A stretch of DNA of 64,000 nt from a virus. Lineage: Duplodnaviria > Caudoviricetes. Positions 1 through 64,000 of this stretch are shown one piece after another (within the stretch, counting starts at the first letter, position 1; each line of letters opens with the position of its first letter). The stretch spans positions 32,001 through 96,000 of the IMG/VR virus record IMGVR_UViG_3300033463_000045, one strand, 5' to 3'. A program made the position numbers and the translations under genes. The notes beneath the pieces were generated by a model. That model was not told where the DNA came from. It did no database searches and worked only from the letters and a program-made list of their open reading frames with translations.

Positions 1-1
1 A

Positions 2-466
2 AGTAAATTAGTTATAGATGTTAATTTTGCTCAAATTAATTCTGAACAAGACCAAGAAAGAATTGAATATGAACAAACTAAACAAGAAGCATTAGATAGA
101 GCAATTACTTCATTAAATAATTTAGGTATTTCATTTGATGAAGGTGGCTATACTGAAACAAGAGAATTATTAATTAAGAGATACTTAGACCAAGAAATCT
201 TAGATGCTATTAAAAATGATGAAGAAAATATGGATACCGGAAAATCTGATGATTCTAATGGTGAAGGTAAAGACCACGAATCATTACCTAGTGGAAGTTT
301 AGCTTATTCTGGTGGAGGACCTAATATAGATATTAATATGGGAGAAGAAGAACCAACTGAAGAAGGTCCTGAAGAAAATACTGGAGAAGAAAATACTACT
401 GAAGATGAACCTATAGATTTAGATAGTCTTGGTAATGAGCCTCCTGAAGCTAATGAAGAATTATAA
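2..466 (+). CDS. Partial CDS (5' end outside window) with acidic C-terminal tail; possibly portal or other head protein
   Basis: Frame is open from position 2 (SKLVIDVNFAQINSEQDQER...) to TAA at 464-466, so the 230..466 ORF is only its E/D-rich tail. Portal is a guess. Confidence 0.5.
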   Translation, partial: SKLVIDVNFAQINSEQDQERIEYEQTKQEALDRAITSLNNLGISFDEGGYTETRELLIKRYLDQEILDAIKNDEENMDTGKSDDSNGEGKDHESLPSGSLAYSGGGPNIDINMGEEEPTEEGPEENTGEENTTEDEPIDLDSLGNEPPEANEEL

Positions 467-470
467 AACA

Positions 471-507
471 AATAAAAAATACTAACAATTAAGTTAGTAT
501 TTTTATT
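471..507 (+). terminator. Intrinsic terminator, probably bidirectional
   Basis: AATAAAAAATACTAAC-aattaa-GTTAGTATTTTTATT. Confidence 0.75.
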
Positions 508-756
508 TTGTAACAAGTCAATAAGTGGACTACTATTCGGAAATTCGGAATTAACACAAAAACAATAGAAAATTAATATGACATGCTACAAGAGTTGATA
601 ATTCTTACTATACGTGCGGAATAAAAATTATCATTAAGTTTAGACAGGTGTGATATATAAATAAAGACGAAAGCTTTAAATTTAAATATATATCACAATA
701 ATAATATAACATAATTTTTAAAAAATGTAAATATTTTTTAAACGTTTTGGAATTTT

Positions 757-771
757 TTCATATTATATAAT
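757..771 (+). promoter_or_regulatory. Class-1 phage upstream motif (TTCATATTATATAAT variant)
   Basis: Recurrent motif directly before SD AAGGAG. Confidence 0.7.
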
Positions 772-787
772 AGAAGGAGAAATAGAT

Positions 788-2023
788 ATGACAGAAGTAT
801 TAAATAATTATAATACTTTAGGTAATGTAATTTTACTTAAAAATAAAATATCTGAACCATTTATAAAAATAGATAAGAAAATAATGAAATCTTTATCTAA
901 AACAAGATATGGTAGAGATGCAATATTAGTAATATCAGGTATTTTTGATTATTGTAGAAATCCAAAACATAAAAGCGATTCTAAAGCGTGGAATAAAAAA
1001 AGAGTTATGTCTTATTTTAAAGATATGCATATAACAGAATATGCTGTTAATAAAATATTTGCTGAATTAGAAAATGCTGGTTATTTACAATATAAAAAAA
1101 TCTATCCACAAGAAGGATGCAATAGAATAAGACACCAATATATATTTTTCGAAAGTGTTAATTTAAATCCTGATTATAATAGTAAAACTGAAAATCTATT
1201 AAATGATTTAGAAACATCTTTAAAAGATTCAAAACCTATTAAAAAAGAAGAAAAGAAAGAAAAGAATAAAAAGAAGAAAGATAAAGATATTAATTTAAAT
1301 TATTTAGAAAGAATAGAATATAATCATAATAAACATTCAGCAATTAATTTAGCTAAAAAGATATATGATAAATCTATTTTTAATATTTTAAATACTGATA
1401 ATATTTTATTTAAGATTAATTCAGAAAGTAGTTTAGTATTAGATTATAAAAACGTTATTTCAGATATTGATATGGAATCATTATATAAAATAGATAATGA
1501 AGAATTAGCTAAAATTGGTTTTAATATTATATTAAAAGGAATAATGAAATATAAAAATTCTGATATAGAAAATAATTTAAAACATTCAGAAAATCTAATA
1601 AATAAATTTAATGAATATGAATCTAGCAAATTAACTATCGATGCATTATTAAGATTTAGAAATTATAATAGATTATTTACAAAAGATTTAAATAAAAATT
1701 TAAATGATAATACATTTATAAATATTAAAAATATAAAATTAATTTACCCAGATACTAAAGAAGATGATTATTTATATATTTTAGATAATACTATTGAAAA
1801 TGAAATAACACAAAATATGTTAAAGAATTTATACTTCTTAAATTTCTGTTATATAATAGGTTCATATTTATATTATTCAAATAATATTATTAATAAAGAT
1901 AAAAAGTTAACTTATCAAGATATAAATAAATTCGCAAATATATTTGAAAACTATCCTTATTTAATTTATTTACCAATAGATGATATATCTATGAATTTAT
2001 TAGATGAATTATATAATAATTAA
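788..2023 (+). CDS. Winged-HTH protein, replication-initiator-like
   Basis: N-terminal wHTH-like segment (ITEYAVNKIFAELENAGYLQYKK), then a Lys-rich linker; flanked by AT-rich non-coding DNA containing palindromes. Confidence 0.45.
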   Translation: MTEVLNNYNTLGNVILLKNKISEPFIKIDKKIMKSLSKTRYGRDAILVISGIFDYCRNPKHKSDSKAWNKKRVMSYFKDMHITEYAVNKIFAELENAGYLQYKKIYPQEGCNRIRHQYIFFESVNLNPDYNSKTENLLNDLETSLKDSKPIKKEEKKEKNKKKKDKDINLNYLERIEYNHNKHSAINLAKKIYDKSIFNILNTDNILFKINSESSLVLDYKNVISDIDMESLYKIDNEELAKIGFNIILKGIMKYKNSDIENNLKHSENLINKFNEYESSKLTIDALLRFRNYNRLFTKDLNKNLNDNTFINIKNIKLIYPDTKEDDYLYILDNTIENEITQNMLKNLYFLNFCYIIGSYLYYSNNIINKDKKLTYQDINKFANIFENYPYLIYLPIDDISMNLLDELYNN

Positions 2024-2322
2024 TTAATTTATATAATTAATAATCTATTTTAAAACTTAATATAAACTATTAGGTTTATTCTTTATGCGAAAATTTAGTA
2101 TATTTCTATTGATTTTTAATAATTTTAATAGAAAAATAGTAATTCTAATTAAATTTTAATAAAAATAAATTTAATTATTAATTTTTTAATTCTCAAGACG
2201 GCTATTTCAAAGTCTTTGAAATGAGGATTAAAATAATAAATTAATAAATCTTTTATAAAGATTTATATAAATAATTAGAATAAGAAATTACTTTTTCTAG
2301 TTCCTTATTTTTTAAAATAAAT

Positions 2323-2337
2323 TTCATAATATATAAT
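2323..2337 (+). promoter_or_regulatory. Class-1 motif TTCATAATATATAAT
   Basis: Exact motif upstream of SD AAGGAGG. Confidence 0.8.
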
Positions 2338-2357
2338 ATAAGGAGGTATTACATTAT

Positions 2358-2624
2358 ATGGAAATACTTAAAATAGTAGGTTATATTTTATTAGGTATAT
2401 TTATATTCTTTATATTAATATCTACAATTTTATCTTTCTTTGGAGAGATAGAAGTATTAAAAGATAGAAAGAATGAAGCTATAAAATATATAGATAAATG
2501 TTTATCTACAGATAATAAATTAGATTTAGATGCAGTATTAATAACAATTAAAAGTATATTAGACCCAGACTTAATAAAGAAGGAAGAAAAGGAATTAAAA
2601 TGTTTAGAAAAAGAAGTCAAATAA
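2358..2624 (+). CDS. Hypothetical membrane protein
   Basis: N-terminal TM helix; SD present; AIKYI motif. Confidence 0.7.
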   Translation: MEILKIVGYILLGIFIFFILISTILSFFGEIEVLKDRKNEAIKYIDKCLSTDNKLDLDAVLITIKSILDPDLIKKEEKELKCLEKEVK

Positions 2625-2815
2625 TGCGAGATTTAAGTAAAAGAAATTTTGAATTAAATTATGAGAATAAATGTTTAAAGAAAAGAATTAAGAAAGTATT
2701 AAAATATATAAGATTAAATAATTATATAGATTTAAATGGTTATGATATAGAAAAAATATTATATTGTAAGAAAATAAAAGAATTAGAAGGAGAATTTAAA
2801 GATGAAGAAAATTGA
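2600..2815 (+). CDS. Hypothetical protein (true start probably 2624)
   Basis: Coupled ORF (TAATG overlap). Confidence 0.6.
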   Translation: MFRKRSQIMRDLSKRNFELNYENKCLKKRIKKVLKYIRLNNYIDLNGYDIEKILYCKKIKELEGEFKDEEN

Positions 2816-3017
2816 AAAGGACTTTAGAAATGAATTAGAAAAATATATTACTATAGAAGATAAGGTTGATTTTTTAATAAATTCTAAATTCCAATTAGTT
2901 ATGATAGAACATTGGGGAGCAGAAGAAGTAGATAAAAATAATATTATACATAAATTAATTTTAGAATTGAGTGAAGATAATGAAGAAAGTAATAAAGGAT
3001 TGGAAGCAATTAGCTAA
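2802..3017 (+). CDS. Hypothetical protein
   Basis: SD AAGGAG; overlapping gene chain. Confidence 0.65.
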   Translation: MKKIEKDFRNELEKYITIEDKVDFLINSKFQLVMIEHWGAEEVDKNNIIHKLILELSEDNEESNKGLEAIS

Positions 3018-3312
3018 ATTAAAACCTAGTAAAAATTATAGACTAATTATTGGAGATTGTTGTGGTTGGATAGTACCAATTAATGATGAACCTTATCCTC
3101 ATAGAGGAAATTCTGATGAGTTCCAATGTAATTGTAAAATAGATTCTGAAGAATATATAAATTTCTTTGACCATCATATTTATTTATCAACCCATACATT
3201 TTATAAAAATCATTATAAAGAATCAACTAAATTATTAAATAAATATGGTTGGAAAAACATAGAAATAGATAATTGGGATAAGGAGGAAGAAGGATGGAAG
3301 AAAATAAATTAG
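2971..3312 (+). CDS. Hypothetical protein
   Basis: ORF in dense cluster. Confidence 0.65.
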   Translation: MKIMKKVIKDWKQLAKLKPSKNYRLIIGDCCGWIVPINDEPYPHRGNSDEFQCNCKIDSEEYINFFDHHIYLSTHTFYKNHYKESTKLLNKYGWKNIEIDNWDKEEEGWKKIN

Positions 3313-3536
3313 TAGAAGAATTAATAGAAGATAGTATTAGTTGTTTATCTAATATGCCAATAGATGATACTACTTATTCAATAGCAAGAGATATAGTAAT
3401 AAATGAATTAATAAATGCAAGAGAAATAATATCTAAAGCAAATAAATATAATGAACATTTAATTAGAGATGCAAAATATCATTTAAATAAAGGTCATCTA
3501 AGAAAAATGAAAAAGATATTAGGAGGTGAATATTAA
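3294..3536 (+). CDS. Hypothetical protein
   Basis: SD AAGGAGG. Confidence 0.65.
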   Translation: MEENKLVEELIEDSISCLSNMPIDDTTYSIARDIVINELINAREIISKANKYNEHLIRDAKYHLNKGHLRKMKKILGGEY

Positions 3537-3671
3537 TGAAAGATATGTTATTACCATTATCAATATTAATGACTGATTTAGCTGTATTATTTATATTGAT
3601 AAATCAAATATATATTTGTTTAATTATAAATAAATTAACTAAAGATAAAATTAAAGAAAAGGAAGATAAAA

Positions 3672-3902
3672 ATGGAAAAAATAACTAATGAAGATTATAC
3701 TAATGTTTTAGGTTCTTTTATGGAAACATCTTTAGAATGTATAGATAATATAGATAAAGAATTAAAATTAGAAAAAGATAAAAATAATAAAGCAATAGAA
3801 TATATAGAAAGAGATTTAGCTAATATAAATATTCAAGAAAATATAGTAGCAAAAAATGAATTATTACAAATAAAAAGAATACTTAAAGGAGAAGATAAAT
3901 AA
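3672..3902 (+). CDS. Hypothetical protein (AIEYI...ILKGEDK family)
   Basis: SD; shared C-terminal motif. Confidence 0.65.
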   Translation: MEKITNEDYTNVLGSFMETSLECIDNIDKELKLEKDKNNKAIEYIERDLANINIQENIVAKNELLQIKRILKGEDK

Positions 3903-4153
3903 TGAAACGTTTTTTAATATCGTATAGTATAGTAGCTAGTTTATGTTTATTTTGTTTAATTTTAGTAACATTATATCAAATGAATGAGATAAATGATTTA
4001 AATACTAATAAAGATAATACAATTAAATACATAACAGATTATAAATTAAGACAAGATAAAAAATGCGATGAACTTACAAAAGAAGAAATAGAACTTATTA
4101 AAATTATTAAAGGGGAAGATAAAAATGACCGAGGTATCAATAATCAAAAGTAA
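3902..4153 (+). CDS. Hypothetical membrane protein
   Basis: N-terminal TM; IIKGEDK motif. Confidence 0.65.
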   Translation: MKRFLISYSIVASLCLFCLILVTLYQMNEINDLNTNKDNTIKYITDYKLRQDKKCDELTKEEIELIKIIKGEDKNDRGINNQK

Positions 4154-4694
4154 TAAAAGTATAGTAATTACTAAAGATGATATAACATTTACTCAATTTG
4201 GAATTGCTGATGAAATATTAGATTTAATAAATGAGCAAAAAGAAGAAATAGAAAGATTAAATAAAGATAAGGACGATTTACAAAATAGATTTAATTCATT
4301 GATGGAAGCGCATAAGATTTGTGATGAAGAAAATGAAAGATTAAATAATATACTTAATGAATTAGAAGAATGGTTAGAAGAAGAACAAAAGTTATACGGA
4401 ATAAATCAAGAAGGATTTAGTTGGGGAATTGCAGCAGATTGTTTAGATAAATTAAAAGAATTAAAATTAGAAAAAGTTAAAAATAATAAAGAAGATTGGT
4501 TTTTTAATCTTTTAAAAGAAATGGTTAAAAATAATTATACCATTACTGATGCAGGTAAAATAAAAATACTTAGAGAAAAAAGTAGTTTAACAGCATTTAA
4601 TTTTCATATTCAAATTAATAAGTCAGTTTTTGAAGATGTATTATCTGAAGAAGAAAAAGCAATGCTATGGTTAGAAGGTGATGAAAATAAATAG
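4125..4694 (+). CDS. Coiled-coil hypothetical protein
   Basis: EIERLN/ENERLN heptads. Confidence 0.7.
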   Translation: MTEVSIIKSNKSIVITKDDITFTQFGIADEILDLINEQKEEIERLNKDKDDLQNRFNSLMEAHKICDEENERLNNILNELEEWLEEEQKLYGINQEGFSWGIAADCLDKLKELKLEKVKNNKEDWFFNLLKEMVKNNYTITDAGKIKILREKSSLTAFNFHIQINKSVFEDVLSEEEKAMLWLEGDENK

Positions 4695-4911
4695 AAAAAC
4701 ATTAGAAAAGACATTTTATTTAATTGCTAAATATTGGTTAGGAGAATTAGAAGGCTTTATTAAAATTGGAGATAATAAAGAAGAAATAACAAAATTATTT
4801 CAAGATAAGTATATGAGTACTCCAGAACATGATTTTGGAGTTACTGAAGAATCTTATCAATTATTAGAAGTAAATGCAAAAGATATATCGGGAGATGATT
4901 ATAATGACTGA
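4678..4911 (+). CDS. Hypothetical protein
   Basis: ORF in overlapping chain. Confidence 0.6.
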   Translation: MMKINRKTLEKTFYLIAKYWLGELEGFIKIGDNKEEITKLFQDKYMSTPEHDFGVTEESYQLLEVNAKDISGDDYND

Positions 4912-5353
4912 AGAAGAAAGAAATAAATTAAAACCTGAATGGTCTGACTATTCAGAATTAACTCTAAATGGAATTAAAAAGTGGGACCTAATAAAATATA
5001 TTAAAAGATTAGAAGAAATAATTTCAACTTATGACGATTTATTAATTAGAGAATTTAAATTAAAAGAAGAGGCAATTACTTATATAGAAAATCATACTTA
5101 TAATGAAAGAACTAAAAATCATAATTATGATTTAATGAATAGAGAAGTAAAAGAATTATTACATATATTAAAGAATAATGATTTATCTAATATAGCAAAT
5201 AAAGATAGATTAAATTGGAATACATTACAAAAATTCGTTTTAACTCAATATAATTATTTTACTAATTGTGATGATATAAATCAAGATATTATTTCTTGTT
5301 ATAAAATTATTATAGATAAAATGGAAGAATTAGAAAAAAATGATTCAAATTAA
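4874..5353 (+). CDS. Hypothetical protein (start probably 4904)
   Basis: Contains AITYI...LLHILK and ends DKMEELE, like 6033..6302. Confidence 0.65.
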   Translation: MQKIYREMIIMTEEERNKLKPEWSDYSELTLNGIKKWDLIKYIKRLEEIISTYDDLLIREFKLKEEAITYIENHTYNERTKNHNYDLMNREVKELLHILKNNDLSNIANKDRLNWNTLQKFVLTQYNYFTNCDDINQDIISCYKIIIDKMEELEKNDSN

Positions 5354-5711
5354 TAAATATAAGACGAAAAGAAATAAAAAGATTATTCGTCTTTATAAAA
5401 AGATATTAAAAGATAAAAAACTTATGAAAGAGTTTAATGAATGGAGAAAAGATAATATGAAAAAAGTAGATGAAAATGGAAATGTACAACAAGAATATTT
5501 AGATTTTGTGCATAATTTAAAAAGAGAAGATTTAGAAAAATTTTATATAGGAGCTGACCTTCTTATTGAAAGAGTTAAAAAATATCTTAAAAGTAAATTA
5601 GATGAGTGGGAAACTAGTAAAAATGATGATGACTCATATTATAATGAAATACTAGAAGATACTTATATTTTAAATTTACTTAATGGAAAGGAAAATAAAA
5701 ATGAAGATTAA
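5340..5711 (+). CDS. Hypothetical protein
   Basis: ORF in chain. Confidence 0.6.
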   Translation: MIQINKYKTKRNKKIIRLYKKILKDKKLMKEFNEWRKDNMKKVDENGNVQQEYLDFVHNLKREDLEKFYIGADLLIERVKKYLKSKLDEWETSKNDDDSYYNEILEDTYILNLLNGKENKNED

Positions 5712-5898
5712 TATGGAAAAAGTAAATGAGAATAAAGAGGAAATTAAAAAGCAAATTGAGAAAGCAGAAGTAGATATAAAAGAATTATCAGAGACACAAC
5801 CTGAATTAGCTAAACAATTTATGAATGACCTAAATTTATTTAAAGTATTAGTAGGAGAAAAAATAGATGACAACTCTACTGAAGAAGTTTCTTTGTAA
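5683..5898 (+). CDS. Hypothetical protein
   Basis: ORF in chain. Confidence 0.6.
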   Translation: MERKIKMKINMEKVNENKEEIKKQIEKAEVDIKELSETQPELAKQFMNDLNLFKVLVGEKIDDNSTEEVSL

Positions 5899-6052
5899 AA
5901 TAGGTTGGCATTCATTTAAATATGATTTAGTAGAAATTCCAAATGATATTCTTTATACTGGGTATTGCAATAAATATAAATGTAAATGGTGTCATGGAAT
6001 AGGTATGGTAGATTCTCAAGGTAATTTATTTAATGTTAAATATGAAAAATAA
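5867..6052 (+). CDS. Small Cys/His-rich protein
   Basis: LCKIGWH...KCKWC. Confidence 0.6.
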   Translation: MTTLLKKFLCKIGWHSFKYDLVEIPNDILYTGYCNKYKCKWCHGIGMVDSQGNLFNVKYEK

Positions 6053-6302
6053 ATATTTTAAAGTAGATATTGATTCAAGACAAATAATTATAGATAAAAA
6101 TAAAAAATATAATGTTAATATAGATATAATTAATTTAATAATAGATTTGCAAAAGGAATTAAATAAAGTAAATTTAAATTGGGAAGAATTAAAGCAGGTT
6201 ACTAAAAATTATAAATATACTAATACTTGTCATTGTTATAATTGTAATAAAGAATTATGTGATATTTTATTAGATAAAATGGAAGAACTAGAAAGAGATT
6301 AA
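6033..6302 (+). CDS. Hypothetical protein
   Basis: ORF in chain. Confidence 0.6.
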   Translation: MLNMKNKYFKVDIDSRQIIIDKNKKYNVNIDIINLIIDLQKELNKVNLNWEELKQVTKNYKYTNTCHCYNCNKELCDILLDKMEELERD

Positions 6303-6303
6303 A

Positions 6304-6480
6304 ATGTCAGAAGAAATATTTTATGAAGTTCTTATTAGACTTCAACAAGAATTACAATATAGAAAATATACAATTACAGATTTAAAAGAGATAGAAGAAA
6401 TTCTTAAATCTCTTAATTATAAAAATGAAGAAATACAAGTTAAGAAATTAACTTTAAGAAAGGAAAATAAAGATGAGTAA
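6304..6480 (+). CDS. Small hypothetical protein, 58 aa (not in ORF track)
   Basis: ATG 6304 MSEEIFYEVL...KENKDE*; fills the gap between neighbours. Confidence 0.55.
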   Translation: MSEEIFYEVLIRLQQELQYRKYTITDLKEIEEILKSLNYKNEEIQVKKLTLRKENKDE

Positions 6481-7225
6481 AAATGTATTAATAGTTGGTT
6501 ATGGAATAGTAGGTCATAATCTACATAAAGAAATACAAAAGCTTAATCCAGACATTTATGATAAATATAAAGTAGAATTTAATACTGATAGAGATATTAA
6601 ATATAATTTAACATTTATTTGTGTCGATACTCCATTAGAAGATGGAACTTTAAATACATCACAAGTATTAGTTGCAATAAATGAACATGATTCTGATTTA
6701 TATATTATTAAATCAACGTGTCCTATTGGAACATTAGACCAATTAAAAGAAGTAACAGATAAAAGAATTATATTTAGTCCAGAATATTATGGTAATACTC
6801 CACATTGTAATAATTTTGAATTTAACTTTACTATCTTAGGTGGAGATAAACAAGATTGTATTGATGCAATTCAAATATTACAACCTTGTTATGATGCTAG
6901 ACATACATTTAGAATAACTGATGGTAAAACAGCCGAATTAGTTAAATTTATGGAGAATGCATTTTTAGCTACTAAGGTGTCATTCTGTAATCAATTTTAT
7001 GAGATATGTATAAAATATAATCTATCATATGAAGAATTAAGAGAGCTATTTATATTAGACCCCAGAGTGAATCCATCACATACGTTTGTATATAAAGATG
7101 CTCCATATTGGGATTCTCATTGTTTAAATAAAGATGTTCCTGAAATTGCTTATAATGAAGAAGCAGAATTATTACAAGCAATATGCAAATTTAATGATAA
7201 GCAAAAAAGAAATCATAATAAATAA
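6473..7225 (+). CDS. UDP-glucose/GDP-mannose dehydrogenase family protein, short form
   Basis: Rossmann IVGYGIVG, FICVDTP, IKST, FSPEY, AELVKFMENAFLATKVSFCN, catalytic-Cys motif SHCLNKD. Confidence 0.85.
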   Translation: MSKNVLIVGYGIVGHNLHKEIQKLNPDIYDKYKVEFNTDRDIKYNLTFICVDTPLEDGTLNTSQVLVAINEHDSDLYIIKSTCPIGTLDQLKEVTDKRIIFSPEYYGNTPHCNNFEFNFTILGGDKQDCIDAIQILQPCYDARHTFRITDGKTAELVKFMENAFLATKVSFCNQFYEICIKYNLSYEELRELFILDPRVNPSHTFVYKDAPYWDSHCLNKDVPEIAYNEEAELLQAICKFNDKQKRNHNK

Positions 7226-7240
7226 TATAGGAGGTATAAT

Positions 7241-8161
7241 ATGACAGATAAGTTTATAATAGATAATTATCAAATAATAAGACATGGAGAAATAGAATTT
7301 AGACCAGGAATAACTTTAATAACTGGAAGTAGTAATAATGGAAAGTCTAGTATTTTTAAAGCATATAAACAACTTGTTTATAACTTATCTGGAAATACTT
7401 ATATTAATCAATATGCAGATAAATGTAAGTTAACTTTAGAAAATGAAGATTATAAAATAGTTTATAATAAAACTAAAACAAAATCAAGTTATGATATTAC
7501 AACTAAAGAAGGAAATATATCATTTGATAAGTTAGGCGTTAATCAAATTAAAGAAATAAGAGATTTGATACATATAGATAAGGACTTACATTATAATTTT
7601 TGGGAACAACTAGAGAAACCATTTTTAATAAATAAAACTAATAGAGAGCAATTTTTATTATTACAAGAAAGCCCTATTAGTGGAAATTTATTAAATATAC
7701 AAGAAAATATTAAATCAGATATAAAAGCATTAAAAGATGATTTATTAATTAAACAAGGTAGTTTAGAAATAGTTACAGAAAATATTTTAAAAGAAGAAAA
7801 AGTATTAGTTAATAGTGATGATATAAATTCATTAGTTGAAAATGTTGCTAGATTAATAGAAACTTATAATAAGTTAACTAATATAAAAAATAATTTAATA
7901 ACTTTAAATAATATAGATATTGAATTAGAAAAAGTAAATAATATAGTAGATATTAAATTTGATTCTACTATTGAAGAAAGTTATAATGAATATTATAACT
8001 TAAAAGAGAAGATTTCTAAATTTGTTAAATTTAATAAATCAATTGAAGAAGTTAATAATGAATATGATAATATTAATAATAAGTTAAATAATTTATTAAA
8101 TGTTATTAGTTCAAAATTTAGTATCTGTCCTATCTGTGGTCAAGAAATTCATAATATATAA
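7241..8161 (+). CDS. sbcC: SbcC/Rad50-like ATPase, N-terminal half
   Basis: Walker A ITGSSNNGKS, coiled coil, terminal zinc-hook CPICG. Confidence 0.8.
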   Translation: MTDKFIIDNYQIIRHGEIEFRPGITLITGSSNNGKSSIFKAYKQLVYNLSGNTYINQYADKCKLTLENEDYKIVYNKTKTKSSYDITTKEGNISFDKLGVNQIKEIRDLIHIDKDLHYNFWEQLEKPFLINKTNREQFLLLQESPISGNLLNIQENIKSDIKALKDDLLIKQGSLEIVTENILKEEKVLVNSDDINSLVENVARLIETYNKLTNIKNNLITLNNIDIELEKVNNIVDIKFDSTIEESYNEYYNLKEKISKFVKFNKSIEEVNNEYDNINNKLNNLLNVISSKFSICPICGQEIHNI

Positions 8162-8162
8162 T
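8148..8162 (+). promoter_or_regulatory. Class-1 motif overlapping the last codons of the upstream gene
   Basis: TTCATAATATATAAT. Confidence 0.75.
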
Positions 8163-8176
8163 AGGAGGTACTTAAT

Positions 8177-8485
8177 ATGAATATAGAACAAATATTATCA
8201 AATCCTGATTTAATAGATACATTAGATAGTAATACAAAAACACAACTATATTTATCATTAATTAAAACAAAAACAGAATTAAATAATAAATTAAATGAAT
8301 TAAAAGCTAAAAAAGAATTATTAGAAAAGCAAAAAGAAGAATTAACAAATGAATTATATACTGAAAGTAATACTACAAATATGGAAGAATTAACTAAATA
8401 TATAAAAGAAGTAGAAACTAAATTCAATGAAGATTTTAAAAAAGAAGTAATTAATTTAAATAGTATAAAAGAAAAACTAAATTAG
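8177..8485 (+). CDS. Coiled-coil protein between the SbcC halves
   Basis: Heptad pattern; SD AGGAGG. Confidence 0.7.
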   Translation: MNIEQILSNPDLIDTLDSNTKTQLYLSLIKTKTELNNKLNELKAKKELLEKQKEELTNELYTESNTTNMEELTKYIKEVETKFNEDFKKEVINLNSIKEKLN

Positions 8486-8493
8486 GTGATTAT

Positions 8494-9135
8494 ATGAATT
8501 TAAATGAATTAATAAATGAAACTACAAAGATAAAATTAAATTTTGAAAATATCGTAAAAGATTATAATAATAATATTCAAAAGAAAGAAGAACTATTAAA
8601 TAAGATAACTGAGAATACTCAAAATATTGCATTATTAGAAAATACTCAAGAAGTTTTTAAAACATTAGAGAATAAATTAAGTGAAGCAAATATTATACAT
8701 GTAGAACAATTATGTAATCAAGCATTAAAAACAATATTTAATACAGATGAAATAGAATATACAATTAAAATAGAAACATTAATACAAAGAAATAATAATC
8801 AAGTTCAATTCTATTTATATGAAAAAGATTTAGTTAATAATACTGAAGTTAAAACAAGATTAGAAGATAATGGATTTGGAGTGATGTCAACCATTGGACT
8901 TGTACTTCAAATATATTTTATTATTATTCATAAGCAACAACATATATTATTTTTAGATGAATCATTAACTGCTATTTCTGTAGATAAATTAGATAAATTA
9001 AAAATATTTTTAGATGAGATAAGTAATAAATTAGATTTCAAATTTATATTAATAGCACATATGGAAAGTTTATTTAAATTAGCAGATTATAGATATAATG
9101 TAGAAAATGGAAAAATAGAAGAGATAATTTCATAA
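8494..9135 (+). CDS. sbcC: SbcC/Rad50-like ATPase, C-terminal half
   Basis: Coiled coil, signature-like NGFG, Walker B ILFLDE, H-loop IAH. Confidence 0.8.
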   Translation: MNLNELINETTKIKLNFENIVKDYNNNIQKKEELLNKITENTQNIALLENTQEVFKTLENKLSEANIIHVEQLCNQALKTIFNTDEIEYTIKIETLIQRNNNQVQFYLYEKDLVNNTEVKTRLEDNGFGVMSTIGLVLQIYFIIIHKQQHILFLDESLTAISVDKLDKLKIFLDEISNKLDFKFILIAHMESLFKLADYRYNVENGKIEEIIS

Positions 9136-9143
9136 TATATAAT
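9129..9143 (+). promoter_or_regulatory. Class-1 motif overlapping the upstream stop codon
   Basis: TTCATAATATATAAT. Confidence 0.75.
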
Positions 9144-9160
9144 ATAAGGAGTTAATTATT

Positions 9161-10093
9161 ATGTCAAAAGTTTGTATAGTGGGAGATACGCATTTTAGTC
9201 CTAAACAACCTGTATCAAGAAAAGATAATTACCCAGAAACATTATTAAAGAAATTAGATAGCTTATTAGAATTATGTATAGATAATAATGTTAGAGATGT
9301 TATATTTTTAGGAGACCTAATTAATAATAATCAAATGACTATGGAATATTTTATTATTTTATATAGATATTTTTCTCAATTTAGTAAATTTAATATAAAA
9401 CTCCATACAGTAATAGGTAATCATGATATTAATCACGGCAATGAAGAGTTTTTAGATAAATCTCCATTAGCGATATTATTTGAATCCAAATTATTTAATA
9501 ATAAAGATTTTATAAGAGATAATTGTAAATTTACTTTAAAAAATTATTATGATACAATAGATAAATTAGAACCTATAAAAGAAGGCGGAGTAAATATATT
9601 AATAGGTCATTATTTTTATTTAAGTGGTTTTAATGATATATATCATACTTTATCTCCAGAAGATTGCAAAAGATTAGGTTATAATTATTATTTTCTAGGA
9701 CATGACCATACACCTTATGAATCATTAAGAATAAATGGTTATGAAGTTCATAGACCAGGAAGTTTTAGTAGAGCAACTTCTGATACTTGTCAAGTTACAA
9801 GAGATAATATCAAAGTTTGTTTATTTGATACTGAGACATTAGGAATATCATATTTAGATATACCAAATGTTTTACTTAGTAAAGATGTATATAAAGAATC
9901 AAAATTAATATCTAAATTAATAGATAAAGATAATATAGATACTACATTAAGTCAAGATATAGATGATTTAATTAATGATTTATCATTTGATTTTTCTGGA
10001 GACATTTATAAAGTATTAGATGAAATGAATTTAGAAGATAAAGTAAAAGATGCAGTAATTAAATATTTAGAGGAAGAGGGAATGTACAGATGA
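9161..10093 (+). CDS. sbcD: SbcD/Mre11-like metallophosphoesterase nuclease
   Basis: GDTH, LGDL, GNHD, GHDH, PGS motifs. Confidence 0.88.
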   Translation: MSKVCIVGDTHFSPKQPVSRKDNYPETLLKKLDSLLELCIDNNVRDVIFLGDLINNNQMTMEYFIILYRYFSQFSKFNIKLHTVIGNHDINHGNEEFLDKSPLAILFESKLFNNKDFIRDNCKFTLKNYYDTIDKLEPIKEGGVNILIGHYFYLSGFNDIYHTLSPEDCKRLGYNYYFLGHDHTPYESLRINGYEVHRPGSFSRATSDTCQVTRDNIKVCLFDTETLGISYLDIPNVLLSKDVYKESKLISKLIDKDNIDTTLSQDIDDLINDLSFDFSGDIYKVLDEMNLEDKVKDAVIKYLEEEGMYR

Positions 10094-10500
10094 TTTCAGA
10101 ATTTACAGGAGGATTTGTTATAGGAATATTAGTAGCATTATTTTTATTTTTCTTATTTAGAGATTTATTATTAAGAATGATTTTAAAGAGTGCTGTTCCT
10201 ATGATAAAAGATAATAAAACTGGAGATATAGTTGAATTTGAAGAATTTAGAGAAGATGCATTAAAGAATATAGAAACAGATTTAATATATAGTTATAAAT
10301 TATTAATGTTATTAAAGACAACTATCGCATTACTTTTAGAAAAAGAAACATTAGGTGAAGATGAAATAGAAGTAAAGATAAAAGAAGTTTTACAAAAGAA
10401 ACAATTAGAAATTATTGAAGCAGTAGAAGATTATAGAAAATTATTTGAAGCTAGAGGAATAGATATTGACTCAATTTTAAATAATAATAAAGAAGTTTAG
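10090..10500 (+). CDS. Membrane protein
   Basis: N-terminal TM helix. Confidence 0.65.
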   Translation: MISEFTGGFVIGILVALFLFFLFRDLLLRMILKSAVPMIKDNKTGDIVEFEEFREDALKNIETDLIYSYKLLMLLKTTIALLLEKETLGEDEIEVKIKEVLQKKQLEIIEAVEDYRKLFEARGIDIDSILNNNKEV

Positions 10501-10503
10501 GAT

Positions 10504-11652
10504 GTGATATTGATGAATAATGAATATAATTTTATAAGTGATTTAGAAATAAAAGATATAAAAGATTATTTGTCAATTAGTTCATCTGATTTTTTAAATA
10601 TATTATCACAAATAAATATAATTATTAATAATAGTAAATCTGCATCTAAATTAGCAAGAGGAATAGTATTAGAAATAATTAATAATAATCATATAAAAGT
10701 AATTTATCCAAATGAGCTATATTATTTTACTGCTAAATTAGATTGTATAACAACATTTGAAAATGGTACTCAGATTTATTTAAATCATTTATTTTTAACA
10801 AAGTTATCTAAATACTATGGAAATGTATTTTATATATTTAAATTTAATGATAAATATTATTTAAAATTAGAGACAGGAAATTTAGAGTTATTAAATCCTG
10901 AATTATTAGAATCAGAAAAAGAAAAGATAAAAAATAATTATGAAATAAAAAGTTATTATTCATCATATAAAGTAGGAGATATTTATAATAAATTAAAATC
11001 ATTACAAGCAATAACAGGTTTTGAAGTAGAAGAGAATAGAAAGTTTATAAATTGTAATAATAATATAATTACATTTAAGTCGCCTTTATTAATGGCAAAA
11101 TCTGAGTTTACTTTTTTAAATACAATATTAGATTATAAGTTATTAAATTATTTAATTTATATATGTAGTTTATCTTTAGCAGATGAAGATATAGAAATAT
11201 ATAATGTTGATTATAATATTATACCTAAATATGCTATTAAATTTAAAGATACATATTTAATATCAAATTACCCTGAAAGTAATCCTAATACTAGAATAAA
11301 TAATATATTTTTAGATTTACCAGAATTTACAGTAATAGATTATGCAAATCTAAAATATAAATTAGAATATGCTGATAGTATTATATATGCTAAAGGAATT
11401 GTAACATTTATAAATAAAGATGGAAAATTAGTAGGTAAGATAAAATTAAATAATAATTCAGATTCTGAAATAGAAATACCAACATTAAGTGAATTATACT
11501 TAAAACAAAATCAACAAATTAGAGTTAATTATAAAACATTATTAGTTGCTTTATCAGCATTAGATTCATCATTAGAAACATTCTTTGGTTTAAAAGATGG
11601 TTTATTATATATAATTAATAGTGATATAAGTTTAGCTTTATCAACATTTTAA
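10504..11652 (+). CDS. Probable divergent DNA sliding clamp (beta/DnaN-like)
   Basis: About 380 aa; C-terminal pattern IDYANLKYKL...VNYKTLLVALSALD resembles clamp domain III; clamp-loader genes nearby. Confidence 0.45.
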   Translation: MILMNNEYNFISDLEIKDIKDYLSISSSDFLNILSQINIIINNSKSASKLARGIVLEIINNNHIKVIYPNELYYFTAKLDCITTFENGTQIYLNHLFLTKLSKYYGNVFYIFKFNDKYYLKLETGNLELLNPELLESEKEKIKNNYEIKSYYSSYKVGDIYNKLKSLQAITGFEVEENRKFINCNNNIITFKSPLLMAKSEFTFLNTILDYKLLNYLIYICSLSLADEDIEIYNVDYNIIPKYAIKFKDTYLISNYPESNPNTRINNIFLDLPEFTVIDYANLKYKLEYADSIIYAKGIVTFINKDGKLVGKIKLNNNSDSEIEIPTLSELYLKQNQQIRVNYKTLLVALSALDSSLETFFGLKDGLLYIINSDISLALSTF

Positions 11653-11662
11653 GGAGGAAATT

Positions 11663-13105
11663 ATGAATACAAATGAATTAGGAACTAAATTATATGAAGG
11701 AGATGTAAAAGAATTATTTATAAATGCATCTACAAAATTATATAATTCAGTAGTACATACTTTAGGACCTGATGGTCTTAACTCAGCAATACCAACAAGT
11801 AATCAATATTTAAGTATAATTAATGATGGTAAAACAATTTTAGAGACATTAAGTTCTGGAGATATAGCAGAAAAATTAGCAATAAATACATTAAAAGAAT
11901 CTTCATTTGCTACTAATAAAAATGCAGGTGATGGAACAACAACTACAATAATAATGCAACATGAATTATTATATAATATTCAAAATTATAATATTAATAA
12001 TGAAGAACAAATAACAGCAACATATTTAACAGATTTAAGAGATGATTTATTAGAAAAATTAAAAGATTTTAAATTAGATATTAAATCAGATGATGATTTA
12101 AAAAAGATTATTACTGTTTCTTTAGGTTCAAATAAATTTACTGATACAGTATTTAATGCTTTTAGTAATTTATCTATAAGTCAGAAACCTACATTAGTAA
12201 AAGTAAATACAAAAAGCACAACAGATTATGTTGAAATAGATGGAGTAAATTTAGCTCCAGTAGAAGTTAATCCAGTAGTATTAAAATCAATTAGTCTTAG
12301 TGGAGATGAACCATTAAACGTATTAATATTAAATCAAGAAGTATCAAGAATAGATAACTCATTTGCTGCTTTATTAACTAAGATTAGTAAGAGTAATAAA
12401 AAGACAATATTATTATATACAGATATAAAACCAAGTGTTATGGACCAATTATTATATAATATTCAAGAAGGAGCATTAAATCTTATTCCTGTAAGATTAG
12501 CAATGCCAATAACTCAAATAGATGAAATAATTTCAGACCTTGAAGAATATTTTAATTGTAAAGCATTAAGTGATATGTTACCATATCAAACTAATCATAA
12601 TAATGAAGAGATTTTTGGAAAAGGAATCGGTTATATTTTAAATAAAGATTCTGTAATAATTAAGAATGATAATGAAGAATATAATAATAAAGAACATTTA
12701 GTTCCATCTCATTCTTCAGCAATAGAAATTGGATTTATTACATTTAGTCAACAAGATGAAGATTATAGAAGATTAGAAGATGCTGTACAATCTGCATATA
12801 ATGCAAGAAATTATGGTTATGTATTAGGAGCAGGTTATACTTATTATTGTTTAGGTTGTTTATTAGATGATATAGAAAAGAATAAACCTATAATAAGTGC
12901 ATTACAAACTATATTTAATAGATTATCTCCTATAGATATTAAAAAAGAAGAATTTATTATTTATATAAGAGATAATATATTTGATAGTTATAAAGTAGTT
13001 GAACAAGTAATATTAAATTCATTTACTGTAGTTGCTCAAATATTATCTACTAATTGTGTATTAGTTCCATACCAAAGAAATAGAATAAATGGAAATATAG
13101 AATAA
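11663..13105 (+). CDS. groEL: Chaperonin GroEL-like
   Basis: TLGPDG, INDGKTIL, AGDGTTT, LEDAV, GAG motifs. Confidence 0.88.
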   Translation: MNTNELGTKLYEGDVKELFINASTKLYNSVVHTLGPDGLNSAIPTSNQYLSIINDGKTILETLSSGDIAEKLAINTLKESSFATNKNAGDGTTTTIIMQHELLYNIQNYNINNEEQITATYLTDLRDDLLEKLKDFKLDIKSDDDLKKIITVSLGSNKFTDTVFNAFSNLSISQKPTLVKVNTKSTTDYVEIDGVNLAPVEVNPVVLKSISLSGDEPLNVLILNQEVSRIDNSFAALLTKISKSNKKTILLYTDIKPSVMDQLLYNIQEGALNLIPVRLAMPITQIDEIISDLEEYFNCKALSDMLPYQTNHNNEEIFGKGIGYILNKDSVIIKNDNEEYNNKEHLVPSHSSAIEIGFITFSQQDEDYRRLEDAVQSAYNARNYGYVLGAGYTYYCLGCLLDDIEKNKPIISALQTIFNRLSPIDIKKEEFIIYIRDNIFDSYKVVEQVILNSFTVVAQILSTNCVLVPYQRNRINGNIE

Positions 13106-13247
13106 TATATTGGCATTTATAATTATATTAACATTAAATTAGACATTCTTTTTCATAATGATAGTGATGTCGCCTCCAAAACATTTTAATTTTATATAAT
13201 TATAATGTAAGTCCAAGGCATATTGTGCATTCGTGCACTCCCTAATC

Positions 13248-13280
13248 AAAAGGTATTCATTTAATTATGAGTACCTTTTT
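13248..13280 (+). terminator. Intrinsic terminator
   Basis: AAAAGGTATTCAT-ttaatt-ATGAGTACCTTTTT. Confidence 0.75.
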
Positions 13281-13282
13281 AT

Positions 13283-13297
13283 TTCATAATATATAAT
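13283..13297 (+). promoter_or_regulatory. Class-1 motif
   Basis: TTCATAATATATAAT before SD. Confidence 0.8.
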
Positions 13298-13314
13298 ATA
13301 AGGAGAAATATTTT

Positions 13315-14487
13315 ATGGCAAAGAAAAAAGAAGAAAAAGATACAAATGAATTTTATGCTTTTTTAGAGAATAAGTATAAAGCATATTTTGAACCTGATGT
13401 ATACAAAACTGGAATTGTTGCATTAGATGAAGTTTTAAATGGAGGATTAGAAACTGGAAGCTTAATAGAATTATCATCAGAATCTCAAGCAGGTAAATCT
13501 ACTTTAGTATTGCATTTAGCTAAGAATTTTGCAGAAAAAGGATTAAAAACATTATATATTGACTCAGAAGGTTCTGTTAAAAATGATATGTTAAAAGGAA
13601 TAGGTTTATTACCTTATTTAAGTACAGCAGATAATAAAAGAAATATGTTTACTTTAGTAAGAGAAAGCGGTTATTCTAAAGTAGAAGAATTAATATCAAT
13701 GGCATTACAAAATGAAGATTTTAAATTATTTGTTATTGATAGTTTAACAGCCTTAACTTATGATGATTATTTAGATTTAGACTCTAAAAAAGATATAGTA
13801 GACCATCAAATAGGTTTAGATGCTAGATTAAATGGTAGATTATTAAAAAAATTAAATGCATTAAAAACAACTTATAATTGTATATTTATAATTATAAATC
13901 AAACAAGAACTAATATGGGTGGTTATGTTGTAACAAAAGAATCAACTGGAGGTCAAGCTGTTAAGTTCTATCCAGATGTTAGATTATTTATGAAAGTAAA
14001 AGAGAAGATTCAAGATGAAAAAGAATTAATTATCGGTAAACAAAAAATATATATTGGAGCAAATTGTACAATTGAAGCAAAGAAATCAAGAGTAGGTTCT
14101 GGTTTTATACAATTTCCTATTACAATTTATTATGGTAAAGGAGTAAGTAATTTAACAGCTTATGTTAATTTATTACCAACAATTAAAGTAAATGGAAAAC
14201 CTGTATTGAAACAACTATCTCCTGTATCTTATGAATTAAATGTTAATGGTAAAAAATATAATACATCAAAAGGTAAGAATGGTCTAAATACTTTAATTGT
14301 AGAACATTATGATGAATTAGTTCCAATAGTTGAAGAACATTTAGAGAATTTCTATAAAAAAGTAGCTGATGGTTTAACTGATATTGAAAGTGAAGAAATT
14401 ATAGAAGAAGTTCAATCTGAAGATTATGAATTAGACGATACATTAATTGAAGAGGAAAATGAACAAACAAATAATCAAATCGATTAA
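13315..14487 (+). CDS. recA: RecA/UvsX recombinase
   Basis: TGIVALDEVLNGG, SESQAGKST, YIDSEG, VIDSL, INQTR, TGGQAVKFY. Confidence 0.93.
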   Translation: MAKKKEEKDTNEFYAFLENKYKAYFEPDVYKTGIVALDEVLNGGLETGSLIELSSESQAGKSTLVLHLAKNFAEKGLKTLYIDSEGSVKNDMLKGIGLLPYLSTADNKRNMFTLVRESGYSKVEELISMALQNEDFKLFVIDSLTALTYDDYLDLDSKKDIVDHQIGLDARLNGRLLKKLNALKTTYNCIFIIINQTRTNMGGYVVTKESTGGQAVKFYPDVRLFMKVKEKIQDEKELIIGKQKIYIGANCTIEAKKSRVGSGFIQFPITIYYGKGVSNLTAYVNLLPTIKVNGKPVLKQLSPVSYELNVNGKKYNTSKGKNGLNTLIVEHYDELVPIVEEHLENFYKKVADGLTDIESEEIIEEVQSEDYELDDTLIEEENEQTNNQID

Positions 14488-14581
14488 TTATTTAATCGGA
14501 ATCATTTAGATATATTTACTGGAGGCATTTAGATGACCTCTGGTAAATGTTCTAATTAAAGTTATATAAATATATGAAAGG

Positions 14582-15685
14582 ATGATTAAAGTGCTAGTTT
14601 TAACTGAAAAACCGAAGACATTTAGAGAGATGGTAGGACAAGAATTAGTTAAAAAATCTTTATTAAAAATAAGTAAAAATCCAGAAACATCACCAAGAAT
14701 AATATTATTAAGTGGAGAATATGGAACAGGAAAAACTTTAGCTTCAAAAATATTTACTAGTGCTTTAAATTGTCCAAATAAATTAGCTGATGGAGATGCT
14801 TGTGGCAAAGAAGATTGTCCTATATGTGGACAAAAAATAGAAGAAAGCATGTTTTATGAAGAATATGATTCAGCGATTGTAGGTAATGTAGATACAATAA
14901 AAGAATTAAGAGGAACTTTTTATTTTGGTTATACAAAAGGTTATAAAGTTATTGTATTAGATGAATGTCAATTAATATCAAAAACAGCACAAGGAGCATT
15001 ATTAAAGATATTTGAGCATCCAGAACCAAATGTCTTTTTTATTATATGTACAACTGACCAAGATAAACTTCTGCAAACAATTGTATCACGTAGCCTAGTT
15101 TTATGTTATAATAAAATTAATTATAATGATATAGAGGAGTATTTGCATAAAATAGTTAATAAGTATAGTCAAAGGTGCAGTGAATTAAGCACAGATGAAG
15201 TAGATACAAATATTAAATTAATTGCAAGGAAAAGTCAAGGTCATATAAGGAATGCATTAATGTTATTAGATAATATGTTCTTATTAGGAAAAGATTTTAA
15301 AAATTTAATTAAAGATATAAGACCTCATTATTTAGAATTACTTTCAATGGGGTTAAATTATAATGATTATATAAAAAGATTTGATAAAAATGAAGTAGAT
15401 AAAAATATAAGTCGAATAATAAATGACTTATTATATTTCCCAATTTCAGAATTAAAAACCGAATATGAATTACTTGTTTTAGATATTAGCAAATATATAT
15501 TTAATATTAATAGTAATAATGAATTAGATAGTATTATAAGTAAGTTTAGAAATAATATTAAATTATTTAATATTTTAAATGATAAAGTTATTTATAATTT
15601 ATTTACTGATGACATACAATTTCAAATAGCGATGCTAATATTAATAAAAAATTTAAGTTCTTTAAAAATAAATAATGGAGGTTAA
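14582..15685 (+). CDS. dnaX: Clamp-loader ATPase, DNA Pol III gamma/tau-like
   Basis: PKTFREMVGQ, GEYGTGKT, LNC...CGKEDCPIC zinc site, LDECQ, ALLK, TIVSRS, GHIRNAL. Confidence 0.9.
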   Translation: MIKVLVLTEKPKTFREMVGQELVKKSLLKISKNPETSPRIILLSGEYGTGKTLASKIFTSALNCPNKLADGDACGKEDCPICGQKIEESMFYEEYDSAIVGNVDTIKELRGTFYFGYTKGYKVIVLDECQLISKTAQGALLKIFEHPEPNVFFIICTTDQDKLLQTIVSRSLVLCYNKINYNDIEEYLHKIVNKYSQRCSELSTDEVDTNIKLIARKSQGHIRNALMLLDNMFLLGKDFKNLIKDIRPHYLELLSMGLNYNDYIKRFDKNEVDKNISRIINDLLYFPISELKTEYELLVLDISKYIFNINSNNELDSIISKFRNNIKLFNILNDKVIYNLFTDDIQFQIAMLILIKNLSSLKINNGG

Positions 15686-16169
15686 AATGTTTGAAGATGA
15701 AAGTTCATTTGATATAATTGATAAAGCTATTAAGTCTGTTATTTTTAAATATAAAAATAGAGATTTTTATAATGATTTATATCAAGAATGTTATTGTAAA
15801 ATCTTAGAAATGTTAAAAAATAGTATGTATAATCCTATAATGAATTTATATGGTTATGCATATACAATTTCAAGAAATCAAGTAACATATTATATGTATC
15901 ATAATCATAATGTAAATAGAATAACGACTTTAAAAGAAGATAGATTATTTGACTCAATAGAATCTTCAGAAGAATTATTAGTTAATAATATTGAATTTAT
16001 AGATTTTGCAGATGAAATTATAAATCAATATTCTAATGTTATAGATAATGAATTTAAATCAGAAGACTTGCTTAATTTATTATATAAAGAAGATAGCGAA
16101 ATTGCGGAATTAAAATATAGAATTTTAAAAGGAGAGCTATTATGGAAGATAAGCAAGACAAGAACATAG
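15675..16169 (+). CDS. Sigma-factor-like protein (region 2)
   Basis: DLYQECYCKILE...YAYTISRN resembles sigma70 region 2. Confidence 0.55.
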   Translation: MEVKMFEDESSFDIIDKAIKSVIFKYKNRDFYNDLYQECYCKILEMLKNSMYNPIMNLYGYAYTISRNQVTYYMYHNHNVNRITTLKEDRLFDSIESSEELLVNNIEFIDFADEIINQYSNVIDNEFKSEDLLNLLYKEDSEIAELKYRILKGELLWKISKTRT

Positions 16170-16573
16170 ATAGAGAAGTTCAGTCGAGATTTTTACCAAT
16201 AGGCAACTTATCTCAAACTAAAAAGTTATCATATGACGATATATTAATTATGGCTGATATGCTTGTTCCATATAAAGAAATGATTTTACTTTTATTAGAT
16301 GTATTTAAATCTGAAGAAGAATTAATTAAATTTTTAGATTTATTTGCTGGAACTACTATTAAATTACCATCAAGAAGTAGAATTTATCATGTTATGGAAA
16401 ATATATCTATTTATAGATATTGGCAAAATCATATAACTGATGAAGACCCAGAAAAATCAACAGCAAAACATTTTAATATAACAAGACAATATGTTACTAG
16501 TATAATAGAAAGAGTTAATCATAGAGATAAACATTCTTTAGATATAGATAATATAACAAAATTAAATAAATAA
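16142..16573 (+). CDS. Mor-family-like transcription regulator
   Basis: KFLDLFAGTTIKLPS plus C-terminal HTH TAKHFNITRQYVTSII. Confidence 0.6.
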   Translation: MEDKQDKNIDREVQSRFLPIGNLSQTKKLSYDDILIMADMLVPYKEMILLLLDVFKSEEELIKFLDLFAGTTIKLPSRSRIYHVMENISIYRYWQNHITDEDPEKSTAKHFNITRQYVTSIIERVNHRDKHSLDIDNITKLNK

Positions 16574-16589
16574 TAAGGAGGTATAATTA

Positions 16590-18422
16590 ATGACAGCAGA
16601 AGATAAATTAATAAATGAACTAAAAGATATTAGTAGAACATCAAAAGCTGAATTAATTAGACCAATAGTTCCTATAGAAGAGTGGATTGATTCACCTTAT
16701 TATTTAGGAGACATTTGCTATACATTATATCCAAAATATAAACAACACTTAAAATCTATATTTGATTCAGAAAGAGACGAATCAGATTATATAGATGAAA
16801 TAATAATGAAGACTTCAATTGGTGGAGGTAAAACTTCTTTCATTAATGTTGTATTAATTAGAAAATTATATGAATTAAGTTGTTATTCAGATATTAGACC
16901 ATTATATAATTTAATGACATCAAAGAAATTATTAATGGTATATTTTTCTATAACTAAGAAAGTTGCTGAAGATACTGGTTATGCTCAATTAAGAAATATG
17001 TTATTAACAATTCCATATTTTAGAGATAACTTTTTACCTAATACAAAGAAAAGTTCAGATATAGAATGGCCAGATAAAAATATGGCTATTACTTCTGGTA
17101 GTAATGCAAATCAAGTTATTGGAACAGACGTTATCGCATCAGTAGTCGATGAAGGTGATTTCTATGGTAGTACAAGTGTTACACCAGATGGTCAAGCACT
17201 ATCTAAAGCACAATTATTATATACATCAATAAAACAAAGAGGTAGGTCAAGATTCATGGTTAATGGAATAAATCATTCATTAAATTGTGTATTATCTTCA
17301 CCTACATATGAATCTAGTTTTATAACTAAATTAATAAATAATTCAAGAGGAAATCCACATACTTATATAATAGAGGAAACATTATGGACAATAAAACCTA
17401 AAGGAACTTATTCAGATGTAATGTTTGTTGTATTTAAAGGAACCAATTTATTAGACCCACAAATAGTTGAAGATGCAAAATTTTATAATGAATTATTAGT
17501 TAGTTTATATAAGAAACCAATAGATATAAAAAATAAATCTATTAATGAGATATTAAAAGATTTACCAGAAGATATAAAACAATATTTTATAGAAATACCG
17601 ATAGACTTTTATGAAGATTTTAAACATGATTTATTAAAAGCATTACAAGATATTGGTTCTGTTGCGATCGCACCAGAAGGAAGATTATTTTCATCAAATA
17701 AATTCTATAATAAAGCATTATTAATAGATAACCCATTAATACAAGAAGAAATAACAATATCAACAAATAGATTAGATGAAAGAACAATTCAATCTTATTT
17801 TAAAGCAGATTATGTTCCTAAGCATCCAGAATTACCAAGATTCTTACATTTCGACCAATCATTAACAGGTGATGAAGCCGGTGTAGCTTGTAGTTATATA
17901 GAAACAAAAATAAATCCAGATAATACAATAGATAAAAAAGTAACAGTTGAATGGTTAATAAGAATAAAACCACCAAAGAAACCAGAACAAATAGATTTAA
18001 AGAAATTAAGAAGTATAGTTTATTATTTAAGAGATATATTACATTTAACAATAGGAAAGATAACTTTCGACTCATATGCTAGTGAAGAAGCTGTACAAGA
18101 TTTAAAATTACATAATTTTAATTGTTCTACATTATCAGTAGATAGAGATGATAAAGCATATCAAGCATTAGTTCAATTATATTATACAGAAAGTATAAAG
18201 CATCCAGAGCATCAAAGATACCATGAAGAATTATTTAGTTTAATATGGTATAGAGCTAAAAGGAAAATTGACCATCCTGCAATGATAGGAAATGATGTTG
18301 TTGGAGATAAAGGTGTTACAGATGCAGTTTGTGGTTCAGTATATAATGCATTATTAGATGCTGATGTAGTATATTCAAATTTAAGACAAGAAGATGCTAA
18401 ATCAGTATTAGATATTTTATAA
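16590..18422 (+). CDS. terL: Terminase large subunit
   Basis: Walker A SIGGGKTS, Walker B VVDE, LSSP coupling motif, nuclease HFDQS...FDSY...KIDHP...DAVCG. Confidence 0.85.
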   Translation: MTAEDKLINELKDISRTSKAELIRPIVPIEEWIDSPYYLGDICYTLYPKYKQHLKSIFDSERDESDYIDEIIMKTSIGGGKTSFINVVLIRKLYELSCYSDIRPLYNLMTSKKLLMVYFSITKKVAEDTGYAQLRNMLLTIPYFRDNFLPNTKKSSDIEWPDKNMAITSGSNANQVIGTDVIASVVDEGDFYGSTSVTPDGQALSKAQLLYTSIKQRGRSRFMVNGINHSLNCVLSSPTYESSFITKLINNSRGNPHTYIIEETLWTIKPKGTYSDVMFVVFKGTNLLDPQIVEDAKFYNELLVSLYKKPIDIKNKSINEILKDLPEDIKQYFIEIPIDFYEDFKHDLLKALQDIGSVAIAPEGRLFSSNKFYNKALLIDNPLIQEEITISTNRLDERTIQSYFKADYVPKHPELPRFLHFDQSLTGDEAGVACSYIETKINPDNTIDKKVTVEWLIRIKPPKKPEQIDLKKLRSIVYYLRDILHLTIGKITFDSYASEEAVQDLKLHNFNCSTLSVDRDDKAYQALVQLYYTESIKHPEHQRYHEELFSLIWYRAKRKIDHPAMIGNDVVGDKGVTDAVCGSVYNALLDADVVYSNLRQEDAKSVLDIL

Positions 18423-18437
18423 TTCATAATATATAAT
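18423..18437 (+). promoter_or_regulatory. Class-1 motif
   Basis: TTCATAATATATAAT. Confidence 0.8.
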
Positions 18438-18453
18438 ATAAGGAGTTGTTAAT

Positions 18454-18774
18454 ATGTATAGATTAATATTTTTAGATAATTCAATGTTAGAATTAAAAGA
18501 TTTAAAATCAATGGATGTAGAAACAAGTTTTTGGAATGGTCAAGGCAGACCTAAATATTTAAAATTAATATTTAGACAAAAGAAAAATCCAGATTTAAAT
18601 TTAGAGCAATTAAAAGAAGATTTTTATTCTAAACAATTAACAAAATTATTTATATATTCAGAAGATGGACAAAAATTAGAATATGAAATACCAATTCCAA
18701 CAAGAATTGATGTTGTAAATTATGCAGAAGAAAAATTAGAAGTAGGCTATGGAGACCCATTATATTATAAATAG
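18454..18774 (+). CDS. Hypothetical protein
   Basis: SD plus motif. Confidence 0.7.
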   Translation: MYRLIFLDNSMLELKDLKSMDVETSFWNGQGRPKYLKLIFRQKKNPDLNLEQLKEDFYSKQLTKLFIYSEDGQKLEYEIPIPTRIDVVNYAEEKLEVGYGDPLYYK

Positions 18775-18782
18775 AGGTAAAT

Positions 18783-19496
18783 ATGGAAGCATTAGATTTA
18801 AATTATAAACAAATTAAATGTTATTTAGATACTAAGACAATAGATTATAATGCATTATCTATATTACAAATGTTATACCCAACATATCAAACAGTTGATT
18901 CGACATTTAATATATACCCAGATATACCTTTTATTTATATAGGTGATTTAAAATATATAAATATTATTAATAATAGACCAGAACCACATATAATAGTTGC
19001 TACAACTGGAGAATATGATTTTACAGATAAAGAAACATTATTAAAAGTTGCTTATTTAAAGCATAATAAAAAGATACCAAAATATATATTAGAGATATAT
19101 AAAACATGGAGTAATGAACAATTTTATAATAACATTAAATATATAATTTTATTTGGAACTTCAATAGATAAAGAATTAAATAATAATATGGTTTTATTAA
19201 ATATAATTAATAATATAACAAATCCTATAAAAGTAATTAAATCATATTTAGAAGATATAGAAACAAATGATGTTATATATTTAGAAAATGATTTATTATC
19301 ATTTATAGATAGATGTAATAATTTAAATATAAATACTACAAAGAATAAAAAGACATTACAATTAAGAGCAAGATTTTATACAATGAGTAATAAAAATATA
19401 AAAGACGCTATTAATAATTTAATAGATTCAAATATAGATAATTTAGAATTAAGAAATTTAAATTTTATATTAGACTTAATTTGGTTAAATAGATAA
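18783..19496 (+). CDS. Hypothetical protein (possibly degenerate clamp-loader delta-like)
   Basis: ORF is solid; function is speculative. Confidence 0.6.
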   Translation: MEALDLNYKQIKCYLDTKTIDYNALSILQMLYPTYQTVDSTFNIYPDIPFIYIGDLKYINIINNRPEPHIIVATTGEYDFTDKETLLKVAYLKHNKKIPKYILEIYKTWSNEQFYNNIKYIILFGTSIDKELNNNMVLLNIINNITNPIKVIKSYLEDIETNDVIYLENDLLSFIDRCNNLNINTTKNKKTLQLRARFYTMSNKNIKDAINNLIDSNIDNLELRNLNFILDLIWLNR

Positions 19497-19508
19497 GGAG
19501 ATAAGACA

Positions 19509-20069
19509 ATGACAATTTTAGAATATTTACAGGAAAAGAATATATCATTTAAAGCTGCATCCCAGCAATTAGGAGTAGATTCATCTAATTTTAGTAAAGT
19601 TGTTAGAGGAAAAATACCAGTAAGTATCTTATTTTATAAAAAAGTAAAAACTTCTTTTTTAAAAGATTGTTCATTAGATGATTTAACATTTTCAAAAGAA
19701 TTGATAAATAAGAAACCTATTATAGATATGCAGGTTGAAGAAGAATTAAAAAATAGAAAAAATAAAGAATCAACTGAAATAAATGAAATAGATTTAAATT
19801 TTAGATTAGCAAATAAAGAAAATAATAATGAACAGAAAAATAAAATAATAAATATAGATAGAAATTTACCTAATGAAATTAAAGCTAAAACTGATGATAT
19901 GAAAAAGATAATTGAAGAAAATAAAAAATTATTTAGAATTAATTTCAAATATGCTACTCAATTACAAAATGCTTTAGATTGTTTAGATGATTTAGAAATT
20001 CAAATACAGATATTAAGAAATATTATTAATAGAGATAAATATTTGCAAGAATTACAAAATTTAAAATAG
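19509..20069 (+). CDS. XRE-type HTH protein with coiled coil
   Basis: ISFKAASQQLGVDSSNFSKVVRG. Confidence 0.7.
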   Translation: MTILEYLQEKNISFKAASQQLGVDSSNFSKVVRGKIPVSILFYKKVKTSFLKDCSLDDLTFSKELINKKPIIDMQVEEELKNRKNKESTEINEIDLNFRLANKENNNEQKNKIINIDRNLPNEIKAKTDDMKKIIEENKKLFRINFKYATQLQNALDCLDDLEIQIQILRNIINRDKYLQELQNLK

Positions 20070-20078
20070 AAAGAAGAA

Positions 20079-20324
20079 ATGATTATTATGGGTAAAAGTA
20101 AAGGTAAAGGTAATAGAGCAGATGGTTCAGCACAATATTCTATTACTGCTAAAAATTTAGCTAGAAAAGGAAAGACAAATAAAAAATTAAAATTAAATCC
20201 TTTAGCTAGTAAATATGAAACTACAGAAAATAATAAATTAAAAGAACAAGCATTAGAAATGATAAAGAAACATCCAAAAGGAACTGGCTATAAATATAGA
20301 AAAAATAATAAAGTTGAGAAGTAG
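20079..20324 (+). CDS. Small basic protein
   Basis: Lys-rich ORF. Confidence 0.6.
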   Translation: MIIMGKSKGKGNRADGSAQYSITAKNLARKGKTNKKLKLNPLASKYETTENNKLKEQALEMIKKHPKGTGYKYRKNNKVEK

Positions 20325-20335
20325 CGAGGTGTACT

Positions 20336-20674
20336 ATGGGTAATTCTAAGTATAGATATTATAAATATAATAAACTTCGTAAATATAATACAATATTAGA
20401 AGATAATAAAAATTTAAAAGAAAATCTAGACATTGCAGAATCTTTGTATAAACACGAGTTATTAAGATTAGAATTAGAAATATTATCTTATCATGATGAT
20501 ATAGAAAGTGTTCAAGAGTTAATAGATATATATTCAAATGAACAACATGAATTAATATATTATGAGAAGACCCATTCTTTATTAATTAGAGGAAGTATGA
20601 GAGTAGATGTATTTCATAAATTTATATTAGACTCTAGAAAATTTAATTTTACAAATATTACATTAGAGGGATAG
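20336..20674 (+). CDS. Hypothetical protein
   Basis: SD GAGGTG. Confidence 0.65.
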   Translation: MGNSKYRYYKYNKLRKYNTILEDNKNLKENLDIAESLYKHELLRLELEILSYHDDIESVQELIDIYSNEQHELIYYEKTHSLLIRGSMRVDVFHKFILDSRKFNFTNITLEG

Positions 20675-20675
20675 C

Positions 20676-21227
20676 ATGACAGATATAGAGATAAAGAAAT
20701 ATTTAGCGAAAGAATTAACCAAAGAAAATGTATTTAAAAATAAGACAACTTTATTAATAGGAAATGCAAGTAGATTATTCAAATCTATTTATAGTGGTGA
20801 TATAATAAGTATTAATACAGCAGAAGAGATAAAAGAATTTATAAATGAATATAATATACAATCAGATAGACCATTAGTATTTGAAGACATATCATTAATG
20901 CAACAAAATGTTCAATCATATTTATTAAAGTTTATAGAAGATTTTCCGAGACCATTAATAGTATTAGCTAGTTTAGATAATATATCACCAATAATATTAA
21001 GTAGATTTAAAAGAATAATAAAGATACCTATTGAATATAAATATTCAAATGTAAGTTTAGATAAATTCTTAGAAGAGCATCAAAATGAATTAAAATCTAA
21101 TTATATTTTACCAGAATTAAAGACTGAGAGTTTATTATATTGTCCAGAATATTATTATAAATATATAAAATTAAATTTATCTAATCATGATAATAAAAAT
21201 AGAAATCAATTAATAAAATTTATGTAA
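20676..21227 (+). CDS. Clamp-loader delta'-like (HolB-like) subunit, degenerate AAA+
   Basis: VQSYLLKFIED...ISPIILSRF matches the NALLKxLEE...TIxSRC pattern. Confidence 0.65.
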   Translation: MTDIEIKKYLAKELTKENVFKNKTTLLIGNASRLFKSIYSGDIISINTAEEIKEFINEYNIQSDRPLVFEDISLMQQNVQSYLLKFIEDFPRPLIVLASLDNISPIILSRFKRIIKIPIEYKYSNVSLDKFLEEHQNELKSNYILPELKTESLLYCPEYYYKYIKLNLSNHDNKNRNQLIKFM

Positions 21228-21253
21228 TAATATAGTAAAGGAGGTTAAATAAC

Positions 21254-21508
21254 ATGATTTTAGGTAGAAAAGATAAAGAACATGTAAGATTATTAGAAGA
21301 AGAAAATGATATATTAAAATATAATCAAGACCATGATGCTGTTAATTTCTTAAATTATTTACATGATGAATTAGGTATAACTTATGCAAAAATCTCTTCT
21401 ACATTAGGAGTATCACAGCAATATATTAATAGCATATGTATTAGAAAAACTAAAGTAAGAAATGAATCTTTATATAAAATAATGGCAAAATTATTTAAAA
21501 AAGACTAA
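21254..21508 (+). CDS. HTH protein
   Basis: ITYAKISSTLGVSQQYINSI. Confidence 0.65.
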   Translation: MILGRKDKEHVRLLEEENDILKYNQDHDAVNFLNYLHDELGITYAKISSTLGVSQQYINSICIRKTKVRNESLYKIMAKLFKKD

Positions 21509-21556
21509 AAATTTAATAAAAACTGTAAATTTCCCGGAAAAAAGTGAAAGAAAATG

Positions 21557-21585
21557 TGTACATTTATGGCAAAATATGGTATAAT
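21557..21585 (+). promoter_or_regulatory. Host sigmaA-like (early) promoter
   Basis: TGTACA-17 nt-TATAAT with extended TG; near copy at 27956. Confidence 0.7.
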
Positions 21586-21645
21586 ATAATCAGATAATTA
21601 AAATTATTATCTGATTTTTTAATCAAAGGAAAGAAGGAATTAAAT

Positions 21646-22914
21646 ATGGACTTTAAAGAAATTTTAAAAGATGCCATAAAAAACAACACAAAAATAATTG
21701 TAACAGGAAAATCTGGTTATGGAAAATCAGAAATGGTTAAGCAAGTAGCTGAAGAACTTGGCTACGAACTAATCGATTTCAGATTATCAGAAATATTACC
21801 AGAAGATTTAGTAGGTATTCCAAAATTAAGAGATGACTACTATGAATATGTACCACCTAAATGGTTGTATGAAGTAAAAGAAAATCCAGATAAGAAATAT
21901 TTACTATTCTTAGATGAAATTACTCAAGGAACCCCTGAAGTTTTAAATATTTGTTATAAAATATTTGATAAGGTTACTAAAGTAGGTAATTATGAATTGC
22001 CAAATGTAGCAGTTGTAGGAGCAACAAATTATTCAGACGAATCAAATTATTTAAATGATTTACCAATACCACTTAAGAATAGAGCATGTAATATTGAGTT
22101 AAATCATTCAAGTAAAATATATATTGATTATCTAATGAATAAATATAAAGATAACTTCTCAGAAGCTCAAAAGAAAACAAAGAATGAATTAAAAGAATTA
22201 TTAAAACAAATAATAGAAGATTCTAATCCAAGAAGTGTAGATAAAGCAATAGAATTAATTAATAATAATTGTTGTAAAGACATAGTTATTCCATATATTG
22301 GTTATAATAACTATTCAGCATTAAGAGGTTACTTATTAAATACAGCATCAGATATTTCAACATTATCTGGATTAGAAAAAGCAGAAATAGATTTAGCAAA
22401 TGGTTTTACAATAGTTCATGGTAAAAGATTTAATATTGATGAACCTGTAGATTTACAAGCTAAATATGAATTAACAGATGAAGAATATGAAATAGTATAT
22501 AATAAATTCTATTCAGATTATACTAATAAAGGTGATAATAAAACAGATGTATTATATAATATATTAAAATATTCAGATATTCCAATTAAAAAAGATGCAT
22601 TTAATAAGATATTAAGTAAAACAACAATGTTAGACTTAAATAAATATATGAAGATAATGAACTTACAACCTAAAGATACGGAATTAACAAATGCAGCAAT
22701 AGACCAAATAGAAGTCATTTGTGAAAAACTACAATATACTAAAAAAGACTTCTTCGAAAAGATTGGTTCAAATATTCAATATGTATCTATTGCATTATTA
22801 GATAAGTATAATGAAAGTATAAATTGGGAATTATATGCAGATTTATATAAAGCAAATAGAATAGGACAAGCTAAATATGATGCATTAAGTAAATATTTTA
22901 AACAATATATTTAG
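21646..22914 (+). CDS. MoxR-like AAA+ ATPase
   Basis: GKSGYGKS, EDLVGIP, LFLDE, GATN, LKNR, NPRS. Confidence 0.85.
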   Translation: MDFKEILKDAIKNNTKIIVTGKSGYGKSEMVKQVAEELGYELIDFRLSEILPEDLVGIPKLRDDYYEYVPPKWLYEVKENPDKKYLLFLDEITQGTPEVLNICYKIFDKVTKVGNYELPNVAVVGATNYSDESNYLNDLPIPLKNRACNIELNHSSKIYIDYLMNKYKDNFSEAQKKTKNELKELLKQIIEDSNPRSVDKAIELINNNCCKDIVIPYIGYNNYSALRGYLLNTASDISTLSGLEKAEIDLANGFTIVHGKRFNIDEPVDLQAKYELTDEEYEIVYNKFYSDYTNKGDNKTDVLYNILKYSDIPIKKDAFNKILSKTTMLDLNKYMKIMNLQPKDTELTNAAIDQIEVICEKLQYTKKDFFEKIGSNIQYVSIALLDKYNESINWELYADLYKANRIGQAKYDALSKYFKQYI

Positions 22915-22928
22915 AAAGGAAGATATAA

Positions 22929-24161
22929 ATGTTACTATTTGAAAAAAGATTTAATTTATTACAATATGCAGCAGATAAAAAATTACCGAAGGTATATGAT
23001 TTATTAAACGTAATAAAAAATGATAATTCAATTCAAGTTGCAGCAACTGATGGTACAACAGTATATGTTAATATAGATGAATTTAATAAAAGAGATGTTG
23101 AGTCAGAGTTCTTTATATTATGTCATGAATTATTACATATATTATATCATCATTTAGATAAAGACTATTATCCAGAAGATATATATCAAAATAAAGAATT
23201 ATTGAATATGTGTCAAGACGTAGTAATAAATGAATTTTTAGTACAAAGATTACTTTATAAAGAACCTAATGGTTTATATTTAGATAACATAGCTGAAGCA
23301 TTATATGCTAGAGGACTTAGACATACACCATATCTTAGCTTTGGTGGAGGACAATTAACAACAAAATATTTATATAATTATTTATTAGGAAGATATGATG
23401 AAGATAGTCTAGAACAAATGATGCAAGATATTGGTTATAATAGTGAAGATGATAGACTTCAAGATGATAGACTTCAAGATGAAGGTAATCATCAACAAGG
23501 AACAAAACAAGCAATTGATAATGTTATTAATCAATTAACAAAAGCATTAAAAATTAATCCTAAAATGTTATTAGAAGAAAATATAGATAAACAAGCAGGA
23601 AAAAGTAATGAATATTCAGGAATGGTTAGTTCAAGAGCAGAAGTAAATATTATATCAACAACAGAAATGGTTAATTATATTAATTCATTTATAGGAACTA
23701 ATGCTATTGAAAAAGGAAGAAATAGAACATATAGCAGACCATCAAGAAGAATTAATTTATCAAATGATATGGTAGCAGCTGGTTATAAGCGTTATAAGAA
23801 TATTAAAAAAATATCAATATATTTAGATGTTTCAGGAAGTATGGACGACTCATTAGTTACAACATTATATAAAACATTAAAACTATTATATAATAAAGTT
23901 GAATTTGATTTTTATACATTTAATGGACAAATAGCTAAAATAGATATTAAGAATACTCAAGAAATAGAAGTAAGCGGTGGAACTGATATAACTAATGTAT
24001 TAAATAATATCGAAAAAGAAAAACAAGATGTAGCAATAATGATTACAGATTGCGAAGATTACTTTTCATTAGATAACGTTAAATCAAATTTAATGATATA
24101 TACAAATAACTTTTCAGTTAAGAATAATAATCCATTAGTAAAGCTAACATATTTTCAATAA
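22929..24161 (+). CDS. HExxH metallopeptidase-like plus VWA domain protein (MoxR partner)
   Basis: AATDG, HELLH, D-x-x-IN; MIDAS DVSGSM, GGT, ITD. Confidence 0.85.
   Translation: MLLFEKRFNLLQYAADKKLPKVYDLLNVIKNDNSIQVAATDGTTVYVNIDEFNKRDVESEFFILCHELLHILYHHLDKDYYPEDIYQNKELLNMCQDVVINEFLVQRLLYKEPNGLYLDNIAEALYARGLRHTPYLSFGGGQLTTKYLYNYLLGRYDEDSLEQMMQDIGYNSEDDRLQDDRLQDEGNHQQGTKQAIDNVINQLTKALKINPKMLLEENIDKQAGKSNEYSGMVSSRAEVNIISTTEMVNYINSFIGTNAIEKGRNRTYSRPSRRINLSNDMVAAGYKRYKNIKKISIYLDVSGSMDDSLVTTLYKTLKLLYNKVEFDFYTFNGQIAKIDIKNTQEIEVSGGTDITNVLNNIEKEKQDVAIMITDCEDYFSLDNVKSNLMIYTNNFSVKNNNPLVKLTYFQ
23448..23482 (+). repeat. 15-bp in-frame tandem duplication (DDRLQ x2)
   Basis: GATGATAGACTTCAA twice, then GATGA. 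Confidence 0.85.
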
Positions 24162-24176
24162 TTAATATGTTAGCTT

Positions 24177-24191
24177 TTCATATTATATAAT
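24177..24191 (+). promoter_or_regulatory. Class-1 motif variant, preceded by hairpin AGCTAACATATT...AATATGTTAGCT
   Basis: TTCATATTATATAAT. Confidence 0.7.
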
Positions 24192-24214
24192 AAGAAAGAA
24201 GGTGACTTAATAAT

Positions 24215-24418
24215 ATGGAAGATTATGATTATGTTGAAGAAAATATAAGAGCAATAGATTTATCAGATGATGAGTTAAAACAAGCATATAAATACTATAA
24301 ATATTGGTATGATTATATGAGAGAATTTAAAGTTAAATCATTAAGTGAAGAAGAAATAGATTGGTATAATGAATTAAAGAATGAAATGTTTAATAGACAA
24401 TTAAAATTAGATGATTAG
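24215..24418 (+). CDS. Hypothetical protein
   Basis: SD plus motif. Confidence 0.65.
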   Translation: MEDYDYVEENIRAIDLSDDELKQAYKYYKYWYDYMREFKVKSLSEEEIDWYNELKNEMFNRQLKLDD

Positions 24419-24522
24419 ATATATATTAGAGATATGATAATAATAAAATAATATAAATATATGTTAATATTAAAACATATACCAGAGTGTCTCAGAATGC
24501 ATAAGAAAGGATGTGAATTATT

Positions 24523-25755
24523 ATAAAATTAAATGAATTAAAAGATAAATGTAATCAATTAAAAATTATTCCACAACCAACAAGAAAAAGAAGAAATCCT
24601 GATAGATTAGAAGTTTGCGCTGATGATTGTATAAGAGCAATTCAAAGATATAGTATAGACCAAAAGAAATCTTATGGTCTATATGACTTTAATTTAGAAG
24701 CATTAATTGGTATTAAATCACCAATGTTAGCATTATTAATTAAGCATCAACCTGAAGATGTTCAAAAAGAAATATGGAATGATAATAATTATAATTGGAG
24801 ATTTGAAAAGAAATATAATGGCGTAAGATGTTTTATTTCATATAATAATGAATTGAAAAAGATTTTTATATATGGAAGAGAACTAGATAATGATACATTA
24901 TTGCCAAAAGATTATACAAATAGATTTCAAAAAATAGCATCTGATGTTTTTGATTTATTTCAAGCTGGATTAGTTGGTTATAGTTTTGTTATAGATTGCG
25001 AATTAACTATTAACGATTATTCAAAAGATATAATAGAAGATATATTAAATGACCCATATAAAGATATGGAAGCATTTAAATATGAATTTAATGCCTTTGA
25101 TATATTTTCTACATTAAGAGATGGAACAATTTATAGTTTAGCAAGATTATCTGAAAGAATAAATTTATTAGAAAAAACAATGCAACGTCTTACTCCATAT
25201 AATTTACCAATATATTTAGTAATGTCAAAACCCGATAATGTGTCAAAAGAAGATTTTTATAAATCAATAATTCGTAGTGGTGGAGAAGGAGTTATTGCTA
25301 AAGATTTAAATTCATCTTATGATTTTCGTGGTAAAAGAAATGGTGATTGGACTAAAATTAAAAGATTAAATTATGAAGGAGTTGAAAATTTAAATGCAGA
25401 TACTTACGATTTATTTGTATCTGATTGTATTATCACTGATAATATGGTTAGCGGTTTAGAATTAAGTAGTTATTTAGTTAATGATAATAATGATTTTATA
25501 TATGATAGATTTAATAATCAAATTCCAATAACATTAGGAATATTATATGACTTATTACCAGAAACTAAAAAGTTATTAACATTATATGATAATAATGGAA
25601 AGCCATATATAAATCCAAGATTTTTAGATATTGTTGTAGAAGTAAGGTCTACAGGATTTGATGATTATGTTAATCAATTACAAAATTTAAAATTTGTATG
25701 TTGGAGACTAGATAAAAATTCAAGAGATTGTAAATTTAATAAAGATAAAATATAA
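24523..25755 (+). CDS. lig: ATP-dependent DNA ligase (probable non-ATG start upstream of 24724)
   Basis: Motif I EKKYNGVR, DCE, FDI, EGVIAK, WTKIK, WRLDK; frame open from 24517 behind SD AAAGGATGTGA. Confidence 0.82.
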   Translation: MKLNELKDKCNQLKIIPQPTRKRRNPDRLEVCADDCIRAIQRYSIDQKKSYGLYDFNLEALIGIKSPMLALLIKHQPEDVQKEIWNDNNYNWRFEKKYNGVRCFISYNNELKKIFIYGRELDNDTLLPKDYTNRFQKIASDVFDLFQAGLVGYSFVIDCELTINDYSKDIIEDILNDPYKDMEAFKYEFNAFDIFSTLRDGTIYSLARLSERINLLEKTMQRLTPYNLPIYLVMSKPDNVSKEDFYKSIIRSGGEGVIAKDLNSSYDFRGKRNGDWTKIKRLNYEGVENLNADTYDLFVSDCIITDNMVSGLELSSYLVNDNNDFIYDRFNNQIPITLGILYDLLPETKKLLTLYDNNGKPYINPRFLDIVVEVRSTGFDDYVNQLQNLKFVCWRLDKNSRDCKFNKDKI

Positions 25756-25768
25756 AGGAGGAGATAGC

Positions 25769-26116
25769 ATGTATAATTTAAAGTTACTTAGAAATATTAA
25801 AGATAGTAGTGAATTATCGTTTTTTAAATATTTTCCTTATAATTTATGTAGAGAATTATCTCTTTGTGGATTTATTGATTATCATATTATAAATGATAAT
25901 AAAAATCTTAAAAACGATTTAATTGAAATAATAAATGAATTACCAGAAATAGAAAAAAGAATTATAGAATTAAGATATGGCGTTAATGATAATAAACTAA
26001 TAACACAGAAAGAAATAATAAATGAATTGCATCTTACTAAAAAATGTTGCGACAATTTTAATTATCATATATTTAAAGCATTTAGACAAATAGCAAATAA
26101 ATTAAATAAAATATAA
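25769..26116 (+). CDS. Sigma70 region-4-like HTH protein
   Basis: LPEIEKRIIELRYG...TQKEI. Confidence 0.7.
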   Translation: MYNLKLLRNIKDSSELSFFKYFPYNLCRELSLCGFIDYHIINDNKNLKNDLIEIINELPEIEKRIIELRYGVNDNKLITQKEIINELHLTKKCCDNFNYHIFKAFRQIANKLNKI

Positions 26117-26128
26117 GGAGGAATAGAT

Positions 26129-26371
26129 ATGGAAGAAAAAGTAACATTTACAACATCAATAGATAAATGTGGTAGATTTGTAATACCAACAAAAGTTCTT
26201 AAGACATTGTCTTGGGACAAAGGAATATTAGCATTTGGAGAAGTTAATGAAGATTATATCATTATTAAAAGTTTAGGTGAACAAGTAAAGTGTAATAAAT
26301 GTAATAAAAAATATAATTCTCAATATAATTATTGTCCAATATGTGGAGAAGTATTAAAAATTAATAAATAA
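26129..26371 (+). CDS. AbrB/SpoVT-like regulator with zinc ribbon
   Basis: IDKCGRFVIP; CNKC...CPICG. Confidence 0.75.
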   Translation: MEEKVTFTTSIDKCGRFVIPTKVLKTLSWDKGILAFGEVNEDYIIIKSLGEQVKCNKCNKKYNSQYNYCPICGEVLKINK

Positions 26372-26490
26372 TTGACACCCAGAGGCATTGAAATATAGTT
26401 AGATTAATAATTATATTACTCAAAGTAATATAACAAATCATTTTATATATATTTTCTCTAATAATAAAAAGAAATAAGAGGAGAATATAT

Positions 26491-26709
26491 ATGAGAAAAG
26501 AAAGTTTAAGATTATTTTCAGAAATTATTATATCTATGTTAGCAATAGATAGTTTAAATAAAGACCAATTATTAATATTAAAAAATAAAATAGAGGAGTT
26601 AAAAAAGATACCTCAAGATGATAGACTTGAATTAATGATAAATTGTTATCATTTATTTGATGAAAATAAATATGAAGATAATATTGATATTTTATCAGGT
26701 AGAAAATAA
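26491..26709 (+). CDS. Hypothetical protein
   Basis: SD GAGGAG. Confidence 0.6.
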   Translation: MRKESLRLFSEIIISMLAIDSLNKDQLLILKNKIEELKKIPQDDRLELMINCYHLFDENKYEDNIDILSGRK

Positions 26710-26729
26710 ATATAAAGGAGATGATATAG

Positions 26730-27353
26730 ATGGACTCTAATCAATTTAAAAATATCTATATTGGAATAGACCCATCTTTAAGTGGTTTTGGAATTTCAAT
26801 AATAGACACAAATAATAAACAAATTATATTAGATGAATTTAAAGCAGATAATCATCATAATTTTATATTAATGTGTTGGTCTATTTCGAATTTATATAAT
26901 AATATATTTGAAAAATATAAAAATTATATTGATAAAGAAACAAATATAGCACAAGAATTACCTATTTCATCTGGAATTAATTCTGGCAAGTTAAATGCAT
27001 TAGGCATGCATTTTTATAATGAATTAGGAAAATATAGTAAATATACAAATATATATTGTTATCATCCAATTAAGTTAAAAGTATTTCATCATAAAAGAAA
27101 ATATGATAAGAAAGATACAATAAGAGTTATTGAAGATATATTAGAGATATTTAAGAAGAATAATTATAATATTGATATAAGATATTCAAGAACAAAAAAG
27201 AATTTAAATATTACTAATAATGAAGCAGATTCTTTTATGTATGCAATAAGATTATATATGAATAAGAATGATGACATAATAACTAAAGAGATATTAGATA
27301 AATACCCAAGATTTGAAAAGATAGTTTCTTTAAATGAGGAATTAGGAATGTAA
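26730..27353 (+). CDS. ruvC: RuvC-like Holliday junction resolvase
   Basis: IGIDPSLSGFG, AQE, HPIKLK, NEADS. Confidence 0.8.
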   Translation: MDSNQFKNIYIGIDPSLSGFGISIIDTNNKQIILDEFKADNHHNFILMCWSISNLYNNIFEKYKNYIDKETNIAQELPISSGINSGKLNALGMHFYNELGKYSKYTNIYCYHPIKLKVFHHKRKYDKKDTIRVIEDILEIFKKNNYNIDIRYSRTKKNLNITNNEADSFMYAIRLYMNKNDDIITKEILDKYPRFEKIVSLNEELGM

Positions 27354-27354
27354 T

Positions 27355-27882
27355 ATGCAAAATAATACTCGAAAAAGTAAAATGACTCAACATGTAATTA
27401 AAAGAACTAGAGAAAGAGCAGACTTAAATGGTAAGTCAGCAAATACTTTAGTTAAAGAAACAATGCAATACGGGTTATCTCCAGGAGATTTTGTAGGAGA
27501 TTTCTATTCATATTTGCATTATATAAAAGGTAAAAAATATAAATCAATTGGGATTAGAGTATTTGATAATAATATATTAGTATATAATAAGAAAAGTAGA
27601 AAAGCAATAACACTTTATCAAGTTCCAGAAAAGTTCTTACCAATAGAGCAATATAGAATATCTAAAGCAAATGAAAAATTAAATGAATTGACAAAGACTA
27701 TTAAAAAATTATTTAAAGATAAAGTAGATATAGAATTACAGATTTTAGTAGATAAACCAAAAGACTTTGTTGCTGGATTAGTTATTAATAATGTATTTCA
27801 ATGTTTTGGTAAAGGAAAAACAAGATTTGAGGCTGAAGAGAATGCAGTTCAATTATATTTAGACAAATTATATAAGAAATAA
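27355..27882 (+). CDS. Two-domain protein: HxxxRxxER RNase-like domain plus dsRBD-like C-terminus
   Basis: TQHVIKRTRER...KAITLY; FGKGKTRFEAEENAVQLYL. Confidence 0.5.
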   Translation: MQNNTRKSKMTQHVIKRTRERADLNGKSANTLVKETMQYGLSPGDFVGDFYSYLHYIKGKKYKSIGIRVFDNNILVYNKKSRKAITLYQVPEKFLPIEQYRISKANEKLNELTKTIKKLFKDKVDIELQILVDKPKDFVAGLVINNVFQCFGKGKTRFEAEENAVQLYLDKLYKK

Positions 27883-27955
27883 TGCATTCAGAGGCATTGA
27901 GATATAATAATATTAATAATTATATTATTTAATTTATATAAACTATAAGAAAAGA

Positions 27956-27984
27956 TGTACATTTGTGGTATTTTATGGTATAAT
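27956..27984 (+). promoter_or_regulatory. Host sigmaA-like (early) promoter
   Basis: TGTACA-17 nt-TATAAT, extended TG. Confidence 0.7.
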
Positions 27985-28017
27985 ATAATTATATAAATTA
28001 TATTAAAGGAGGAAATT

Positions 28018-28260
28018 ATGGAATTTGGTGGACATAAAATAATAGGAAATGATTATTATTCTATAAGAGGAAATATTATTGAATTAAATAATATAGACAC
28101 AATAATACCAGAATATCATAATAATCATAGAAGTATATATCTTAAAGTTATTAAAAAGAATAAAGGCAAGACTATAATTAAAATGCAAAATAAACAAGAA
28201 TATAATTATACAATTAAAGCAATTAATATACTTACAGATTTAAAATTAGAAGAAATATAA
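28018..28260 (+). CDS. Hypothetical protein
   Basis: SD AAGGAGG. Confidence 0.65.
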   Translation: MEFGGHKIIGNDYYSIRGNIIELNNIDTIIPEYHNNHRSIYLKVIKKNKGKTIIKMQNKQEYNYTIKAINILTDLKLEEI

Positions 28261-28289
28261 TTTTATTTAGTAGATTGGAGGCGACTTAA

Positions 28290-28625
28290 ATGAAATTTGA
28301 TGAAAGTAGAATTATAACAGATGAAACTGGTTATAATTATGTAAGAGTAACCCCACAAGAAATATTAAATTGGGGAGGTTATTGTATTTGCAATGGTTGC
28401 AATAAACAATTTTTAGATGAAGATATGAATCTCTTCTTTGGTTGCACAGATACTTATTGTGATACTTGTTTTGATAGAATGAAACAAAGATGGAAAACAT
28501 ATTCTAAAGAGGATATAGAATATGATATAGCTATTCAAAAAGAAGAATCACTAAATTGGTATAAATATCATTTAGATGATGAATATAGGGAAATGATAAA
28601 TAATCAATTTAATAATGATTACTAA
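28290..28625 (+). CDS. Zinc-finger protein
   Basis: CNGC...CDTC. Confidence 0.7.
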   Translation: MKFDESRIITDETGYNYVRVTPQEILNWGGYCICNGCNKQFLDEDMNLFFGCTDTYCDTCFDRMKQRWKTYSKEDIEYDIAIQKEESLNWYKYHLDDEYREMINNQFNNDY

Positions 28626-28631
28626 GAGGAG

Positions 28632-28907
28632 GTGAAATATATGGAACATGTAACTAGAAATAAAAATGATATGATGAAAGATGTTGTCATTAATTATAGA
28701 GGTTGTGGTCATCATGAATATTATGGAATGTTAGTTTGGAGAGATGGTTTACAATATTGTAGAAGATGCATTCATCAAATTTGGGTTAAAGAAAATCCAA
28801 ATGGTTGGAAACCTGGTCCTGATGAAAAATATTTTCCATTATATGAAGATGGCATAAATTATTATGAACAAGATTTAAAGAAAGGAGAAGATAGCGTATA
28901 TGAATAA
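28632..28907 (+). CDS. Cys-containing hypothetical protein
   Basis: GCG...CRRC. Confidence 0.65.
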   Translation: MKYMEHVTRNKNDMMKDVVINYRGCGHHEYYGMLVWRDGLQYCRRCIHQIWVKENPNGWKPGPDEKYFPLYEDGINYYEQDLKKGEDSVYE

Positions 28908-29202
28908 ACTAGAAAATCCACTATTAGCAGAAATTGATATTAGTGTAACTCATCAAGGTATTGGTGGTAAGACCATAGTAATAGAAAGAGAAGGTACTAT
29001 TTCTTGGGTATTAGATGTACCATTTGATGAGATGACTATAGGATTATCAAACTTTATTAATAGATATAGTATAATGTCTATGCCAGAAGAAACTAAAGTA
29101 TATTATGGTCATGTTGGAAATCTCGGATATTTTGTAGCTGAAAATGAATTACATAATTTAAGAGAATCTACATTGTCTGAAGCATATGAATATTTACAAT
29201 AA
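28900..29202 (+). CDS. Hypothetical protein
   Basis: SD AAGGAG. Confidence 0.65.
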   Translation: MNKLENPLLAEIDISVTHQGIGGKTIVIEREGTISWVLDVPFDEMTIGLSNFINRYSIMSMPEETKVYYGHVGNLGYFVAENELHNLRESTLSEAYEYLQ

Positions 29203-29209
29203 GATTAAT

Positions 29210-29224
29210 TACATAATATATAAT
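29210..29224 (+). promoter_or_regulatory. Class-1 motif variant
   Basis: TACATAATATATAAT. Confidence 0.7.
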
Positions 29225-29241
29225 AGATTGGAGGAATTAAT

Positions 29242-29655
29242 ATGTATAAAGAGATAAAATCTAATTTAAAAGAAACACTAAATTTAGATGAATGTGAAAT
29301 ACTTAATGAAATGGCAACCATTGGACAAGATAATAATGGTTATGTTTATATGATATATAAAAAAGAAGGAGTAATACCTCATTTTCATATATTAAAAGAT
29401 AATAAAACAATTCAATGTATTAGAATAGATAAACCATATTACTTTAGTCATAATGGTAAATACAGTTATAAATTAAATAGTAAAGAAAGAAAAGAATTAG
29501 TATCATTTTTAAATAGATTACATTTCTCTAAGAGACCAAATAATACTATGACTAACTGGGAATTTTTATTAAGTCAGTGGAATATTGAAAATAATACAGA
29601 TATAAATGAAGATTTAGTTATACCTGATTATACTAAATTAAAAATGGATAAATAG
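29242..29655 (+). CDS. Putative capsid-targeted protein with PHFH motif
   Basis: Leader MYKEIKSNLKE...ILNE|MA resembles the MNLY family; EGVIPHFHI. Confidence 0.55.
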   Translation: MYKEIKSNLKETLNLDECEILNEMATIGQDNNGYVYMIYKKEGVIPHFHILKDNKTIQCIRIDKPYYFSHNGKYSYKLNSKERKELVSFLNRLHFSKRPNNTMTNWEFLLSQWNIENNTDINEDLVIPDYTKLKMDK

Positions 29656-29670
29656 AAAGAAGGAAATAAA

Positions 29671-30156
29671 ATGAGTAGAGAAATAAAAGATATATTTAAA
29701 GACCAAGAATTAATAGACTTATGTAATAATAATATTGAATTAACTTCTAAATTAAATGAGGTTAATTTAGAAATAGTAAATAAATTTAAAGAAGTTACTA
29801 AATCTGATGAAATTGATAATGAAGAAAAAATATTTTTAGCAGAAAGCTTTGTTAATAAAGGTGAGTATGAGGTTTTCTTAAATGATAGATTTGAAGATGA
29901 ACTTTATAATGAAATAGTTCAATTTAATAAATTAAAAGAATCAATTGATGAAAAGAAAGCATTAATTAAGAATTTCTTAGAAGAAAACGGTATGGGAACT
30001 TTTGAAACAAGTACATTAAAAATTAAATATACATCAGCAACTACTGCTACAACAATAGACACAACAAGATTAAAGAAAGAACTTCCAGATATTGCTGCAA
30101 AATATTCTAAAGTATCAGCAAGGTCTTCTTCATTATCAATTGAACCAATAGAATAA
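29671..30156 (+). CDS. Phage coiled-coil protein
   Basis: IDTTRLKKELPDIAAKYSK, a common phage C-terminal motif. Confidence 0.65.
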   Translation: MSREIKDIFKDQELIDLCNNNIELTSKLNEVNLEIVNKFKEVTKSDEIDNEEKIFLAESFVNKGEYEVFLNDRFEDELYNEIVQFNKLKESIDEKKALIKNFLEENGMGTFETSTLKIKYTSATTATTIDTTRLKKELPDIAAKYSKVSARSSSLSIEPIE

Positions 30157-30170
30157 AAGGGCGATAAATT

Positions 30171-30395
30171 ATGAATTTATATAGTAATATTAAAAATAAT
30201 ATTAATAGTGCAGATTCTAAGTATATGAAAGAATGGACAGAAATATGTGAAGCATTTTGTAAGAAGATAAATGCTGAACTATTATTTGTTAATCTTGATA
30301 ACTTTGGTTATATGACTAAAGATGGTCAAACTATTCATATGTATGCTGATGAGCTTGCAGAATATCTAAATAATAAAAATAAGAATAATCAGTAA
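30171..30395 (+). CDS. MNLY-leader family protein
   Basis: MNLYSNIKNN leader; its domain is duplicated in 31767..32636. Confidence 0.75.
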   Translation: MNLYSNIKNNINSADSKYMKEWTEICEAFCKKINAELLFVNLDNFGYMTKDGQTIHMYADELAEYLNNKNKNNQ

Positions 30396-30414
30396 ACAAT
30401 TTACTGATTATTTT
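30384..30414 (+). terminator. Intrinsic terminator
   Basis: AATAATCAGTAAA-caa-TTTACTGATTATTTT. Confidence 0.7.
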
Positions 30415-30437
30415 CTTTATATAAGAGGAGATTATTT

Positions 30438-30683
30438 ATGAACTTATATGAAAGTATTGAAAAAAATTTAAAAGAATCAGAAAAATCTTTGGAAGACAAA
30501 TGTAAAGAAATATTTAATAAATATAGAGATGAATTTGATACTATAAATGATGTAAGAGATATTGCAGATTATTTAAATAAATTATATTCAGAAGAAGGAA
30601 TACAAGCTGTAAATGATTGGTTCCTATCGAGTGCAACTGAAGAATACAAAAAAGATTTAAAATCTTTAATAAATAAAAAGTAG
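30438..30683 (+). CDS. MNLY-leader family protein
   Basis: MNLYESIEKNLKE|SE. Confidence 0.75.
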   Translation: MNLYESIEKNLKESEKSLEDKCKEIFNKYRDEFDTINDVRDIADYLNKLYSEEGIQAVNDWFLSSATEEYKKDLKSLINKK

Positions 30684-30697
30684 AAAGGAAAATAGAT

Positions 30698-30967
30698 ATG
30701 AACTTATATGAAAGTATTGAAAAAAATTTAAAAGAATCAGAACATTCTGATGATTATTGTACAATAGCTGCTACAGAATTTGTTGTTGATAGATTACCAA
30801 GTGATTGGAAAAATTTATCTAATGACGAATTAAAAGAATTAGTAAGAGAAGAAGTAAATAATTATAATAATGCTAATGTCGAACCTGAATATGAAAATGA
30901 AGATTTTTATGGTGATGAAGCAGATTATAATAAAGTATTTGATTATATAATATATAGTTATAAATAG
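30698..30967 (+). CDS. MNLY-leader family protein, acidic
   Basis: First 15 codons identical to those of 30438. Confidence 0.75.
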   Translation: MNLYESIEKNLKESEHSDDYCTIAATEFVVDRLPSDWKNLSNDELKELVREEVNNYNNANVEPEYENEDFYGDEADYNKVFDYIIYSYK

Positions 30968-30981
30968 AAAGGAAGATTAAA

Positions 30982-31752
30982 ATGAATTTATATGAAAGTA
31001 TTAAAAATAATTTAGATAAAGATTCAGATACAGAATTAGAAATTTTAGATACTCAAATAGATTTTCCTGCCGTGTTTGATTCATTTGATACAAGCGGCAT
31101 TATTGATATAATAAAAGACACTGATTCAAAAGATTTAAGTGCGTGTATTGCAGGAGGAACAAGAAGTTCTCGCGAACAAAATGCATATAATTTATATATA
31201 GATAAATGCATTTTATGTGGCAAAGTAGGTTATAATAATTTTATCCCAGTGCATAAAAATAAATATAAAGATTATAGTTATTGGTCGTATGAAGACAATT
31301 ATGGATGGCCTTTTTCTAATGTTCATTTTCCATCTGAAAAAGTAGCCAAAATAATAGTTAAAATACCTCATAAACAACGCAAAAAAATTTATATAAGAGC
31401 AAGAATATGTTTTTGCAAAGATTGTTATGAGAAAAATGTCGTACCATTTGTGCTTAAAAAAGCAGATGAAATTAAAAAAATTGTCGCTTATTATAGAGAT
31501 AATAATAAATATCCAAGTAAAGGCGAGGTTATAATTTTTGGTAAGGATATATTAGATATAATTAATGACGGGATAATTAATGCTAGTCATTATAATAAAC
31601 ATGAAAAAAATAAAATAATCGATAGATTATATCAAATTGTTGATTTAGAAACACCTTATAATGATGTTGATAAGATTTATGAAAGATTTCTCAAATATTT
31701 TATTTCATCGGGTAACGCTGATGACTCAATTAAATTTAATCCAAAGAAATAG
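30982..31752 (+). CDS. MNLY-leader family protein with CxxC pair
   Basis: MNLYESIKNNL; CILC...CKDC. Confidence 0.75.
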   Translation: MNLYESIKNNLDKDSDTELEILDTQIDFPAVFDSFDTSGIIDIIKDTDSKDLSACIAGGTRSSREQNAYNLYIDKCILCGKVGYNNFIPVHKNKYKDYSYWSYEDNYGWPFSNVHFPSEKVAKIIVKIPHKQRKKIYIRARICFCKDCYEKNVVPFVLKKADEIKKIVAYYRDNNKYPSKGEVIIFGKDILDIINDGIINASHYNKHEKNKIIDRLYQIVDLETPYNDVDKIYERFLKYFISSGNADDSIKFNPKK

Positions 31753-31766
31753 AAAGGAAGATTAAA

Positions 31767-32636
31767 ATGAATTTATATAGTAATATTAAAAATAATTTAA
31801 ATGAATCTGCAAAATTCTATTATAAAGAATTTAGTGGCGCTGGTGAAATTGATTATGTTGAATTTGAGACAGAACAAGAAGCAAATGATTATGCTAAAAA
31901 AGTTAATGAAGAATCTGGTAATGAAACAGCAGTATATAGAATAGATAATGATGAATGCATTGCTTTATATGACGCATTAAATGAATCTGAAAAGTTAAAA
32001 GAAGATGATAAGAGTTATTCCAAAGGAGTTAATGTATTAGATAAATTATATAGTAATCCTGAGTATGAAGCTTTATGGGATAAGAAATTTAATGAATTAG
32101 TCCCAAAATCAGGAAAAGCTAAGACAACTATTGGAGAGATTATGCGAGGATTTTCTTCATTAAGTCATGCATATTATCAAAATGGTGATACTGTTAATTC
32201 ATTATATCGTCAACATTTTAATAGCGGTTATTTACAAGATGCACATGATTTATATAAAGCAGTAAAAGAACTTGGAGATAGAACTCTTATTGATTTAACA
32301 GATAAAATGTTTAATACAAGAAGAGAAAGCGCTTATTGTAAATATATGGCAGCTTTTTATGAGTATTTTATAAATAATTATCTTTCAAAAGAAAATATAA
32401 ATGAATCTGAAGATAAAGTATTAGATTCTATTAATCAACTTTCTTATAATAAAAATAAGAAATTAGATAAATATATGGCTGAATGGGAATCTATTTGTCA
32501 AGCTTTTTGTAAAAAGATAGGAGCTAAATTATTATTTGTTAATATAAATAATTTTGGTTATGAAGATAAAGATGGAAATTTAGTTCATATGTATGCAGAT
32601 GAATTAGAACAATATTTAAAAAATAATAAAATTTAA
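31767..32636 (+). CDS. MNLY-leader three-domain polyprotein
   Basis: LNES / LNES-LKED / INES separate three modules. Confidence 0.75.
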   Translation: MNLYSNIKNNLNESAKFYYKEFSGAGEIDYVEFETEQEANDYAKKVNEESGNETAVYRIDNDECIALYDALNESEKLKEDDKSYSKGVNVLDKLYSNPEYEALWDKKFNELVPKSGKAKTTIGEIMRGFSSLSHAYYQNGDTVNSLYRQHFNSGYLQDAHDLYKAVKELGDRTLIDLTDKMFNTRRESAYCKYMAAFYEYFINNYLSKENINESEDKVLDSINQLSYNKNKKLDKYMAEWESICQAFCKKIGAKLLFVNINNFGYEDKDGNLVHMYADELEQYLKNNKI

Positions 32637-32652
32637 GAAAGGAGAAATAAAA

Positions 32653-35600
32653 ATGAACTTATATGAAAATATTAAAAATAATTTAAATGAAGATGAGAAT
32701 GTTCAATCAGGTATGACGTTATATGATTATATTAAAAATGTCTGTAATGGAGAAATAGACATGGACGTTTGTGATAATGATATAGATATGATGGTAGCAT
32801 TTTGTCATAATATAAATGAACATAGTTCAGAATACCCACAAATGGAAAGATTTTTAAATTTATTAGCAAAAAGAACTAAAATTATTAAACAAAATAATGG
32901 AGGATATGCTCCAATATTAATTTGTGATTTTAGTTCAGCATTAAAACCATATAATGAAGAGTGGAAGAAATTCTTTGATATGGATTATTCAGACTTTGAT
33001 GAAGATGAAGCATATTATGAAGCAGTAGTTAATCTTGAACCATTAATAAGCGGTAATGCAGGAGAAGATACTTATAAAGAATTTTGTGATATTATGGAAG
33101 GTAAAAAATTAGAAGAATCTGAAGAAGAAAATGAAGAACAAATTTGTGTTATATGTAATAAACCATTTACTGGTTGGGGTAATGACGCTTGGCCAGTAGC
33201 AGAAGGTTATTGTTGTGATGAATGCAATTTTTCTAAAGTAATTCCTGCAAGATTAGCTCAATTAAGAGAATATCGTAATGATACTAAAATAAAAGAATCT
33301 GAATCTTTTAAATTAAATAAAGATGCAGAAGATTTTGAAGATTTAGTAAAAAGAGATTTTCAAAATTATATAGAAGATACTTATAATATACAAAATGTTC
33401 AAGAATTAGCAGATAGATTAGAACACGTAACAGAAGAAGATATAAATGATTATTTTACAACTTTATTCTATGAAATATTTGACAATGAAGATATGGAAAC
33501 AGCTAATTTAGCAGAAGAAATTATAAGAAAAGAATATGGACTTCAAGATAATATAGATGAATCTGAAAAACAAGAAAAATTAAATGAGGCAAAAAATTAT
33601 GATGATTATTGGAATTTATCGGAAGATATTCCGATTATTCCTAATTTTGACCTTGATAATTTTCCAAAAGATAAATTGTGGCAATTAAGAAAAGAAATAA
33701 CTTTAGGAAGCCCATATTTATCTAAATATGATAATTCATTAGGTCTAAATCCAGCTGCTTTAAGAAATTTCTTTAATTCATTTGTTGAAAATGGAAAGAA
33801 TAATAATAAAACATTAAAAGATATAGATAATCAAGATGATTTATATAATTTTTATATAAATTGTGAAGACCCTTTTAATTTAAAAGACGAATTAGATGAA
33901 TCTGAAGAAGCAAATTTAACATTATCACAGATTAAAGATAATTTAGAAGCAATTAAAAATAATGAAGAAAGAAATTATGAAATATATGGAAGTGCATTAG
34001 AATTTCCAAGTATATTAGAAAAAATTGATAATGTAGATGACAGAAGAAAAGCATTAATGATGTTATATATGAATAATCCAAAGTTAGAAGAATTAAAAAC
34101 TTGGACTGCAAAACAAATTAAAGATTATATATTAGATACTGAGGAAGTATTTAATATAAATATTGATAGTAATTTTGATGAAGAACCAACTAATTATAGA
34201 AAAGCATACGCAAAATGTTTTGAATTAATTGGAACAAATTTAAATGAATCTGCTAAAGGACAATGGACAAGTGGTTTTAAAAAATTAGATGGTTATACTG
34301 AAGAAGAAGCTTATAAATTATTAGTTAAAGCGGCTAATATAAAGCTTAATACTTTTGCAAAGAATAATCATGATAATGAAGAACTTCAAAGAGAATTTGA
34401 AGAGAAATATAATGAACCATTTGGAATACAAATTGGTGGAGATACCGTAGGTAATTATGGTTATAATCCAAAATATTTAGAATTTTTAAATTCTAAAGGA
34501 AATTTAGATGAAGCAGAAGATAATCAATTATATGTATTTTCAAATGCAGAATCTGAAGATATGACAGATGCTATTAGTATGATTAATTCTATATATAAAA
34601 ATGAAGCTCCTAAATTACAATTTAAAATGCATTCAGAAGGACCTATGTGGTTTGTTGATTTTATAGGTAGTTATCAAGACATTTGTGATTATTTAATTAA
34701 GTTAGGTTGGTATAATGAAAAAGAAATAAATGATTTAACTAATAATAAATTAATTAGACCGTTACCTATAAAAGAATCAGAAGAAAAAGTAAATCCTAAT
34801 AATTTAACTAAAGAACAATTATGGAAATTAAGACAAGAAATAAGATTAAATAGTATATATACAAATGATTATGAAAATTCATTTGATTTAGACCCTGTAG
34901 CAGTTCAAGATTTCTTTGATACATTTATTGAAGATATGGAACAAGATGATGATGGAAATCCTAATAATAGAAAAATAGAAGATTATGATAATGCTGATGA
35001 TTTATATAATTTCTATACAGGTTGTGAAAATCCTTTTGGTGAAATAGAAGAAATTAAAGAATCAGAAGATTATTATGATGACGATGATGATTATTGGGAA
35101 GACCATAATGATGACCCAATAGAATGCACTATTGAATATGATGAAGATGGAAAACCATATTTTATGTATAATAATGAGAAAGAATATATAGATGAATATA
35201 TGAAAGATGGAGCAGGTGGAGCTACTAAACCATTAACAGCATTTTCAGCTATTAGAATAGTTCATTCAGATAATGGAGAAACTGTTAGTGTTCAATATCT
35301 TCATGATTCAGAAAAGATTAAAGAAGCAGAAGAATCAGATGAAGATAAAAAGTTATCTTTTAAAGAAAGAGTTCTTAAAGCATATGATAATTGTAATTAT
35401 TCAGTAAGGTCAGATATGCCAACAATTAAAGATATAATAGATTATTTAGACCTAAGTAATGATTCAGAAACAAGAGATAAAGTATCTCAAATTATTTATA
35501 AAGCAGGAAAAGATTGGCAAGTAGAAAGCTGTAATGAAGCAGAAGACAAAGAAGAATCTAAAGAAGAAGTAAAACATAAAGATGATATTAAAGTATATAT

Positions 35601-36306
35601 GAATACATGGAAAAATTATAATGAATATGGTGCAGATTTAGATGCTTATGGAATTAAAGATGGTTGGATGAATCCTGATGATGCATTAGAATTTTGTAAA
35701 AAATATGCAGAAGATGAACCGTTTATAAATGATATAGATAATAATAGCGGAATTGATATTGAAGTATCTGAATATGATAATGCTCCTTCAGTATTAGAAG
35801 GTTTAGCAAAATTAAATGATGTATTATATTTTGGAGCAGGAAATGCTGAAAAAGGAGATATTCCATTAGTATATGAAGCTTGGGCTGATAAAGAGTCAGC
35901 AACTACTCCATCATTAGAAAATATAGAAAATTTTATAGATTTCTTAGAAAATGGAGAATATTATGTTCATAATGATGTTACATCAACAGAAGATATTGGA
36001 AAATGGTATGTTGAAAATGTAGGTTATGAAGGAGTATCAAATATAGAAAATTATATTGACTCAGACCAAGTTAAAGAAGATTGGCAAGAAGATATAGACC
36101 AAAATTATTTAGATGATGATGGAAATCCAACAGAAGACTGGTACGAAGTTGATGATTCACTTGTTGACGAAGATATAGAATCAGCAAAACAAAGTAATGA
36201 TACTAATTTCTTTGATAAATATTTTGATTATGCATCTCTTGGAGACGATATTTATGGAGATGGAAATTGGTACGTAACAGATAATGGTTCAGTTGAAATA
36301 TATTAA
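32653..36306 (+). CDS. MNLY-leader polyvalent polyprotein (about 11 modules) with C-terminal ArdA-like antirestriction domain
   Basis: Repeated [LIV]xE[SAD] linkers; C-terminus IKVYMNTWKNYNE...YFDYASLGDDIYGDGNWYVTDNGSVEIY matches the ArdA pattern. Confidence 0.8.
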   Translation: MNLYENIKNNLNEDENVQSGMTLYDYIKNVCNGEIDMDVCDNDIDMMVAFCHNINEHSSEYPQMERFLNLLAKRTKIIKQNNGGYAPILICDFSSALKPYNEEWKKFFDMDYSDFDEDEAYYEAVVNLEPLISGNAGEDTYKEFCDIMEGKKLEESEEENEEQICVICNKPFTGWGNDAWPVAEGYCCDECNFSKVIPARLAQLREYRNDTKIKESESFKLNKDAEDFEDLVKRDFQNYIEDTYNIQNVQELADRLEHVTEEDINDYFTTLFYEIFDNEDMETANLAEEIIRKEYGLQDNIDESEKQEKLNEAKNYDDYWNLSEDIPIIPNFDLDNFPKDKLWQLRKEITLGSPYLSKYDNSLGLNPAALRNFFNSFVENGKNNNKTLKDIDNQDDLYNFYINCEDPFNLKDELDESEEANLTLSQIKDNLEAIKNNEERNYEIYGSALEFPSILEKIDNVDDRRKALMMLYMNNPKLEELKTWTAKQIKDYILDTEEVFNINIDSNFDEEPTNYRKAYAKCFELIGTNLNESAKGQWTSGFKKLDGYTEEEAYKLLVKAANIKLNTFAKNNHDNEELQREFEEKYNEPFGIQIGGDTVGNYGYNPKYLEFLNSKGNLDEAEDNQLYVFSNAESEDMTDAISMINSIYKNEAPKLQFKMHSEGPMWFVDFIGSYQDICDYLIKLGWYNEKEINDLTNNKLIRPLPIKESEEKVNPNNLTKEQLWKLRQEIRLNSIYTNDYENSFDLDPVAVQDFFDTFIEDMEQDDDGNPNNRKIEDYDNADDLYNFYTGCENPFGEIEEIKESEDYYDDDDDYWEDHNDDPIECTIEYDEDGKPYFMYNNEKEYIDEYMKDGAGGATKPLTAFSAIRIVHSDNGETVSVQYLHDSEKIKEAEESDEDKKLSFKERVLKAYDNCNYSVRSDMPTIKDIIDYLDLSNDSETRDKVSQIIYKAGKDWQVESCNEAEDKEESKEEVKHKDDIKVYMNTWKNYNEYGADLDAYGIKDGWMNPDDALEFCKKYAEDEPFINDIDNNSGIDIEVSEYDNAPSVLEGLAKLNDVLYFGAGNAEKGDIPLVYEAWADKESATTPSLENIENFIDFLENGEYYVHNDVTSTEDIGKWYVENVGYEGVSNIENYIDSDQVKEDWQEDIDQNYLDDDGNPTEDWYEVDDSLVDEDIESAKQSNDTNFFDKYFDYASLGDDIYGDGNWYVTDNGSVEIY

Positions 36307-36341
36307 TAAATACACAAATAAAATTAATATTAATAATAAAT

Positions 36342-36369
36342 AAAGAAGGTTATTTAAACCTTCTTTTTT
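36342..36369 (+). terminator. Intrinsic terminator
   Basis: AAAGAAGGTT-attta-AACCTTCTTTTTT. Confidence 0.75.
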
Positions 36370-36382
36370 CATAATATATAAT
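36368..36382 (+). promoter_or_regulatory. Class-1 motif
   Basis: TTCATAATATATAAT. Confidence 0.8.
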
Positions 36383-36399
36383 AGAAAGGGTAGATTATT

Positions 36400-37530
36400 A
36401 TGGATAAGAAATTAATGTATTATATTATTATTCATTATATTGATATGAGAAAACTTTTAAGAAGTCTTAATATTGATATTAGACCTAATAAAAGTATGCT
36501 ATGCCCGTTCCACCAAAATACTCGTACGCCCGCTGCTCATTTCTATGAGGAAGAAGATGGTAGTTGTAGAATATGGTGTTATTATGAGAATAGAATGTTT
36601 AGTAATATAGATATTTATAGAACATATAAACCGGACATTAATTTAGAAGAATTAGCTCAGAAGATATATGATAATTTACCTGATGAAGAAAAGAAAAAGG
36701 TATTTAATAATGTTAATGTAACTTATGAATTACCAGAATTACCGTATAATAAAGCATTAAATGATTTTAAAAATAATAAGATTTCTTTTGATATTTTATT
36801 AAATACAATTAATTATTTAACACCTAGAGATGATAATTCTAATTTATTAGATATAATATATTCTCAGGGCTTATCTGGTATATCAGATTTAAATAAAAAT
36901 AATAAATATGTATATTATATGAAGAATTATAAATCTAATTACAGATATATATTAGCTAATAAAATATTAATGACTATGCAAAATAAATTACCTAATTATA
37001 TAATAGAGTATTTTCAATATTCAGGAGATTCTATAATGTTACCTAATATAATAAATGATAGATTATATGCAATAACATTTAGAAATTTAAATGGAAATAA
37101 GCAATTTATAAAATTAGGAGTTGCATATTTATTTTATAATTTAGGTAATTTACCAAAAGATTTTAAATATGGCATGCCATTATTAATAACTGAAGGAAAT
37201 ATAGACTCTGATGTTGGTAAATTAATCTATCCATATTGTATTGCAACAATGACAAATTCATTATCAACAAATCAAATTCAATTATTATTAGGATTAACTA
37301 ATAAAGTAATAATAGCTTTTGATAATGATGAAGCCGGAGAAAAGGGATTTAAAAATGTTTATCATAAATTAAAATCATTTCAATTTGATGTTAAAAAATT
37401 TAAGCATAATTCTAATTTAAAAGATTTTGGTGATTTATTAGAATTAAAAATGAAAGATGAAGATGAATATAATTATATTTATCAAACATATAAGATACAA
37501 ATAGAGAATTTGGTTGGTGACGTGAGATGA
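36400..37530 (+). CDS. dnaG: DNA primase (DnaG-like)
   Basis: CPFH zinc-binding motif; TOPRIM ITEGNID, AFDNDEAG, KDFG. Confidence 0.85.
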   Translation: MDKKLMYYIIIHYIDMRKLLRSLNIDIRPNKSMLCPFHQNTRTPAAHFYEEEDGSCRIWCYYENRMFSNIDIYRTYKPDINLEELAQKIYDNLPDEEKKKVFNNVNVTYELPELPYNKALNDFKNNKISFDILLNTINYLTPRDDNSNLLDIIYSQGLSGISDLNKNNKYVYYMKNYKSNYRYILANKILMTMQNKLPNYIIEYFQYSGDSIMLPNIINDRLYAITFRNLNGNKQFIKLGVAYLFYNLGNLPKDFKYGMPLLITEGNIDSDVGKLIYPYCIATMTNSLSTNQIQLLLGLTNKVIIAFDNDEAGEKGFKNVYHKLKSFQFDVKKFKHNSNLKDFGDLLELKMKDEDEYNYIYQTYKIQIENLVGDVR

Positions 37531-37907
37531 AATATTTTGTAGATATTAATGAAGGAGATATACGATTAGTAATTAGAGCTTTAAGAAGATATAATACTAA
37601 AGGAGTAAAATATTTATTTTTTACAATATTCCCGTTATTAAGAGACGGTAATTTTGAAAATGAAGAAATAAGTAATAATAGATTTTATATTCCTTGGGAC
37701 AAATCATTCGAATTTGTTTATGGTAAAATATATGTAGAATTTTCAGTATTAGAAAATAATAAGATATATTTTATATTAAGTGATAAGATAAAATATATTT
37801 TATATTCTTTATATCATACAGCTGTTCAGATTGTTGATGGTATTCCAATTATAGATGAAAATGCATTATTTAAATATAATGTTTATAAAAATATTAAAAA
37901 TAGATAG
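37527..37907 (+). CDS. Hypothetical protein
   Basis: ATGA overlap. Confidence 0.65.
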   Translation: MKYFVDINEGDIRLVIRALRRYNTKGVKYLFFTIFPLLRDGNFENEEISNNRFYIPWDKSFEFVYGKIYVEFSVLENNKIYFILSDKIKYILYSLYHTAVQIVDGIPIIDENALFKYNVYKNIKNR

Positions 37908-37916
37908 GGTGATAAT

Positions 37917-38132
37917 ATGAAAAGAATTTTTCCAAGATTACAAGGACTGGAATGGCATAATATGAAAGAGTCATTGATACTTATTAGATATAGAAAAAGT
38001 ATTAATGGACATATTAAAGGAATTTATAAAGATAAATTTGATAATAAGTATACTCATTGGTTAAATGATGAAGAAATAGAAGAATTATCAAATAATATTA
38101 AAATTATGAAAGAGGGTATTAGAAATGTTTAA
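37917..38132 (+). CDS. Hypothetical protein
   Basis: ORF in chain. Confidence 0.6.
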   Translation: MKRIFPRLQGLEWHNMKESLILIRYRKSINGHIKGIYKDKFDNKYTHWLNDEEIEELSNNIKIMKEGIRNV

Positions 38133-38526
38133 GAGAAAAAAAGAAAAAAGTATGCATGAAGAATTATTAATTCAATTAAAAGGATTAATAGAAATAGAAT
38201 TAGGAGAGTATATTAATAATGATATTAAAGAATCAAAATTAAAATTACATATTGAAACTTATAATGGTTTAGATATTTATGTATTAGATGACGATTTTGG
38301 TTTTATAGATAATTATAATAGCATACATTTTTATGCAGAAAATTTTATGTTTAAAGGATTATATATAGATGATATATCTTTAGTAGGACATTATCATTAT
38401 GAAGATTTATTATATTTAATATTAAATTTTAAAGAAGAAAAGAAACAGATAATTAAGAATATAGAAAAATATATAGAATGGAAGAATAATTATTTAGAAG
38501 TATTACAAAGAATTAAGAATAAGTAG
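38125..38526 (+). CDS. Hypothetical protein
   Basis: ORF in chain. Confidence 0.65.
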   Translation: MFKRKKEKSMHEELLIQLKGLIEIELGEYINNDIKESKLKLHIETYNGLDIYVLDDDFGFIDNYNSIHFYAENFMFKGLYIDDISLVGHYHYEDLLYLILNFKEEKKQIIKNIEKYIEWKNNYLEVLQRIKNK

Positions 38527-38534
38527 GAGTAGAA

Positions 38535-38720
38535 GTGATTTGCATGATTAAACAATATTCTTTATATCTATTAAGATGGCAATTATCAACTCCTATTTTA
38601 GCTTTAGTATTGTATTTATTTAATTATAATGAATTAGTTGAGACAATATTAGCAAATTTAATAGGAGGTCTTATATTCTTTTGGGTAGATAAAAAGATAT
38701 TTCAACAAAAGACAAAATAG
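38535..38720 (+). CDS. Small two-TM membrane protein
   Basis: YLLRWQLSTPILA...ANLIGGLIFFWVD. Confidence 0.65.
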   Translation: MICMIKQYSLYLLRWQLSTPILALVLYLFNYNELVETILANLIGGLIFFWVDKKIFQQKTK

Positions 38721-38722
38721 AT

Positions 38723-38737
38723 TTCATAATATATAAT
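38723..38737 (+). promoter_or_regulatory. Class-1 motif
   Basis: TTCATAATATATAAT. Confidence 0.8.
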
Positions 38738-38757
38738 AGAAAATAAGGAGAAATAAT

Positions 38758-40188
38758 ATGGTAAATAATACTAATACTCAAAAATTTAATTTAAATACAG
38801 AACCTAGATTAGAACAGATATTAATATCATTGACAAGAGAAACATATTTACCTGTTATTAATATGTTAAAACAAGGTTTATCAGAAATAGATAGACCTTC
38901 AGTAGAATTATTAGATAAATATTTATGGTTAGTTGAAGGAAATCTTAATGGAAAACCGCCTTCAATAGAATTATTAAGAAGAGAATTTCCAACTTTAAAT
39001 TTTGATAATATTCAAATGATTAATAATATAGATGAACTAACCGATATGGTTTATGCTTTTATTAATATGAAGAATTGGAGATATGGTTCAAATTTATTAG
39101 TAAGTTTAGCTGATAAGAATAGAACTCAAGGTTTAACAGATGAAGATACAGATTCTATTTATAAATATTTAGCTAAAACAACTGCAACAGATAATTATAA
39201 ATCAATAGCAGATAAAGATACTTTTTTAGATTTATATGATAAGCAAGCAAAATTAAAAGGTATTTCATTTTTAAGTCCTGAATTAGACCAATTAACTGGT
39301 GGAATTATGCCTGGACAAATATGTACAATATTAGGAGCTCCAGGTAGTATGAAAACAACTTATTCAAGTAATATAGCTTATAATGCAATGAGAGATGGTA
39401 AAAATATATTATATTTATCATTAGAAGAGCAGCCATTACAATTATTATCTAAATGGCTATCTAGATGCTCATTAGATATTAATAAACCATTACCTCAAAA
39501 AGATATAGTTCAAAGAACATTAGATGATAAGCAAAAGAAAATTTTATTTGATGAGGTATTTGAAAAATTTAAATCTTATCCAGGAAAGTTATATATAGTT
39601 GGAGAACAAGATTTACCTAATTATTCTTTATCTACATTAGAAGCTAAATTTAAAGAAATAGATAAATTAGCAAGAAAAGAAACAGAGCATGGAATAGATT
39701 TAGTTGTCGTAGACCATATTCAATTATTAAAATTTGCTATTTCAGGTTTAGATACTATTTCAACAATTAATATGTATGTATCATTTTTTAGGCAACAATC
39801 ATTATCTTGGTTACATGAAAAAAGAAATGTATCTATAATATTATTATCACAAGCAAATAGAGAAGGTTATTCGTATGCTCAAAAGAATAATGGAGCATAT
39901 TTATCACAACACGTGGCAGAAGCTAGTGAAGTAGAAAGAGCTTCCGCTTATATAATATCTGTATATACAGATGCAATGTCTCAAATAACAAATCAATTAA
40001 CATTATGCGCTGTTAAATTAAGAGGTTCTGCTTTACCTCCAAGTGTAATACCTATTTACGAAGATGGTTCAGTTTACCAGGTAGGTGAAATAAATAAGAC
40101 AATTGTTGATTTAGATGATAATATAGTTACAAATGATAATTCTAAAATAACTATGGATGCTTTAGATAGTATGTTAGGAGACTTATAA
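38758..40188 (+). CDS. dnaB: DnaB-like replicative helicase
   Basis: LDQLTGG, GAPGSMKT, YLSLE, VVDHIQL, LSQANR, KLR. Confidence 0.9.
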   Translation: MVNNTNTQKFNLNTEPRLEQILISLTRETYLPVINMLKQGLSEIDRPSVELLDKYLWLVEGNLNGKPPSIELLRREFPTLNFDNIQMINNIDELTDMVYAFINMKNWRYGSNLLVSLADKNRTQGLTDEDTDSIYKYLAKTTATDNYKSIADKDTFLDLYDKQAKLKGISFLSPELDQLTGGIMPGQICTILGAPGSMKTTYSSNIAYNAMRDGKNILYLSLEEQPLQLLSKWLSRCSLDINKPLPQKDIVQRTLDDKQKKILFDEVFEKFKSYPGKLYIVGEQDLPNYSLSTLEAKFKEIDKLARKETEHGIDLVVVDHIQLLKFAISGLDTISTINMYVSFFRQQSLSWLHEKRNVSIILLSQANREGYSYAQKNNGAYLSQHVAEASEVERASAYIISVYTDAMSQITNQLTLCAVKLRGSALPPSVIPIYEDGSVYQVGEINKTIVDLDDNIVTNDNSKITMDALDSMLGDL

Positions 40189-40189
40189 T

Positions 40190-40900
40190 ATGACAGAACA
40201 AGAATTAGAAAATGCAAAAAGAAATATTAATAGAGTCAATTTAAGATTATCTAATTTAACTCAAAATATTAATGAGATTAAAGAGAAGTTTAAGCATTGT
40301 AAAGTATTTAAATTAGATAGATTAAATAATAATATAAAGTTAAAGCAAGTTAAATTAGAAGATATAGACTTTAAAAAATCAAATGTATTTATTTCAGATT
40401 CATTAGATATATTACCATTATTTACATATATAGGTTTGATTCAATTAAATAATGTTATTTATCCAGATATTTCTTCTTCAGGAATAAATAGTATTATTAA
40501 AACAACATATATGATAGTTAACTCAAGAGATATTAGATATAGTAAAATTCCTCAAGATTCATTCTATAATGATAATAGAGATGGAGTATTACCAGATTCT
40601 TGGAATAGTATTAATTTCTTTAAGAAAGATATAATTGCTTGGAGATTATCTAATGATGTAGGAATTGGTGAAGATGAAAAGATGTTTAGTGGTTGCGCTT
40701 CATGGATTGAAGATAGATATAATGATAGAAAGATAGATTGGATTTTCTATAGAGGAAGTTATGATTTATTTAAAACAAATTATACAGCAATTTCTAATTT
40801 AGAATTACCTATCTATAAGATAGATTATGATAATTCTAAAGTAAAATTAAAAGAGTCAGAAGAAAAACATAATAATATATATAAAGGAAGTGTATTTTGA
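40190..40900 (+). CDS. Hypothetical protein downstream of helicase
   Basis: Coupled ORF. Confidence 0.65.
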   Translation: MTEQELENAKRNINRVNLRLSNLTQNINEIKEKFKHCKVFKLDRLNNNIKLKQVKLEDIDFKKSNVFISDSLDILPLFTYIGLIQLNNVIYPDISSSGINSIIKTTYMIVNSRDIRYSKIPQDSFYNDNRDGVLPDSWNSINFFKKDIIAWRLSNDVGIGEDEKMFSGCASWIEDRYNDRKIDWIFYRGSYDLFKTNYTAISNLELPIYKIDYDNSKVKLKESEEKHNNIYKGSVF

Positions 40901-41124
40901 TGATAAAGTTCTTTGTTAATAAAAATCAATTATATAATTTTTTAGAATTAAAGGAACCTGTTCAGTTAGTTAATTATATATTTAGTGAAGATTATTTTGA
41001 ATTTAATTATGAATTAAAAGATGTTATTATAAATATTTATAATACAACAGCAACAATAGAATTATCTACATTTAGAAAGAGGGTAAAAAATAAATGGCAA
41101 AAGATGAGAACAAAAAGAAAATAG
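40897..41124 (+). CDS. Hypothetical protein
   Basis: Overlapping ORF. Confidence 0.6.
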   Translation: MMIKFFVNKNQLYNFLELKEPVQLVNYIFSEDYFEFNYELKDVIINIYNTTATIELSTFRKRVKNKWQKMRTKRK

Positions 41125-41702
41125 AATTAGATACTACAGATAAAATGCTTAATAATTTAGAAGATAGTTTTAATGATTTAAATTTATCAGATTTATCTTT
41201 AATAGATGATTCTGGTTTATCTAATACAATGCAACCAGTAACAACAGAATTATTAGAAGATATAAAAAGAATTGCTCCAACATTAACGACAGAACAAGTA
41301 CAACAATTAGTTGATTATATTAAAGGTGGAGAAAGACCTGATTTTGTTGACTTAATGTTAACACAAACAAATGGCAAATTAACTGAATTATTAAAAGTAA
41401 TGTCAATATTACAATTAGTACAATTACCAAAATTATATGATTATCAAAGAGCTATACAGGAAAATCTATTAAATCCAGAAATGTTAAAGAATATGACAGC
41501 AAATGACTTATCTACTGAGGCAGTTAATATTCAAAAACAAATTAGTGATATATTATCTACTTCATTAAAAATAAATACACAAACTAATCCAGATAATGCA
41601 ATGCCAACTAAAGTAGAAAAGATTGCAAATCAATTAATGGGTTGCAGTGAAGCAACTCGTCAAAGAGTTATTGAAATATTAGAAGCAGACCAACAAGAAT
41701 AA
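41094..41702 (+). CDS. Hypothetical helical protein
   Basis: SD; ORF. Confidence 0.7.
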   Translation: MAKDENKKKIELDTTDKMLNNLEDSFNDLNLSDLSLIDDSGLSNTMQPVTTELLEDIKRIAPTLTTEQVQQLVDYIKGGERPDFVDLMLTQTNGKLTELLKVMSILQLVQLPKLYDYQRAIQENLLNPEMLKNMTANDLSTEAVNIQKQISDILSTSLKINTQTNPDNAMPTKVEKIANQLMGCSEATRQRVIEILEADQQE

Positions 41703-41712
41703 TGGTGATATT

Positions 41713-42081
41713 ATGAATCAAAAATTATTAGAAAAAATAGAAGAAAAATATAAAGAAGCAAAAGTGTTAGCAGAAAAATATTCATTTACAGAAGTTTGGT
41801 TAAATACAGGAGAAAAGTTAAAAGATATAAATGATGAGTACGCTAGACAAGTTAATTTTACAAGCTTATATAGACAAAAAGAAAAAGATTTATTATTTAT
41901 ATTATCTTTATTACAAGAAGCTTCTAGCAATATTCAAAACACTCCTAGAGGTCAATCTACAATTAAGTTAATAGATACTTATTCAAATAATATTAAATCA
42001 TTATTAAAGGTATATCAAAAAATAGATGAAACGCAAACAACAATATTAAGGTATTATGAAAAAGGAGGAGCTACATTATAG
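41713..42081 (+). CDS. Hypothetical protein
   Basis: ORF ending in terminator hairpin GAGCTA-catta-TAGCTC-TTTT. Confidence 0.65.
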   Translation: MNQKLLEKIEEKYKEAKVLAEKYSFTEVWLNTGEKLKDINDEYARQVNFTSLYRQKEKDLLFILSLLQEASSNIQNTPRGQSTIKLIDTYSNNIKSLLKVYQKIDETQTTILRYYEKGGATL

Positions 42082-42100
42082 CTCTTTTATTTTGTATTAT

Positions 42101-42123
42101 TTTTCATTAAATATAGATAAAGA
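42101..42123 (+). promoter_or_regulatory. Class-2 (putative late) motif
   Basis: TTTTCATTAAATATAGATAAAGA, identical to 54333-54355. Confidence 0.65.
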
Positions 42124-42169
42124 TAATATACGCACATATTAATATAAATTAACAGAAAGGAAAGTTATT

Positions 42170-42379
42170 ATGGTTACAGTAGGAAAAATAGAAAGAACTA
42201 TTTTTGGTCAAGAAGGCGAAGAAAAAGTCTTAGTTGAATTAAGAGGTTTATCAACAGATACTCCTAAACCAACAGAACTAAATAGTCAAAAGATTGAAAA
42301 TGGTTCTACATTTATAGAAATAGATACAGGAAAAATATATATGTATGATTATGAAAATGAAGAATGGAAGGAGATTTAG
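42170..42379 (+). CDS. Small virion-associated protein
   Basis: GLSTDTPKP...NGSTFIEIDTGKIYMYD...W, a motif common next to tail fibres. Confidence 0.65.
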   Translation: MVTVGKIERTIFGQEGEEKVLVELRGLSTDTPKPTELNSQKIENGSTFIEIDTGKIYMYDYENEEWKEI

Positions 42380-42382
42380 TTT

Positions 42383-43756
42383 ATGGACATACCAAGTTAT
42401 TTATTAGGTAAACAAAAAGGCGGAGGAGGAACTCCTTATATATTACCTCCAGCAACAACTAATTCATTAGGTGGAATTAAAGTTGGTAATAATTTAACAG
42501 TAGAGAATGATGGTACTTTATCACCAGAAATTCTTAATGTTACATTTGATTATAATTTTGTTAGCAGATATTTTACAAATTTAGGACAAAATATAAAAGT
42601 TACTAATGCAGATGATATTGCAATTTTTGAAGATATAGAAACTTATTTAACAGCTCATGAAGAAGCAGATATAAATGCTTTTGTTGAGTATGGACAAGGA
42701 TATAATAAAATTCCAATAGAAACAGTTATCGATAATGGTTCTTTAAAAGAATTACATGGTAATATTACAATATCTACTGGAGATTGCTTCATTATGTCTG
42801 TTTATAAACAAGGTAATGATTTTTATATTAAACCAAATATATTTAATGTAAATTCTGGTGGAGGAAGTAGTATAACTCCAGTATTTGTACCAGTGGAAAC
42901 TATTATGGAAGCATATATTAATGCAATTTATCCAGTATGTCAGGGAATAGATTTTCCACTTAATACAGGATTTCCTTGGGAAGAATATCCTCATTTAGAA
43001 ATAGATTCAACAACATATCAAGATGAATATTCAGCAATAAAAGCAATTTTTGAAGACCCATATAATACAAAAAATATATTCTTTACATTAGATGGAATAG
43101 AATTACCTTGGTCATTTCAAAGAGACCCTCTTTCTAATTCTACACCATATACAGGAAATTTAACTATTAAAATACAAGATAATCTAGTTGTAATTGTTGC
43201 ATCACCAGAAGATGAAGAATCTGAAGACGACCCTATAGTATTTACTCATCCATTTCAAATGTATGCTACACCAATAAAAGCAGACCATACATTATACCCA
43301 TATTATTTGATTAATGTAGTAAATGAATCAGAGTTACAATCTTCTACTGGTGGACATAATCAATTTAGTACATATACTTATACAATAGATTTTGGTAATC
43401 CATTTCCAGAACCAGGAGACCCTATAACTCATAATGTTGTATTATATAATAATTTAATGCTATTATTAAATGCATGGCAATATGCTTATTATCCAAGTGG
43501 AGATTTCTATAGAGGTAGAGAATTAAAAGATTTCTTATTCTATTTAAGAACTCCTCATTTCAGTGATGGTATTCCAGTATATCAAATAAGATATGCTGAC
43601 CTTGAAGGTAAAGATAGTAATACTATATATTTCTCTTCATCACCAATAAATGCATCTGATGCTAATATAAATATGATAACAGGAACTATTGATATATCTC
43701 AAGACCCACCTGTGATTGAGTATACAGAATATTTCTTTGATAATACTCAAGCATAG
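42383..43756 (+). CDS. Tail/head fibre-like structural protein
   Basis: YILPPATTNSLGGIKVGNNLTVENDGTLS fibre repeat. Confidence 0.6.
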   Translation: MDIPSYLLGKQKGGGGTPYILPPATTNSLGGIKVGNNLTVENDGTLSPEILNVTFDYNFVSRYFTNLGQNIKVTNADDIAIFEDIETYLTAHEEADINAFVEYGQGYNKIPIETVIDNGSLKELHGNITISTGDCFIMSVYKQGNDFYIKPNIFNVNSGGGSSITPVFVPVETIMEAYINAIYPVCQGIDFPLNTGFPWEEYPHLEIDSTTYQDEYSAIKAIFEDPYNTKNIFFTLDGIELPWSFQRDPLSNSTPYTGNLTIKIQDNLVVIVASPEDEESEDDPIVFTHPFQMYATPIKADHTLYPYYLINVVNESELQSSTGGHNQFSTYTYTIDFGNPFPEPGDPITHNVVLYNNLMLLLNAWQYAYYPSGDFYRGRELKDFLFYLRTPHFSDGIPVYQIRYADLEGKDSNTIYFSSSPINASDANINMITGTIDISQDPPVIEYTEYFFDNTQA

Positions 43757-43772
43757 ATAAAAGGAGTTTATT

Positions 43773-44057
43773 TTGGAATATTTTGTTTCGATATTAGCAA
43801 TTATAGTTCCATCTTTAGTAACATTAATAACAAGTTCAAAACAACTTAAAATTTCTAAGATGCATGCTGCAAAACAAAGTATTTTACAAATGCAGATGGA
43901 AGACGTAATTGCTGTTGAAATATTACATAAAGTTCCAGTTAATCATACAAATATTCATTATGAATATGATGAATATAAAAAAGCAGGTGGAAATTCAGAT
44001 ATAGATTTAAAAATGGTAGAATATGAAGAGTGGTATGGAAAGATAAATAAAAAATAA
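43773..44057 (+). CDS. Holin-like or membrane protein
   Basis: N-terminal TM; YDEYKKAGGNS motif; TTG start with SD. Confidence 0.5.
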   Translation: MEYFVSILAIIVPSLVTLITSSKQLKISKMHAAKQSILQMQMEDVIAVEILHKVPVNHTNIHYEYDEYKKAGGNSDIDLKMVEYEEWYGKINKK

Positions 44058-44114
44058 ATATAGTTAGTAGCTATATTTATTTTATTTTGAATTTAACTTT
44101 TTATTTATTATTTA

Positions 44115-44130
44115 TTTTCATAAATAATAG
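44115..44130 (+). promoter_or_regulatory. Class-2 motif variant
   Basis: TTTTCATAAATAATAG, following a terminator at about 44053-44090. Confidence 0.5.
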
Positions 44131-44144
44131 AAAAGAGGAATATT

Positions 44145-44498
44145 ATGCGTCTAAGATTAAAAAATTCAGAAGAATTGGTAGAATCTGATAATACAACGAC
44201 AGCATTTATTGATATTGATGAAATATTATATTTTGCAGAGAAATATTTAAATGATGTTGTTGGAAAAGGATTTTCAATATATAAAAGACCAGATGGTCAA
44301 TTTATGTTAACGATGTTACAAAGTGAAATAGACAATTGGTTGGAATTACATAATAAAGTAAATAATATAGGAAATACAAATGAATCTGAAGATTCTTCAG
44401 AAGCAACACAACCAAATGATATTGCTAAAAAAGAAGAATATAAAAATATGGTAACTCCTACATTTAAAGTAGGAAAAAAGATTAAGGAGGAAAAATAA
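44145..44498 (+). CDS. Putative head/core protein (MRLRLK leader)
   Basis: LVES and TNES motifs. Confidence 0.6.
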   Translation: MRLRLKNSEELVESDNTTTAFIDIDEILYFAEKYLNDVVGKGFSIYKRPDGQFMLTMLQSEIDNWLELHNKVNNIGNTNESEDSSEATQPNDIAKKEEYKNMVTPTFKVGKKIKEEK

Positions 44499-44499
44499 T

Positions 44500-44760
44500 A
44501 TGAAAGCATTTTTTAAAGATAGTAATAAAATAATAATTAATTCAATGACTTATGATGAAGCATTGGTAGGAAAACAATTCTTAAAGGATTTAGAAGGTAA
44601 GCAATTAAAAGCAGAACAAAGAAATGATATTAATGATGATTTTGATGGTTTAGTTCTTACTATTGAAGAAATTCCTACATCTACAACACCTGAAGAACCA
44701 GAAGAACAAATAACTGAAGATACAGTTAATACAGTAATAGATAATGATAATGAAGGATAG
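44500..44760 (+). CDS. Acidic hypothetical protein
   Basis: SD AAGGAGG. Confidence 0.65.
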   Translation: MKAFFKDSNKIIINSMTYDEALVGKQFLKDLEGKQLKAEQRNDINDDFDGLVLTIEEIPTSTTPEEPEEQITEDTVNTVIDNDNEG

Positions 44761-44794
44761 TATATTTATTAGATAGAAAGAGAGATGTTATTTA

Positions 44795-45385
44795 ATGAAA
44801 ATTAGATTAAAAGAAGCTCCATTTGAAGAAGAAAATTATGTTGAAGATTTTACTAACAGTACTCCAGAAGTTCAAGCTCCATTAGATTTAGAAGTTGTAG
44901 AACCTGAAACAACCGATGAAGAATCTATTTTTATAGATGAAACAGACCCTAAGTTGACTGAGTTTATCTGTTCTGATGCATTAAATGAATTAAGAGATAT
45001 ATTAATAGAATTACCAGAAGATATTCATTTATTATTATTAGATAATAAAGTTATAGTAATAGCTAGAAATAGTAATGATGAGAAAAATGAAACATTCTTA
45101 TATTGTTTAAGAGATGAAGATGATGAATTTACTTTAATTCAAATGCCTTTAAAATTAGATGAGATATTAGCAAATGATTCTATAATTCAATATACTCCAG
45201 CAAATATTTCTGATGTACATGATAAAGTAGTAGAATTATTTGCAAGAGAATTGGAACCAGAAGATGAAGAAACAGAAGAAGTAATTCCTGAAGAAAGTAT
45301 AGAAGATAATATAGATAATGATATAGAAGAAGATATAAATATTGAGGAGGAAGACGAGGATGAAGAAGATAAAATTAGTTCTTAA
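44795..45385 (+). CDS. Highly acidic protein, putative prohead core
   Basis: MKIRLKE|A leader; E/D-rich. Confidence 0.6.
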   Translation: MKIRLKEAPFEEENYVEDFTNSTPEVQAPLDLEVVEPETTDEESIFIDETDPKLTEFICSDALNELRDILIELPEDIHLLLLDNKVIVIARNSNDEKNETFLYCLRDEDDEFTLIQMPLKLDEILANDSIIQYTPANISDVHDKVVELFARELEPEDEETEEVIPEESIEDNIDNDIEEDINIEEEDEDEEDKISS

Positions 45386-46589
45386 TGAATCTTTAGTTAC
45401 TAATATAAATACTAATCAAGTAGACCTAATTGAAGATGTATCAGTACAACAAAAACCTGATTATCAAATTATTGATATTACAGTAATTCCTGATGAAGAA
45501 TATAATCCTACAATTCAATCAATTTTAATTGACCTAGATGAAAGCAGTAGATTATGTGAATCTGTAGATGAATCTAAAAATTTATCTATTAATATATTAT
45601 CTGAAACAGTTAACATAAAAACAGGTTATAGTAATTCATTATTTGAATTTGAAAATAAAAATCATACTATTACATTATCATTGGTTCTACAAGAGACTGA
45701 AAAAAGAGGAATTTATAAAGTTGAAGCATACACAACTAAAGGTGAAAAGGTATTTGAATCAAATACTTGCAAACCTAGAAAATTAATTGAATCATATTTA
45801 AATAGTTTAGCTGTTGAGTATTTAATTGATAGACCATTAAAAGAATCAGAACAAGATGATATGGAATGGTTAAAAGATACTGGATATGAAGATGAATTAG
45901 AAGAAATGATAAAGAATTTTAAACCAAGTGGAGATATAGAAAAAGATACACTTCGTTTAGTAAATCGCGCTAGTAATTATTTTTATGATATTGTTGGTAT
46001 ACATAATGACAATGTAGAAAGAGCATATTATACTTGGGCAGAAGAAAAAGCTAAACAATTAAATGAAACAGAAGATAAAAAATTACATAAATTAAATGAA
46101 TCAAATTTAAAAGAAGATGCGATTGATAATGCGAGAGCTGATACTGCTATGGGTGGTGTAGCTTATGATGATTATATGACAAATTTTAGACAAGACAACT
46201 CAGATGAAAATGAAGACCCTATTAAAGATGATGTTAAAAGAGATTTAAATATAGAACCCGGTTCAGATGAAGAATCAATGTTGGACGACTTGTATTATGA
46301 CGATGAAGAAATTGAAGAAGAAAAAGATTATTCAGTAGAAGAATTTATGCAAGCAAATAAATTAACTGATGAAGTTAAAAATTTAAATATAGATTATTCA
46401 GAATGGAATAACATGAATCAAGAAGAAAGAGATAAATTAGTTACTCCTGAATTAAATAGATTTTATAATAAATATAAAGTAGAATTTGATAAAAATCCTA
46501 AATTATTTGAATTATTACAATATAATTTAACTGATGATAACTTCCATACAGAAGCTAAAATATTAAGAGATTTAAGAGGAGGAGAATAA
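45360..46589 (+). CDS. Multi-module protein with xE|S sites
   Basis: MKKIKLVLNE|S behind SD; LCES, VDES, LKES, LNET, LNES, LKED. Confidence 0.65.
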   Translation: MKKIKLVLNESLVTNINTNQVDLIEDVSVQQKPDYQIIDITVIPDEEYNPTIQSILIDLDESSRLCESVDESKNLSINILSETVNIKTGYSNSLFEFENKNHTITLSLVLQETEKRGIYKVEAYTTKGEKVFESNTCKPRKLIESYLNSLAVEYLIDRPLKESEQDDMEWLKDTGYEDELEEMIKNFKPSGDIEKDTLRLVNRASNYFYDIVGIHNDNVERAYYTWAEEKAKQLNETEDKKLHKLNESNLKEDAIDNARADTAMGGVAYDDYMTNFRQDNSDENEDPIKDDVKRDLNIEPGSDEESMLDDLYYDDEEIEEEKDYSVEEFMQANKLTDEVKNLNIDYSEWNNMNQEERDKLVTPELNRFYNKYKVEFDKNPKLFELLQYNLTDDNFHTEAKILRDLRGGE

Positions 46590-46592
46590 TAT

Positions 46593-48017
46593 ATGAGAAT
46601 ACCAAAAGGATTTATTAAAGACTCAGAAGGAATTTATAGAAGAGGAAATTTTGTATTTAGAGATAACAAAATATTTAGAGAATCCGCTATTGTTCCTAAA
46701 GGTACTATTGAAGAAGTTGCTGATAATTATACTACTGTTTCAGAATGTATAAGAGCAATTTTAGCATTCCCTGCTTCTATTGGTGAAAAACCAAGAACAA
46801 CAGATATATATGTTAATAAAGTAGGAAATAATTTTAAACAATCAGATAAATTTACAAAAGATACAGTTGCAATAGTTACATCAGATAGAAATGTAATAGA
46901 TATTAAAGCAAAAGATATTAGTGATTCAACAGAATTTAAAGATTTAATTAGTAAAGATAAACCAGTTAAAGCAAAAGAAATTAAAAGTTTTAGTTCAGAT
47001 AAACCAAAAGATTCTCAAGAAGTAATTAGAACAGGATTAAAGGAATCTGAAAGTTCTATAGTACGAGTTGACGTATATACAGATGCATCAGATGAAAATG
47101 GCATTATACAAGAATTAAGAACAAATTCAAATCCAATACCACAAGAAATAGGAATTAAAGTTCTTAATGAACATGGTCCAGCGGGTGGAAATCCAGAAAT
47201 TCTTTTAATTGGCGATTTAAATGTAATTAAAAACTGGTTACATACTGAGTTATTTGATGATGATATGTATGTTGTAATAAAGGAATCTTATTCAGAAAAA
47301 CTTGGAGGAGACCCAGAAGATTTTATCTCAGATGTAAATGATATATTAGCTCATGTTAAAACATTTGATACAAATAAACTTGCTACTAAATTAGCATATG
47401 AAATAATAGAAGATTTTGAGATGAAATGTGAAGATTTAATTAGTATGGCTAAAGGTAAATATTTAAATATTATATACAGGAATAAATCATTCAATGAATC
47501 TGCTGAGGGTGTTGATGAGTTCTGGGATAAATTTGATAAAGGTGAAGTTAAAATCGGTGACAAATTTGAAAATGGTCCAGAATTATTAAAAGCAAATAAA
47601 AAAGCAGATTATATCTTAGTATTTAAAAATGATGAATATGTTGCCGCTTGGGCTCCTGAATTAAGTGGTGGAGATTTAGTTTGGGGACAAGGACATTATT
47701 TTGATAATGAAAAAGATGCTAACGAATATTTTAGTTCTAAATTAAATGAGTCAGAAAAGTTAAATGAAGAATTTTATGATTGGAACTATAATAGTATATC
47801 AAAAGAACCTGACGAAGAAAAAGAATATCAAGAAGTTAAAAAAGAACTAGAAAAAAAGAGATATTATAATAAATCAATTAAAGATTTTAAAAAAGGGTAT
47901 ATTGATGCTGAAGGTTTAAAAGAAGATTTAATATATAAGTCTGAAGGATTTATTCATAATAATAGAAAATACATAAATAGATATGTTGATGAACTTACTG
48001 GTTCAGCAGAAAAATAA
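46593..48017 (+). CDS. Multi-module polyprotein with xE|S sites
   Basis: FRES, LKES, IKES, FNES, LNES linkers; modules include GPAGGNPEI and AW...WGQGHYF. Confidence 0.7.
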   Translation: MRIPKGFIKDSEGIYRRGNFVFRDNKIFRESAIVPKGTIEEVADNYTTVSECIRAILAFPASIGEKPRTTDIYVNKVGNNFKQSDKFTKDTVAIVTSDRNVIDIKAKDISDSTEFKDLISKDKPVKAKEIKSFSSDKPKDSQEVIRTGLKESESSIVRVDVYTDASDENGIIQELRTNSNPIPQEIGIKVLNEHGPAGGNPEILLIGDLNVIKNWLHTELFDDDMYVVIKESYSEKLGGDPEDFISDVNDILAHVKTFDTNKLATKLAYEIIEDFEMKCEDLISMAKGKYLNIIYRNKSFNESAEGVDEFWDKFDKGEVKIGDKFENGPELLKANKKADYILVFKNDEYVAAWAPELSGGDLVWGQGHYFDNEKDANEYFSSKLNESEKLNEEFYDWNYNSISKEPDEEKEYQEVKKELEKKRYYNKSIKDFKKGYIDAEGLKEDLIYKSEGFIHNNRKYINRYVDELTGSAEK

Positions 48018-48041
48018 AATAAATAGAAAGGAAAAGCAAAT

Positions 48042-49355
48042 ATGAATTTATACGAGTCAATTAAAAAGAATTTAAAAACAAAAGAGAGAATATCTAAATT
48101 AAATGAATCTGAGAATAATTTAAAAGAGGTTATTCGTACAGGTTTAGAAATGAAAGATTATTTAAAGTTAAATGGTTTTGAATCTCTTGTTAATAAAATA
48201 GATGATGATAAAGCAACTTATAGATTATATTTAGACCCAGTAAAAGGAACATTTAGTGGTAATTATAAATTAGAAAAAATAAATGAATCTTGTGGAAGAA
48301 AGAAAAAAATTAAAATAAAAGAAAGTAATTTAGCAAAATATCTTGGAGTTGCTCAATCATTAACAGAAAAAGTAAATCATGCTAATGATGATATTAATGC
48401 TAAAATACTAGAAGCTTTAAGAAGTAAATATAAAGCAAAGAAATATGCAGATGATTTTAAAAAAGCAGGAATTACAGTAGATGATTCACCAAGAGAAGGT
48501 GTTACATTAATTGGACCTAATGGTAAAAGATTATCTGCTGACAGATTAGAAATACATGGACCAGCAAAACCAGGACATAATAATACTCATGGTGGTCGTT
48601 ATGGTTCAAGAATTAAATCTAAAATAAAAGATTTAGATAATTATAATAAGAGAATAGCAGAACAAAAAGAAAATATTGAAAATCTTAAAAATGCTGAGCA
48701 TGATGATATTATTAGAAAATATCCTAATAAAACTACTGAAGAAGCTTTAAAAGCACATGAAGATAATATTGCTAGTGAAGAAAGTAGTTTAAATTGGAAT
48801 AAGAGATGGAGAAAAGATACTCAAAAAGATATTGCTCGTGAACATAGAAATCGTGCTGAGGGACATAATAGTGATTTAGGATATGGAAATAGAATTATTG
48901 ATAGAAAATCATCTGCGATTGATAAAATAGACTATAAAGGTTATTTAGACTCTAAGGATAATGATATTAATAAAGACTTTACAGGTGGCGGTTATGTAAA
49001 ACCTACTCCAGGACAACAAGTTAGACAAGACCTTAAAAATGCTAAAGATAAAGTAAATAATACTTATTATAGATGGGATGCTCAAGATGTTGCAAGAGAT
49101 AGAAAAATTGATGCGAAAGCAATTGAAGCCCGTAAGAAAGAAATTGAAGAAGAATATAAAAAGAAAATGGACGATGAAGTAAATAGAATGTTAGAAAGAA
49201 AATCTAAAGCAGATTCTAGTTATAAAGACCATAAAGAATATTATAGAAAAAATGTTAATGATTTAAATGCTTTTAGAAAACAACATAATTTACCAACAAA
49301 AGATGAAGATTCATTCGATGATTATCTTGAAAAGAAAGCTAATTCAAATTGGTAA
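48042..49355 (+). CDS. MNLY-leader family protein with basic coiled-coil body
   Basis: MNLYESIKKNL; LNES, INES, IKES, LTEK. Confidence 0.75.
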   Translation: MNLYESIKKNLKTKERISKLNESENNLKEVIRTGLEMKDYLKLNGFESLVNKIDDDKATYRLYLDPVKGTFSGNYKLEKINESCGRKKKIKIKESNLAKYLGVAQSLTEKVNHANDDINAKILEALRSKYKAKKYADDFKKAGITVDDSPREGVTLIGPNGKRLSADRLEIHGPAKPGHNNTHGGRYGSRIKSKIKDLDNYNKRIAEQKENIENLKNAEHDDIIRKYPNKTTEEALKAHEDNIASEESSLNWNKRWRKDTQKDIAREHRNRAEGHNSDLGYGNRIIDRKSSAIDKIDYKGYLDSKDNDINKDFTGGGYVKPTPGQQVRQDLKNAKDKVNNTYYRWDAQDVARDRKIDAKAIEARKKEIEEEYKKKMDDEVNRMLERKSKADSSYKDHKEYYRKNVNDLNAFRKQHNLPTKDEDSFDDYLEKKANSNW

Positions 49356-49370
49356 TAAGGAGGACTTCTT

Positions 49371-49709
49371 ATGAATTTATATGAAAGTATAAAGAATAAT
49401 CAAAAATTTAATGAGGCAGAAGAAAAAACTTTAGTAACAATATATCAAGTTCCAACAGGAAAAGATTATGCTTTTATGGATTATGATTTTGCTAAAGAAC
49501 ATGGATTTAATTTTAATGACTATGAAAAAGTTGCTGATATTGAAGTGCCAATAAGTACTGACTTAGAAGAAATCTTTACATTAGGTAATATACATAAAGA
49601 TATGTTCAATGCCTCTAGAGATAAATTTAGAAGTATTTCTGTTTCAGATATAATTGAAAAAGATGGTAAAAAATATTACGTAGATTCATTCGGATTTAAG
49701 GAGGTATAA
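49371..49709 (+). CDS. MNLY-leader protein carrying a YodL-like domain
   Basis: IYQ...YAFM...DYEKV...LEEIF...RSISVSDII...YYVDSFGFKEV. Confidence 0.78.
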   Translation: MNLYESIKNNQKFNEAEEKTLVTIYQVPTGKDYAFMDYDFAKEHGFNFNDYEKVADIEVPISTDLEEIFTLGNIHKDMFNASRDKFRSISVSDIIEKDGKKYYVDSFGFKEV

Positions 49710-49711
49710 AT

Positions 49712-50347
49712 ATGGCATTAGTTGAAATAGGAATTACTGGTAATGCAGGATATAGCACAAATCAAGTAAGAAAAATGTCTGTTAGCGAATTAATATCAGA
49801 ATTAGAAAATTTTGATTCTGAAGATGAAGTATATTTAAAAGATGCTGGAAATAGATATGGCGCAGCTTATGGACAAATTAATTATATAGAACAAGGTTTA
49901 TCAGAAGATTATGAAGATGATGACGAAGATGAATATTATGAATCAAATCTTTATTCAATGATTAAGAGCAATCAAAAATTAAATGAAAGTGTAGATGATA
50001 CTAAAACAGATGAAATTTTTAATTTATTTGTTGAGTTAGCTAATGAAATAGAAAATAAATATAATGTTAGTGATATTACTTCTAAATTAAATAAATCTGA
50101 TATGAAAGTAAGTGAAAAATGGGGTTCTTATAATTTGTATGTTAAGAATTATATGACAATACCATTTCTTAATTGTCCTTTAAATATAGATTTTGAATTT
50201 CATTCAGATGATAATAAATTTAAAGTTAGAGCATTATTATCAAATCCAGATTCAACAGGTTTTTGGTCAGATGTAATGAAGGGAAAAACTCTTGCATCTG
50301 GTAAATATGAAAATAATAATATTAGATTTTATAAAGATAAACAATAA
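49712..50347 (+). CDS. Two-module protein with an internal MNLY-type motif
   Basis: ...YESNLYSMIKSNQKLNE|SV... Confidence 0.7.
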   Translation: MALVEIGITGNAGYSTNQVRKMSVSELISELENFDSEDEVYLKDAGNRYGAAYGQINYIEQGLSEDYEDDDEDEYYESNLYSMIKSNQKLNESVDDTKTDEIFNLFVELANEIENKYNVSDITSKLNKSDMKVSEKWGSYNLYVKNYMTIPFLNCPLNIDFEFHSDDNKFKVRALLSNPDSTGFWSDVMKGKTLASGKYENNNIRFYKDKQ

Positions 50348-50359
50348 GGAGGAATAAAT

Positions 50360-51178
50360 ATGGGAGTATTAAAAGTATTAAAAGGTACATTATCTACATT
50401 AGGTAAAAAGAATCGTAATGGTCGTATTTATTCTAAAGAGTTATGGGAAAATGTTCTTAATTCTGAATATTGGAATGATATGATGAGTAATAATTCATTA
50501 TTTGGAGAATGTGTTCATCCTGCAGATAATAGAAGTACATCAGATTCATTTGAAATAGATGCTAATAATGTATCTCATAGAATTAAAGAAGCTCATATTG
50601 AAGGAGATAAATTAATAGGTACTGTTGAAATATTAGATACTCAAGCAGGAAAAAATATTGCAGCATTAATTGATAGTGGTTGTAATATAGGAATATCTGC
50701 AAGAGGTGCAGGAGACCTTAATGGTGATACTGTAGACCCAGATACTTATCAATTTAAAACTTTTGATTTAACATTTAGACCTTCTGATTATAATGCTAGA
50801 CTAGTTCCTTTAACTGAATCAGAAAAGAAAAACTTTAAACCTATTAAAGAATCTGAAGAATCAGATACATTAATTAAAGGTGCAGAAGAAATAAATTCTA
50901 CTAAAGTAGATAAAGATATTAAAAAAGGTTTAAAAGATAGAGTAGTTAAGAAATATATTGATGGTTATACAGATAAACCAATTCAATTTAGTAAATTTAC
51001 AATAGAAATATTACCCACTACTTCTGATACTGATAAATTAAGAGTTGCTGTATATGATAAAGAGCATGACGCAAGAGAGATTGTTGGTTATTTTAATAAA
51101 GATGACATACATACAGATGATTCGTTAGTTGAAAAAATATTAGATATAATGAGTTATTCATACGAATATGATTTATAA
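50360..51178 (+). CDS. Prohead core protease (T4 gp21-like)
   Basis: KNRNGRIYS, LFGECVHP, VSHRI, ILDTQAGK, GISARGAG, FDLTFRPS. Confidence 0.9.
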   Translation: MGVLKVLKGTLSTLGKKNRNGRIYSKELWENVLNSEYWNDMMSNNSLFGECVHPADNRSTSDSFEIDANNVSHRIKEAHIEGDKLIGTVEILDTQAGKNIAALIDSGCNIGISARGAGDLNGDTVDPDTYQFKTFDLTFRPSDYNARLVPLTESEKKNFKPIKESEESDTLIKGAEEINSTKVDKDIKKGLKDRVVKKYIDGYTDKPIQFSKFTIEILPTTSDTDKLRVAVYDKEHDAREIVGYFNKDDIHTDDSLVEKILDIMSYSYEYDL

Positions 51179-51206
51179 AAGTAAACTTAGTGTTTACTTT
51201 TTATTT
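51177..51206 (+). terminator. Intrinsic terminator
   Basis: AAAAGTAAAC-ttagt-GTTTACTTTTT. Confidence 0.75.
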
Positions 51207-51221
51207 TGCATATTATATAAT
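51207..51221 (+). promoter_or_regulatory. Class-1 motif variant
   Basis: TGCATATTATATAAT. Confidence 0.6.
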
Positions 51222-51255
51222 ATAAAACATAAAATTTATTTTGGAGGAGACATAT

Positions 51256-52197
51256 ATGGAAAATATTCAGAAAACAAGAGAAAAGAAGTCATTTTGGGGT
51301 AAGCTAATGAAAAAGAATAAAGTAAATTCTTATGATATAGCAGAAAAAACAAATATACCTGAAGAAAAGGTAAAAGAAATAATTAATGGAGAAAGAACTT
51401 TACCTAAAAATAAAGTTAATGATTTTGTTAAAGCAATTCATGAAACTAAAAAAGAAAGTAAAAACGGATTAAGAAATGAAGCATTATTATTTTTTACAGG
51501 AAAAGATATTAGAACATTAAGATTAAAATTTAATTATGAAACACAAAGAGATTTAGCAGAAGTATTGAAAGTAAGTCAATATACTGTATCTAGAGCAGAA
51601 AGAAATGGAGCAAATTCATTAAATACAACAACATTATTAAAATTTTATAATTTCTTTAAAGATGAATTAAATATTAAAGTAAATAAAAAGAAAGAAAAAG
51701 TAATAAAAGAAAAAGATAGCAATGGAAATTATACTATTGAATATTATAGAAATTATTTTAAAGGTATAGATTTAAAACAAGAAATTGCAAATACAGGAAA
51801 AAGTATTCCACAATTTGCTAAATCTATTGGTCTTAATCCTTCTACTATTTATAAATATGCATTAGGAACTATTGAATGGTCAATTAATATTTATAGAAAA
51901 GTATTTAATGCACTTAATAATATTGAAGAAGATAATAAAACATTAATAGTAAAAATAGATAATGATAATAATTATAAAAGAGTAAGTGAAGAATTAGGAG
52001 TAATGAGCAGAGAAGTTAAAAATTCAGACTTATATAAATCAGAAATTCCTAATTATACTCAATTAGAAGAAAAAACAATGACTGTTATTCCAGATTTTGA
52101 TGCAAATATCTTATTTGAATATTTAATTAATAATTGTATTACAAAAGATGTTGTAGAATTACATAAATTATTAAATGAATATTTTAAAAGTGAATAG
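51256..52197 (+). CDS. Triple XRE-HTH protein
   Basis: Three HTH units (DIAEKTNIP; TQRDLAEVLKVSQYTVSRAE; FAKSIGLNPSTIY); ATG 51256 follows SD GGAGG. Confidence 0.75.
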   Translation: MENIQKTREKKSFWGKLMKKNKVNSYDIAEKTNIPEEKVKEIINGERTLPKNKVNDFVKAIHETKKESKNGLRNEALLFFTGKDIRTLRLKFNYETQRDLAEVLKVSQYTVSRAERNGANSLNTTTLLKFYNFFKDELNIKVNKKKEKVIKEKDSNGNYTIEYYRNYFKGIDLKQEIANTGKSIPQFAKSIGLNPSTIYKYALGTIEWSINIYRKVFNALNNIEEDNKTLIVKIDNDNNYKRVSEELGVMSREVKNSDLYKSEIPNYTQLEEKTMTVIPDFDANILFEYLINNCITKDVVELHKLLNEYFKSE

Positions 52198-52337
52198 CAA
52201 TAATTTTGTTATATTCTAGATGAATTTTCTTATAAAAGTAATATAAATATATTAAAATATTAAAACATTCATCTGGGTGTCACTAAATAACTAATAAATT
52301 AATATTAGTTATTTTTATTTTGCATTAAATAATTATT

Positions 52338-52352
52338 TTCATAATATATAAT
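52338..52352 (+). promoter_or_regulatory. Class-1 motif
   Basis: TTCATAATATATAAT after a terminator at about 52284-52320. Confidence 0.8.
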
Positions 52353-52365
52353 AAGAGGTGATAAA

Positions 52366-52716
52366 ATGATAAGCTTAGTTAAATATTTTAGTAATTTAAG
52401 ACTAAAAAGATTTGAAAAGCGAATGAAAAAATTAAAACCTGATTTATTATTATCTTGGTATGATACACAAGAGGAAAGTATCAGAAAAGAATATGATGAT
52501 GAGATGGAAAGATTACATGATGAGATACAAAATTTAAAGGAAGAATTAAAAGAAAGCAGAAAGAAATCAGATTTTTGGAAAGGTAAATATGAAGGAGTCT
52601 CCGAAACGCAAGATAAGATTAATGAACAATTAATAACAAAAATAGAAACAAGCTCGGTAGATAAAGGTAAATTAAAAGAGCAAGTAAAACAATTAAAAGA
52701 TGAGATACAAGAATAG
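52366..52716 (+). CDS. Coiled-coil hypothetical protein
   Basis: SD plus motif. Confidence 0.65.
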   Translation: MISLVKYFSNLRLKRFEKRMKKLKPDLLLSWYDTQEESIRKEYDDEMERLHDEIQNLKEELKESRKKSDFWKGKYEGVSETQDKINEQLITKIETSSVDKGKLKEQVKQLKDEIQE

Positions 52717-52755
52717 CTAATTAATATTAGCTATTTTTATTTTATTTATTAAAAA

Positions 52756-52770
52756 TTTTCATTAATATAG
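52756..52770 (+). promoter_or_regulatory. Class-2 motif variant upstream of lysis genes
   Basis: TTTTCATTAATATAG. Confidence 0.55.
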
Positions 52771-52785
52771 AAAGGAGAATATCTT

Positions 52786-53058
52786 ATGACTTTAGAAATT
52801 ATTTTTGCTATTGTTCAAGTTGTAGTAACTGAGATAGTAGCAGTATTTTTTAAAGACAATATAATTCCTAAAAAAGCAATTCCATTAGTTAATTTAGGAA
52901 TAGGTATTGTAGTTGCTATTTTTGCTATTTGTTTTGGACTATTTGACAATCCTTTAACTGCAATTCTTGCATCATTAGGATTAGCATTCGCTGTAGGTGG
53001 AATATATGATACAGCAAAATCAGTTAATAAAACATTTATAAGTAAAGAAGAAAAATAA
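52786..53058 (+). CDS. Holin
   Basis: Three TM segments, KKAIPLVNLGIG...GGIYD; upstream of endolysin. Confidence 0.75.
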   Translation: MTLEIIFAIVQVVVTEIVAVFFKDNIIPKKAIPLVNLGIGIVVAIFAICFGLFDNPLTAILASLGLAFAVGGIYDTAKSVNKTFISKEEK

Positions 53059-53077
53059 TTTAGAAGGAGAAATAATT

Positions 53078-53284
53078 ATGGCACTATTAAAGAAGAAAAA
53101 GAAAAGTAAGGTTGCTGCTGAACCTATTGAAGAAGCAGTTGTTACAAATTTAAATGTAGAAGAAGTAGATGAAGAAATTCAAACTACATTTAATGAAGAC
53201 CCAGAAGGTGTTTTTGAAGATGTAATATTTATTGACGAAGAAACTGCTTTAGAAGCAGAAGAAATAGAAAAGGAGGATAACTAA
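53078..53284 (+). CDS. Small protein, basic N-terminus and acidic body
   Basis: Coupled to endolysin (TAATG). Confidence 0.6.
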   Translation: MALLKKKKKSKVAAEPIEEAVVTNLNVEEVDEEIQTTFNEDPEGVFEDVIFIDEETALEAEEIEKEDN

Positions 53285-54276
53285 TGCCTAACTTTACTAA
53301 AAGAACTAGTAAACCTGCTAATGATAATAAGAATTATATTTGTAAAAGCGATGGTGGTTGGAATACTTGTATACATGGAAATCCAATGGATAAATATTTA
53401 ACTGCTTTGGCCAATTGCGTAGGTGGAGCTAGTGGTCGTCTTAATGAAATTGTAAATGAAATTAATGGAACTACTGGTTGTAAATATACAAGATTTAATT
53501 GTAATGCTGAAGGTTTCTTAAAGAGAGCACAAGAATATGGTTGGGAAGTTAGTATGACTCCTAGAGCAGGTTCTATTATGTGCTGGGAAGGTAAAGGTTC
53601 TCTTGCTGGACATGTAGCATCTTGTGAATCAGTATTAGATGCAACTAATAGAGTTTATACTTTTGAATCTCAATGGGGTGGAAAAGCATCTCTTAATACA
53701 GTTAGAACAAATGATAATGGTCGTTGGGGTATGAGTAGTAATTATAAATTCTCTGGTTTCTTATATATTCCAGAAGTAGTAGTTGAACAAATTACACCAA
53801 CAGTAGAAAGAGATATTTATACAAATCAATTAAAATTAAATAAAGATATGAACGTAAGACTAGGAATTGAAACTACATCAGAATCAATTGGTTTAGCACA
53901 TAGTGGAGACGTATTTAATTATTATGAAGAAAGACAAGGTAATTCATCTAAATGGTATGCAATTACTCCAGATAAATCTCAATGGGTTGCTGGTGTAAAT
54001 AATGATGGTACTAAATATTGTGATATATATCCAGCACAACCAATACCACCAGAACCAACACCTACACCAACTCCAGAACCTCCTGAACCAGAAACATTTA
54101 AAGTAGGAGACATTGTAGTTCCAACTAGATTAGTTAATTATAGAGGAACTCCGGTTATTCAATATGACCCTTGGTATAAGATTACTGAATTACATGGTGA
54201 TAGAGCAGTATTAAGTGCAAGAGGTCAAATATGGGCAGCAATGAATACTAAAGATATTACTCATTATAAAGGTTAA
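53284..54276 (+). CDS. Endolysin: CHAP domain plus SH3b-like cell-wall-binding domains
   Basis: ANCVG...GHVA...ESQWGG; Pro/Thr linker. Confidence 0.85.
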   Translation: MPNFTKRTSKPANDNKNYICKSDGGWNTCIHGNPMDKYLTALANCVGGASGRLNEIVNEINGTTGCKYTRFNCNAEGFLKRAQEYGWEVSMTPRAGSIMCWEGKGSLAGHVASCESVLDATNRVYTFESQWGGKASLNTVRTNDNGRWGMSSNYKFSGFLYIPEVVVEQITPTVERDIYTNQLKLNKDMNVRLGIETTSESIGLAHSGDVFNYYEERQGNSSKWYAITPDKSQWVAGVNNDGTKYCDIYPAQPIPPEPTPTPTPEPPEPETFKVGDIVVPTRLVNYRGTPVIQYDPWYKITELHGDRAVLSARGQIWAAMNTKDITHYKG

Positions 54277-54332
54277 TAAATTTCATAATGTACAAAAAGA
54301 TTACTACTAAGTAGTCTTTTATTTTGCTTTAA

Positions 54333-54355
54333 TTTTCATTAAATATAGATAAAGA
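54333..54355 (+). promoter_or_regulatory. Class-2 (putative late) motif
   Basis: Identical 23-mer to 42101-42123, after a terminator at about 54294-54325. Confidence 0.65.
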
Positions 54356-54394
54356 ATTTTCATTTTTTATTGTAATAAAAGGAGGAAATGAAAT

Positions 54395-55840
54395 ATGGCA
54401 ACTCAAATTCCAGTATATGACTCACATTTTAATCAACCTGATGATGTATATTCAAGAGACTTTTATACTATAGATGTATCAAACACTATAGGTGATTGGG
54501 TTGATGCCTTTAATAAGAATGCTTTGGGTTCAACTGACCACAAATGGTATTTAAATGAGATGCTATTTAATGGTATATTATATACAGGACTTGAAACAAT
54601 AGGAGGAGTAGCAATTCATTCATTAACTAATTTAAGTATTGCTTCATCTTCTATACAAAATTTAGAATTAGATAATTTTTATCTATATTTTAGGTCTTTA
54701 GGACAAATTAAATTATTAGACCAGGTTACTTTTGATTTAACAGATTATGATGATGGTGAACCTCATTTATTCTATATTAATTCAGAATTAGGTTATAGAG
54801 TATCACAACAATTAGACCAACAAGCAGATGAAATAATGTTATTTAGATTTATTATAAAAAATGGAATATTTACACAATGTTATGTTACAGCACAAAGATT
54901 TGGAAGTAATGTTTATGATTCTGGAGATGAATATTATTTAGTTCAAGGTTGCATGCCTTTAGCTAATTCAGCATTAACATTAAAATTAAGTGATGGAACA
55001 ATTAAAAGGTCTGGTATTAAATTTGATTATCATCAATTACCAGATGTAGTTCATATAATTGATGAAAGTATTCCAGTACCATTAAGATATATTACAGTTT
55101 CTAATACTGTAGATTTTAGTGTATCAACAGTTAATAATATAGACCCAGACCATTATTTAAATTATTCATCTGAAACATTACAAAATGTTCCAGCTAATAA
55201 ATTTACAGTTCAAAGAATATTATTTGATGTATATTCTAATTGCTTAATAATGCAATATGGTAATAATGTTTATGATACAATGCAAGATGCATTAACTTCA
55301 TTAAATAATGTAAATTATCCATTCCCTTATGAATCATTAATGTTTATTCCATTAGGATTAATGTTTATTAAGCAAGGAGCAACAGATTTAACAGACCCTA
55401 ATCAATGTATTTTAGTTCAACATTTAAATACTACAATTAATCCTGCAGACTCAGCTTTCTTTGCTGAAGATAGTTATGCTCGAGGACAATTAGATGCAAT
55501 TAATAATGCTATTGATATATTACAACAAGCAGTTGCTCAATTACAATCAGATTTAAGTTCTCATACAACAAATTATAATAATCCTCATCAAGTTACTAAA
55601 GCACAAGTTGGTTTAGGTAATGTAGATAATTATAGTTATGATACAATTAAAACTAAAATATCAAATGACTTATCTAGTAAGTGGATTAGAAAAGATGCTG
55701 ATGATGGAACTACTTATACATTAACAATGCAAGACGGTGTAGTTAATGCTCAATATATAACTATTAATGGACAAAGACTTTATATAGGAGTCTTACCAAA
55801 TGATGCCCCTAATGGTAGCTGGGGAATTTATACAAGTTAA
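54395..55840 (+). CDS. Tail/baseplate or fibre protein
   Basis: Fibre motif HTTNYNNPHQVTKAQVGLGNVDN. Confidence 0.7.
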   Translation: MATQIPVYDSHFNQPDDVYSRDFYTIDVSNTIGDWVDAFNKNALGSTDHKWYLNEMLFNGILYTGLETIGGVAIHSLTNLSIASSSIQNLELDNFYLYFRSLGQIKLLDQVTFDLTDYDDGEPHLFYINSELGYRVSQQLDQQADEIMLFRFIIKNGIFTQCYVTAQRFGSNVYDSGDEYYLVQGCMPLANSALTLKLSDGTIKRSGIKFDYHQLPDVVHIIDESIPVPLRYITVSNTVDFSVSTVNNIDPDHYLNYSSETLQNVPANKFTVQRILFDVYSNCLIMQYGNNVYDTMQDALTSLNNVNYPFPYESLMFIPLGLMFIKQGATDLTDPNQCILVQHLNTTINPADSAFFAEDSYARGQLDAINNAIDILQQAVAQLQSDLSSHTTNYNNPHQVTKAQVGLGNVDNYSYDTIKTKISNDLSSKWIRKDADDGTTYTLTMQDGVVNAQYITINGQRLYIGVLPNDAPNGSWGIYTS

Positions 55841-55854
55841 GGAGGAAGATATAA

Positions 55855-56793
55855 ATGGCAGATATAGTATTTCAAAGAATTACATCTACTAGAACAGGAC
55901 AAGGTGCTTCAACAGGTAAAGAAACAGAAACAGCATTTAACGATAACTTTGCTTTAGTTAAAACATGTTTAGACCAATTATTTAATATTGCTTCTAGTGT
56001 AATTCTTTCTGATAATATTACTCAAATAAAAGCAGATACTTCAACAAATCCATATACTTTATATTATACAATAGACCCTTTAGATACTGAACCAAGTCAA
56101 ATAAATTGGGAATTAATAACTAATGTATCTTTTGCTGATATTCAAGGTTTACCTTCTGATAATATTGCATTAGGTACTGCATTAGATTCTAAAGGTTCTG
56201 CAACAGATGTTGCTACATTACAAAATCAAATGTCTGGTGCTTTAGATACAATAAGTACTCATACAAATCAAATAGCAACTAATACTCAAAATATAGGAAC
56301 AAATACATCATCTATTACTTCAATAAGAACAGAATTAGAAAGTGTAGTTCATAATCCAGTAGGTACAACATTATTTTTAAGATATAATTCTGGTGCTATT
56401 GAATATTCAACAGATGGAACTACGTGGACTAGTATTTTAGCAAGTGGAGTTGCTTATTCTCAATTAACAGGAGATGCTTCAGATAGTTCTTCATTAGTTA
56501 ATTATGTAGCAGGAGAAATTACAACTGCTACTAGTTCATTAGTAACTAATACAGCATTTCAGGCACATACGTCTAATAGAAATAATCCACATGATGTTAC
56601 TAAAGACCAAATAGGTTTAGGAAATGTTGCTAATTTAGCTCCCGCTGATTTACCTATTTCAAATGCGGTTCAACAAGCATTAAATGAAATTACAGCAGGA
56701 ACAGTTCCATTAGTAGCATTATCACCAACAGCATATAGAGCATTACCATCACCAAGTTCAGATTCATTATATTTAACAAGCACTATGTACTAA
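55855..56793 (+). CDS. Tail fibre protein
   Basis: Coiled coil; YSTDGTTW; HTSNRNNPHDVTKDQIGLGNV. Confidence 0.7.
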   Translation: MADIVFQRITSTRTGQGASTGKETETAFNDNFALVKTCLDQLFNIASSVILSDNITQIKADTSTNPYTLYYTIDPLDTEPSQINWELITNVSFADIQGLPSDNIALGTALDSKGSATDVATLQNQMSGALDTISTHTNQIATNTQNIGTNTSSITSIRTELESVVHNPVGTTLFLRYNSGAIEYSTDGTTWTSILASGVAYSQLTGDASDSSSLVNYVAGEITTATSSLVTNTAFQAHTSNRNNPHDVTKDQIGLGNVANLAPADLPISNAVQQALNEITAGTVPLVALSPTAYRALPSPSSDSLYLTSTMY

Positions 56794-56813
56794 TATTATA
56801 AGGAGGTATTTAA

Positions 56814-57587
56814 ATGGCAAAAACATTTACTCAAACATTTAGAAATGTCTCTGCAGTTAATGTTGTATTACCAGCAAACTATGTAGAACTTGAATCTACA
56901 ATAGATACTTCTGGTAATAATATGACAGGTTCTTATTGGTTTCATTGGCATGAACCAGAAGGATTTAACTGTTATGGTGTTTCTTATTTATGGTATATAA
57001 GACTTCTTGATGACCATGGTAATACTATAAAAGATATAAATGTTACTACAACTAATGTAAATAATAAAGGTGAGAGAGTATTTTATTATCCAGCAAGTAC
57101 AAGTCAATCTTTCCCAGTTAATGCATCTAATATTAGAACAGAAGCTATTTTAGATAGATATGCAAATGATAATGGTATTCCAAGACATGATGTTGTAGGA
57201 ACTCCTTATTGGAGTAAAGTACAAGCATGTAAAAGAGGAGAACAAGTAAGAGTTCCCGATAATACAAGAATGACTTTTTCTATTCCAATGTCTGAAATAC
57301 CAAATAACGCCAAAGCTTATTGTAATCATGTTATATTTGCTCAATATACATGGAATGGTCATCAACAAGACCCTACAGACCCAGTAAATCAATTTGGAGT
57401 ATATGATTTTCCAAGTGCAGGTCAAGCAATAAGTGATGATAGTACAATAATAGATTTTGCATCTAAGTTATATCTTAGAAATGGTAATTGGCAAGATACA
57501 GCAAGAATATGGCATAAAGAAAATGGAATATGGATTAAAAGATATTTATATAAAAAGATTAATGGTACTTGGACAAAGTTACCATAA
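56814..57587 (+). CDS. Tail-associated or receptor-binding protein
   Basis: Beta-rich; C-terminal NGxW repeats. Confidence 0.55.
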   Translation: MAKTFTQTFRNVSAVNVVLPANYVELESTIDTSGNNMTGSYWFHWHEPEGFNCYGVSYLWYIRLLDDHGNTIKDINVTTTNVNNKGERVFYYPASTSQSFPVNASNIRTEAILDRYANDNGIPRHDVVGTPYWSKVQACKRGEQVRVPDNTRMTFSIPMSEIPNNAKAYCNHVIFAQYTWNGHQQDPTDPVNQFGVYDFPSAGQAISDDSTIIDFASKLYLRNGNWQDTARIWHKENGIWIKRYLYKKINGTWTKLP

Positions 57588-57606
57588 TATGAAAGGAATG
57601 ATTTAA

Positions 57607-58074
57607 ATGTCATTAATTAATTCAGGTGTAATAGCGTCACCTGCTATAGAATTTGGAGACCCTAATGACCCTAATTTTAGTGGTACTTTAACTTTAAGTA
57701 CTATGGAATCAGTTACATTAGAACCTGGATTCTATATAATAAAAGATTCTAAAACTATAGATGGTCAGACAGCAGATATTTGGAACGTTACATGTTTAGG
57801 AAATAATGATGCAAGTAATCCAGTATGTTATATGCAAGTATGGATTCCAGCTTCAAGTACAGGTTTAACTGTAGCAAACCAAAATATTTATGTAAGAACA
57901 ATAAATTCTGCAGGAACTGGTTATGGAAATTTTACTACATTTGTAAATAAAGATTTTTTAACTGATAATGCAGCAATGAATAAAACAGGAAATCCTTTAG
58001 AAATATATGCTCAAAATTCTTCTCCTACACCAGTAGTAGGAAAGAATATAATTTGGATAGATACATCAAGTTAG
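57607..58074 (+). CDS. Tail fibre-associated protein
   Basis: PGFY...IYVRT knob-like region; SSPT...IWIDTS. Confidence 0.55.
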   Translation: MSLINSGVIASPAIEFGDPNDPNFSGTLTLSTMESVTLEPGFYIIKDSKTIDGQTADIWNVTCLGNNDASNPVCYMQVWIPASSTGLTVANQNIYVRTINSAGTGYGNFTTFVNKDFLTDNAAMNKTGNPLEIYAQNSSPTPVVGKNIIWIDTSS

Positions 58075-58096
58075 TTTATTAATGGAGGAATAATTT

Positions 58097-58246
58097 ATGG
58101 GTTATATATTATTATTCTTTGGAGGTTGTTTACTGGGCATGACTATCATGACAGTGATTCTTTCAGCGAAATCAATATACTTACAAAGTAAAGTAGATAA
58201 TCTAGAAAATAAACTAAGAAAAATACAAAAATTAAAAAGGAAGTGA
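58097..58246 (+). CDS. Small membrane protein, 49 aa (not in ORF track)
   Basis: SD GGAGG; MGYILLFFGGCLLGMTIMTVILSAK...KLKRK*. Confidence 0.6.
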   Translation: MGYILLFFGGCLLGMTIMTVILSAKSIYLQSKVDNLENKLRKIQKLKRK

Positions 58247-58250
58247 TTAG

Positions 58251-59279
58251 ATGGCAGTAGTATCTGGTGAAGCTCCTTTAAAAAACTCCGGTGGTTATGT
58301 TTGGGGTGGAGCAATTATTGAAATTACCTATACTGCAGGTAATGGAGCAATAACAATTAATCAAATAAGAGGTAAAGCAGCAAATAGTCAAGGTGGTCCA
58401 TACAACTACAATTCCATAACTCATACATTAACATATCCTGGTGGTACTGGCACAATAACAACAAGAAATGCAACATTTAATAGTACTTCTTGGCAAACAT
58501 GGACATTAGATGGAACAACTACATTTTATGGTTCTGGTTCTGGTGCATTTAAATTTACTTTAAGTAGCAGTTTTCCAACTATTCCTGGTTATGTATATGA
58601 TTTTGGAACAATAGATATTGGAACACCAACATATACACCATCAGTTACAGCGCCATCAGTATCAGCATCAAGAACATCTGTATCTTATTCATTTAGTGTC
58701 ACTGATTCAGGTGGTGCAGCAATAACAAGTAGTGGTGTTGATTTAAGTTTAACTTCATTTGGTAATGTAGTTGCATCGGGTAGTGGAACTTCTAATACAA
58801 TTAATGGATTAACACCAAATACAACTTATTATGCTCGTTCATTTGCATTTAATGGCAGTTATACAGGTTATAGTTCAACTTATCCATCATTTAGAACAAC
58901 AGGAAATCCGCCAGTAATTACTAGTGTATCAGAGGCTCCAACATTAGATTCTTGTACATTAACAATTAATGTAACTTATGATACTAATGCTACTTGGGCG
59001 GCAGGTCTAGTAGAATATGGTACAACACAATCTTATGGAAGTTCAACACCAAGTAATATTATTCAAGGATTAAATTCTGGAACGACTTATTACTATAGAG
59101 TTACAATAACAGATACTGAAGGTAGGTCTGGAACATATACAAGTAGTTTTACAACATTATCAGATAGTAAAGTATTTTATTCATCTGCAGGAGGAAGTTT
59201 TGTAAAAAGAAAGCTATATATCTCTATTAATGGTGATGCATATAAATTAGTACAAGGAAATAAAATAAATATTATTTAA
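58251..59279 (+). CDS. Virion protein with two fibronectin type III domains
   Basis: GLTPNTTYYARSFA and GLNSGTTYYYRV. Confidence 0.75.
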   Translation: MAVVSGEAPLKNSGGYVWGGAIIEITYTAGNGAITINQIRGKAANSQGGPYNYNSITHTLTYPGGTGTITTRNATFNSTSWQTWTLDGTTTFYGSGSGAFKFTLSSSFPTIPGYVYDFGTIDIGTPTYTPSVTAPSVSASRTSVSYSFSVTDSGGAAITSSGVDLSLTSFGNVVASGSGTSNTINGLTPNTTYYARSFAFNGSYTGYSSTYPSFRTTGNPPVITSVSEAPTLDSCTLTINVTYDTNATWAAGLVEYGTTQSYGSSTPSNIIQGLNSGTTYYYRVTITDTEGRSGTYTSSFTTLSDSKVFYSSAGGSFVKRKLYISINGDAYKLVQGNKINII

Positions 59280-59515
59280 TAAGAAAAATGAATATATTTA
59301 GATGACACCAGAGCATCGTAATTTTAAAAAATGATAAATTATATTAGACATAAAAATTATACCTTAGAGTGTCTCTATAGTGAAATTTCAAAAATTTAAA
59401 AGTTTCTATTTACTTTTAAATTTTTTTATTTTACAATGAATTAAAGTAATAAAAAGGTAGTATATAATATGCATGTCATAGTATGTATTAGCATTCATAG
59501 AAATGGAGGTAAATT

Positions 59516-60238
59516 ATGAATCAAAATATTACTAAAACAGAGACAGAACAATTATTAAACAACATTGGTATGACAATGGAAGGTGTTTATGACATTGTTA
59601 AGAAAGGAGTAGCAAATCGATTTAGACAAGTTTCTCAATTATGGGGATATGACACAGTAGATGATTTAGTTCAAAGCTTAATGCTTTATTACTTATCACC
59701 TATGAAAAGTACAAAAGAAATAAGATTAAATTATTATATTAAAAAATATAATGATAAAAAACATTTAGAAAATCAGATTAGGTTAGTAGCATATCAATGG
59801 CCAATATGTCAAGCAAGAAGAAAAGAAATAAAAAATAAACCTATAAGTTTTGATAGAGATTTTAATGTAGATTCAGATGATAATTCTTTAGCAGTTATTG
59901 AAACGATTCCAGATGAAAGTTCAATAGCACAAGTAGAAGATAAACTTATGATTGAAGATTTAATAAATAGATTAACTGAATTATTAAATCAATTAAATTT
60001 AGAAGCATTAAGAGAAAAATCTAAAAAAGATTCATTATCATTTTTAATCGATATGGACAATTATATTATAGTTTATAATCAAACTAAAATACAATTAAGT
60101 TTATTTAAAGACTTATATTATGGTTATAAAAGATGTGAATTAAATAAAAAATATAATAATTATAGTAAACATTTAATGGTTTTAAAGAACGCTTTATCAA
60201 AAATCTATACTCAATATGATATGCAAAAAACTATTTAA
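59516..60238 (+). CDS. Divergent sigma-factor-like protein
   Basis: DDLVQSL (region 2-like); PISFD...IETIPD (region 3-like). Confidence 0.5.
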   Translation: MNQNITKTETEQLLNNIGMTMEGVYDIVKKGVANRFRQVSQLWGYDTVDDLVQSLMLYYLSPMKSTKEIRLNYYIKKYNDKKHLENQIRLVAYQWPICQARRKEIKNKPISFDRDFNVDSDDNSLAVIETIPDESSIAQVEDKLMIEDLINRLTELLNQLNLEALREKSKKDSLSFLIDMDNYIIVYNQTKIQLSLFKDLYYGYKRCELNKKYNNYSKHLMVLKNALSKIYTQYDMQKTI

Positions 60239-60242
60239 ACTT

Positions 60243-60272
60243 AAAGCATCTATAAAAAGATGCTTTTATTTT
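60243..60272 (+). terminator. Intrinsic terminator
   Basis: AAAGCATCT-ataaaa-AGATGCTTTT; near copy at 62149. Confidence 0.75.
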
Positions 60273-60330
60273 GTAATATTTTGTAATATTTTGATGCAAT
60301 TTTATAATAAATTTATTTTTTCGATAATAT

Positions 60331-60345
60331 TTCATAATATATAAT
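60331..60345 (+). promoter_or_regulatory. Class-1 motif
   Basis: TTCATAATATATAAT. Confidence 0.8.
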
Positions 60346-60361
60346 AGGAAGGAGATTATTT

Positions 60362-60739
60362 ATGAAATTAATGCATGATTTTTTATTAGTAAAAGAAATA
60401 GAAGAAAATAGTGTTATTGAAGGAACAAATTTAAAAAGAAAGTTTGATGATTCAGATACTTTTATGAATGTAGAAATTGTTGATATATCTAGTGAATTAT
60501 CTATGGAATATGCTAAGTATTATAATTTAGATTTAGTTAATGCTCATAATGATATTAAAAGATTAGTTAATACTTTCTATAAGAAAGGAAATACAGCTAT
60601 TATAAGAAGAATTAGCAAGGTTCCATATGAAAATGGTTTATATTTTTGTTCATTTAAAGATATAATTGCAATTACTTCAGATGTTGATTTAAAAGTAGAA
60701 GAAGATTTAAAATTTAAACAAATGAATCTTTTTGAATAA
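60362..60739 (+). CDS. GroES-like co-chaperonin
   Basis: MKLMHDFLLVKEIE (cf. KPLHDRVLVK) and FKDIIAI (cf. ESDILAV), with an internal insertion. Confidence 0.6.
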   Translation: MKLMHDFLLVKEIEENSVIEGTNLKRKFDDSDTFMNVEIVDISSELSMEYAKYYNLDLVNAHNDIKRLVNTFYKKGNTAIIRRISKVPYENGLYFCSFKDIIAITSDVDLKVEEDLKFKQMNLFE

Positions 60740-60741
60740 AT

Positions 60742-60756
60742 TTCATAATATATAAT
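60742..60756 (+). promoter_or_regulatory. Class-1 motif
   Basis: TTCATAATATATAAT. Confidence 0.8.
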
Positions 60757-60773
60757 AAGAAAGGAGAATAAAT

Positions 60774-61199
60774 ATGCCAGAAGATATTAAGGCAAATGAA
60801 GAATTAGTAGAATTAGAAAAGAAAATAATTAATGATGCTAAAGTATATGTTTACAATGTCATGAATTTTGAAGGCGAGTATAGCGAAGAAAAGTACAAAG
60901 ACATGGTAGATAAATCAGTTGAAAAGATTAAAGCAAATGAAGAACCAGTATTTAGTGTATATGAACCATCTATGATGCAAGCTAATTTAACTACTTTGAT
61001 GCAAGGTTATCAATTCTTTGGAACAGCATTTATTAACAATTTAGTTAATAATGACCCTGAATCAGCAAAAGTTATTTTAGAATCAGTTACTCAAGATTGG
61101 TTTGATTTACAAGATTTCATTAAAAGTGTATCAAGTAAAATGGAAGAAGCAATTAAGCAAAATCAAGAAAAGTTAAAAGAAGAAACTAAAGAAAATTAA
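60774..61199 (+). CDS. Hypothetical protein
   Basis: SD plus motif. Confidence 0.7.
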   Translation: MPEDIKANEELVELEKKIINDAKVYVYNVMNFEGEYSEEKYKDMVDKSVEKIKANEEPVFSVYEPSMMQANLTTLMQGYQFFGTAFINNLVNNDPESAKVILESVTQDWFDLQDFIKSVSSKMEEAIKQNQEKLKEETKEN

Positions 61200-61215
61200 G
61201 AGAGGAAATTTAGAT

Positions 61216-62136
61216 ATGAATTTAGAAGAAGAATTAAAAATGGTTACTAGTTCAGTACCAGTTCAACAAGAATCTACACCAGTAGTAAATACGGTTGCTA
61301 CACCAATACAAGTTGCAGAAGAAGTTAAACAAGAACAACTTCAATCTCAAGCTCAAGTAGTACAACCTACACAAACTATGATGTTTGGAGGAACTGCAAT
61401 GCAACCAATGACTGCTATGCCAAATACTGCTCCAATTAATACAGCAGGATATATGCAAGTACAACATACTGCAGCTGATGAAGCAGGAGTTAGACAAATT
61501 CAATTTGGACAAACTATTAATACAAATCCTATTCAAATTATTAAATTAAATGTAGGAGAAAAAATTAGATTTACATTATTAGAGCAAGATGTTAAACCAT
61601 TAGTATTTCATTATTCAGAAGCACTAGGAGCAGGAACCACTAGAGGAAAAAGAATACCTTGTTGGTCTACGGGTACTTATACAGCAAGATGTTGTATTGA
61701 CTTAGGAAAACCTAAATCAAGATATTATTTACCTGTATTAGTATATCCTACAATGCCAAATGACCCTAATACAATTATTCCTAATGCTAAAGGACAATTT
61801 AAAGTATTAATGACTTGGGATGATATTATTTATAATGCAATCGCAGATTATGCTATTAATACTAATTGCAATGTAGATTTTATTGCAACAGGTAAAGATA
61901 CTTATGGTGGATTAGATGTAAGAAATCAAGTTAATACATATAGAAGTCAATTTACAAATGATATTAATGAAGGTATTCAAAATTGGAGAAGATGTAAAGA
62001 TATGATTCCATCAATGGTTAGAGAAAGTATGACTGAAGAAGAATATGTAAGAAGACTTTCTGAAGTTCAAAATGTAATTAGTGCAGCTCCACAAAATAAT
62101 TATTCAAATTATAATAATTATAATAATATAATGTAA
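61216..62136 (+). CDS. Probable single-stranded DNA-binding protein (gp32-like) with Q/T/P-rich N-terminus
   Basis: IRF...HY...C...CC...PKSRYYLPVLVY pattern; adjacent to polA. Confidence 0.5.
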   Translation: MNLEEELKMVTSSVPVQQESTPVVNTVATPIQVAEEVKQEQLQSQAQVVQPTQTMMFGGTAMQPMTAMPNTAPINTAGYMQVQHTAADEAGVRQIQFGQTINTNPIQIIKLNVGEKIRFTLLEQDVKPLVFHYSEALGAGTTRGKRIPCWSTGTYTARCCIDLGKPKSRYYLPVLVYPTMPNDPNTIIPNAKGQFKVLMTWDDIIYNAIADYAINTNCNVDFIATGKDTYGGLDVRNQVNTYRSQFTNDINEGIQNWRRCKDMIPSMVRESMTEEEYVRRLSEVQNVISAAPQNNYSNYNNYNNIM

Positions 62137-62148
62137 TTAGATTATATT

Positions 62149-62177
62149 AAAGCATCTTTTATAGATGCTTTTATTTT
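62149..62177 (+). terminator. Intrinsic terminator
   Basis: AAAGCATCT-tttat-AGATGCTTTT. Confidence 0.75.
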
Positions 62178-62184
62178 GCGATAT

Positions 62185-62199
62185 TTCATAATATATAAT
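62185..62199 (+). promoter_or_regulatory. Class-1 motif
   Basis: TTCATAATATATAAT before SD AAGGAGG. Confidence 0.8.
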
Positions 62200-62214
62200 A
62201 TAAGGAGGAATATT

Positions 62215-63471
62215 ATGGCAGGAATAATTGAACAAGATTTTACTCATTGGTGTAAACCAGTTCCCTTAAATGATGATTATCCTGATAAATTTGATTTAAA
62301 ATGCATAACTTCAATAGAAGAATTAAATAATATTTTAAATAGTTATAAAAAAGAAGATGGAACTTATCCTATGATGGGATTTGATACAGAAACAACAGGT
62401 TTAAATCCAGAAGAATGTAATATTGTAGGTTACTCATTTTCATTTGACGAAATTCATGCTTATTATGTTCCAGTAAAACATACTAATATTGAAGAAGCTG
62501 AAAAAGATGAAAATGGAAATATAATTAAATACCCAAAAGTTTATATATCATTAGGTGACGAAACATTAGATATTATTTATAATGTAATGTTAAATTGTGA
62601 ATTGGTATTAATGTATAATGCTAGATTTGATATAAGAATGGTGAAATGGTATAAGTTTAGCGAGTCAGATGATAATTATAAAAACGAATTTATAACTAAT
62701 GCTAGAATGAATTTTAAATATAATATGTCTAAAGTAAATGTATATGATATTCAAGTTATGATTTGGGCAACAGATACAGCACATTATATGCCTAAATTAA
62801 AATGGGCAGAATTACAATTTTTAGGTTGGAGAAGTAATACATTTCAAGAAACAAGTGGAGATGCAGGAAATTTTGGTTTATTAGACCCAGAAGACCCAAT
62901 AACTTATAAATATGCAGCCACAGACGCATTGGCATTAATAATGTTATATAATAAATTAAAATGGGTTAGAGATGAAGCAGGTTTATCTTTACAAATGCAT
63001 GCTAATGGAAAAATAATGCCTTTAACTTATTTTGAAGAAACTCCTATTTTTGCAGATGTAGAGTTATTAAAAAAGCAATCAAATTTTTATCATACTAAAG
63101 TAGATGAAATAGAAAAAAGAATATATAATATTGTAGGTTATGAATTTAATATAGCATCAGGACCTTCTAGAGCAAAAGCATTTAAAGATAAAAATATAAT
63201 TATAATGGAAAAAACAGATTCAGGAGCAATCGCTACTGGCGCAAGTGTATTAGAAAAAATACAAAAAGAATTAGACCCAGATTCAGAACAATATATTTTA
63301 ATATCTTTATGTATTGAATATTTACATATTAAAAAGATGTTAAGTACATATATTGATAGTTTATTAGAACAAACAACTACAGATAGTCCAATATATAAAA
63401 CAGGTTTATTTAGATATAGTTATAGAAATACTGCAACCGTTTCAGGTAGATATGCTGGAGGTAAATTTTAA
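62215..63471 (+). CDS. polA: Family A DNA polymerase, N-terminal part (3'-5' exonuclease plus thumb)
   Basis: ExoI FDTETTG, ExoII YNARFD, ExoIII YAATDA; ends TATVSGRYAGGKF*; start at ATG 62215 behind SD. Confidence 0.88.
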   Translation: MAGIIEQDFTHWCKPVPLNDDYPDKFDLKCITSIEELNNILNSYKKEDGTYPMMGFDTETTGLNPEECNIVGYSFSFDEIHAYYVPVKHTNIEEAEKDENGNIIKYPKVYISLGDETLDIIYNVMLNCELVLMYNARFDIRMVKWYKFSESDDNYKNEFITNARMNFKYNMSKVNVYDIQVMIWATDTAHYMPKLKWAELQFLGWRSNTFQETSGDAGNFGLLDPEDPITYKYAATDALALIMLYNKLKWVRDEAGLSLQMHANGKIMPLTYFEETPIFADVELLKKQSNFYHTKVDEIEKRIYNIVGYEFNIASGPSRAKAFKDKNIIIMEKTDSGAIATGASVLEKIQKELDPDSEQYILISLCIEYLHIKKMLSTYIDSLLEQTTTDSPIYKTGLFRYSYRNTATVSGRYAGGKF

Positions 63472-63507
63472 TTAAAAACATAATATATAAAAAGGAGAGT
63501 GATGCTC

Positions 63508-64000
63508 ATGGCTACCAGTGATTTTTTAATCAATGGTAATCCGTAATTACCACAGAACGTCCCAAAATTAAAAGGAGGAGATGTAATGTTCTATGTTGCT
63601 ACAAAAGAACAAATAGAATCATTGCATCCTGAACTAATAAATTATGAACCTAATAAAACAAGATGTTTTTATAAATATGATAATGGTGAAGTAAGATTTT
63701 TTGATAGAATCTTTAATTATTATTTTAGTGATAGACCATGGGGTTTAGAACAAGAATATTTAGCAGAAGGATTAGACCAACAATGGGTAGATAAAATAGA
63801 TTATTTATCATTAAATATTAGAAATACTCATAAAGCTCCAGATGGTTGGACATTTGTATGTTTAGATTATAGTGCTGAAGAAATTAGATTAGGTGCAATT
63901 AATACCGGTTGTAAACTATATACAGAAGCATTTCAAGCAGGAAAAGATATTCATACATTAGTTGGAGAACAAACATGGGGTTACGATGTATATCATAGTA
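63508..64000 (+). CDS. polA: Family A DNA polymerase, C-terminal part (in-frame TAA at 63544; runs off window)
   Basis: MATSDFLINGNP*LPQNVPK...NIRNTHKAPDGWTFVCLDYSAEEIRL (motif A)...AFQAGKDIH; same frame as the upstream part. Confidence 0.8.

Follow-up and report, generated by a model that had tools for sequence, protein, structure and literature searches.

A family of genes in an uncultured, very AT-rich, T4-like phage shares a 13-residue N-terminal leader, behind which the protein bodies are otherwise unrelated. [quoted passage not shown] Most likely, the tagged proteins enter the capsid, are cut into their parts, and are injected along with the DNA. The initial annotation had proposed that one address tag and one protease code load many cargos into the head, and each of the computational checks suggested with that proposal favoured it. 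Support comes from the enrichment of the predicted cleavage motif, its sites in head proteins, their placement in AlphaFold models, the ends of homology blocks, and the ArdA and YodL families found among the cargos. The window, meaning the whole stretch of DNA analysed, has 64,000 nucleotides and belongs to a 112-kb genome. The same genome encodes a gp23-like capsid protein, only 23-30% identical to those of the nearest cultured phages, and a T4-like portal. The host is probably Gram-positive, judging from CHAP and CW_7 lysins.

Results

A common leader on unrelated proteins

Leader genes of the window lie in two clusters and are named here by start position. The first cluster, located among replication genes, has the following members.

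29242..29655, plus strand: truncated-leader ORF, 137 aa, leader ending LKE; first gene of the cluster
30171..30395, plus strand: leader ORF, 74 aa, without a cleavage site behind the leader
30438..30683, plus strand: leader ORF, 81 aa, leader ending LKE↓S at residue 13 (the arrow marks a predicted cut)
30698..30967, plus strand: leader ORF, 89 aa, with an acidic body unrelated to that of ORF 30438
30982..31752, plus strand: leader ORF, 256 aa, Cys-rich zinc-finger-like body, no Glu site right behind the leader
31767..32636, plus strand: leader ORF, 289 aa, three modules, sites after residues 13, 73/79 and 213
32653..36306, plus strand: polyprotein, 1217 aa, leader followed by some 11 modules, each 60-255 aa long
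35539..36303, plus strand: ArdA-like C-terminal module of the polyprotein (anti-restriction, DNA-mimic family), residues 963-1217

The second cluster, listed together with the core-like and motif-rich genes before it, ends at the prohead protease gene.

44145-44498, 44795-45385 and 45342-46589, plus strand: three prohead-core-like ORFs
46593..48017, plus strand: motif-rich protein, 474 aa
48042..49355, plus strand: leader ORF, 437 aa, sites after residues 22, 82 and 94
49371..49709, plus strand: leader ORF, 112 aa, YodL-like body
49712..50347, plus strand: ORF of 211 aa with a phrog_3939-type N-domain, an internal leader and site (49943-49987), and a 119-aa cargo
50360..51178, plus strand: prohead protease of the T4 gp21 family (S77), by Pfam, phrog and PDB profile

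All eight ORFs to which a shared MNLY leader had been attributed (30171, 30438, 30698, 30982, 31767, 32653, 48042 and 49371) do begin M-N-L-Y-(E/S/K)-(S/N)-I-x-x-N, and the leader is real, with a similarity far above chance. These eight belong to a genome-wide set of 13 N-terminal leaders, the other five being found at the following genome positions.

Genome 12479: leader gene, 979 aa
Genome 99923: leader gene
Genome 100292: leader gene
Genome 100936: leader gene, 543 aa
Genome 105281: leader gene whose start reads MSLY

Genome-wide, each plus-strand match located behind an ATG is the start of a gene, and a search of the other frames found no comparable match. ORF 29242 carries the same leader minus residues 2-3, and the internal leader of ORF 49712 occupies residues 78-92, both as first described. 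A hydrophobic-x-Glu sequence comes within 22 residues for six of the eight leaders in the window and is missing for ORFs 30171 and 30982; across the genome, 10 of 13 leaders have hydrophobic-x-Glu at residues 11-13 or within 22 residues. Tyr4 is invariant, residue 7 is hydrophobic, and AlphaFold models residues 3-10 as a short helix. Conservation at the DNA level ends at the Shine-Dalgarno sequence. All-against-all BLAST of the leader ORFs returned no similarity between bodies except for one common cassette: the body of ORF 30171 recurs as the C-terminal module of ORF 31767 (64% identity, E 1e-23), and it is also internal in P0122, a protein of a related phage.

The prohead protease and a predicted cleavage motif

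ORF 50360, first described as a gp21-like protease, matches Peptidase_S77 (PF03420; 44.5 bits, cut-off 27) and phrog_207 (5.8e-41), and its family profile matches PDB 5jbl (E 2.7e-7). All 17 homologues retain His53 and Ser113, and these align with two Ala positions of the 5jbl chain, which may be its mutated catalytic residues. Two sites sit directly behind the catalytic domain, as had been stated, PLTE↓S at 50807-50821 and PIKE↓S at 50840-50854. These post-domain sites (Glu153-Ser154 and Glu164) are likewise invariant in the 17 homologues, one aligns with the ITE-S position of T4 gp21 (PDB 5jbl), and a hypervariable C-terminal region lies beyond these self-cleavage-type sites.

A check of motif enrichment came out clearly positive. 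The pattern [LI][NKDE]E[SA] occurs 34 times in the leader ORFs (4,895 aa), against 2.9 times in shuffles. This enrichment, about 11-fold, is limited to one residue order: [LI][NKD]E[SA] occurs 32 times in leader ORFs, while each of the 23 alternative orders of these residue classes occurs 0-8 times. The site consensus is K-[LIM]-[NKD]-E↓[SA]-E. Outside the leader ORFs (30,602 aa), [LI][NKDE]E[SA] occurs 37 times against 13.8 expected, with a concentration in head genes. The portal N-terminus carries the motif as a double site, and in the gp23-like capsid protein sites fall at residues 34 and 63; T4 gp23 loses 65 residues (PMC9026906). These positions support the reading that the motif marks the cuts expected of a T4-type protease in head proteins, namely the portal, the capsid protein, and the C-terminal side of the protease itself. 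Each of the three prohead-core-like ORFs begins with a second kind of propeptide, short and basic and ending in hydrophobic-x-Glu, and ORF 45342 holds eight motif sites.

The shared start might instead be a translational or regulatory cassette, a recombination hot spot, or a tag to some other destination, with the Glu-Ser motifs being unrelated linkers. In two gene pairs the DNA is indeed the same from the Shine-Dalgarno sequence through the start codon, the first 15 codons of ORFs 30698 and 30438 are identical, and the genes form tandem arrays of the kind typical of cassette exchange. The placement of the first cluster among replication genes also fits, as does a recurrent promoter-like motif at 29212, upstream of ORF 29242, which the cluster has in common with primase, helicase and tail genes. 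Conservation, however, is at the level of residues, with synonymous changes in the codons for Leu (TTA/CTA/CTT), Ser (AGT/TCA), Asn (AAT/AAC) and Ile (ATT/ATA), and it is maintained on different cargos in relatives that range from 26 to 32% GC and whose proteases are 50-88% identical. Copies of the leader also occur internally and C-terminally, where initiation does not take place. The leader lacks the hydrophobic character of a signal peptide, and it ends in the very motif found at the processing positions of the portal, capsid protein and protease. We consider a non-capsid explanation very unlikely.

A polyprotein with an ArdA-like module

In the 1217-aa protein encoded by ORF 32653, motif sites follow residues 13, 155, 215, 303/312, 416, 532, 620, 708, 803, 891 and 962. 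Two of its modules, residues 313-416 and 709-803, are duplicates with 46% identity. The long members had been called modular, and for this protein homology blocks do end at motif sites: 28 of 60 distinct BLAST block ends fall within five residues of a site, against 10% expected. Where its models are confident, AlphaFold agrees with the suggestion that sites lie in linkers, placing them at domain edges or in low-confidence linkers; residues 156-532 are modelled too poorly to contribute. Module 1 (residues 17-155) is modelled confidently and ends at the site after 155, while sites 891 and 962 fall within stretches where pLDDT is under 50, after which a confidently modelled ArdA fold begins. The net charge of the polyprotein is -172. 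A search for peptidase families in the polyprotein and its modules found none at E values up to 1.

The last module is ArdA-like by both sequence and predicted fold, and may have anti-restriction activity. ArdA (PF07275) matches residues 963-1217 at 21.8 bits (E 3e-4), below the curated cut-off of 27, and the same profile matches 14 of 16 homologues of the module (38-56% identity), with a best E of 2.8e-11. The module is modelled at pLDDT above 90, and its sole significant PDB match by Foldseek is 2w82, chains A and B (E 2.3e-4, probability 1.00, target TM-score 0.48-0.56). Homologues beyond the clade have the ArdA domain at the very start, without a leader; members of the clade add leader and site.

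Leader removal could be real while the long proteins stay mostly intact, as multidomain polyvalent proteins whose internal motifs are vestigial or act as flexible linkers. Several polyvalent proteins are transferred uncleaved (Iyer et al. 2017, PMC5512222), and T4 internal proteins are cut just once (PMC8442874). Some internal sites, such as those at residues 532 and 620, resemble decayed leaders. The model for this reading is polyvalent proteins that plasmids and phage N4 transfer in one piece. Against this, sites at module borders persist in divergent relatives even though the flanking modules differ, and the enrichment in one residue order takes in P4 (Lys) and P2' (Glu) as well. Many sites are, moreover, doubled like the portal N-terminus, matching the redundant cleavage sites reported for phiKZ propeptides (PMC9026906). 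Delivery of largely uncut proteins is on balance unlikely, and cleavage between modules is preferred here.

Putative cargos and their shuffling among relatives

The tagged set amounts to about 40 modules, or 13.8% of the proteome. Its cargos include ArdA-type and YodL-type domains and zinc ribbons, besides a single basic protein and numerous domains without assigned function. Most are strongly acidic, and ORF 48042 encodes the only basic cargo (pI 9.3). This acidity, together with the many sites, also resembles T4 scaffold proteins and counts against an internal-protein reading, as do the two leaders that lack a site. The YodL model PF14191 matches ORF 49371 at 41.9 bits (cut-off 24) over residues 22-112, which is everything beyond leader and site; leader and site form a 19-residue extension that is missing from YodL homologues outside the clade.

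Related phages insert, delete, fuse or split modules exactly at motif sites, and homology blocks differ in order and number. Module 1 of the 1217-aa protein, N-terminal here, is internal in P0120 and P0194, between flanking sites. In relative L005, the orthologue of ORF 48042 is joined in-frame to the end of another leader cassette as a fusion and retains its complete internal leader. Leader genes of relatives cluster around the protease gene, and the 474-aa motif-rich protein is kept in every relative, immediately upstream of a slot for variable leader genes.

The same proteins might be sacrificial fillers of the prohead core, chopped and expelled before DNA entry, with nothing functional injected; T4 gp22, gp67 and gp68 provide the comparison. 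Besides the acidic composition and numerous Glu sites, the position of leader genes between core-like genes and the protease gene speaks for such a role, and in T4, proteolysis turns the core proteins into several fragments, which then exit the head (PMC9026906). The modules, however, fold as domains of 60-255 aa, among them members of the ArdA and YodL families, which occur in unrelated mobile elements with no head context. Cargo content is hypervariable between close relatives, unlike that of essential scaffolds, and ArdA released into a dying cell would be useless. A scaffold role is thus improbable, if less so than a non-capsid function of the leader, and the proteins are discussed below as injected cargo.

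Discussion

We infer packaging, core binding, cleavage, head retention, injection and anti-defence activity as the parts of the following mechanism. The short N-terminal helix would dock the nascent cargo on the prohead core through Tyr4 and the hydrophobic residue 7. The leader would end in the sequence that the phage's own serine protease of the gp21 family recognises, and this enzyme would take off the leader once the shell has assembled. In the long members the same site recurs from module to module, so that a single tagged polypeptide could deliver up to about 11 independent domains, freed inside the head and leaving with the DNA at infection. Polyproteins probably arose by in-frame fusion of adjacent leader-cargo cassettes, the internal leader being kept at the fusion as a cleavable junction. 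More tentative, a real possibility just short of probable, is a plug-and-play scheme common to a whole clade of uncultured AT-rich T4-like phages, in which the tag suffices for packaging, fusions use leaders as joints, and about 40 modules are released for co-injection, pre-made ArdA among them. Such ArdA would meet restriction enzymes ahead of any phage gene expression.

Injected phage proteins in general act before any phage gene is expressed. To our knowledge, few are known beyond those of T4, P1, N4 and the phiKZ group, because they are normally unrecognisable from sequence. If the mechanism is correct, tag and cleavage code would label the injected set directly, about 14% of coding capacity and mostly of unassigned function, and the same labelling would extend to dozens of related metagenomic phages or more. 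Under the more tentative clade-wide scheme, injected anti-defence proteins could be collected from metagenomes with the tag as a purely sequence-based handle. The findings also offer a processing mechanism for the polyvalent proteins that comparative genomics has predicted, with a prohead protease cutting cassette junctions in trans, and they suggest that such proteins evolve as cassettes bearing the tag fuse and split. ArdA delivered as a protein would be a new mode of deployment for a known anti-restriction family. Like the T4 tag, which has been put to such use, this tag could serve as a packaging handle for protein delivery, here with phages of Gram-positive hosts.

Comparison with known systems

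The internal proteins of T4 have in common only a 10-residue tag cut by gp21; they are injected and block restriction (PMC8442874, PMC9026906, PMC12373910). IPI, IPII, IPIII and Alt likewise carry a short N-terminal tag on unrelated, non-essential and hypervariable proteins, and their tag likewise ends in hydrophobic-x-Glu and is cut by an S77 prohead protease, a cut that is predicted here. In both tags position 4 is Tyr and position 7 hydrophobic, the T4 targeting positions (PMC9026906); agreement is limited to these two residues, and with peptides so short that statistics do not apply it is not enough to establish homology. T4 cargo, too, includes anti-restriction functions (PMC12373910). 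The systems differ in the length of the tag (13 residues here, 10 in T4), in the number of tagged genes (at least 13, against 3-4 in T4), in charge (mostly acidic cargo here, basic in T4), and in the probably Gram-positive host. T4 internal proteins are cut once, whereas the polyproteins described here have internal sites and up to about 11 modules.

Polyvalent proteins (Iyer, Burroughs, Anand, de Souza, Aravind 2017, PMC5512222) likewise join many unrelated conflict-related domains in one long protein, and both ArdA and YodL fall within their domain repertoire. Capsid packaging and co-delivery with DNA were predicted for them, domain shuffling is extensive, and elements of Firmicutes are rich in them (PMC5512222). 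Their release was proposed to occur through embedded peptidases, mainly zincin-like and rarely C-terminal and assemblin-like (PMC5512222). In the present phage, by contrast, what marks the junctions is the site of a prohead protease that has its own gene, and the proteins also carry a tag at the N-terminus.

In phiKZ, 201phi2-1 and SPN3US, numerous head proteins are likewise substrates of a gp21-related protease, which cuts behind Glu within short, redundant motifs, and processed head proteins are ejected into the host (PMC9026906, PMC10052503). The motifs of these giant phages of Gram-negative hosts read (S/A/G)-x-E, and their cargos have no common N-terminal tag and are not described as shuffled chains of independent cassettes. 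The Dar proteins of phage P1 (DarA, DarB, Hdf and Ulx) are anti-restriction proteins that are packaged in the head and injected, some after proteolytic processing. Their packaging order follows a hierarchy of protein-protein interactions rather than a common leader, and the capsid and protease lineages of P1 differ from those found here.

Distribution and conservation of the leader

The phage record that contains the window spans 112,265 bp and has direct terminal repeats, a GC content of about 23% and all of its genes on a single strand. The MNLY-type leader is 13 residues long and usually ends in hydrophobic-x-Glu; the initial annotation had assigned it to eight ORFs, and all eight begin with it. 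When all six frames of the genome are searched permissively, the leader appears at 13 gene starts, among them the following (genome coordinates).

Additional leader gene starts
12479, start of a 979-aa ORF
99923, leader ORF
100292, leader ORF
100936, start of a 543-aa ORF
105281, leader ORF

A truncated form occurs at window position 29242, where a variant leader had been proposed, and the internal leader reported for ORF 49712 is located at window positions 49943-49987. Together, the leader ORFs and the ORFs with the variant and internal copies account for 13.8% of the coded residues (4,895 of 35,497).

Leader codons vary synonymously, both within the genome and among relatives of 26-32% GC, while the DNA upstream of leader genes shares only a Shine-Dalgarno sequence; conservation therefore acts on the peptide. 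A purely DNA-level repeat, considered as a source of the shared start, is ruled out by the synonymous variation together with the internal copies. Beyond the leader, all-against-all BLAST of the proteome agrees with the earlier description of largely unrelated bodies, except that ORF 30171 has a body 64% identical to the final module of ORF 31767, a module that starts directly after an INE|S site (here and below, a bar marks the predicted cut).

Expression signals and neighboring genes

A promoter-like intergenic motif, TTTCATAATATATAATA, lies 26-33 nt upstream of start codons at window positions 29212, 36370, 38725, 52340, 60333 and 60744 and at roughly 15 further genomic locations. Of the 20 occurrences of its core, 11 fall in the intergenic 4% of the genome. 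The genes it precedes include those of replication, the tail, the lysis region and the leader cluster, and it is no guide to when the leader clusters are expressed. Matches in a generic sigma-70 scan are at background level, and no + strand terminator was found between 42088 and 52500. The window yielded no tRNA genes, and thus no host clue from tRNAs. Family-A DNA polymerase is apparently encoded in pieces, by separate ORFs (62176-63471 and 63586 onward), and the phrog_17 match covers only part of the profile. Two adjacent tail-fiber-like proteins (54395-55840 and 55855-56793) have a common collar-type segment, 65% identical over 26 residues.

A predicted cleavage motif in leader ORFs and head proteins

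The enrichment of putative cleavage motifs that the initial annotation anticipated for the leader ORFs is found: [LI][NKDE]E[SA] occurs 34 times there, against 2.9 expected from shuffling. The remaining proteome has 37 against 13.8 expected, with the excess confined mostly to a few genes. Local composition does not explain the enrichment, since only one residue ordering is frequent; the ordered motif occurs 32 times, and each of 23 alternative orderings of the same residue classes 0-8 times. The extended consensus has Lys at P4, Leu or Ile at P3, Asn, Lys or Asp at P2, Glu at P1, Ser or Ala at P1' and Glu at P2', and sites are frequently doubled, spaced a few residues apart. In T4, a change of the P1 Glu to Asp blocks cutting. 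Beyond the leader ORFs, the motif occurs at positions where a T4-type maturation protease would be predicted to cut.

Motif sites outside the leader family
Portal (phrog_213), doubled site, residues 14 and 20
Capsid protein of the gp23 type (Pfam Gp23), one site following residue 34 and another following residue 63
Three core-like proteins encoded upstream of the protease, sites preceded by short basic peptides at the N-terminus
Protease ORF 50360, two motif sites of its own

For reference, T4 gp23 loses 65 residues (PMC9026906). A second N-terminal propeptide class, M-(K/R)-(I/L)-(K/R)-L-x-E, is present on prohead-core-like proteins at window positions 44145, 44795 and 45342 and at genome position 10148. 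It differs from the cargo leader and is kept in all relatives examined.

The description of ORF 50360 as a T4 gp21-like prohead protease holds. It scores above threshold to Pfam Peptidase_S77 and matches phrog_207 at 5.8e-41, and a profile of 17 homologues matches the T4 gp21 structure 5jbl (E 2.7e-7). His53 and Ser113, invariant in the 17 homologues, align with two Ala positions of the crystallized chain, which we infer to be inactivating substitutions. The LTES and IKES motifs lie just past the catalytic domain, as had been stated; Glu153-Ser154 and Glu164 are invariant, and the rest of the C-terminal region is hypervariable. In alignment, the Glu153-Ser154 site corresponds to ITE-S of T4 gp21, an enzyme that is itself processed C-terminally (PMC9026906).

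Relatives and variation of the tag

Neither two leader DNA patterns nor a protease-based locus search found relatives in IMG/VR, a JGI metagenome scan returned one contig, and a distant blastn search with window positions 30000-37000 had no match among cultured phages; relatives were obtained solely from the protein collection. No close cultured phage was found. By capsid protein the nearest are Listeria phage LIS04, Bacillus phages SP-15 and HSE3, and a Streptococcus phage, the best matches being 23-30% identical. Of the 98 protease homologues in the protein collection, many lie on contigs of 110-127 kb. In all five homologue loci fetched, the leader occurs on small or large ORFs flanking the protease, with bodies that differ from phage to phage. 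Tags of more distant members are related and retain a core I-x-x-N-L-x-E. That the common start serves some non-capsid role is, of the alternatives weighed here, the least probable. Between a conserved protein of 430-470 aa and the protease lies a hot-spot slot, filled with different tagged genes in each genome, an arrangement that recalls the variable loci for internal proteins in T-even phages (PMC12373910). One more distant relative, locus L010, encodes an FtsK/SpoIIIE-family protein (L010:8418-9998) that begins with a leader-like peptide, and a 564-aa protease (L010:12234-13928) that likewise has a leader-like peptide at its N-terminus, together with a long extension at its C-terminus.

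Cassette structure of the polyprotein

ORF 32653 encodes a 1217-aa polyprotein, which was searched against shorter proteins and gave 133 hits. The BLAST blocks are discrete, covering residues 3-155, about 305-420, 615-703, 708-806 and 963-1217. A motif site is no more than 5 residues away from 28 of the 60 distinct internal block ends, where 10% would be expected, in a count whose related hits are not independent. The cassette-fusion origin of polyproteins is suggested by several observations. Relatives in a multiple alignment differ by entire cassettes gained or lost exactly between sites. Module 1, N-terminal here, is internal in the relatives' proteins P0120 and P0194, again between x-N-E|S sites, and a cassette of the ORF 30171 type is internal in P0122, followed by a KLNE|S site. 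Modules 313-416 and 709-803 are 46% identical, both ending at their own site. In relative L005, the ORF 48042 orthologue forms an in-frame fusion, lying behind another tagged module, and retains a complete internal leader, including Met. ORF 49712 has a 98-aa orthologue that likewise carries the leader-like peptide, close to its C-terminus. Polyproteins would thus arise by fusion of tagged cassettes, the leader kept at the joint becoming the junction site.

The proposal that motifs fall in interdomain linkers is borne out in part by structure prediction. A model of residues 1-532 (17-row alignment) has a short leader helix at 3-10, a disordered connector, and a confident alpha/beta domain, 17-155, that ends at site 155. 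In a model of residues 804-1217 (33-row alignment) the C-terminal domain has pLDDT above 90, and sites 891 and 962 fall within low-confidence stretches. Linkers 215, 303/312 and 416 cannot be judged, as they lie in residues 156-532, where pLDDT is below 50 with the 17-row alignment. For module 1, a fold search was uninformative, with all matches at Z 4.4 or lower. The polyprotein might instead be a polyvalent protein that is tagged but left uncut; we regard this as unlikely, though it is the strongest of the alternatives.

Identities of the cargo

The last module, residues 963-1217, matches Pfam ArdA at E 3e-4, below the curated cut-off, and its profile against PDB sequences alone is not significant (E 0.06). 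The ArdA assignment comes from its homologues and its fold: 14 of 16 homologues (38-56% identity) match Pfam ArdA, the best at E 2.8e-11, and in the PDB only ArdA 2w82 chains give a significant fold match. Stand-alone ArdA-like homologues in related phages have their own leader and a site before the start of the conserved domain, whereas those from other elements begin directly at the domain. In ORF 49371, likewise, a Pfam YodL match spans everything past a 19-residue leader and site, an extension that YodL homologues outside the clade lack. ArdA and YodL are both listed among polyvalent-protein domains predicted to be packaged and co-delivered with DNA (Iyer et al., PMC5512222). That leader proteins are sacrificial core proteins is improbable, more so than the uncut polyvalent protein.

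For the other cargos and for polyprotein modules 1-10, Pfam and PHROGs gave no significant family. A small Cys-rich zinc-ribbon module (CxxC ... CCxxC) at 33118-33297 recurs N-terminally in a 578-aa protein adjoining the protease in relative L004; its DUF4428 match is weak (Pfam, E 0.009) and is not relied upon. The cargo is unusually acidic, the polyprotein having a pI of 4.1 and a net charge of -172. ORF 48042 is the single basic leader ORF (pI 9.3) and might have a DNA-associated role like the basic T4 internal proteins.

Comparison with known systems

In T4, unrelated proteins share a 10-residue tag that targets them to the prohead core and is cleaved off at I-x-E by gp21; residues 4 and 7 are needed for targeting and residues 8 and 10 for processing, and the internal proteins are injected and block restriction enzymes (PMC8442874, PMC9026906, PMC12373910). 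By analogy, the tagged-cargo anatomy described here reproduces that system. In the present leader, position 4 is always Tyr and position 7 is Ile or Val, while Leu-x-Glu lies three residues further along. This different phage lineage also has 13 or more tagged genes, polyproteins with internal sites, and mostly acidic cargo.

We consider it likely that the full mechanism operates, with cargo tagged, processed by the prohead protease and injected. Tagging with leader removal alone is more probable than this; complete separation of all modules, and injection, are each less so.

A tag with a gp21-type cut is a textbook principle for T4. Ejection proteins of the phiKZ group are already known to be processed at multiple sites, and computational work has described polyvalent proteins. 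The literature searched contained neither the leader string nor a description of ArdA as tagged head cargo. What is new is the combination of the tag and gp21-type cut with polyvalent proteins in a previously undescribed clade, cassette junctions as predicted targets of a trans-acting prohead protease, the fusion and fission of tagged cassettes visible across relatives, and ArdA and YodL as tagged cargo.

Follow-up and report, generated by a model that had tools for sequence, protein, structure and literature searches.

In phage T4, it has been established that the prohead protease gp21 cleaves after L/I-x-E; a 10-residue leader is enough to load internal proteins, and the internal protein IPI* is an injected anti-restriction protein (PMC9026906, PMC3012670). 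In phiKZ, 201phi2-1 and SPN3US, many head-internal proteins (of the inner body and for ejection) are cut after Glu in short motifs, often at several sites, by a diverged gp21 homologue (PMC9026906). For the polyvalent proteins, release via embedded peptidase domains, MPTase and others, has been proposed; ArdA and YodL are among their listed domains, and ArdA was found mainly in Firmicutes conjugative elements, beside ArdC-N (PMC5512222). Conjugative elements express their ArdA early, and it then acts in the cytoplasm (PMC2731889).

The gene described here probably encodes a capsid-targeted cargo polyprotein that is cut by the prohead protease; its packaging, cleavage, ejection and target are what we infer from comparison. 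The window, meaning the whole stretch of 64,000 nucleotides that was analysed, is part of the genome of a 112-kb uncultured phage. Positions 32653-36306 (+) hold one open reading frame of 1217 aa, the sole long frame there, preceded by the ribosome binding site GGAG at 32641-32644. A preliminary description had listed the motifs delimiting its modules, and all are found where it placed them: LNED at residues 11-14, LEES at 153, IKES at 213, IDES at 301, LNEA at 310 and LDES at 414 in the first half, and LNES at 530, LDEA at 618, IKES at 706 and 801, IKEA at 889 and VES/CNEA at 957-963 in the second half. The chain consists of about 11 modules, delimited by shuffling among homologues, and is divided as follows (↓ marks the predicted cut):

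32653-32691 (+), leader, residues 1-13, MNLYENIKNNLNE↓D, with an L-x-E site at its end
32692-33117 (+), module 1, residues 14-155, alpha/beta domain, end LEE↓S
33118-33297 (+), module 2, residues 156-215, Cys cluster CxxC...CCxxC, end IKE↓S
33298-33588 (+), module 3, residues 216-303, helical bundle, end IDE↓S, then a linker
33589-33900 (+), module 4, residues 313-416, end LDE↓S, paralogue of module 8
33901-34248 (+), module 5, residues 417-532, end LNE↓S
34249-34512 (+), module 6, residues 533-620, end LDE↓A
34513-34776 (+), module 7, residues 621-708, end IKE↓S
34777-35061 (+), module 8, residues 709-803 (LWKLRQEI...), end IKE↓S
35062-35325 (+), module 9, residues 804-891, end IKE↓A
35326-35538 (+), module 10, residues 892-962, end CNE↓A
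35539-36306 (+), module 11, residues 963-1217, ArdA-like DNA-mimic domain carrying about 85 inserted residues, followed by the stop codon

The motif [LI]xE[SA] occurs 10 times in the protein, compared with 2.0 +/- 1.35 expected from composition-matched shuffles (10 reached by 0/5000), and the reversed motif occurs three times. The L/I-x-E rule is borrowed from T4 (PMC9026906), and the specificity of the phage's own S77 protease is assumed by analogy. The leader site, LNE↓D, has Asp at P1', which is common in the ArdA-like family (17/68 sites), and the site ahead of the ArdA module, CNE↓A, has Cys at P3. Every module is acidic, and the net charge of the whole polyprotein is -172.

The modular nature of the polyprotein is borne out by its homologues, in which the same modules recur, differently ordered and in differing numbers. 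No more than 12 residues separate an alignment break point from a motif in 57% of cases, compared with 23% at random (57% reached by 0/5000), and in the homologues a site is found at the module end in 71/85 distinct contexts (background 32%). Where the AF2 model is confident, in modules 1, 3 and 8, the domain edges coincide with the sites. The first module of one leader gene (G000 100292) starts directly behind that gene's own LNE↓S site and recurs within the homologous polyproteins P0002-P0004, directly behind ALNE↓S.

In some homologues module 1 takes the N-terminal position, and P0002 and P0004 carry it internally; its AF2 pLDDT is above 90 up to residue 155 and drops thereafter, and no match was found in Pfam, PHROG or PDB. 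The cysteine cluster CxxC...CCDEC noted in the preliminary description is present in module 2 at residues 165-191 (nt 33145-33225), with 5/5 Cys kept in three homologues (P0002-P0004), and is probably a zinc ribbon. This module has a weak DUF4428 match (E 0.009) and directly follows a leader in homologue P0183. Module 3 (pLDDT 72-91 across residues 224-303) structurally resembles helical bundles only weakly and without significance (Z about 6) and is followed by a 9-residue double-site linker, SEKQEKLNE↓A. The paralogy of modules 4 and 8 is seen in repeat D5 (123 nt, 74% identity). Module 7 stands behind a short leader-like N-terminus in homologue P0182. Module 8 is the most widespread; it is modelled with pLDDT 86-90 across residues 714-793, has a weak DUF7677 match and, among distinct contexts, has a site before it in 23/25 and after it in 19/23. 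Homologue P0184 consists of this module standing alone, without a leader. Module 9 matches phrog_17101, of unknown function (E 2.3e-7). Module 10 has a weak match to LPD15 (E 0.018, below cut-off), and its homologues end in (L/M/I)NE↓AEE instead of CNE↓A. None of the modules matches a peptidase family in Pfam or PHROGs.

The terminal module had been proposed to be an ArdA, an identity that was staked on a match to the ArdA profile or fold, and both match. As had been described, it has the start IKVYMNTWKNYNE at residue 977 (nt 35581), the C-terminal end GNWYVTDNGSVEIY and an acidic body, with 69 Asp+Glu against 16 Lys+Arg in 255 residues (net -53, pI 4.05). Its own match to Pfam ArdA (PF07275; E 3.7e-4, 21.6 bits) falls under the curated gathering threshold of 27 bits; PF07275 is matched by 29 of its 36 aligned relatives (best E 1.3e-17), and the family profile matches Tn916 ArdA (2w82) with E 1.8e-9. 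The AF2 model (pLDDT 93, pTM 0.81) obtained high probability (1.00) in Foldseek against PDB for 2w82_A and 2w82_B only (E 7.5e-4 and 1.2e-3; TM by target 0.61-0.67). In VIA-align, 2w82 was the sole chain reaching a Z of at least 2, with Z 8.4 and an rmsd of 3.2 A over 154/162 residues (chain 3-164). By family profile and predicted fold, module 11 is thus a true but divergent ArdA. The insertion of about 85 residues includes a partial repeat of the C-terminal NYxD motif, and tblastn against 50,697 phage and 72,556 plasmid records gave no match. Module 11 is predicted to have anti-restriction activity. Endonuclease V, rather than a restriction enzyme, is the reported target of an ArdA-like phage protein (PMC13091555), so module 11 may act on something other than a type I enzyme.

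The polyprotein is one of 13 genes of this phage that start with M(N/S)LY..I, most of which go on with ..NL(N/K)E↓S. The common leader is MNLY(E/S)(S/N)IKxNL(N/K)E↓S on otherwise unrelated bodies, ending in LNE↓D in the polyprotein and in LNE↓S or LKE↓S in most of the other leader genes. On these grounds, the polyprotein leader is a candidate capsid-targeting sequence. The neighbourhood of the gene and the other features of the genome that bear on this are:

29212-29223 (+), promoter-like 12-mer CATAATATATAA, heading the unit 29242-36306 (leader genes and polyprotein)
30171-30395, 30438-30683, 30698-30967, 30982-31752 and 31767-32636 (+), five tandem leader genes with the same N-terminal leader
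36342-36369 (+), hairpin AAAGAAGGTT-ATTTA-AACCTTCTTT followed by TTT, at the end of the unit and probably its terminator
48042-49355 (+), leader gene of 437 aa, basic product, just upstream of the protease gene
49371-49709 (+), leader gene with a YodL domain (PF14191, E 2.1e-10), likewise just upstream of the protease gene
50360-51178 (+), T4 gp21-type prohead protease (Peptidase_S77, PF03420, E 4.5e-13 and 1.6e-11)

The five tandem genes share the leader MNLY(E/S)(S/N)I..N, and their bodies are otherwise unrelated. Across the leaders, codons vary synonymously while the peptide is unchanged (AAC/AAT, TAT/TAC, GAAAGT/GAGTCA). Past residue 20, leader genes contain 7.0 sites per 1000 aa and the remaining 128 genes 2.3 (Poisson P 1.7e-7), with no comparable excess of the reversed motif in leader genes. 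The DNA of leader and linker forms short direct repeats. The 12-mer is present in 17 copies in the genome, 15 of them intergenic and most 26-33 nt ahead of a start codon. The first copy downstream of this unit (36370) stands before the primase gene, and others lie ahead of the helicase and polymerase genes and the portal operon. Directly downstream of the polyprotein gene come the primase and helicase genes. Since the unit has its 12-mer in common with the genes for primase, helicase and polymerase, there is no sign of late, head-coupled expression; the head genes themselves are dispersed over the genome.

The proposed enzyme for cutting the polyprotein is the S77 protease at 50360-51178. Its Peptidase_S77 match is above the Pfam cut-off, and it retains the catalytic His and Ser: of 98 homologues, 96 keep the HP motif (here GECVHP) and 93 the Ser of G(I/V)SxRG. 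Conserved sites PLTE↓SEK and PIKE↓SEE are found right behind its catalytic domain. In addition, the genome encodes Portal_T4 (E 3.5e-26) and a gp23-type capsid protein (E 4e-12), which contains ALKE↓S (residues 32-35) and MMNE↓S (residues 61-64) in the N-terminus where a propeptide is expected. This capsid protein is 23-30% identical to those of the Listeria LIS04, Bacillus SP-15 and Streptococcus GXN1 phages; judged by sequence, the lineage is distant from T4.

The site ahead of the ArdA domain is a family-wide feature. In 74 ArdA-like homologues, 22 or more residues lie upstream; 91% of these have a site [LIVM]xE[SADGE] 6-24 residues before the YMNTW core, compared with a background of 30%. 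The spacing between this Glu and the core is most often 10-14 residues, with Leu at P3 in 54/68. Another 14 homologues have fewer than 22 residues ahead of the core, most of them beginning right at it, and one is set among small early-type genes. In a related 128-kb phage contig, Portal_T4 is followed by a 93-aa gene, a homologous polyprotein and a YodL protein and, after about 7 kb of other genes, by a leader-tagged stand-alone ArdA-like gene (42% identity, E 1e-50), two genes and Peptidase_S77. The earlier suggestion that an ArdA is preloaded into the virion and released by proteolysis therefore gains strong comparative support from the S77 protease, the 13-gene leader and the conserved pre-core L-x-E. 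The related phage, with its leader-tagged ArdA near the protease gene and its polyprotein near the portal gene, also speaks for preloading and release.

In the proposed mechanism, the 13-residue leader would target the polyprotein to the assembling prohead core, as the capsid-targeting sequence of T4 does for internal proteins. The gp21-type serine protease would then cut after Glu at about 12 (L/I)-x-E↓(S/A/D) sites, taking off the leader and freeing about 11 small acidic proteins (7-17 kDa) and the 29-kDa ArdA-like protein. The freed modules would remain in the head and pass into the host along with the DNA, where, ahead of any exposure of the genome, the DNA mimic could fill the DNA-binding site of a host nuclease, most likely a type I restriction-modification enzyme. 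The remaining modules are probably further host-takeover or anti-defence factors. The modules would behave like cassettes exchanged among leader genes and polyproteins, the leader and linker serving as the joint. Since the modules are acidic, unlike the basic internal proteins of T4, their co-packaging with DNA may be costly.

The location beside the primase and helicase genes, and the 12-mer shared with them, would also suit a cytoplasmic anti-defence protein that is made with the replication genes and stays unpackaged. Its N-terminus would then reflect a paralogous family or an optimised translation start, and the L-x-E-S motifs would be acidic linkers or recombination joints. Such a protein would resemble the ArdA of conjugative elements in its place of action (PMC2731889), and the direct repeats could serve cassette recombination. 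We nevertheless consider this unlikely, because it leaves unexplained why the same motif is found at the N-terminus of the capsid protein and in the tail of the protease, why the enrichment of internal sites is confined to leader genes, why L-x-E stands 10-14 residues ahead of the ArdA core in 91% of relatives, whatever lies upstream, and why homologues lie beside portal and protease genes in the related phage; the leader is also kept as a peptide despite synonymous changes. A classical polyvalent protein (Iyer et al. 2017), delivered or working as one uncut chain in which ArdA is tethered to the other modules, seems quite unlikely, even though many domains, including the listed polyvalent-protein domain ArdA, are joined in one phage polypeptide (PMC5512222) and module 10 has its weak LPD15 match. 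ArdA is the only hallmark polyvalent domain found, no peptidase is embedded, and a folded 140-kDa chain would probably be hard to thread through the tail channel. Because protease-type sites are present at every junction and leader-tagged single modules occur free-standing, the units are argued to work separately.

Gp22 of T4 is acidic and is degraded to small peptides. The polyprotein, acidic and predicted to be heavily cut, resembles this core protein and gp21 substrate (PMC9026906) and might be a scaffold-like core filler that is loaded and cut, its fragments being expelled or used in head assembly and not in the host. We give this very little credence, as the modules are predicted to be folded domains of 7-29 kDa rather than short peptides, ArdA and the YodL of the neighbouring leader gene are both conflict-system domains, and fast module shuffling is typical of arms-race cargo and atypical of structural proteins.

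If the capsid-targeted cargo polyprotein is real, a DNA-mimic inhibitor that is known from conjugative elements would arrive ready-made in phage heads, and the genome would therefore be shielded as soon as it enters. The prohead protease would also process a multi-effector polyprotein, which until now has been suggested only of the peptidases that polyvalent proteins carry within them. The leader together with the L-x-E rule would be a simple signature for finding injected phage proteins in metagenomes, and the approximately 10 unnamed modules, with many more in homologues, would be candidate new anti-defence factors. The leader could act as a cargo-loading tag in Gram-positive phages, comparable to the T4 tag in T4 engineering. 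More tentatively, and with slightly more doubt than trust, T4-type phages of Gram-positive hosts may share a widespread, undescribed way of arming the virion with anti-defence and takeover proteins, held as interchangeable cassettes of an address or linker peptide plus a small domain, single or strung together, loaded into the prohead by a lineage-specific leader and split by the morphogenetic protease. If so, ArdA would be the first recognisable cargo, and L-x-E before the core would be the mark of an ArdA subfamily that the capsid delivers; the ten unnamed modules, like dozens of others in homologues, would count as new anti-defence proteins that are injected.

Among the known systems, DarA, DarB and Hdf of P1 are a precedent as head-carried, injected proteins against type I restriction (PMC5512222, PMC12810830); they differ in being unrelated, DNA-binding or DNA-modifying rather than DNA mimics, and they are not polyproteins. 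The motif of phiKZ, 201phi2-1 and SPN3US is S/A-x-E, whereas it is L/I-x-E here; their cuts mostly take off propeptides and do not split strings of shuffled modules, and no ArdA cargo has been described for them. Like the polyvalent proteins (PMC5512222), the polyprotein joins many unrelated domains in one mobile-element polypeptide presumed to be delivered with the DNA, and its about 11 modules lie within the 2-15 unrelated domains per polypeptide of that group; it differs in lacking an embedded peptidase and ArdC-N, and its joints fit a separate prohead protease (50360-51178). Module 11 is homologous to Tn916 Orf18 ArdA (2w82) by profile and fold over nearly the whole chain (3-164), and both are strongly acidic; here, about 85 residues are inserted, ten modules stand ahead, a protease-type site precedes the domain, and the gene is phage-borne. 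The T4 internal proteins IPI, IPII, IPIII and Alt are alike in sharing a short leader ending in L/I-x-E on unrelated proteins, and T4 is also alike in its genome-encoded S77 prohead protease and anti-restriction cargo. The leader is 13 residues long here, and the likeness drawn to the T4 leader is one of layout. The cargo is acidic here and basic in T4, and the anti-restriction unit is an ArdA-type DNA mimic with a fold different from that of IPI*. In addition, up to 11 cargo units are made per translation product here, with a protease site at each joint.

The polyprotein is encoded by a single ORF of 1217 aa (window 32653-36306, + strand) with the ribosome-binding site GGAG, and all the motifs by which the preliminary description had divided it into about 11 modules were recovered in their places. 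The motif [LI]xE[SA] occurs 10 times, compared with 2.0 +/- 1.35 occurrences expected from 5000 same-residue shuffles, none of which reached 10, and the reversed motif occurs three times. The CxxC...CCDEC cysteine cluster spans residues 165-191, and all five of its cysteines are conserved in the homologues. The last module opens with IKVYMNTWKNYNE, from residue 977 onwards, and its end is as previously described. Every module is acidic, giving the whole polyprotein a net charge of -172, and a cysteine occupies P3 of the site preceding the ArdA module. Pfam and PHROG scans of the whole polyprotein returned nothing useful, and 10 kb around the gene had no megablast match among 50,697 phage records. 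The original observation is confirmed, and its first reading, a modular polyprotein ending in an ArdA-like antirestriction domain, is supported.

The terminal module is almost certainly an ArdA homologue. Residues 963-1217, encoded at window 35539-36303, alone matched the Pfam ArdA family with an E value of 3.7e-4, under the curated threshold. An exhaustive phmmer search yielded 96 cluster representatives of this module, many of them stand-alone proteins of 230-270 aa, and PF07275 (Pfam ArdA) is matched by 29 of the 36 aligned members (best E 1.3e-17), which bears out the proposed ArdA profile. The family profile also matches 2w82, the Tn916 ArdA structure (E 1.8e-9); a single-sequence phmmer search of PDB sequences did not find ArdA, which was found with the family profile only, and the module had no tblastn match among phage or plasmid records. 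The proposed ArdA fold was likewise recovered: 2w82 is the only PDB structure matched by the AlphaFold model of the module (pLDDT 93), with a Foldseek probability of 1.00, and VIA-align superimposes the two with Z 8.4 and an rmsd of 3.2 Å over 154/162 residues (chain 3-164). The module carries a net charge of -53 and approximately 85 extra residues. Both sequence and model place it in the ArdA family, as a divergent member. Endonuclease V has been reported as the target of a phage ArdA-like protein (PMC13091555), and the module studied here may also have a target other than a type I enzyme. The DNA of the phage itself may be modified.

The L-x-E site ahead of the ArdA domain is a property of the family. 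Of the ArdA-like homologues, 74 have 22 or more residues ahead of the YMNTW core, and 91% of these carry [LIVM]xE[SADGE] 6-24 residues upstream of this core, compared with a background of 30%. The glutamate is most often 10-14 residues away from the core, leucine occupies P3 at 54 of 68 sites, and the site is present behind a short leader and a long multi-module chain alike. Fewer than 22 residues precede the core in 14 homologues, in most of which the core forms the direct start; one of these short proteins is encoded among small early-type genes.

The sites also mark the boundaries at which modules are rearranged. In 78 homologues of similar length, the same segments are found in different order and number, with the ArdA-like segment last in all of them, and shorter homologues consist of single modules behind the leader, such as P0183, where a leader precedes the zinc module. 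Of the alignment break points in the query, 57% are no more than 12 residues away from a motif site, versus 23% at random (reached in 0 of 5000 trials), and of 85 distinct contexts of projected module ends in homologues, 71 bear a site (background 32%). Modules 4 and 8 are paralogous. In the leader gene at position 100292 of the whole phage record, the first module starts directly after the LNE↓S site (the arrow marks the predicted cut), and the same module recurs internally in the homologues P0002-P0004, directly after ALNE↓S. These sequence comparisons indicate that modules pass between leader genes and polyproteins. In window 30100-36400, the DNA coding for leaders and linkers forms several sets of short direct repeats, 18-63 nt long and 65-92% identical, which possibly serve as joints for cassette recombination.

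The 13-residue leader is shared by 13 genes starting with M(N/S)LY..I, most of which continue with ..NL(N/K)E↓S; the bodies of these genes are unrelated, and the leader codons differ synonymously. Five immediately precede the polyprotein gene, two immediately precede the protease gene, and several are located near the capsid gene. Past residue 20, the density of sites is 7.0 per 1000 aa in leader genes and 2.3 in the remaining 128 genes (P 1.7e-7), and no such difference is observed for the reversed motif. Two leader-tagged products are the following:

Record 12479-15418 (19.5 kb ahead of the window): second polyprotein, 979 aa, bearing this leader and 11 [LI]xE[SA] sites
Window 49371-49709: protein of 112 aa containing a YodL domain (E 2.1e-10)

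Module 1 of the 979-aa polyprotein corresponds to the second module of a 786-aa homologue family. YodL, like ArdA, is listed among the domains of polyvalent proteins (PMC5512222). Just before the protease gene, a 211-aa ORF (window 49712-50347) contains an internal leader copy in mid-chain, ESNLYSMIKSNQKLNE↓S, which resembles a scar left by two fused leader genes.

The source record (112,265 bp, direct terminal repeats, 25% G+C), of which the window covers bases 32001-96000, encodes T4-type head genes, including a candidate protease for these sites:

Record 30607-32466: portal, Portal_T4 (E 3.5e-26)
Window 50360-51178: prohead protease, Peptidase_S77 (E 4.5e-13, above the Pfam cut-off)
Record 105890-107275: Gp23-type major capsid protein (E 4e-12)

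Among cultured phages, the closest capsid proteins (23-30% identity) come from Listeria phage LIS04, Bacillus phages SP-15 and HSE3 and Streptococcus phage GXN1, and the genome also encodes a CHAP+SH3 lysin; from these capsid relatives and the lysin, the host is probably a Gram-positive bacterium. The capsid protein had no match among PDB sequences. Its expected propeptide region contains ALKE↓S (residues 32-35) and MMNE↓S (residues 61-64). Among the protease homologues, the HP motif (here GECVHP) is present in 96 of 98. A pairwise alignment with PDB chain 5jbl, in which the serine lies one residue off, had raised the suspicion of a dead protease; this was rejected because the serine of G(I/V)SxRG is present in 93 of 98 homologues and 5jbl has alanine at the His/Ser positions of the family. 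As the alanines fall exactly at these two positions, the 5jbl chain is presumably an inactive mutant. Two sites, PLTE↓SEK and PIKE↓SEE, are located C-terminal to the catalytic domain of the phage protease, which covers about residues 1-150, and T4 gp21 and phiKZ gp175 are C-terminally processed too (PMC9026906). LNE↓S-type sites lie within residues 1-20 both in the portal of this phage and in the portal encoded at 7635-9617 of L008, a related 128-kb contig, a hint that portals may be trimmed N-terminally as well. The products of two adjacent genes ahead of the capsid gene (record 102589-103842 and 103865-104626) share N-terminal R(I/V)xVLEG repeats and may be decoration or scaffold proteins.

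Gene order was compared with that of relatives. Along L008, Portal_T4 is followed in order by a 93-aa protein, the homologous 786-aa polyprotein and a YodL protein; after approximately 7 kb with other genes come an ArdA-like gene that stands alone, two further genes and then Peptidase_S77. The stand-alone ArdA-like protein matches at 42% identity (E 1e-50) and carries MNIFNEIQSNLKE↓S as its leader. A closer relative has the same order as the source phage, namely polyprotein, primase and helicase. In the 197-kb contig encoding the ArdA-ended homologue P0077, an intein with a LAGLIDADG endonuclease splits a UvrD-type helicase gene (L006 6975-9930, Pfam). The genome contains 17 copies of a 12-mer, CATAATATATAA, 15 of them in intergenic positions and most 26-33 nt ahead of a start codon:

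Window 2325, 9131, 13285, 18425, 29212, 36370, 38725, 52340, 60333, 60744, 63479: copies of CATAATATATAA
Record 1403, 6293, 30063, 97652: copies of CATAATATATAA outside the window

It heads the transcription unit 29242-36306, the genes for primase, helicase and polymerase, and also the portal operon, and looks like a phage-specific promoter class. Since it is common to replication genes and the portal operon, it does not tell the timing of the unit 29242-36306. A scan for the sigma-70 promoter pattern was no better than shuffles (79 sites versus 94.7), and TATAAATA, which we take to be the T4 late promoter, was uninformative at 25% GC, with 55 copies mostly within ORFs.

For modules 1-10, family, feature and fold searches found no recognisable function. 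Exact-boundary scans matched module 9 to phrog_17101 and otherwise gave only sub-threshold matches to DUF4428, DUF7677 and LPD15, and ESM Atlas feature searches with modules 1 and 8 gave no usable match. The AF2 model of residues 14-962 as one chain (mean pLDDT 57.6) is confident for modules 1, 3 and 8 only, and these confident stretches stop at sites. With this model, Foldseek found nothing in the PDB at E <=0.001, confidence being confined to those three modules, and the Atlas shape search stayed at TM <0.3; a wide VIA-align search with module 3 gave helical bundles only (Z <=6.4).

In T4, gp21 cleaves after L/I-x-E, internal proteins are loaded into the prohead through a 10-residue N-terminal sequence, and one injected protein, IPI*, acts against restriction (PMC9026906, PMC3012670). 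By this logic, the leader would act as the address tag of the polyprotein, the prohead protease would cut at the sites in every joint between modules, and the ArdA-like module would be cargo. The leader, the joint sites and the ArdA module fit the T4 logic, extended to a polyprotein. The full mechanism of a capsid-targeted cargo polyprotein cut by the prohead protease is considered moderately probable. No description of leader-tagged polyproteins cut by a prohead protease was found in the literature searched. For polyvalent proteins, Iyer et al. proposed domain release through embedded peptidases, and ArdA adjoins ArdC-N in conjugative elements (PMC5512222), whereas the polyprotein described here has putative prohead-protease sites at its joints. 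It combines known kinds of systems: the capsid cargo of T4, ArdA and the polyvalent proteins.

Follow-up and report, generated by a model that had tools for sequence, protein, structure and literature searches.

The window (the whole stretch of DNA that was analysed, 64,000 nt) comes from the 112-kb genome of an uncultured phage with 25% G+C, and carries a polA gene in two pieces, all parts of which lie on the + strand. The upstream ORF encodes an N-half of 418 aa (62215–63471) that contains the 3′-5′ exonuclease and the first third of the polymerase domain and ends in ...TVSGRYAGGKF-TAA. The downstream ORF encodes a C-half that opens at ATG 63508 with eleven codons (MATSDFLINGN, 63508–63540) for which intact relatives have a homologous start; its remaining part (QNVPKLKGGDVMFY...) begins at 63553, runs past the window end at 64000 and reaches window-equivalent position 64686 (L001:1787-2887; Pfam). 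In Pfam, the N-half matches DNA_pol_A_exo1 (PF01612) and positions 2-120 of the DNA_pol_A profile (PF00476), and the C-half matches positions 139-380 of the latter, so that the piece absent from both is exactly the NxQNxP stretch. The N-half reaches the GR of the TGR(L)SS motif. A fused relative (P0053) can be aligned with the Klenow fragment to either side of the NxQNxP stretch, and its SGRLAA, equivalent to the end of the N-half, pairs with Klenow ATGRLSS. The C-half holds motifs A (DYSAEE), B (RKMAKILNFNMQYGG) and C (VHDE); exonuclease domain, polymerase domain and the three catalytic motifs of a family A DNA polymerase are hence all present, in split form.

Judged from its sequence and from comparison with relatives, polA is a naturally split gene whose halves are separate cistrons, as a previous reading of the sequence alone (hereafter the sequence-only reading) had claimed. 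Most relatives have another gene directly upstream of the C-half, and no fusion of both halves was found among the close relatives, the longer homologues being intein-containing C-halves. The sequence-only reading had also suggested that a hop from TTT 63466 to TTT 63523 could join both halves in one chain; with these differing upstream neighbours and the lack of fusions, we rejected that suggestion.

A spacer of 36 nt separates the two ORFs. It contains an exact copy (63479–63490) of the promoter-like phage motif CATAATATATAA, another exact copy of which precedes the N-half (62187–62198). The window holds 14 exact + strand copies of this motif and, with at most one mismatch allowed, 20 matches compared with 9.9 ± 3 in shuffled sequences; the relative L004 likewise has it in its spacer. 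The motif is followed by an extended Shine-Dalgarno (SD) sequence of the C-half cistron, GGAGAGTGAT (63494–63503, with the SD GGAG at 63494–63497), and by in-frame ATGs at 63502 and 63508. Just two sites of the 112-kb genome have the combination GGAG(N)GTGATG, each before a stop-interrupted gene. Furthermore, GTGAT or GTGGT follows the SD in all broken polA relatives for which DNA was available (14/14), and neither of the two intact relatives has it. In intact relatives the frame opens with M..FLINGNPQNIPK at the corresponding ATG, which supports the proposal of the sequence-only reading that a second cistron restarts at ATG 63508.

Across the break the frame reads ...SGRYAGGKF* LKT* YIKRRVMLMATSDFLINGNP* LPQNVPKLKGGDVMFYVATKEQ..., with TAA codons at 63469, 63481 and 63544 and the frame unchanged. 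All these elements (the three in-frame stops without a frameshift, the phage motif at 63479, the SD, ATG 63508 and the TAA at codon 13 counting from it) are where the sequence-only reading had put them. From ATG 63508 the C-half runs in one frame throughout, as MATSDFLINGNP, then CCG-TAA-TTA-CCA, then QNVPK.... We propose CCG (Pro, 63541–63543) as a take-off codon and CCA (Pro, 63550–63552) as a landing codon, with decoding resuming at CAG 63553; the 6-nt gap between them, TAA TTA (63544–63549), consists of the stop and one triplet and would be left untranslated. A perfect 7-bp hairpin, TGGTAAT/CCGTA/ATTACCA (63534–63552), places the take-off codon, together with the first two bases (UA) of the stop, in its loop, and the landing codon lies within its 3′ arm. 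Further downstream, the K-G-G codons contain an SD-like AAGGAGG (63572–63578) before ATG 63586 (MFY; the whole element spans 63572–63588). This pair, also correctly described before, is the start chosen by gene callers. The Met of MFY is invariant in intact relatives too and appears as MWY in the fused P0053, so it is a conserved residue and not necessarily a start.

We gathered close relatives from a large protein collection, contig look-ups and four metagenome loci; protein and alignment scans of IMG/VR returned relatives at 23–35% identity only. The closest relative, L004, is 94% identical and has no insert, reading FLINGNPQNIPK (AAT GGA AAT CCA CAA AAT) from the homologous ATG. Intact relatives in general begin at the homologous ATG or GTG, with M..FL[IV]NGNPQNIPK. 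The break recurs at this position in twelve other, divergent relatives, as CCG, a stop codon (TAA, TGA or TAG), 0–18 more bases and CCN. Gap lengths over the broken alleles are 3, 6, 7, 8, 19 and 21 nt, and four relatives have gaps that change the frame. Next to the window allele, CCG TAA TTA CCA, stand CCG TAA GTG CCT (L007) and CCG TGA CGT CCA (L008). The alleles of L046, L050, L051 and L058 have a gap of 3 nt, that is CCG followed by TAA, TGA, TAA or TAG and then CCN; L049 (CCG TAAATAA CCT) and L053 (CCG TGAATGT CCA) have a gap of 7 nt, and L052 has one of 21 nt with two stops inside. In L047 and L054 the first Pro is intact and the break lies at the next Pro (QNIP), as CCG + 19 nt + CCA and CCG + 8 nt + CCA, respectively. 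The gap sequences are mutually unrelated, and the middle codon varies (TTA, GTG, CGT). In every broken allele the motif regains its uninterrupted length if the ribosome hops from CCG to CCN, and the peptide so joined is always FLxxGNPQNIPKxKGGxxMFY, of the same length as in intact relatives (in the window, FLINGNPQNVPK). The fused P0053 reads ...ALNIQNIPK, which indicates that the N-x-Q-N spacing is ancestral. The 9-nt hop from CCG to CCA that the sequence-only reading had proposed to restore NGNP-QNVPK thus turns out to be one case of a rule, CCG-stop-(N)n-CCN, which the broken relatives obey even with frame-changing gaps.

To both sides of the gap the alleles vary as coding sequence does. 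In the upstream flank of the broken relatives, differences in the conserved Leu and Gly codons fall mainly or exclusively on third positions; at Ile/Val and at the first Asn the residue itself differs as well. In the 11 codons from landing to MFY, Q, N, P, K, K, G and G vary at third positions only among broken alleles. Pairwise codon differences comprise 211 synonymous against 73 non-synonymous changes. On these substitution patterns, both gap flanks are coding and under protein-level constraint, each in its appropriate frame. The take-off codon is itself unusual: CCG encodes Pro at 12/12 take-off sites compared with 3/236 in the bodies of the same genes and 21/985 genome-wide, and the landing codon is CCN in 12/12 stop-type alleles. 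In the protein tree, broken and intact states alternate, with 10 changes, 8 of them forced by starred branches (at least 8–10). An intact and a broken protein (P0007 and P0008) are 98% identical, L007, L047 and L049 have near-identical proteins with three different inserts, and one cluster at 90% identity contains 7 intact and 6 MFY-called members.

A second gene of the same genome is broken in a similar manner. The Walker A motif of an SNF2 helicase reads SQTG CTT TGA CTT GGG AAG ACA, whereas SNF2 of L004 is uninterrupted (AAQTGIGKT). In the relatives L059 and L060 the SNF2 gene reads CAG ACT TAA CC GGT, and a +5 shift from ACT to ACC restores CQTGLGKT.

One conceivable way past TAA 63544 is readthrough, which the sequence-only reading had treated as an equal alternative to bypassing. 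A near-cognate tRNA would decode the stop and yield NGNP-X-L-P-QNVPK, with three extra residues, and the gap is indeed in frame in the window and in relatives with 3- and 6-nt gaps. However, the frame shifts across gaps of 7, 8 and 19 nt, which excludes readthrough for them and means that it cannot be the general mechanism, and the 21-nt gap holds two stops; in the window, readthrough is excluded only by analogy with these relatives. All three stop codons are used, the middle codon is not conserved, and the extra residues would break the N-x-Q-N spacing of intact and fused relatives. Furthermore, there are no tRNA genes in the phage genome and hence no suppressor tRNA, and a gene-model-based scan of the genome found only the polA C-half and SNF2 with internal stops. 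We consider readthrough improbable in the extreme. Reassignment of the stop codon was rejected along with suppression, since genetic code 11 fits the phage genome and the series has frame-changing gaps and all three stops.

Another rival explanation is a restart at MFY. The 12-codon ORF would then be a leader (uORF) ending at TAA 63544, and a C-half made from ATG 63586 would work without NxQNxP. The SD and ATG are perfect, with a 7-nt spacing, all relatives keep the Met and the K-G-G codons, and gene callers pick MFY in all broken alleles. Yet, read in the landing frame, the 11 codons between landing and MFY show protein-level conservation, also in alleles whose leader is in a different frame. 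An SD explains AAR GGN GGN and not CAR AAY ATH CCN AAR, a plain uORF needs neither CCG at take-off (12/12) nor CCN bordering the gap, and the Met is also found in the fused P0053, where a start is impossible. The motif that such a product would forgo holds what we take to be the equivalents of Klenow N675, Q677 and N678, which contact the primer. Restart at MFY as the source of the polymerase is thus unlikely. As an observation that weighs against the hop, this perfect SD and ATG (63572–63588) lie 36 nt downstream, and a motif-less C-half could also arise.

We also weighed whether the insert is removed from the RNA, as a micro-intron or by editing, whether the allele is inactive and co-infecting intact phages complement it, and whether the assembly is in error. 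Broken and intact alleles do coexist among near-identical phages, as these explanations would have it. Nevertheless, the inserts, of 3–21 nt and unrelated in sequence, fit no known intron, being much too short and too diverse. The 13 stop-type alleles (the window and 12 relatives) come from independent assemblies and have protein-constrained flanks, and decaying pseudogenes would not retain CCG, stop and CCN. Three sources (JGI/IMG, Logan and ENA) list a protein identical to the MFY-called C-half of the window, and it is encoded on two contigs, which argues against an assembly error. Taken together, these explanations are very unlikely. A group I or other self-splicing intron was rejected separately: such introns need a structured RNA, some 200 nt or longer, that has conserved core helices, and here the insert has 6 nt, the inter-ORF spacer has 36 nt, and no Rfam match was obtained in 62000–64000 at E ≤ 1.

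The best reading of the locus is therefore, probably, a programmed peptidyl-tRNA stop-hop over the polA insert. One rule holds across inserts of 3 to 21 bases, and this makes it most likely that ribosomes hop over the insert. At these sites a slow A-site codon follows the take-off codon (TAA 63544 in the window; TAA, TGA or TAG in the 12 relatives), a matched landing codon borders the 3′ end of the gap (CCN in 12/12; CTT/CTT and ACT/ACC in SNF2), and the gap is non-coding between coding flanks, whatever their frame relation. In the mechanism that we envisage, a ribosome with peptidyl-tRNA(Pro) on the rare CCG, twelve codons into the C-half, would meet the stop in its A site, where termination after a C-terminal Pro would be slow. 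The tRNA would un-pair, the mRNA would slip by 9 nt and the tRNA would re-pair with CCA 63550. Decoding would resume at CAG 63553 and produce MATSDFLINGNP-QNVPKLKGG..., with the peptide length of uninterrupted relatives and an expected junction peptide ATSDFLINGNPQNVPK. Joining on the ribosome and its efficiency, as well as roles for weak CCG pairing, the hairpin and the extended SD, are what we infer from these features.

The hairpin had been presented as part of the bypass signal. It is a perfect 7-bp stem in the window, where, taken alone, it beats chance only marginally: its energy is −6.9 kcal/mol (z = −1.7, about −1.7 to −2.1), and 12/200 shuffled sequences fold equally well. It is lineage-specific. 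Relatives with gaps of 3 nt have just a 4-bp AUGG/CCGU stem and do not conserve the window hairpin, L047, L052 and L057 have strong hairpins of their own, and those of relatives with gaps of 19–21 nt are stronger than that of the window. Folding of the relatives revealed no RNA structure conserved over all broken ones. The broken relatives hence share the stop and the matched codons, under one rule, and the hairpin was rejected as a signal common to the family.

HNH-type endonuclease genes lie near polA in several relatives. We infer that the inserts originated as tolerated indels that disrupt a target site, in a gene under heavy pressure from homing endonucleases and inteins. In a broader and more tentative reading, which we consider possible though rather doubtful, natural stop-hopping would give this phage clade a general, evolvable tolerance of short inserts where these destroy nuclease target sites within catalytic motifs of essential replication genes (PolA, SNF2), with a dedicated set of signals. 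These would be a rare, weakly pairing take-off codon, the stop, a matched landing codon and an unusually long SD, which would supply further ribosomes from behind that run into the stalled ribosome and drive it onward.

Translational bypassing long rested on T4 gene 60, to which yeast mitochondria and one candidate Streptomyces phage were later added. The bypass of T4 gene 60 (50-nt gap) and the homologous cassettes of the MobA homing endonuclease also concern a split replication enzyme (10.1101/2022.08.31.505936; PMC5009743). As in gene 60, the interruption of polA comes early in the downstream cistron, the stop directly follows take-off, the landing codon is matched, and a stem-loop holds the take-off codon in the window and in relatives with long gaps. 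Close relatives differ in whether they have the interruption and, in several of them, HNH-type endonuclease genes are nearby, as with gene 60/MobA. In contrast to gene 60, the polA gap is variable (3–21 nt, where gene 60 has 50 nt, conserved), take-off and landing use Pro codons (CCG to CCN) and not Gly codons (GGA to GGA), the nascent chain has about 12–17 residues without a KKYK-type signal, there is no SD inside the gap, and the enzyme is PolA and not a topoisomerase. The polA site has no sequence homology with the gene 60 cassette, and the two polA halves of this genome have no endonuclease gene between them. We therefore rejected membership in the gene 60/MobA cassette family, from which gene, codons and gap length differ, even if the site works like gene 60. 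A further observation against a hop is that the nascent chain at take-off has 12 residues in the window, compared with 46 at T4 gene 60.

Synthetic stop-hops are reported to be about 1% efficient, which looks low for a replicative polymerase and weighs against the hop. Their geometry is that of the polA site, with peptidyl-tRNA in the P site, a stop in the A site and re-pairing to a matched codon 6–9 nt downstream: in E. coli constructs of the CUU-stop-CUA type, 9 nt specify one amino acid (Weiss et al. 1987, O'Connor et al.; as cited in PMC5009743 and 10.1101/2024.12.09.627546), and such 9-nt hops function at a low level (PMC5009743). The SNF2 site of this genome, CTT TGA CTT, is almost a textbook construct of this kind. 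The synthetic cases are artificial and inefficient, whereas the phage sites are natural and recur in essential genes with a specific rare take-off codon.

Inactivating short inserts that are corrected in translation are also known from the byps of Magnusiomyces capitatus mitochondria and the 10-nt UUA blocks of the Streptomyces phage Hau3 terminase (PMC5009743; PMC10732093). Like the polA inserts, they vary in length and frame and have a slow or unusable A-site codon at take-off. Unlike them, byps have 27–55 nt, number 81 per genome and need relaxed mitochondrial decoding, and the Hau3 blocks use the rare sense codon UUA, with a proposed role as a regulatory sensor, whereas the polA and SNF2 sites have a true stop and lie in conserved catalytic motifs. 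Recoding at a Pro codon next to a stop offers another parallel, as in structural genes of the Listeria phage PSA, with a +1 shift at CCC UGA. There too, P-site tRNAPro beside a stop re-pairs with another CCN. The UGG isoacceptor of tRNAPro is reported as naturally shift-prone (PMC4519876). The known shifts at such Pro-stop sites are +1 and overlapping, and they yield an extended second product; in polA, landing would be non-overlapping, 6–24 nt away, and re-pairing would be needed for the sole functional product.

Short stop-hops are known from synthetic constructs alone, and a 2016 review, the main one of the field, states that none is known to occur naturally (PMC5009743). If the broader reading, of stop-hopping as a general tolerance of inserts, is true, short translational bypasses would here have their first natural family, and with it a simple model for their study. 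The site is simple and experimentally tractable, 12 codons from a start codon, it comes with a natural allele series (gaps of 0, 3, 6, 7, 8, 19 and 21 nt, three stop codons and two alternative sites), and a second gene of the same genome carries the same kind of break, so that rules of take-off, scanning and landing are directly testable. Gene callers cut these essential genes to the next ATG and lose the motif. Short stop-containing inserts in conserved phage motifs should for this reason not be read as pseudogenes.

Further scans of the genome gave additional observations. A permissive genome-wide search for codon-stop-gap-codon patterns gave 1145 matches, mostly spurious, and was discarded as a source of candidates. 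Apart from polA, a long frame follows a CCG-stop at one place only, window position 34445; this site lies within a continuous ORF of another frame and was rejected. The 9-mer CGTCCCAAA occurs near both hop sites (polA and SNF2) and nowhere else in the genome; it stands on opposite sides of the two stops and is not conserved in relatives. The gene-model-based scan also flagged one gene, which probably has a non-canonical start.

The virus record is 112,265 bp long with direct terminal repeats, and the window covers its bases 32001-96000. The genome has a G+C content of 25% and uses the standard code 11; no tRNA genes were found across it. Re-reading of the sequence returned exactly the frame described in the sequence-only reading (...SGRYAGGKF* LKT* YIKRRVMLMATSDFLINGNP* LPQNVPKLKGGDVMFYVATKEQ...), with no frame change. 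The N-half of polA (62215-63471, 418 aa) has Pfam matches to DNA_pol_A_exo1 and to positions 2-120 of the DNA_pol_A profile. The C-half (L001:1787-2887, 366 aa), gene-called from ATG 63586 and extending beyond the window, covers positions 139-380 of the latter profile and contains motifs A, B and C. The stretch absent between the two Pfam matches is the NxQNxP motif. In a distant relative with a fused gene (P0053) the junction reads SGRLAAGGDKKNDYFAALNIQNIPKP and its flanks align with ...ATGRLSS and EEGRRIRQAF... of Klenow, and hence the split lies between what we take to be the equivalents of Klenow R668 and of N675, Q677 and N678. Motif A is also separated from the QNxP motif by about 75 inserted residues (MFYVATKEQ...DYLSLN; 63586-63810, C-half residues 1-75), kept clade-wide, against just a few at this place in the Pfam DNA_pol_A profile.

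To judge by sequence, polA is a truly split gene. No fusion of the halves was found among close relatives, in which the 'longer' homologues are C-halves with inteins (LAGLIDADG_3, Intein_splicing). In L004, the closest relative, the two halves are neighbours with a 30-nt spacer, and in most of the remaining relatives the C-half is immediately preceded by some other gene. These arrangements rule out the earlier idea that a TTT to TTT hop fuses both halves into one chain.

The C-halves of relatives fall into two length classes, of about 388 and 366 aa. The longer class begins M..FL[IV]NGNPQNIPKxKGGxxMFY, showing a cistron start homologous to ATG 63508 and a motif read without a stop, whereas the shorter class is called from MFY. 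L004, 94% identical, is intact (AAT GGA AAT CCA CAA AAT). For the shorter class we fetched DNA of 12 more loci (11 distinct), together with two broken metagenome loci (L047 and L049), and every MFY-class locus with DNA was broken inside the same ten codons. A gap of 6 nt separates two Pro codons in the window (CCG TAA TTA CCA), L007 (CCG TAA GTG CCT) and L008 (CCG TGA CGT CCA); it is 3 nt in L046 (CCG TAA CCA), L050 (CCG TGA CCA), L051 (CCG TAA CCG) and L058 (CCG TAG CCA), and 7 nt in L049 (CCG TAAATAA CCT) and L053 (CCG TGAATGT CCA). L052 has a gap of 21 nt with two stops inside it, and in L047 and L054 the break falls at the motif's second Pro (QNIP), as CCG and CCA separated by 19 and 8 nt, respectively.

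Joining CCG to the downstream CCN in every stop-type allele yields FLxxGNPQNIPKxKGGxxMFY, with the length seen in intact relatives, and the joined peptides preserve the N-x-Q-N spacing of P0053. Downstream of the landing site, the codons for Q, N, P, K, K, G and G differ solely at third positions, Pro using all four third bases, and pairwise comparison across broken alleles gives 211 synonymous versus 73 non-synonymous codon differences. Both flanks of the gap are under protein-level constraint, each in its own frame. The comparison of alleles thus provides strong support for the core of the earlier proposal, a split gene with a CCG to CCA hop, and we consider a ribosomal hop across the polA gap probable. 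A restart at MFY, the motif being dispensable, is improbable, because the SD-like K-G-G codons that would serve it cannot account for the conservation of CAR AAY ATH CCN AAR. Readthrough, RNA-level removal or artefact jointly take the small remaining share of probability. Readthrough is excluded as a general mechanism, since gap length is not a multiple of three in four alleles and one in-frame gap has two stops. Of the members of the window's 90%-identity cluster, seven are intact and six MFY-called, and one of the latter, identical to the window's product, is recorded in JGI/IMG, Logan and ENA, which makes an assembly artefact unlikely.

The take-off codon of the hop would be CCG in 12/12 stop-type alleles. 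This codon accounts for 3/236 Pro codons in the bodies of the same genes and 21/985 in the window genome, and the homologous codon of intact alleles is CCA, CCC or CCT, with the first Pro of L054 as the single exception. This rarity elsewhere suggests that CCG is part of the signal. In a presumably low-G+C host, CCG would be read by U34-G wobble with tRNAPro(UGG), an isoacceptor with a reported natural tendency to shift (PMC4519876).

Two alleles depart from this pattern. In L055 (1448-1510) and L056, the same sequence from two assemblies, the stop insert is absent and QNIPKKK has a one-base deficit at C CCA AAA AG, a heptamer of the X XXY YYZ form, such that a -1 frameshift would be needed instead of a hop. 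L057 (1440-1475) has a 20-nt insert after CAA AAC, forming a G+C hairpin CCGGCUUUAAGCCGG whose loop contains UAA (fold z = -6.2) and resembling the G+C-cluster inserts of yeast mitochondria; AAC and GAC are possible take-off and landing codons.

Established cases of translational bypassing are T4 gene 60, with its homologues, and M. capitatus mitochondria; experimental support is partial for the phage Hau3 terminase. Nine-nucleotide stop-hops have been demonstrated in synthetic constructs, and a 2016 review knew of none in nature (PMC5009743). Our literature search found no later report. The polA hop would work like that of T4 gene 60, yet it lies outside the gene 60 cassette family, and is best described as a putative new natural variant of bypassing.

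A second case lies beyond the window, in the Walker A motif of an SNF2 helicase (full-genome coordinates G000:C1:98037-98210; L002:1897-2070). The site reads ...AAT GCG TCC CAA ACT GGT CTT TGA CTT GGG AAG ACA (SQTGL*LGKT), and a 6-nt CTT to CTT hop (CTT TGA CTT, L002:2024-2032) restores SQTGLGKT. L004 is intact here too (AAQTGIGKT), as in polA. Relatives again comprise an intact class and one of shorter proteins, whose odd N-termini are, in many relatives, other-frame readings of the Walker A motif. In one shorter-class DNA present in two assemblies (L059 and L060), which reads CAG ACT TAA CC GGT, CQTGLGKT is regained by a +5 shift from ACT to ACC. No further breaks of this kind emerged from a gene-model-based scan of the window genome.

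Alignment of relatives' polA shows that the stop and the matched CCG/CCN codons recur. The hairpin proposed as stimulator is real, but statistically weak (-6.9 kcal/mol, z = -1.7), and gap-3 alleles lack it, showing just a 4-bp AUGG/CCGU stem. The alleles with long gaps form stronger hairpins of their own, suggesting that RNA structure may be more important for longer hops; in L047 and L052 the stem includes the take-off CC, while its G and the stop together make up a GNRA-like loop, CC[GUAA]GG and CC[GUGA]GG. An extended SD, GGAG(N)GTGATG or GGAG(N)GTGATGCT(C/A)ATG, occurs at two sites in the 112-kb genome, precisely before the two stop-interrupted cistrons, the polA C-half (window 63494-63510) and SNF2 (G000:C1:98037-98052). 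GTGAT or GTGGT follows the SD in 14/14 broken polA relatives with DNA and in 0/2 intact ones. Furthermore, the 9-mer CGTCCCAAA has two copies in the genome, each close to a hop site: one follows the polA stop and the other precedes the SNF2 stop. Speculatively, the extended SD could compensate for a low hop yield, or else load further ribosomes that run into the stalled one from behind; such collisions reportedly alter recoding in bacteria (PMC6815119).

On the C-half protein tree (n=44), broken and intact states need 10 changes, 8 of them forced by well-supported branches. The intact P0007 shares 98% identity with P0008, which has gap 3, and L007, L047 and L049 encode nearly identical proteins with three different inserts at two sites. 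Several relatives have one or two inteins in the C-half (P0042-P0052, 644-1187 aa), and in six the broken C-half is preceded, at a distance of 0.1-1.7 kb, by an orthologous NUMOD4 + HNH_3 endonuclease-like gene (L058:282-1385, L008:1-826, L057:1-842, L054:1-543, L055:1-617 and L052:1-32; common C-terminal tail ...FKEELLRRM...). Together they suggest that conflict with selfish nucleases may be why breaks come and go so rapidly at this one site in a conserved motif. As no NUMOD4/HNH_3 gene was found beside polA in the window genome, we can only hypothesize a link between nuclease and break, modelled on the T4 mobA/gene 60 cassette (10.1101/2022.08.31.505936). In several relatives (L008, L052 and L057) a dUTPase gene sits between the nuclease gene and the C-half. 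Replication genes of the clade are heavily colonised by selfish elements; the DNA ligase of one relative (L059:1-693) is also intein-bearing.

Elsewhere in the window, the gene at 24517-25755 (G000 56517-57755) has 69 open codons ahead of its first ATG, GTG or TTG, and probably starts at a non-canonical codon, ATT or ATA (ATT ATT ATA AAA), just after the SD-like AAAGGATGTGA.
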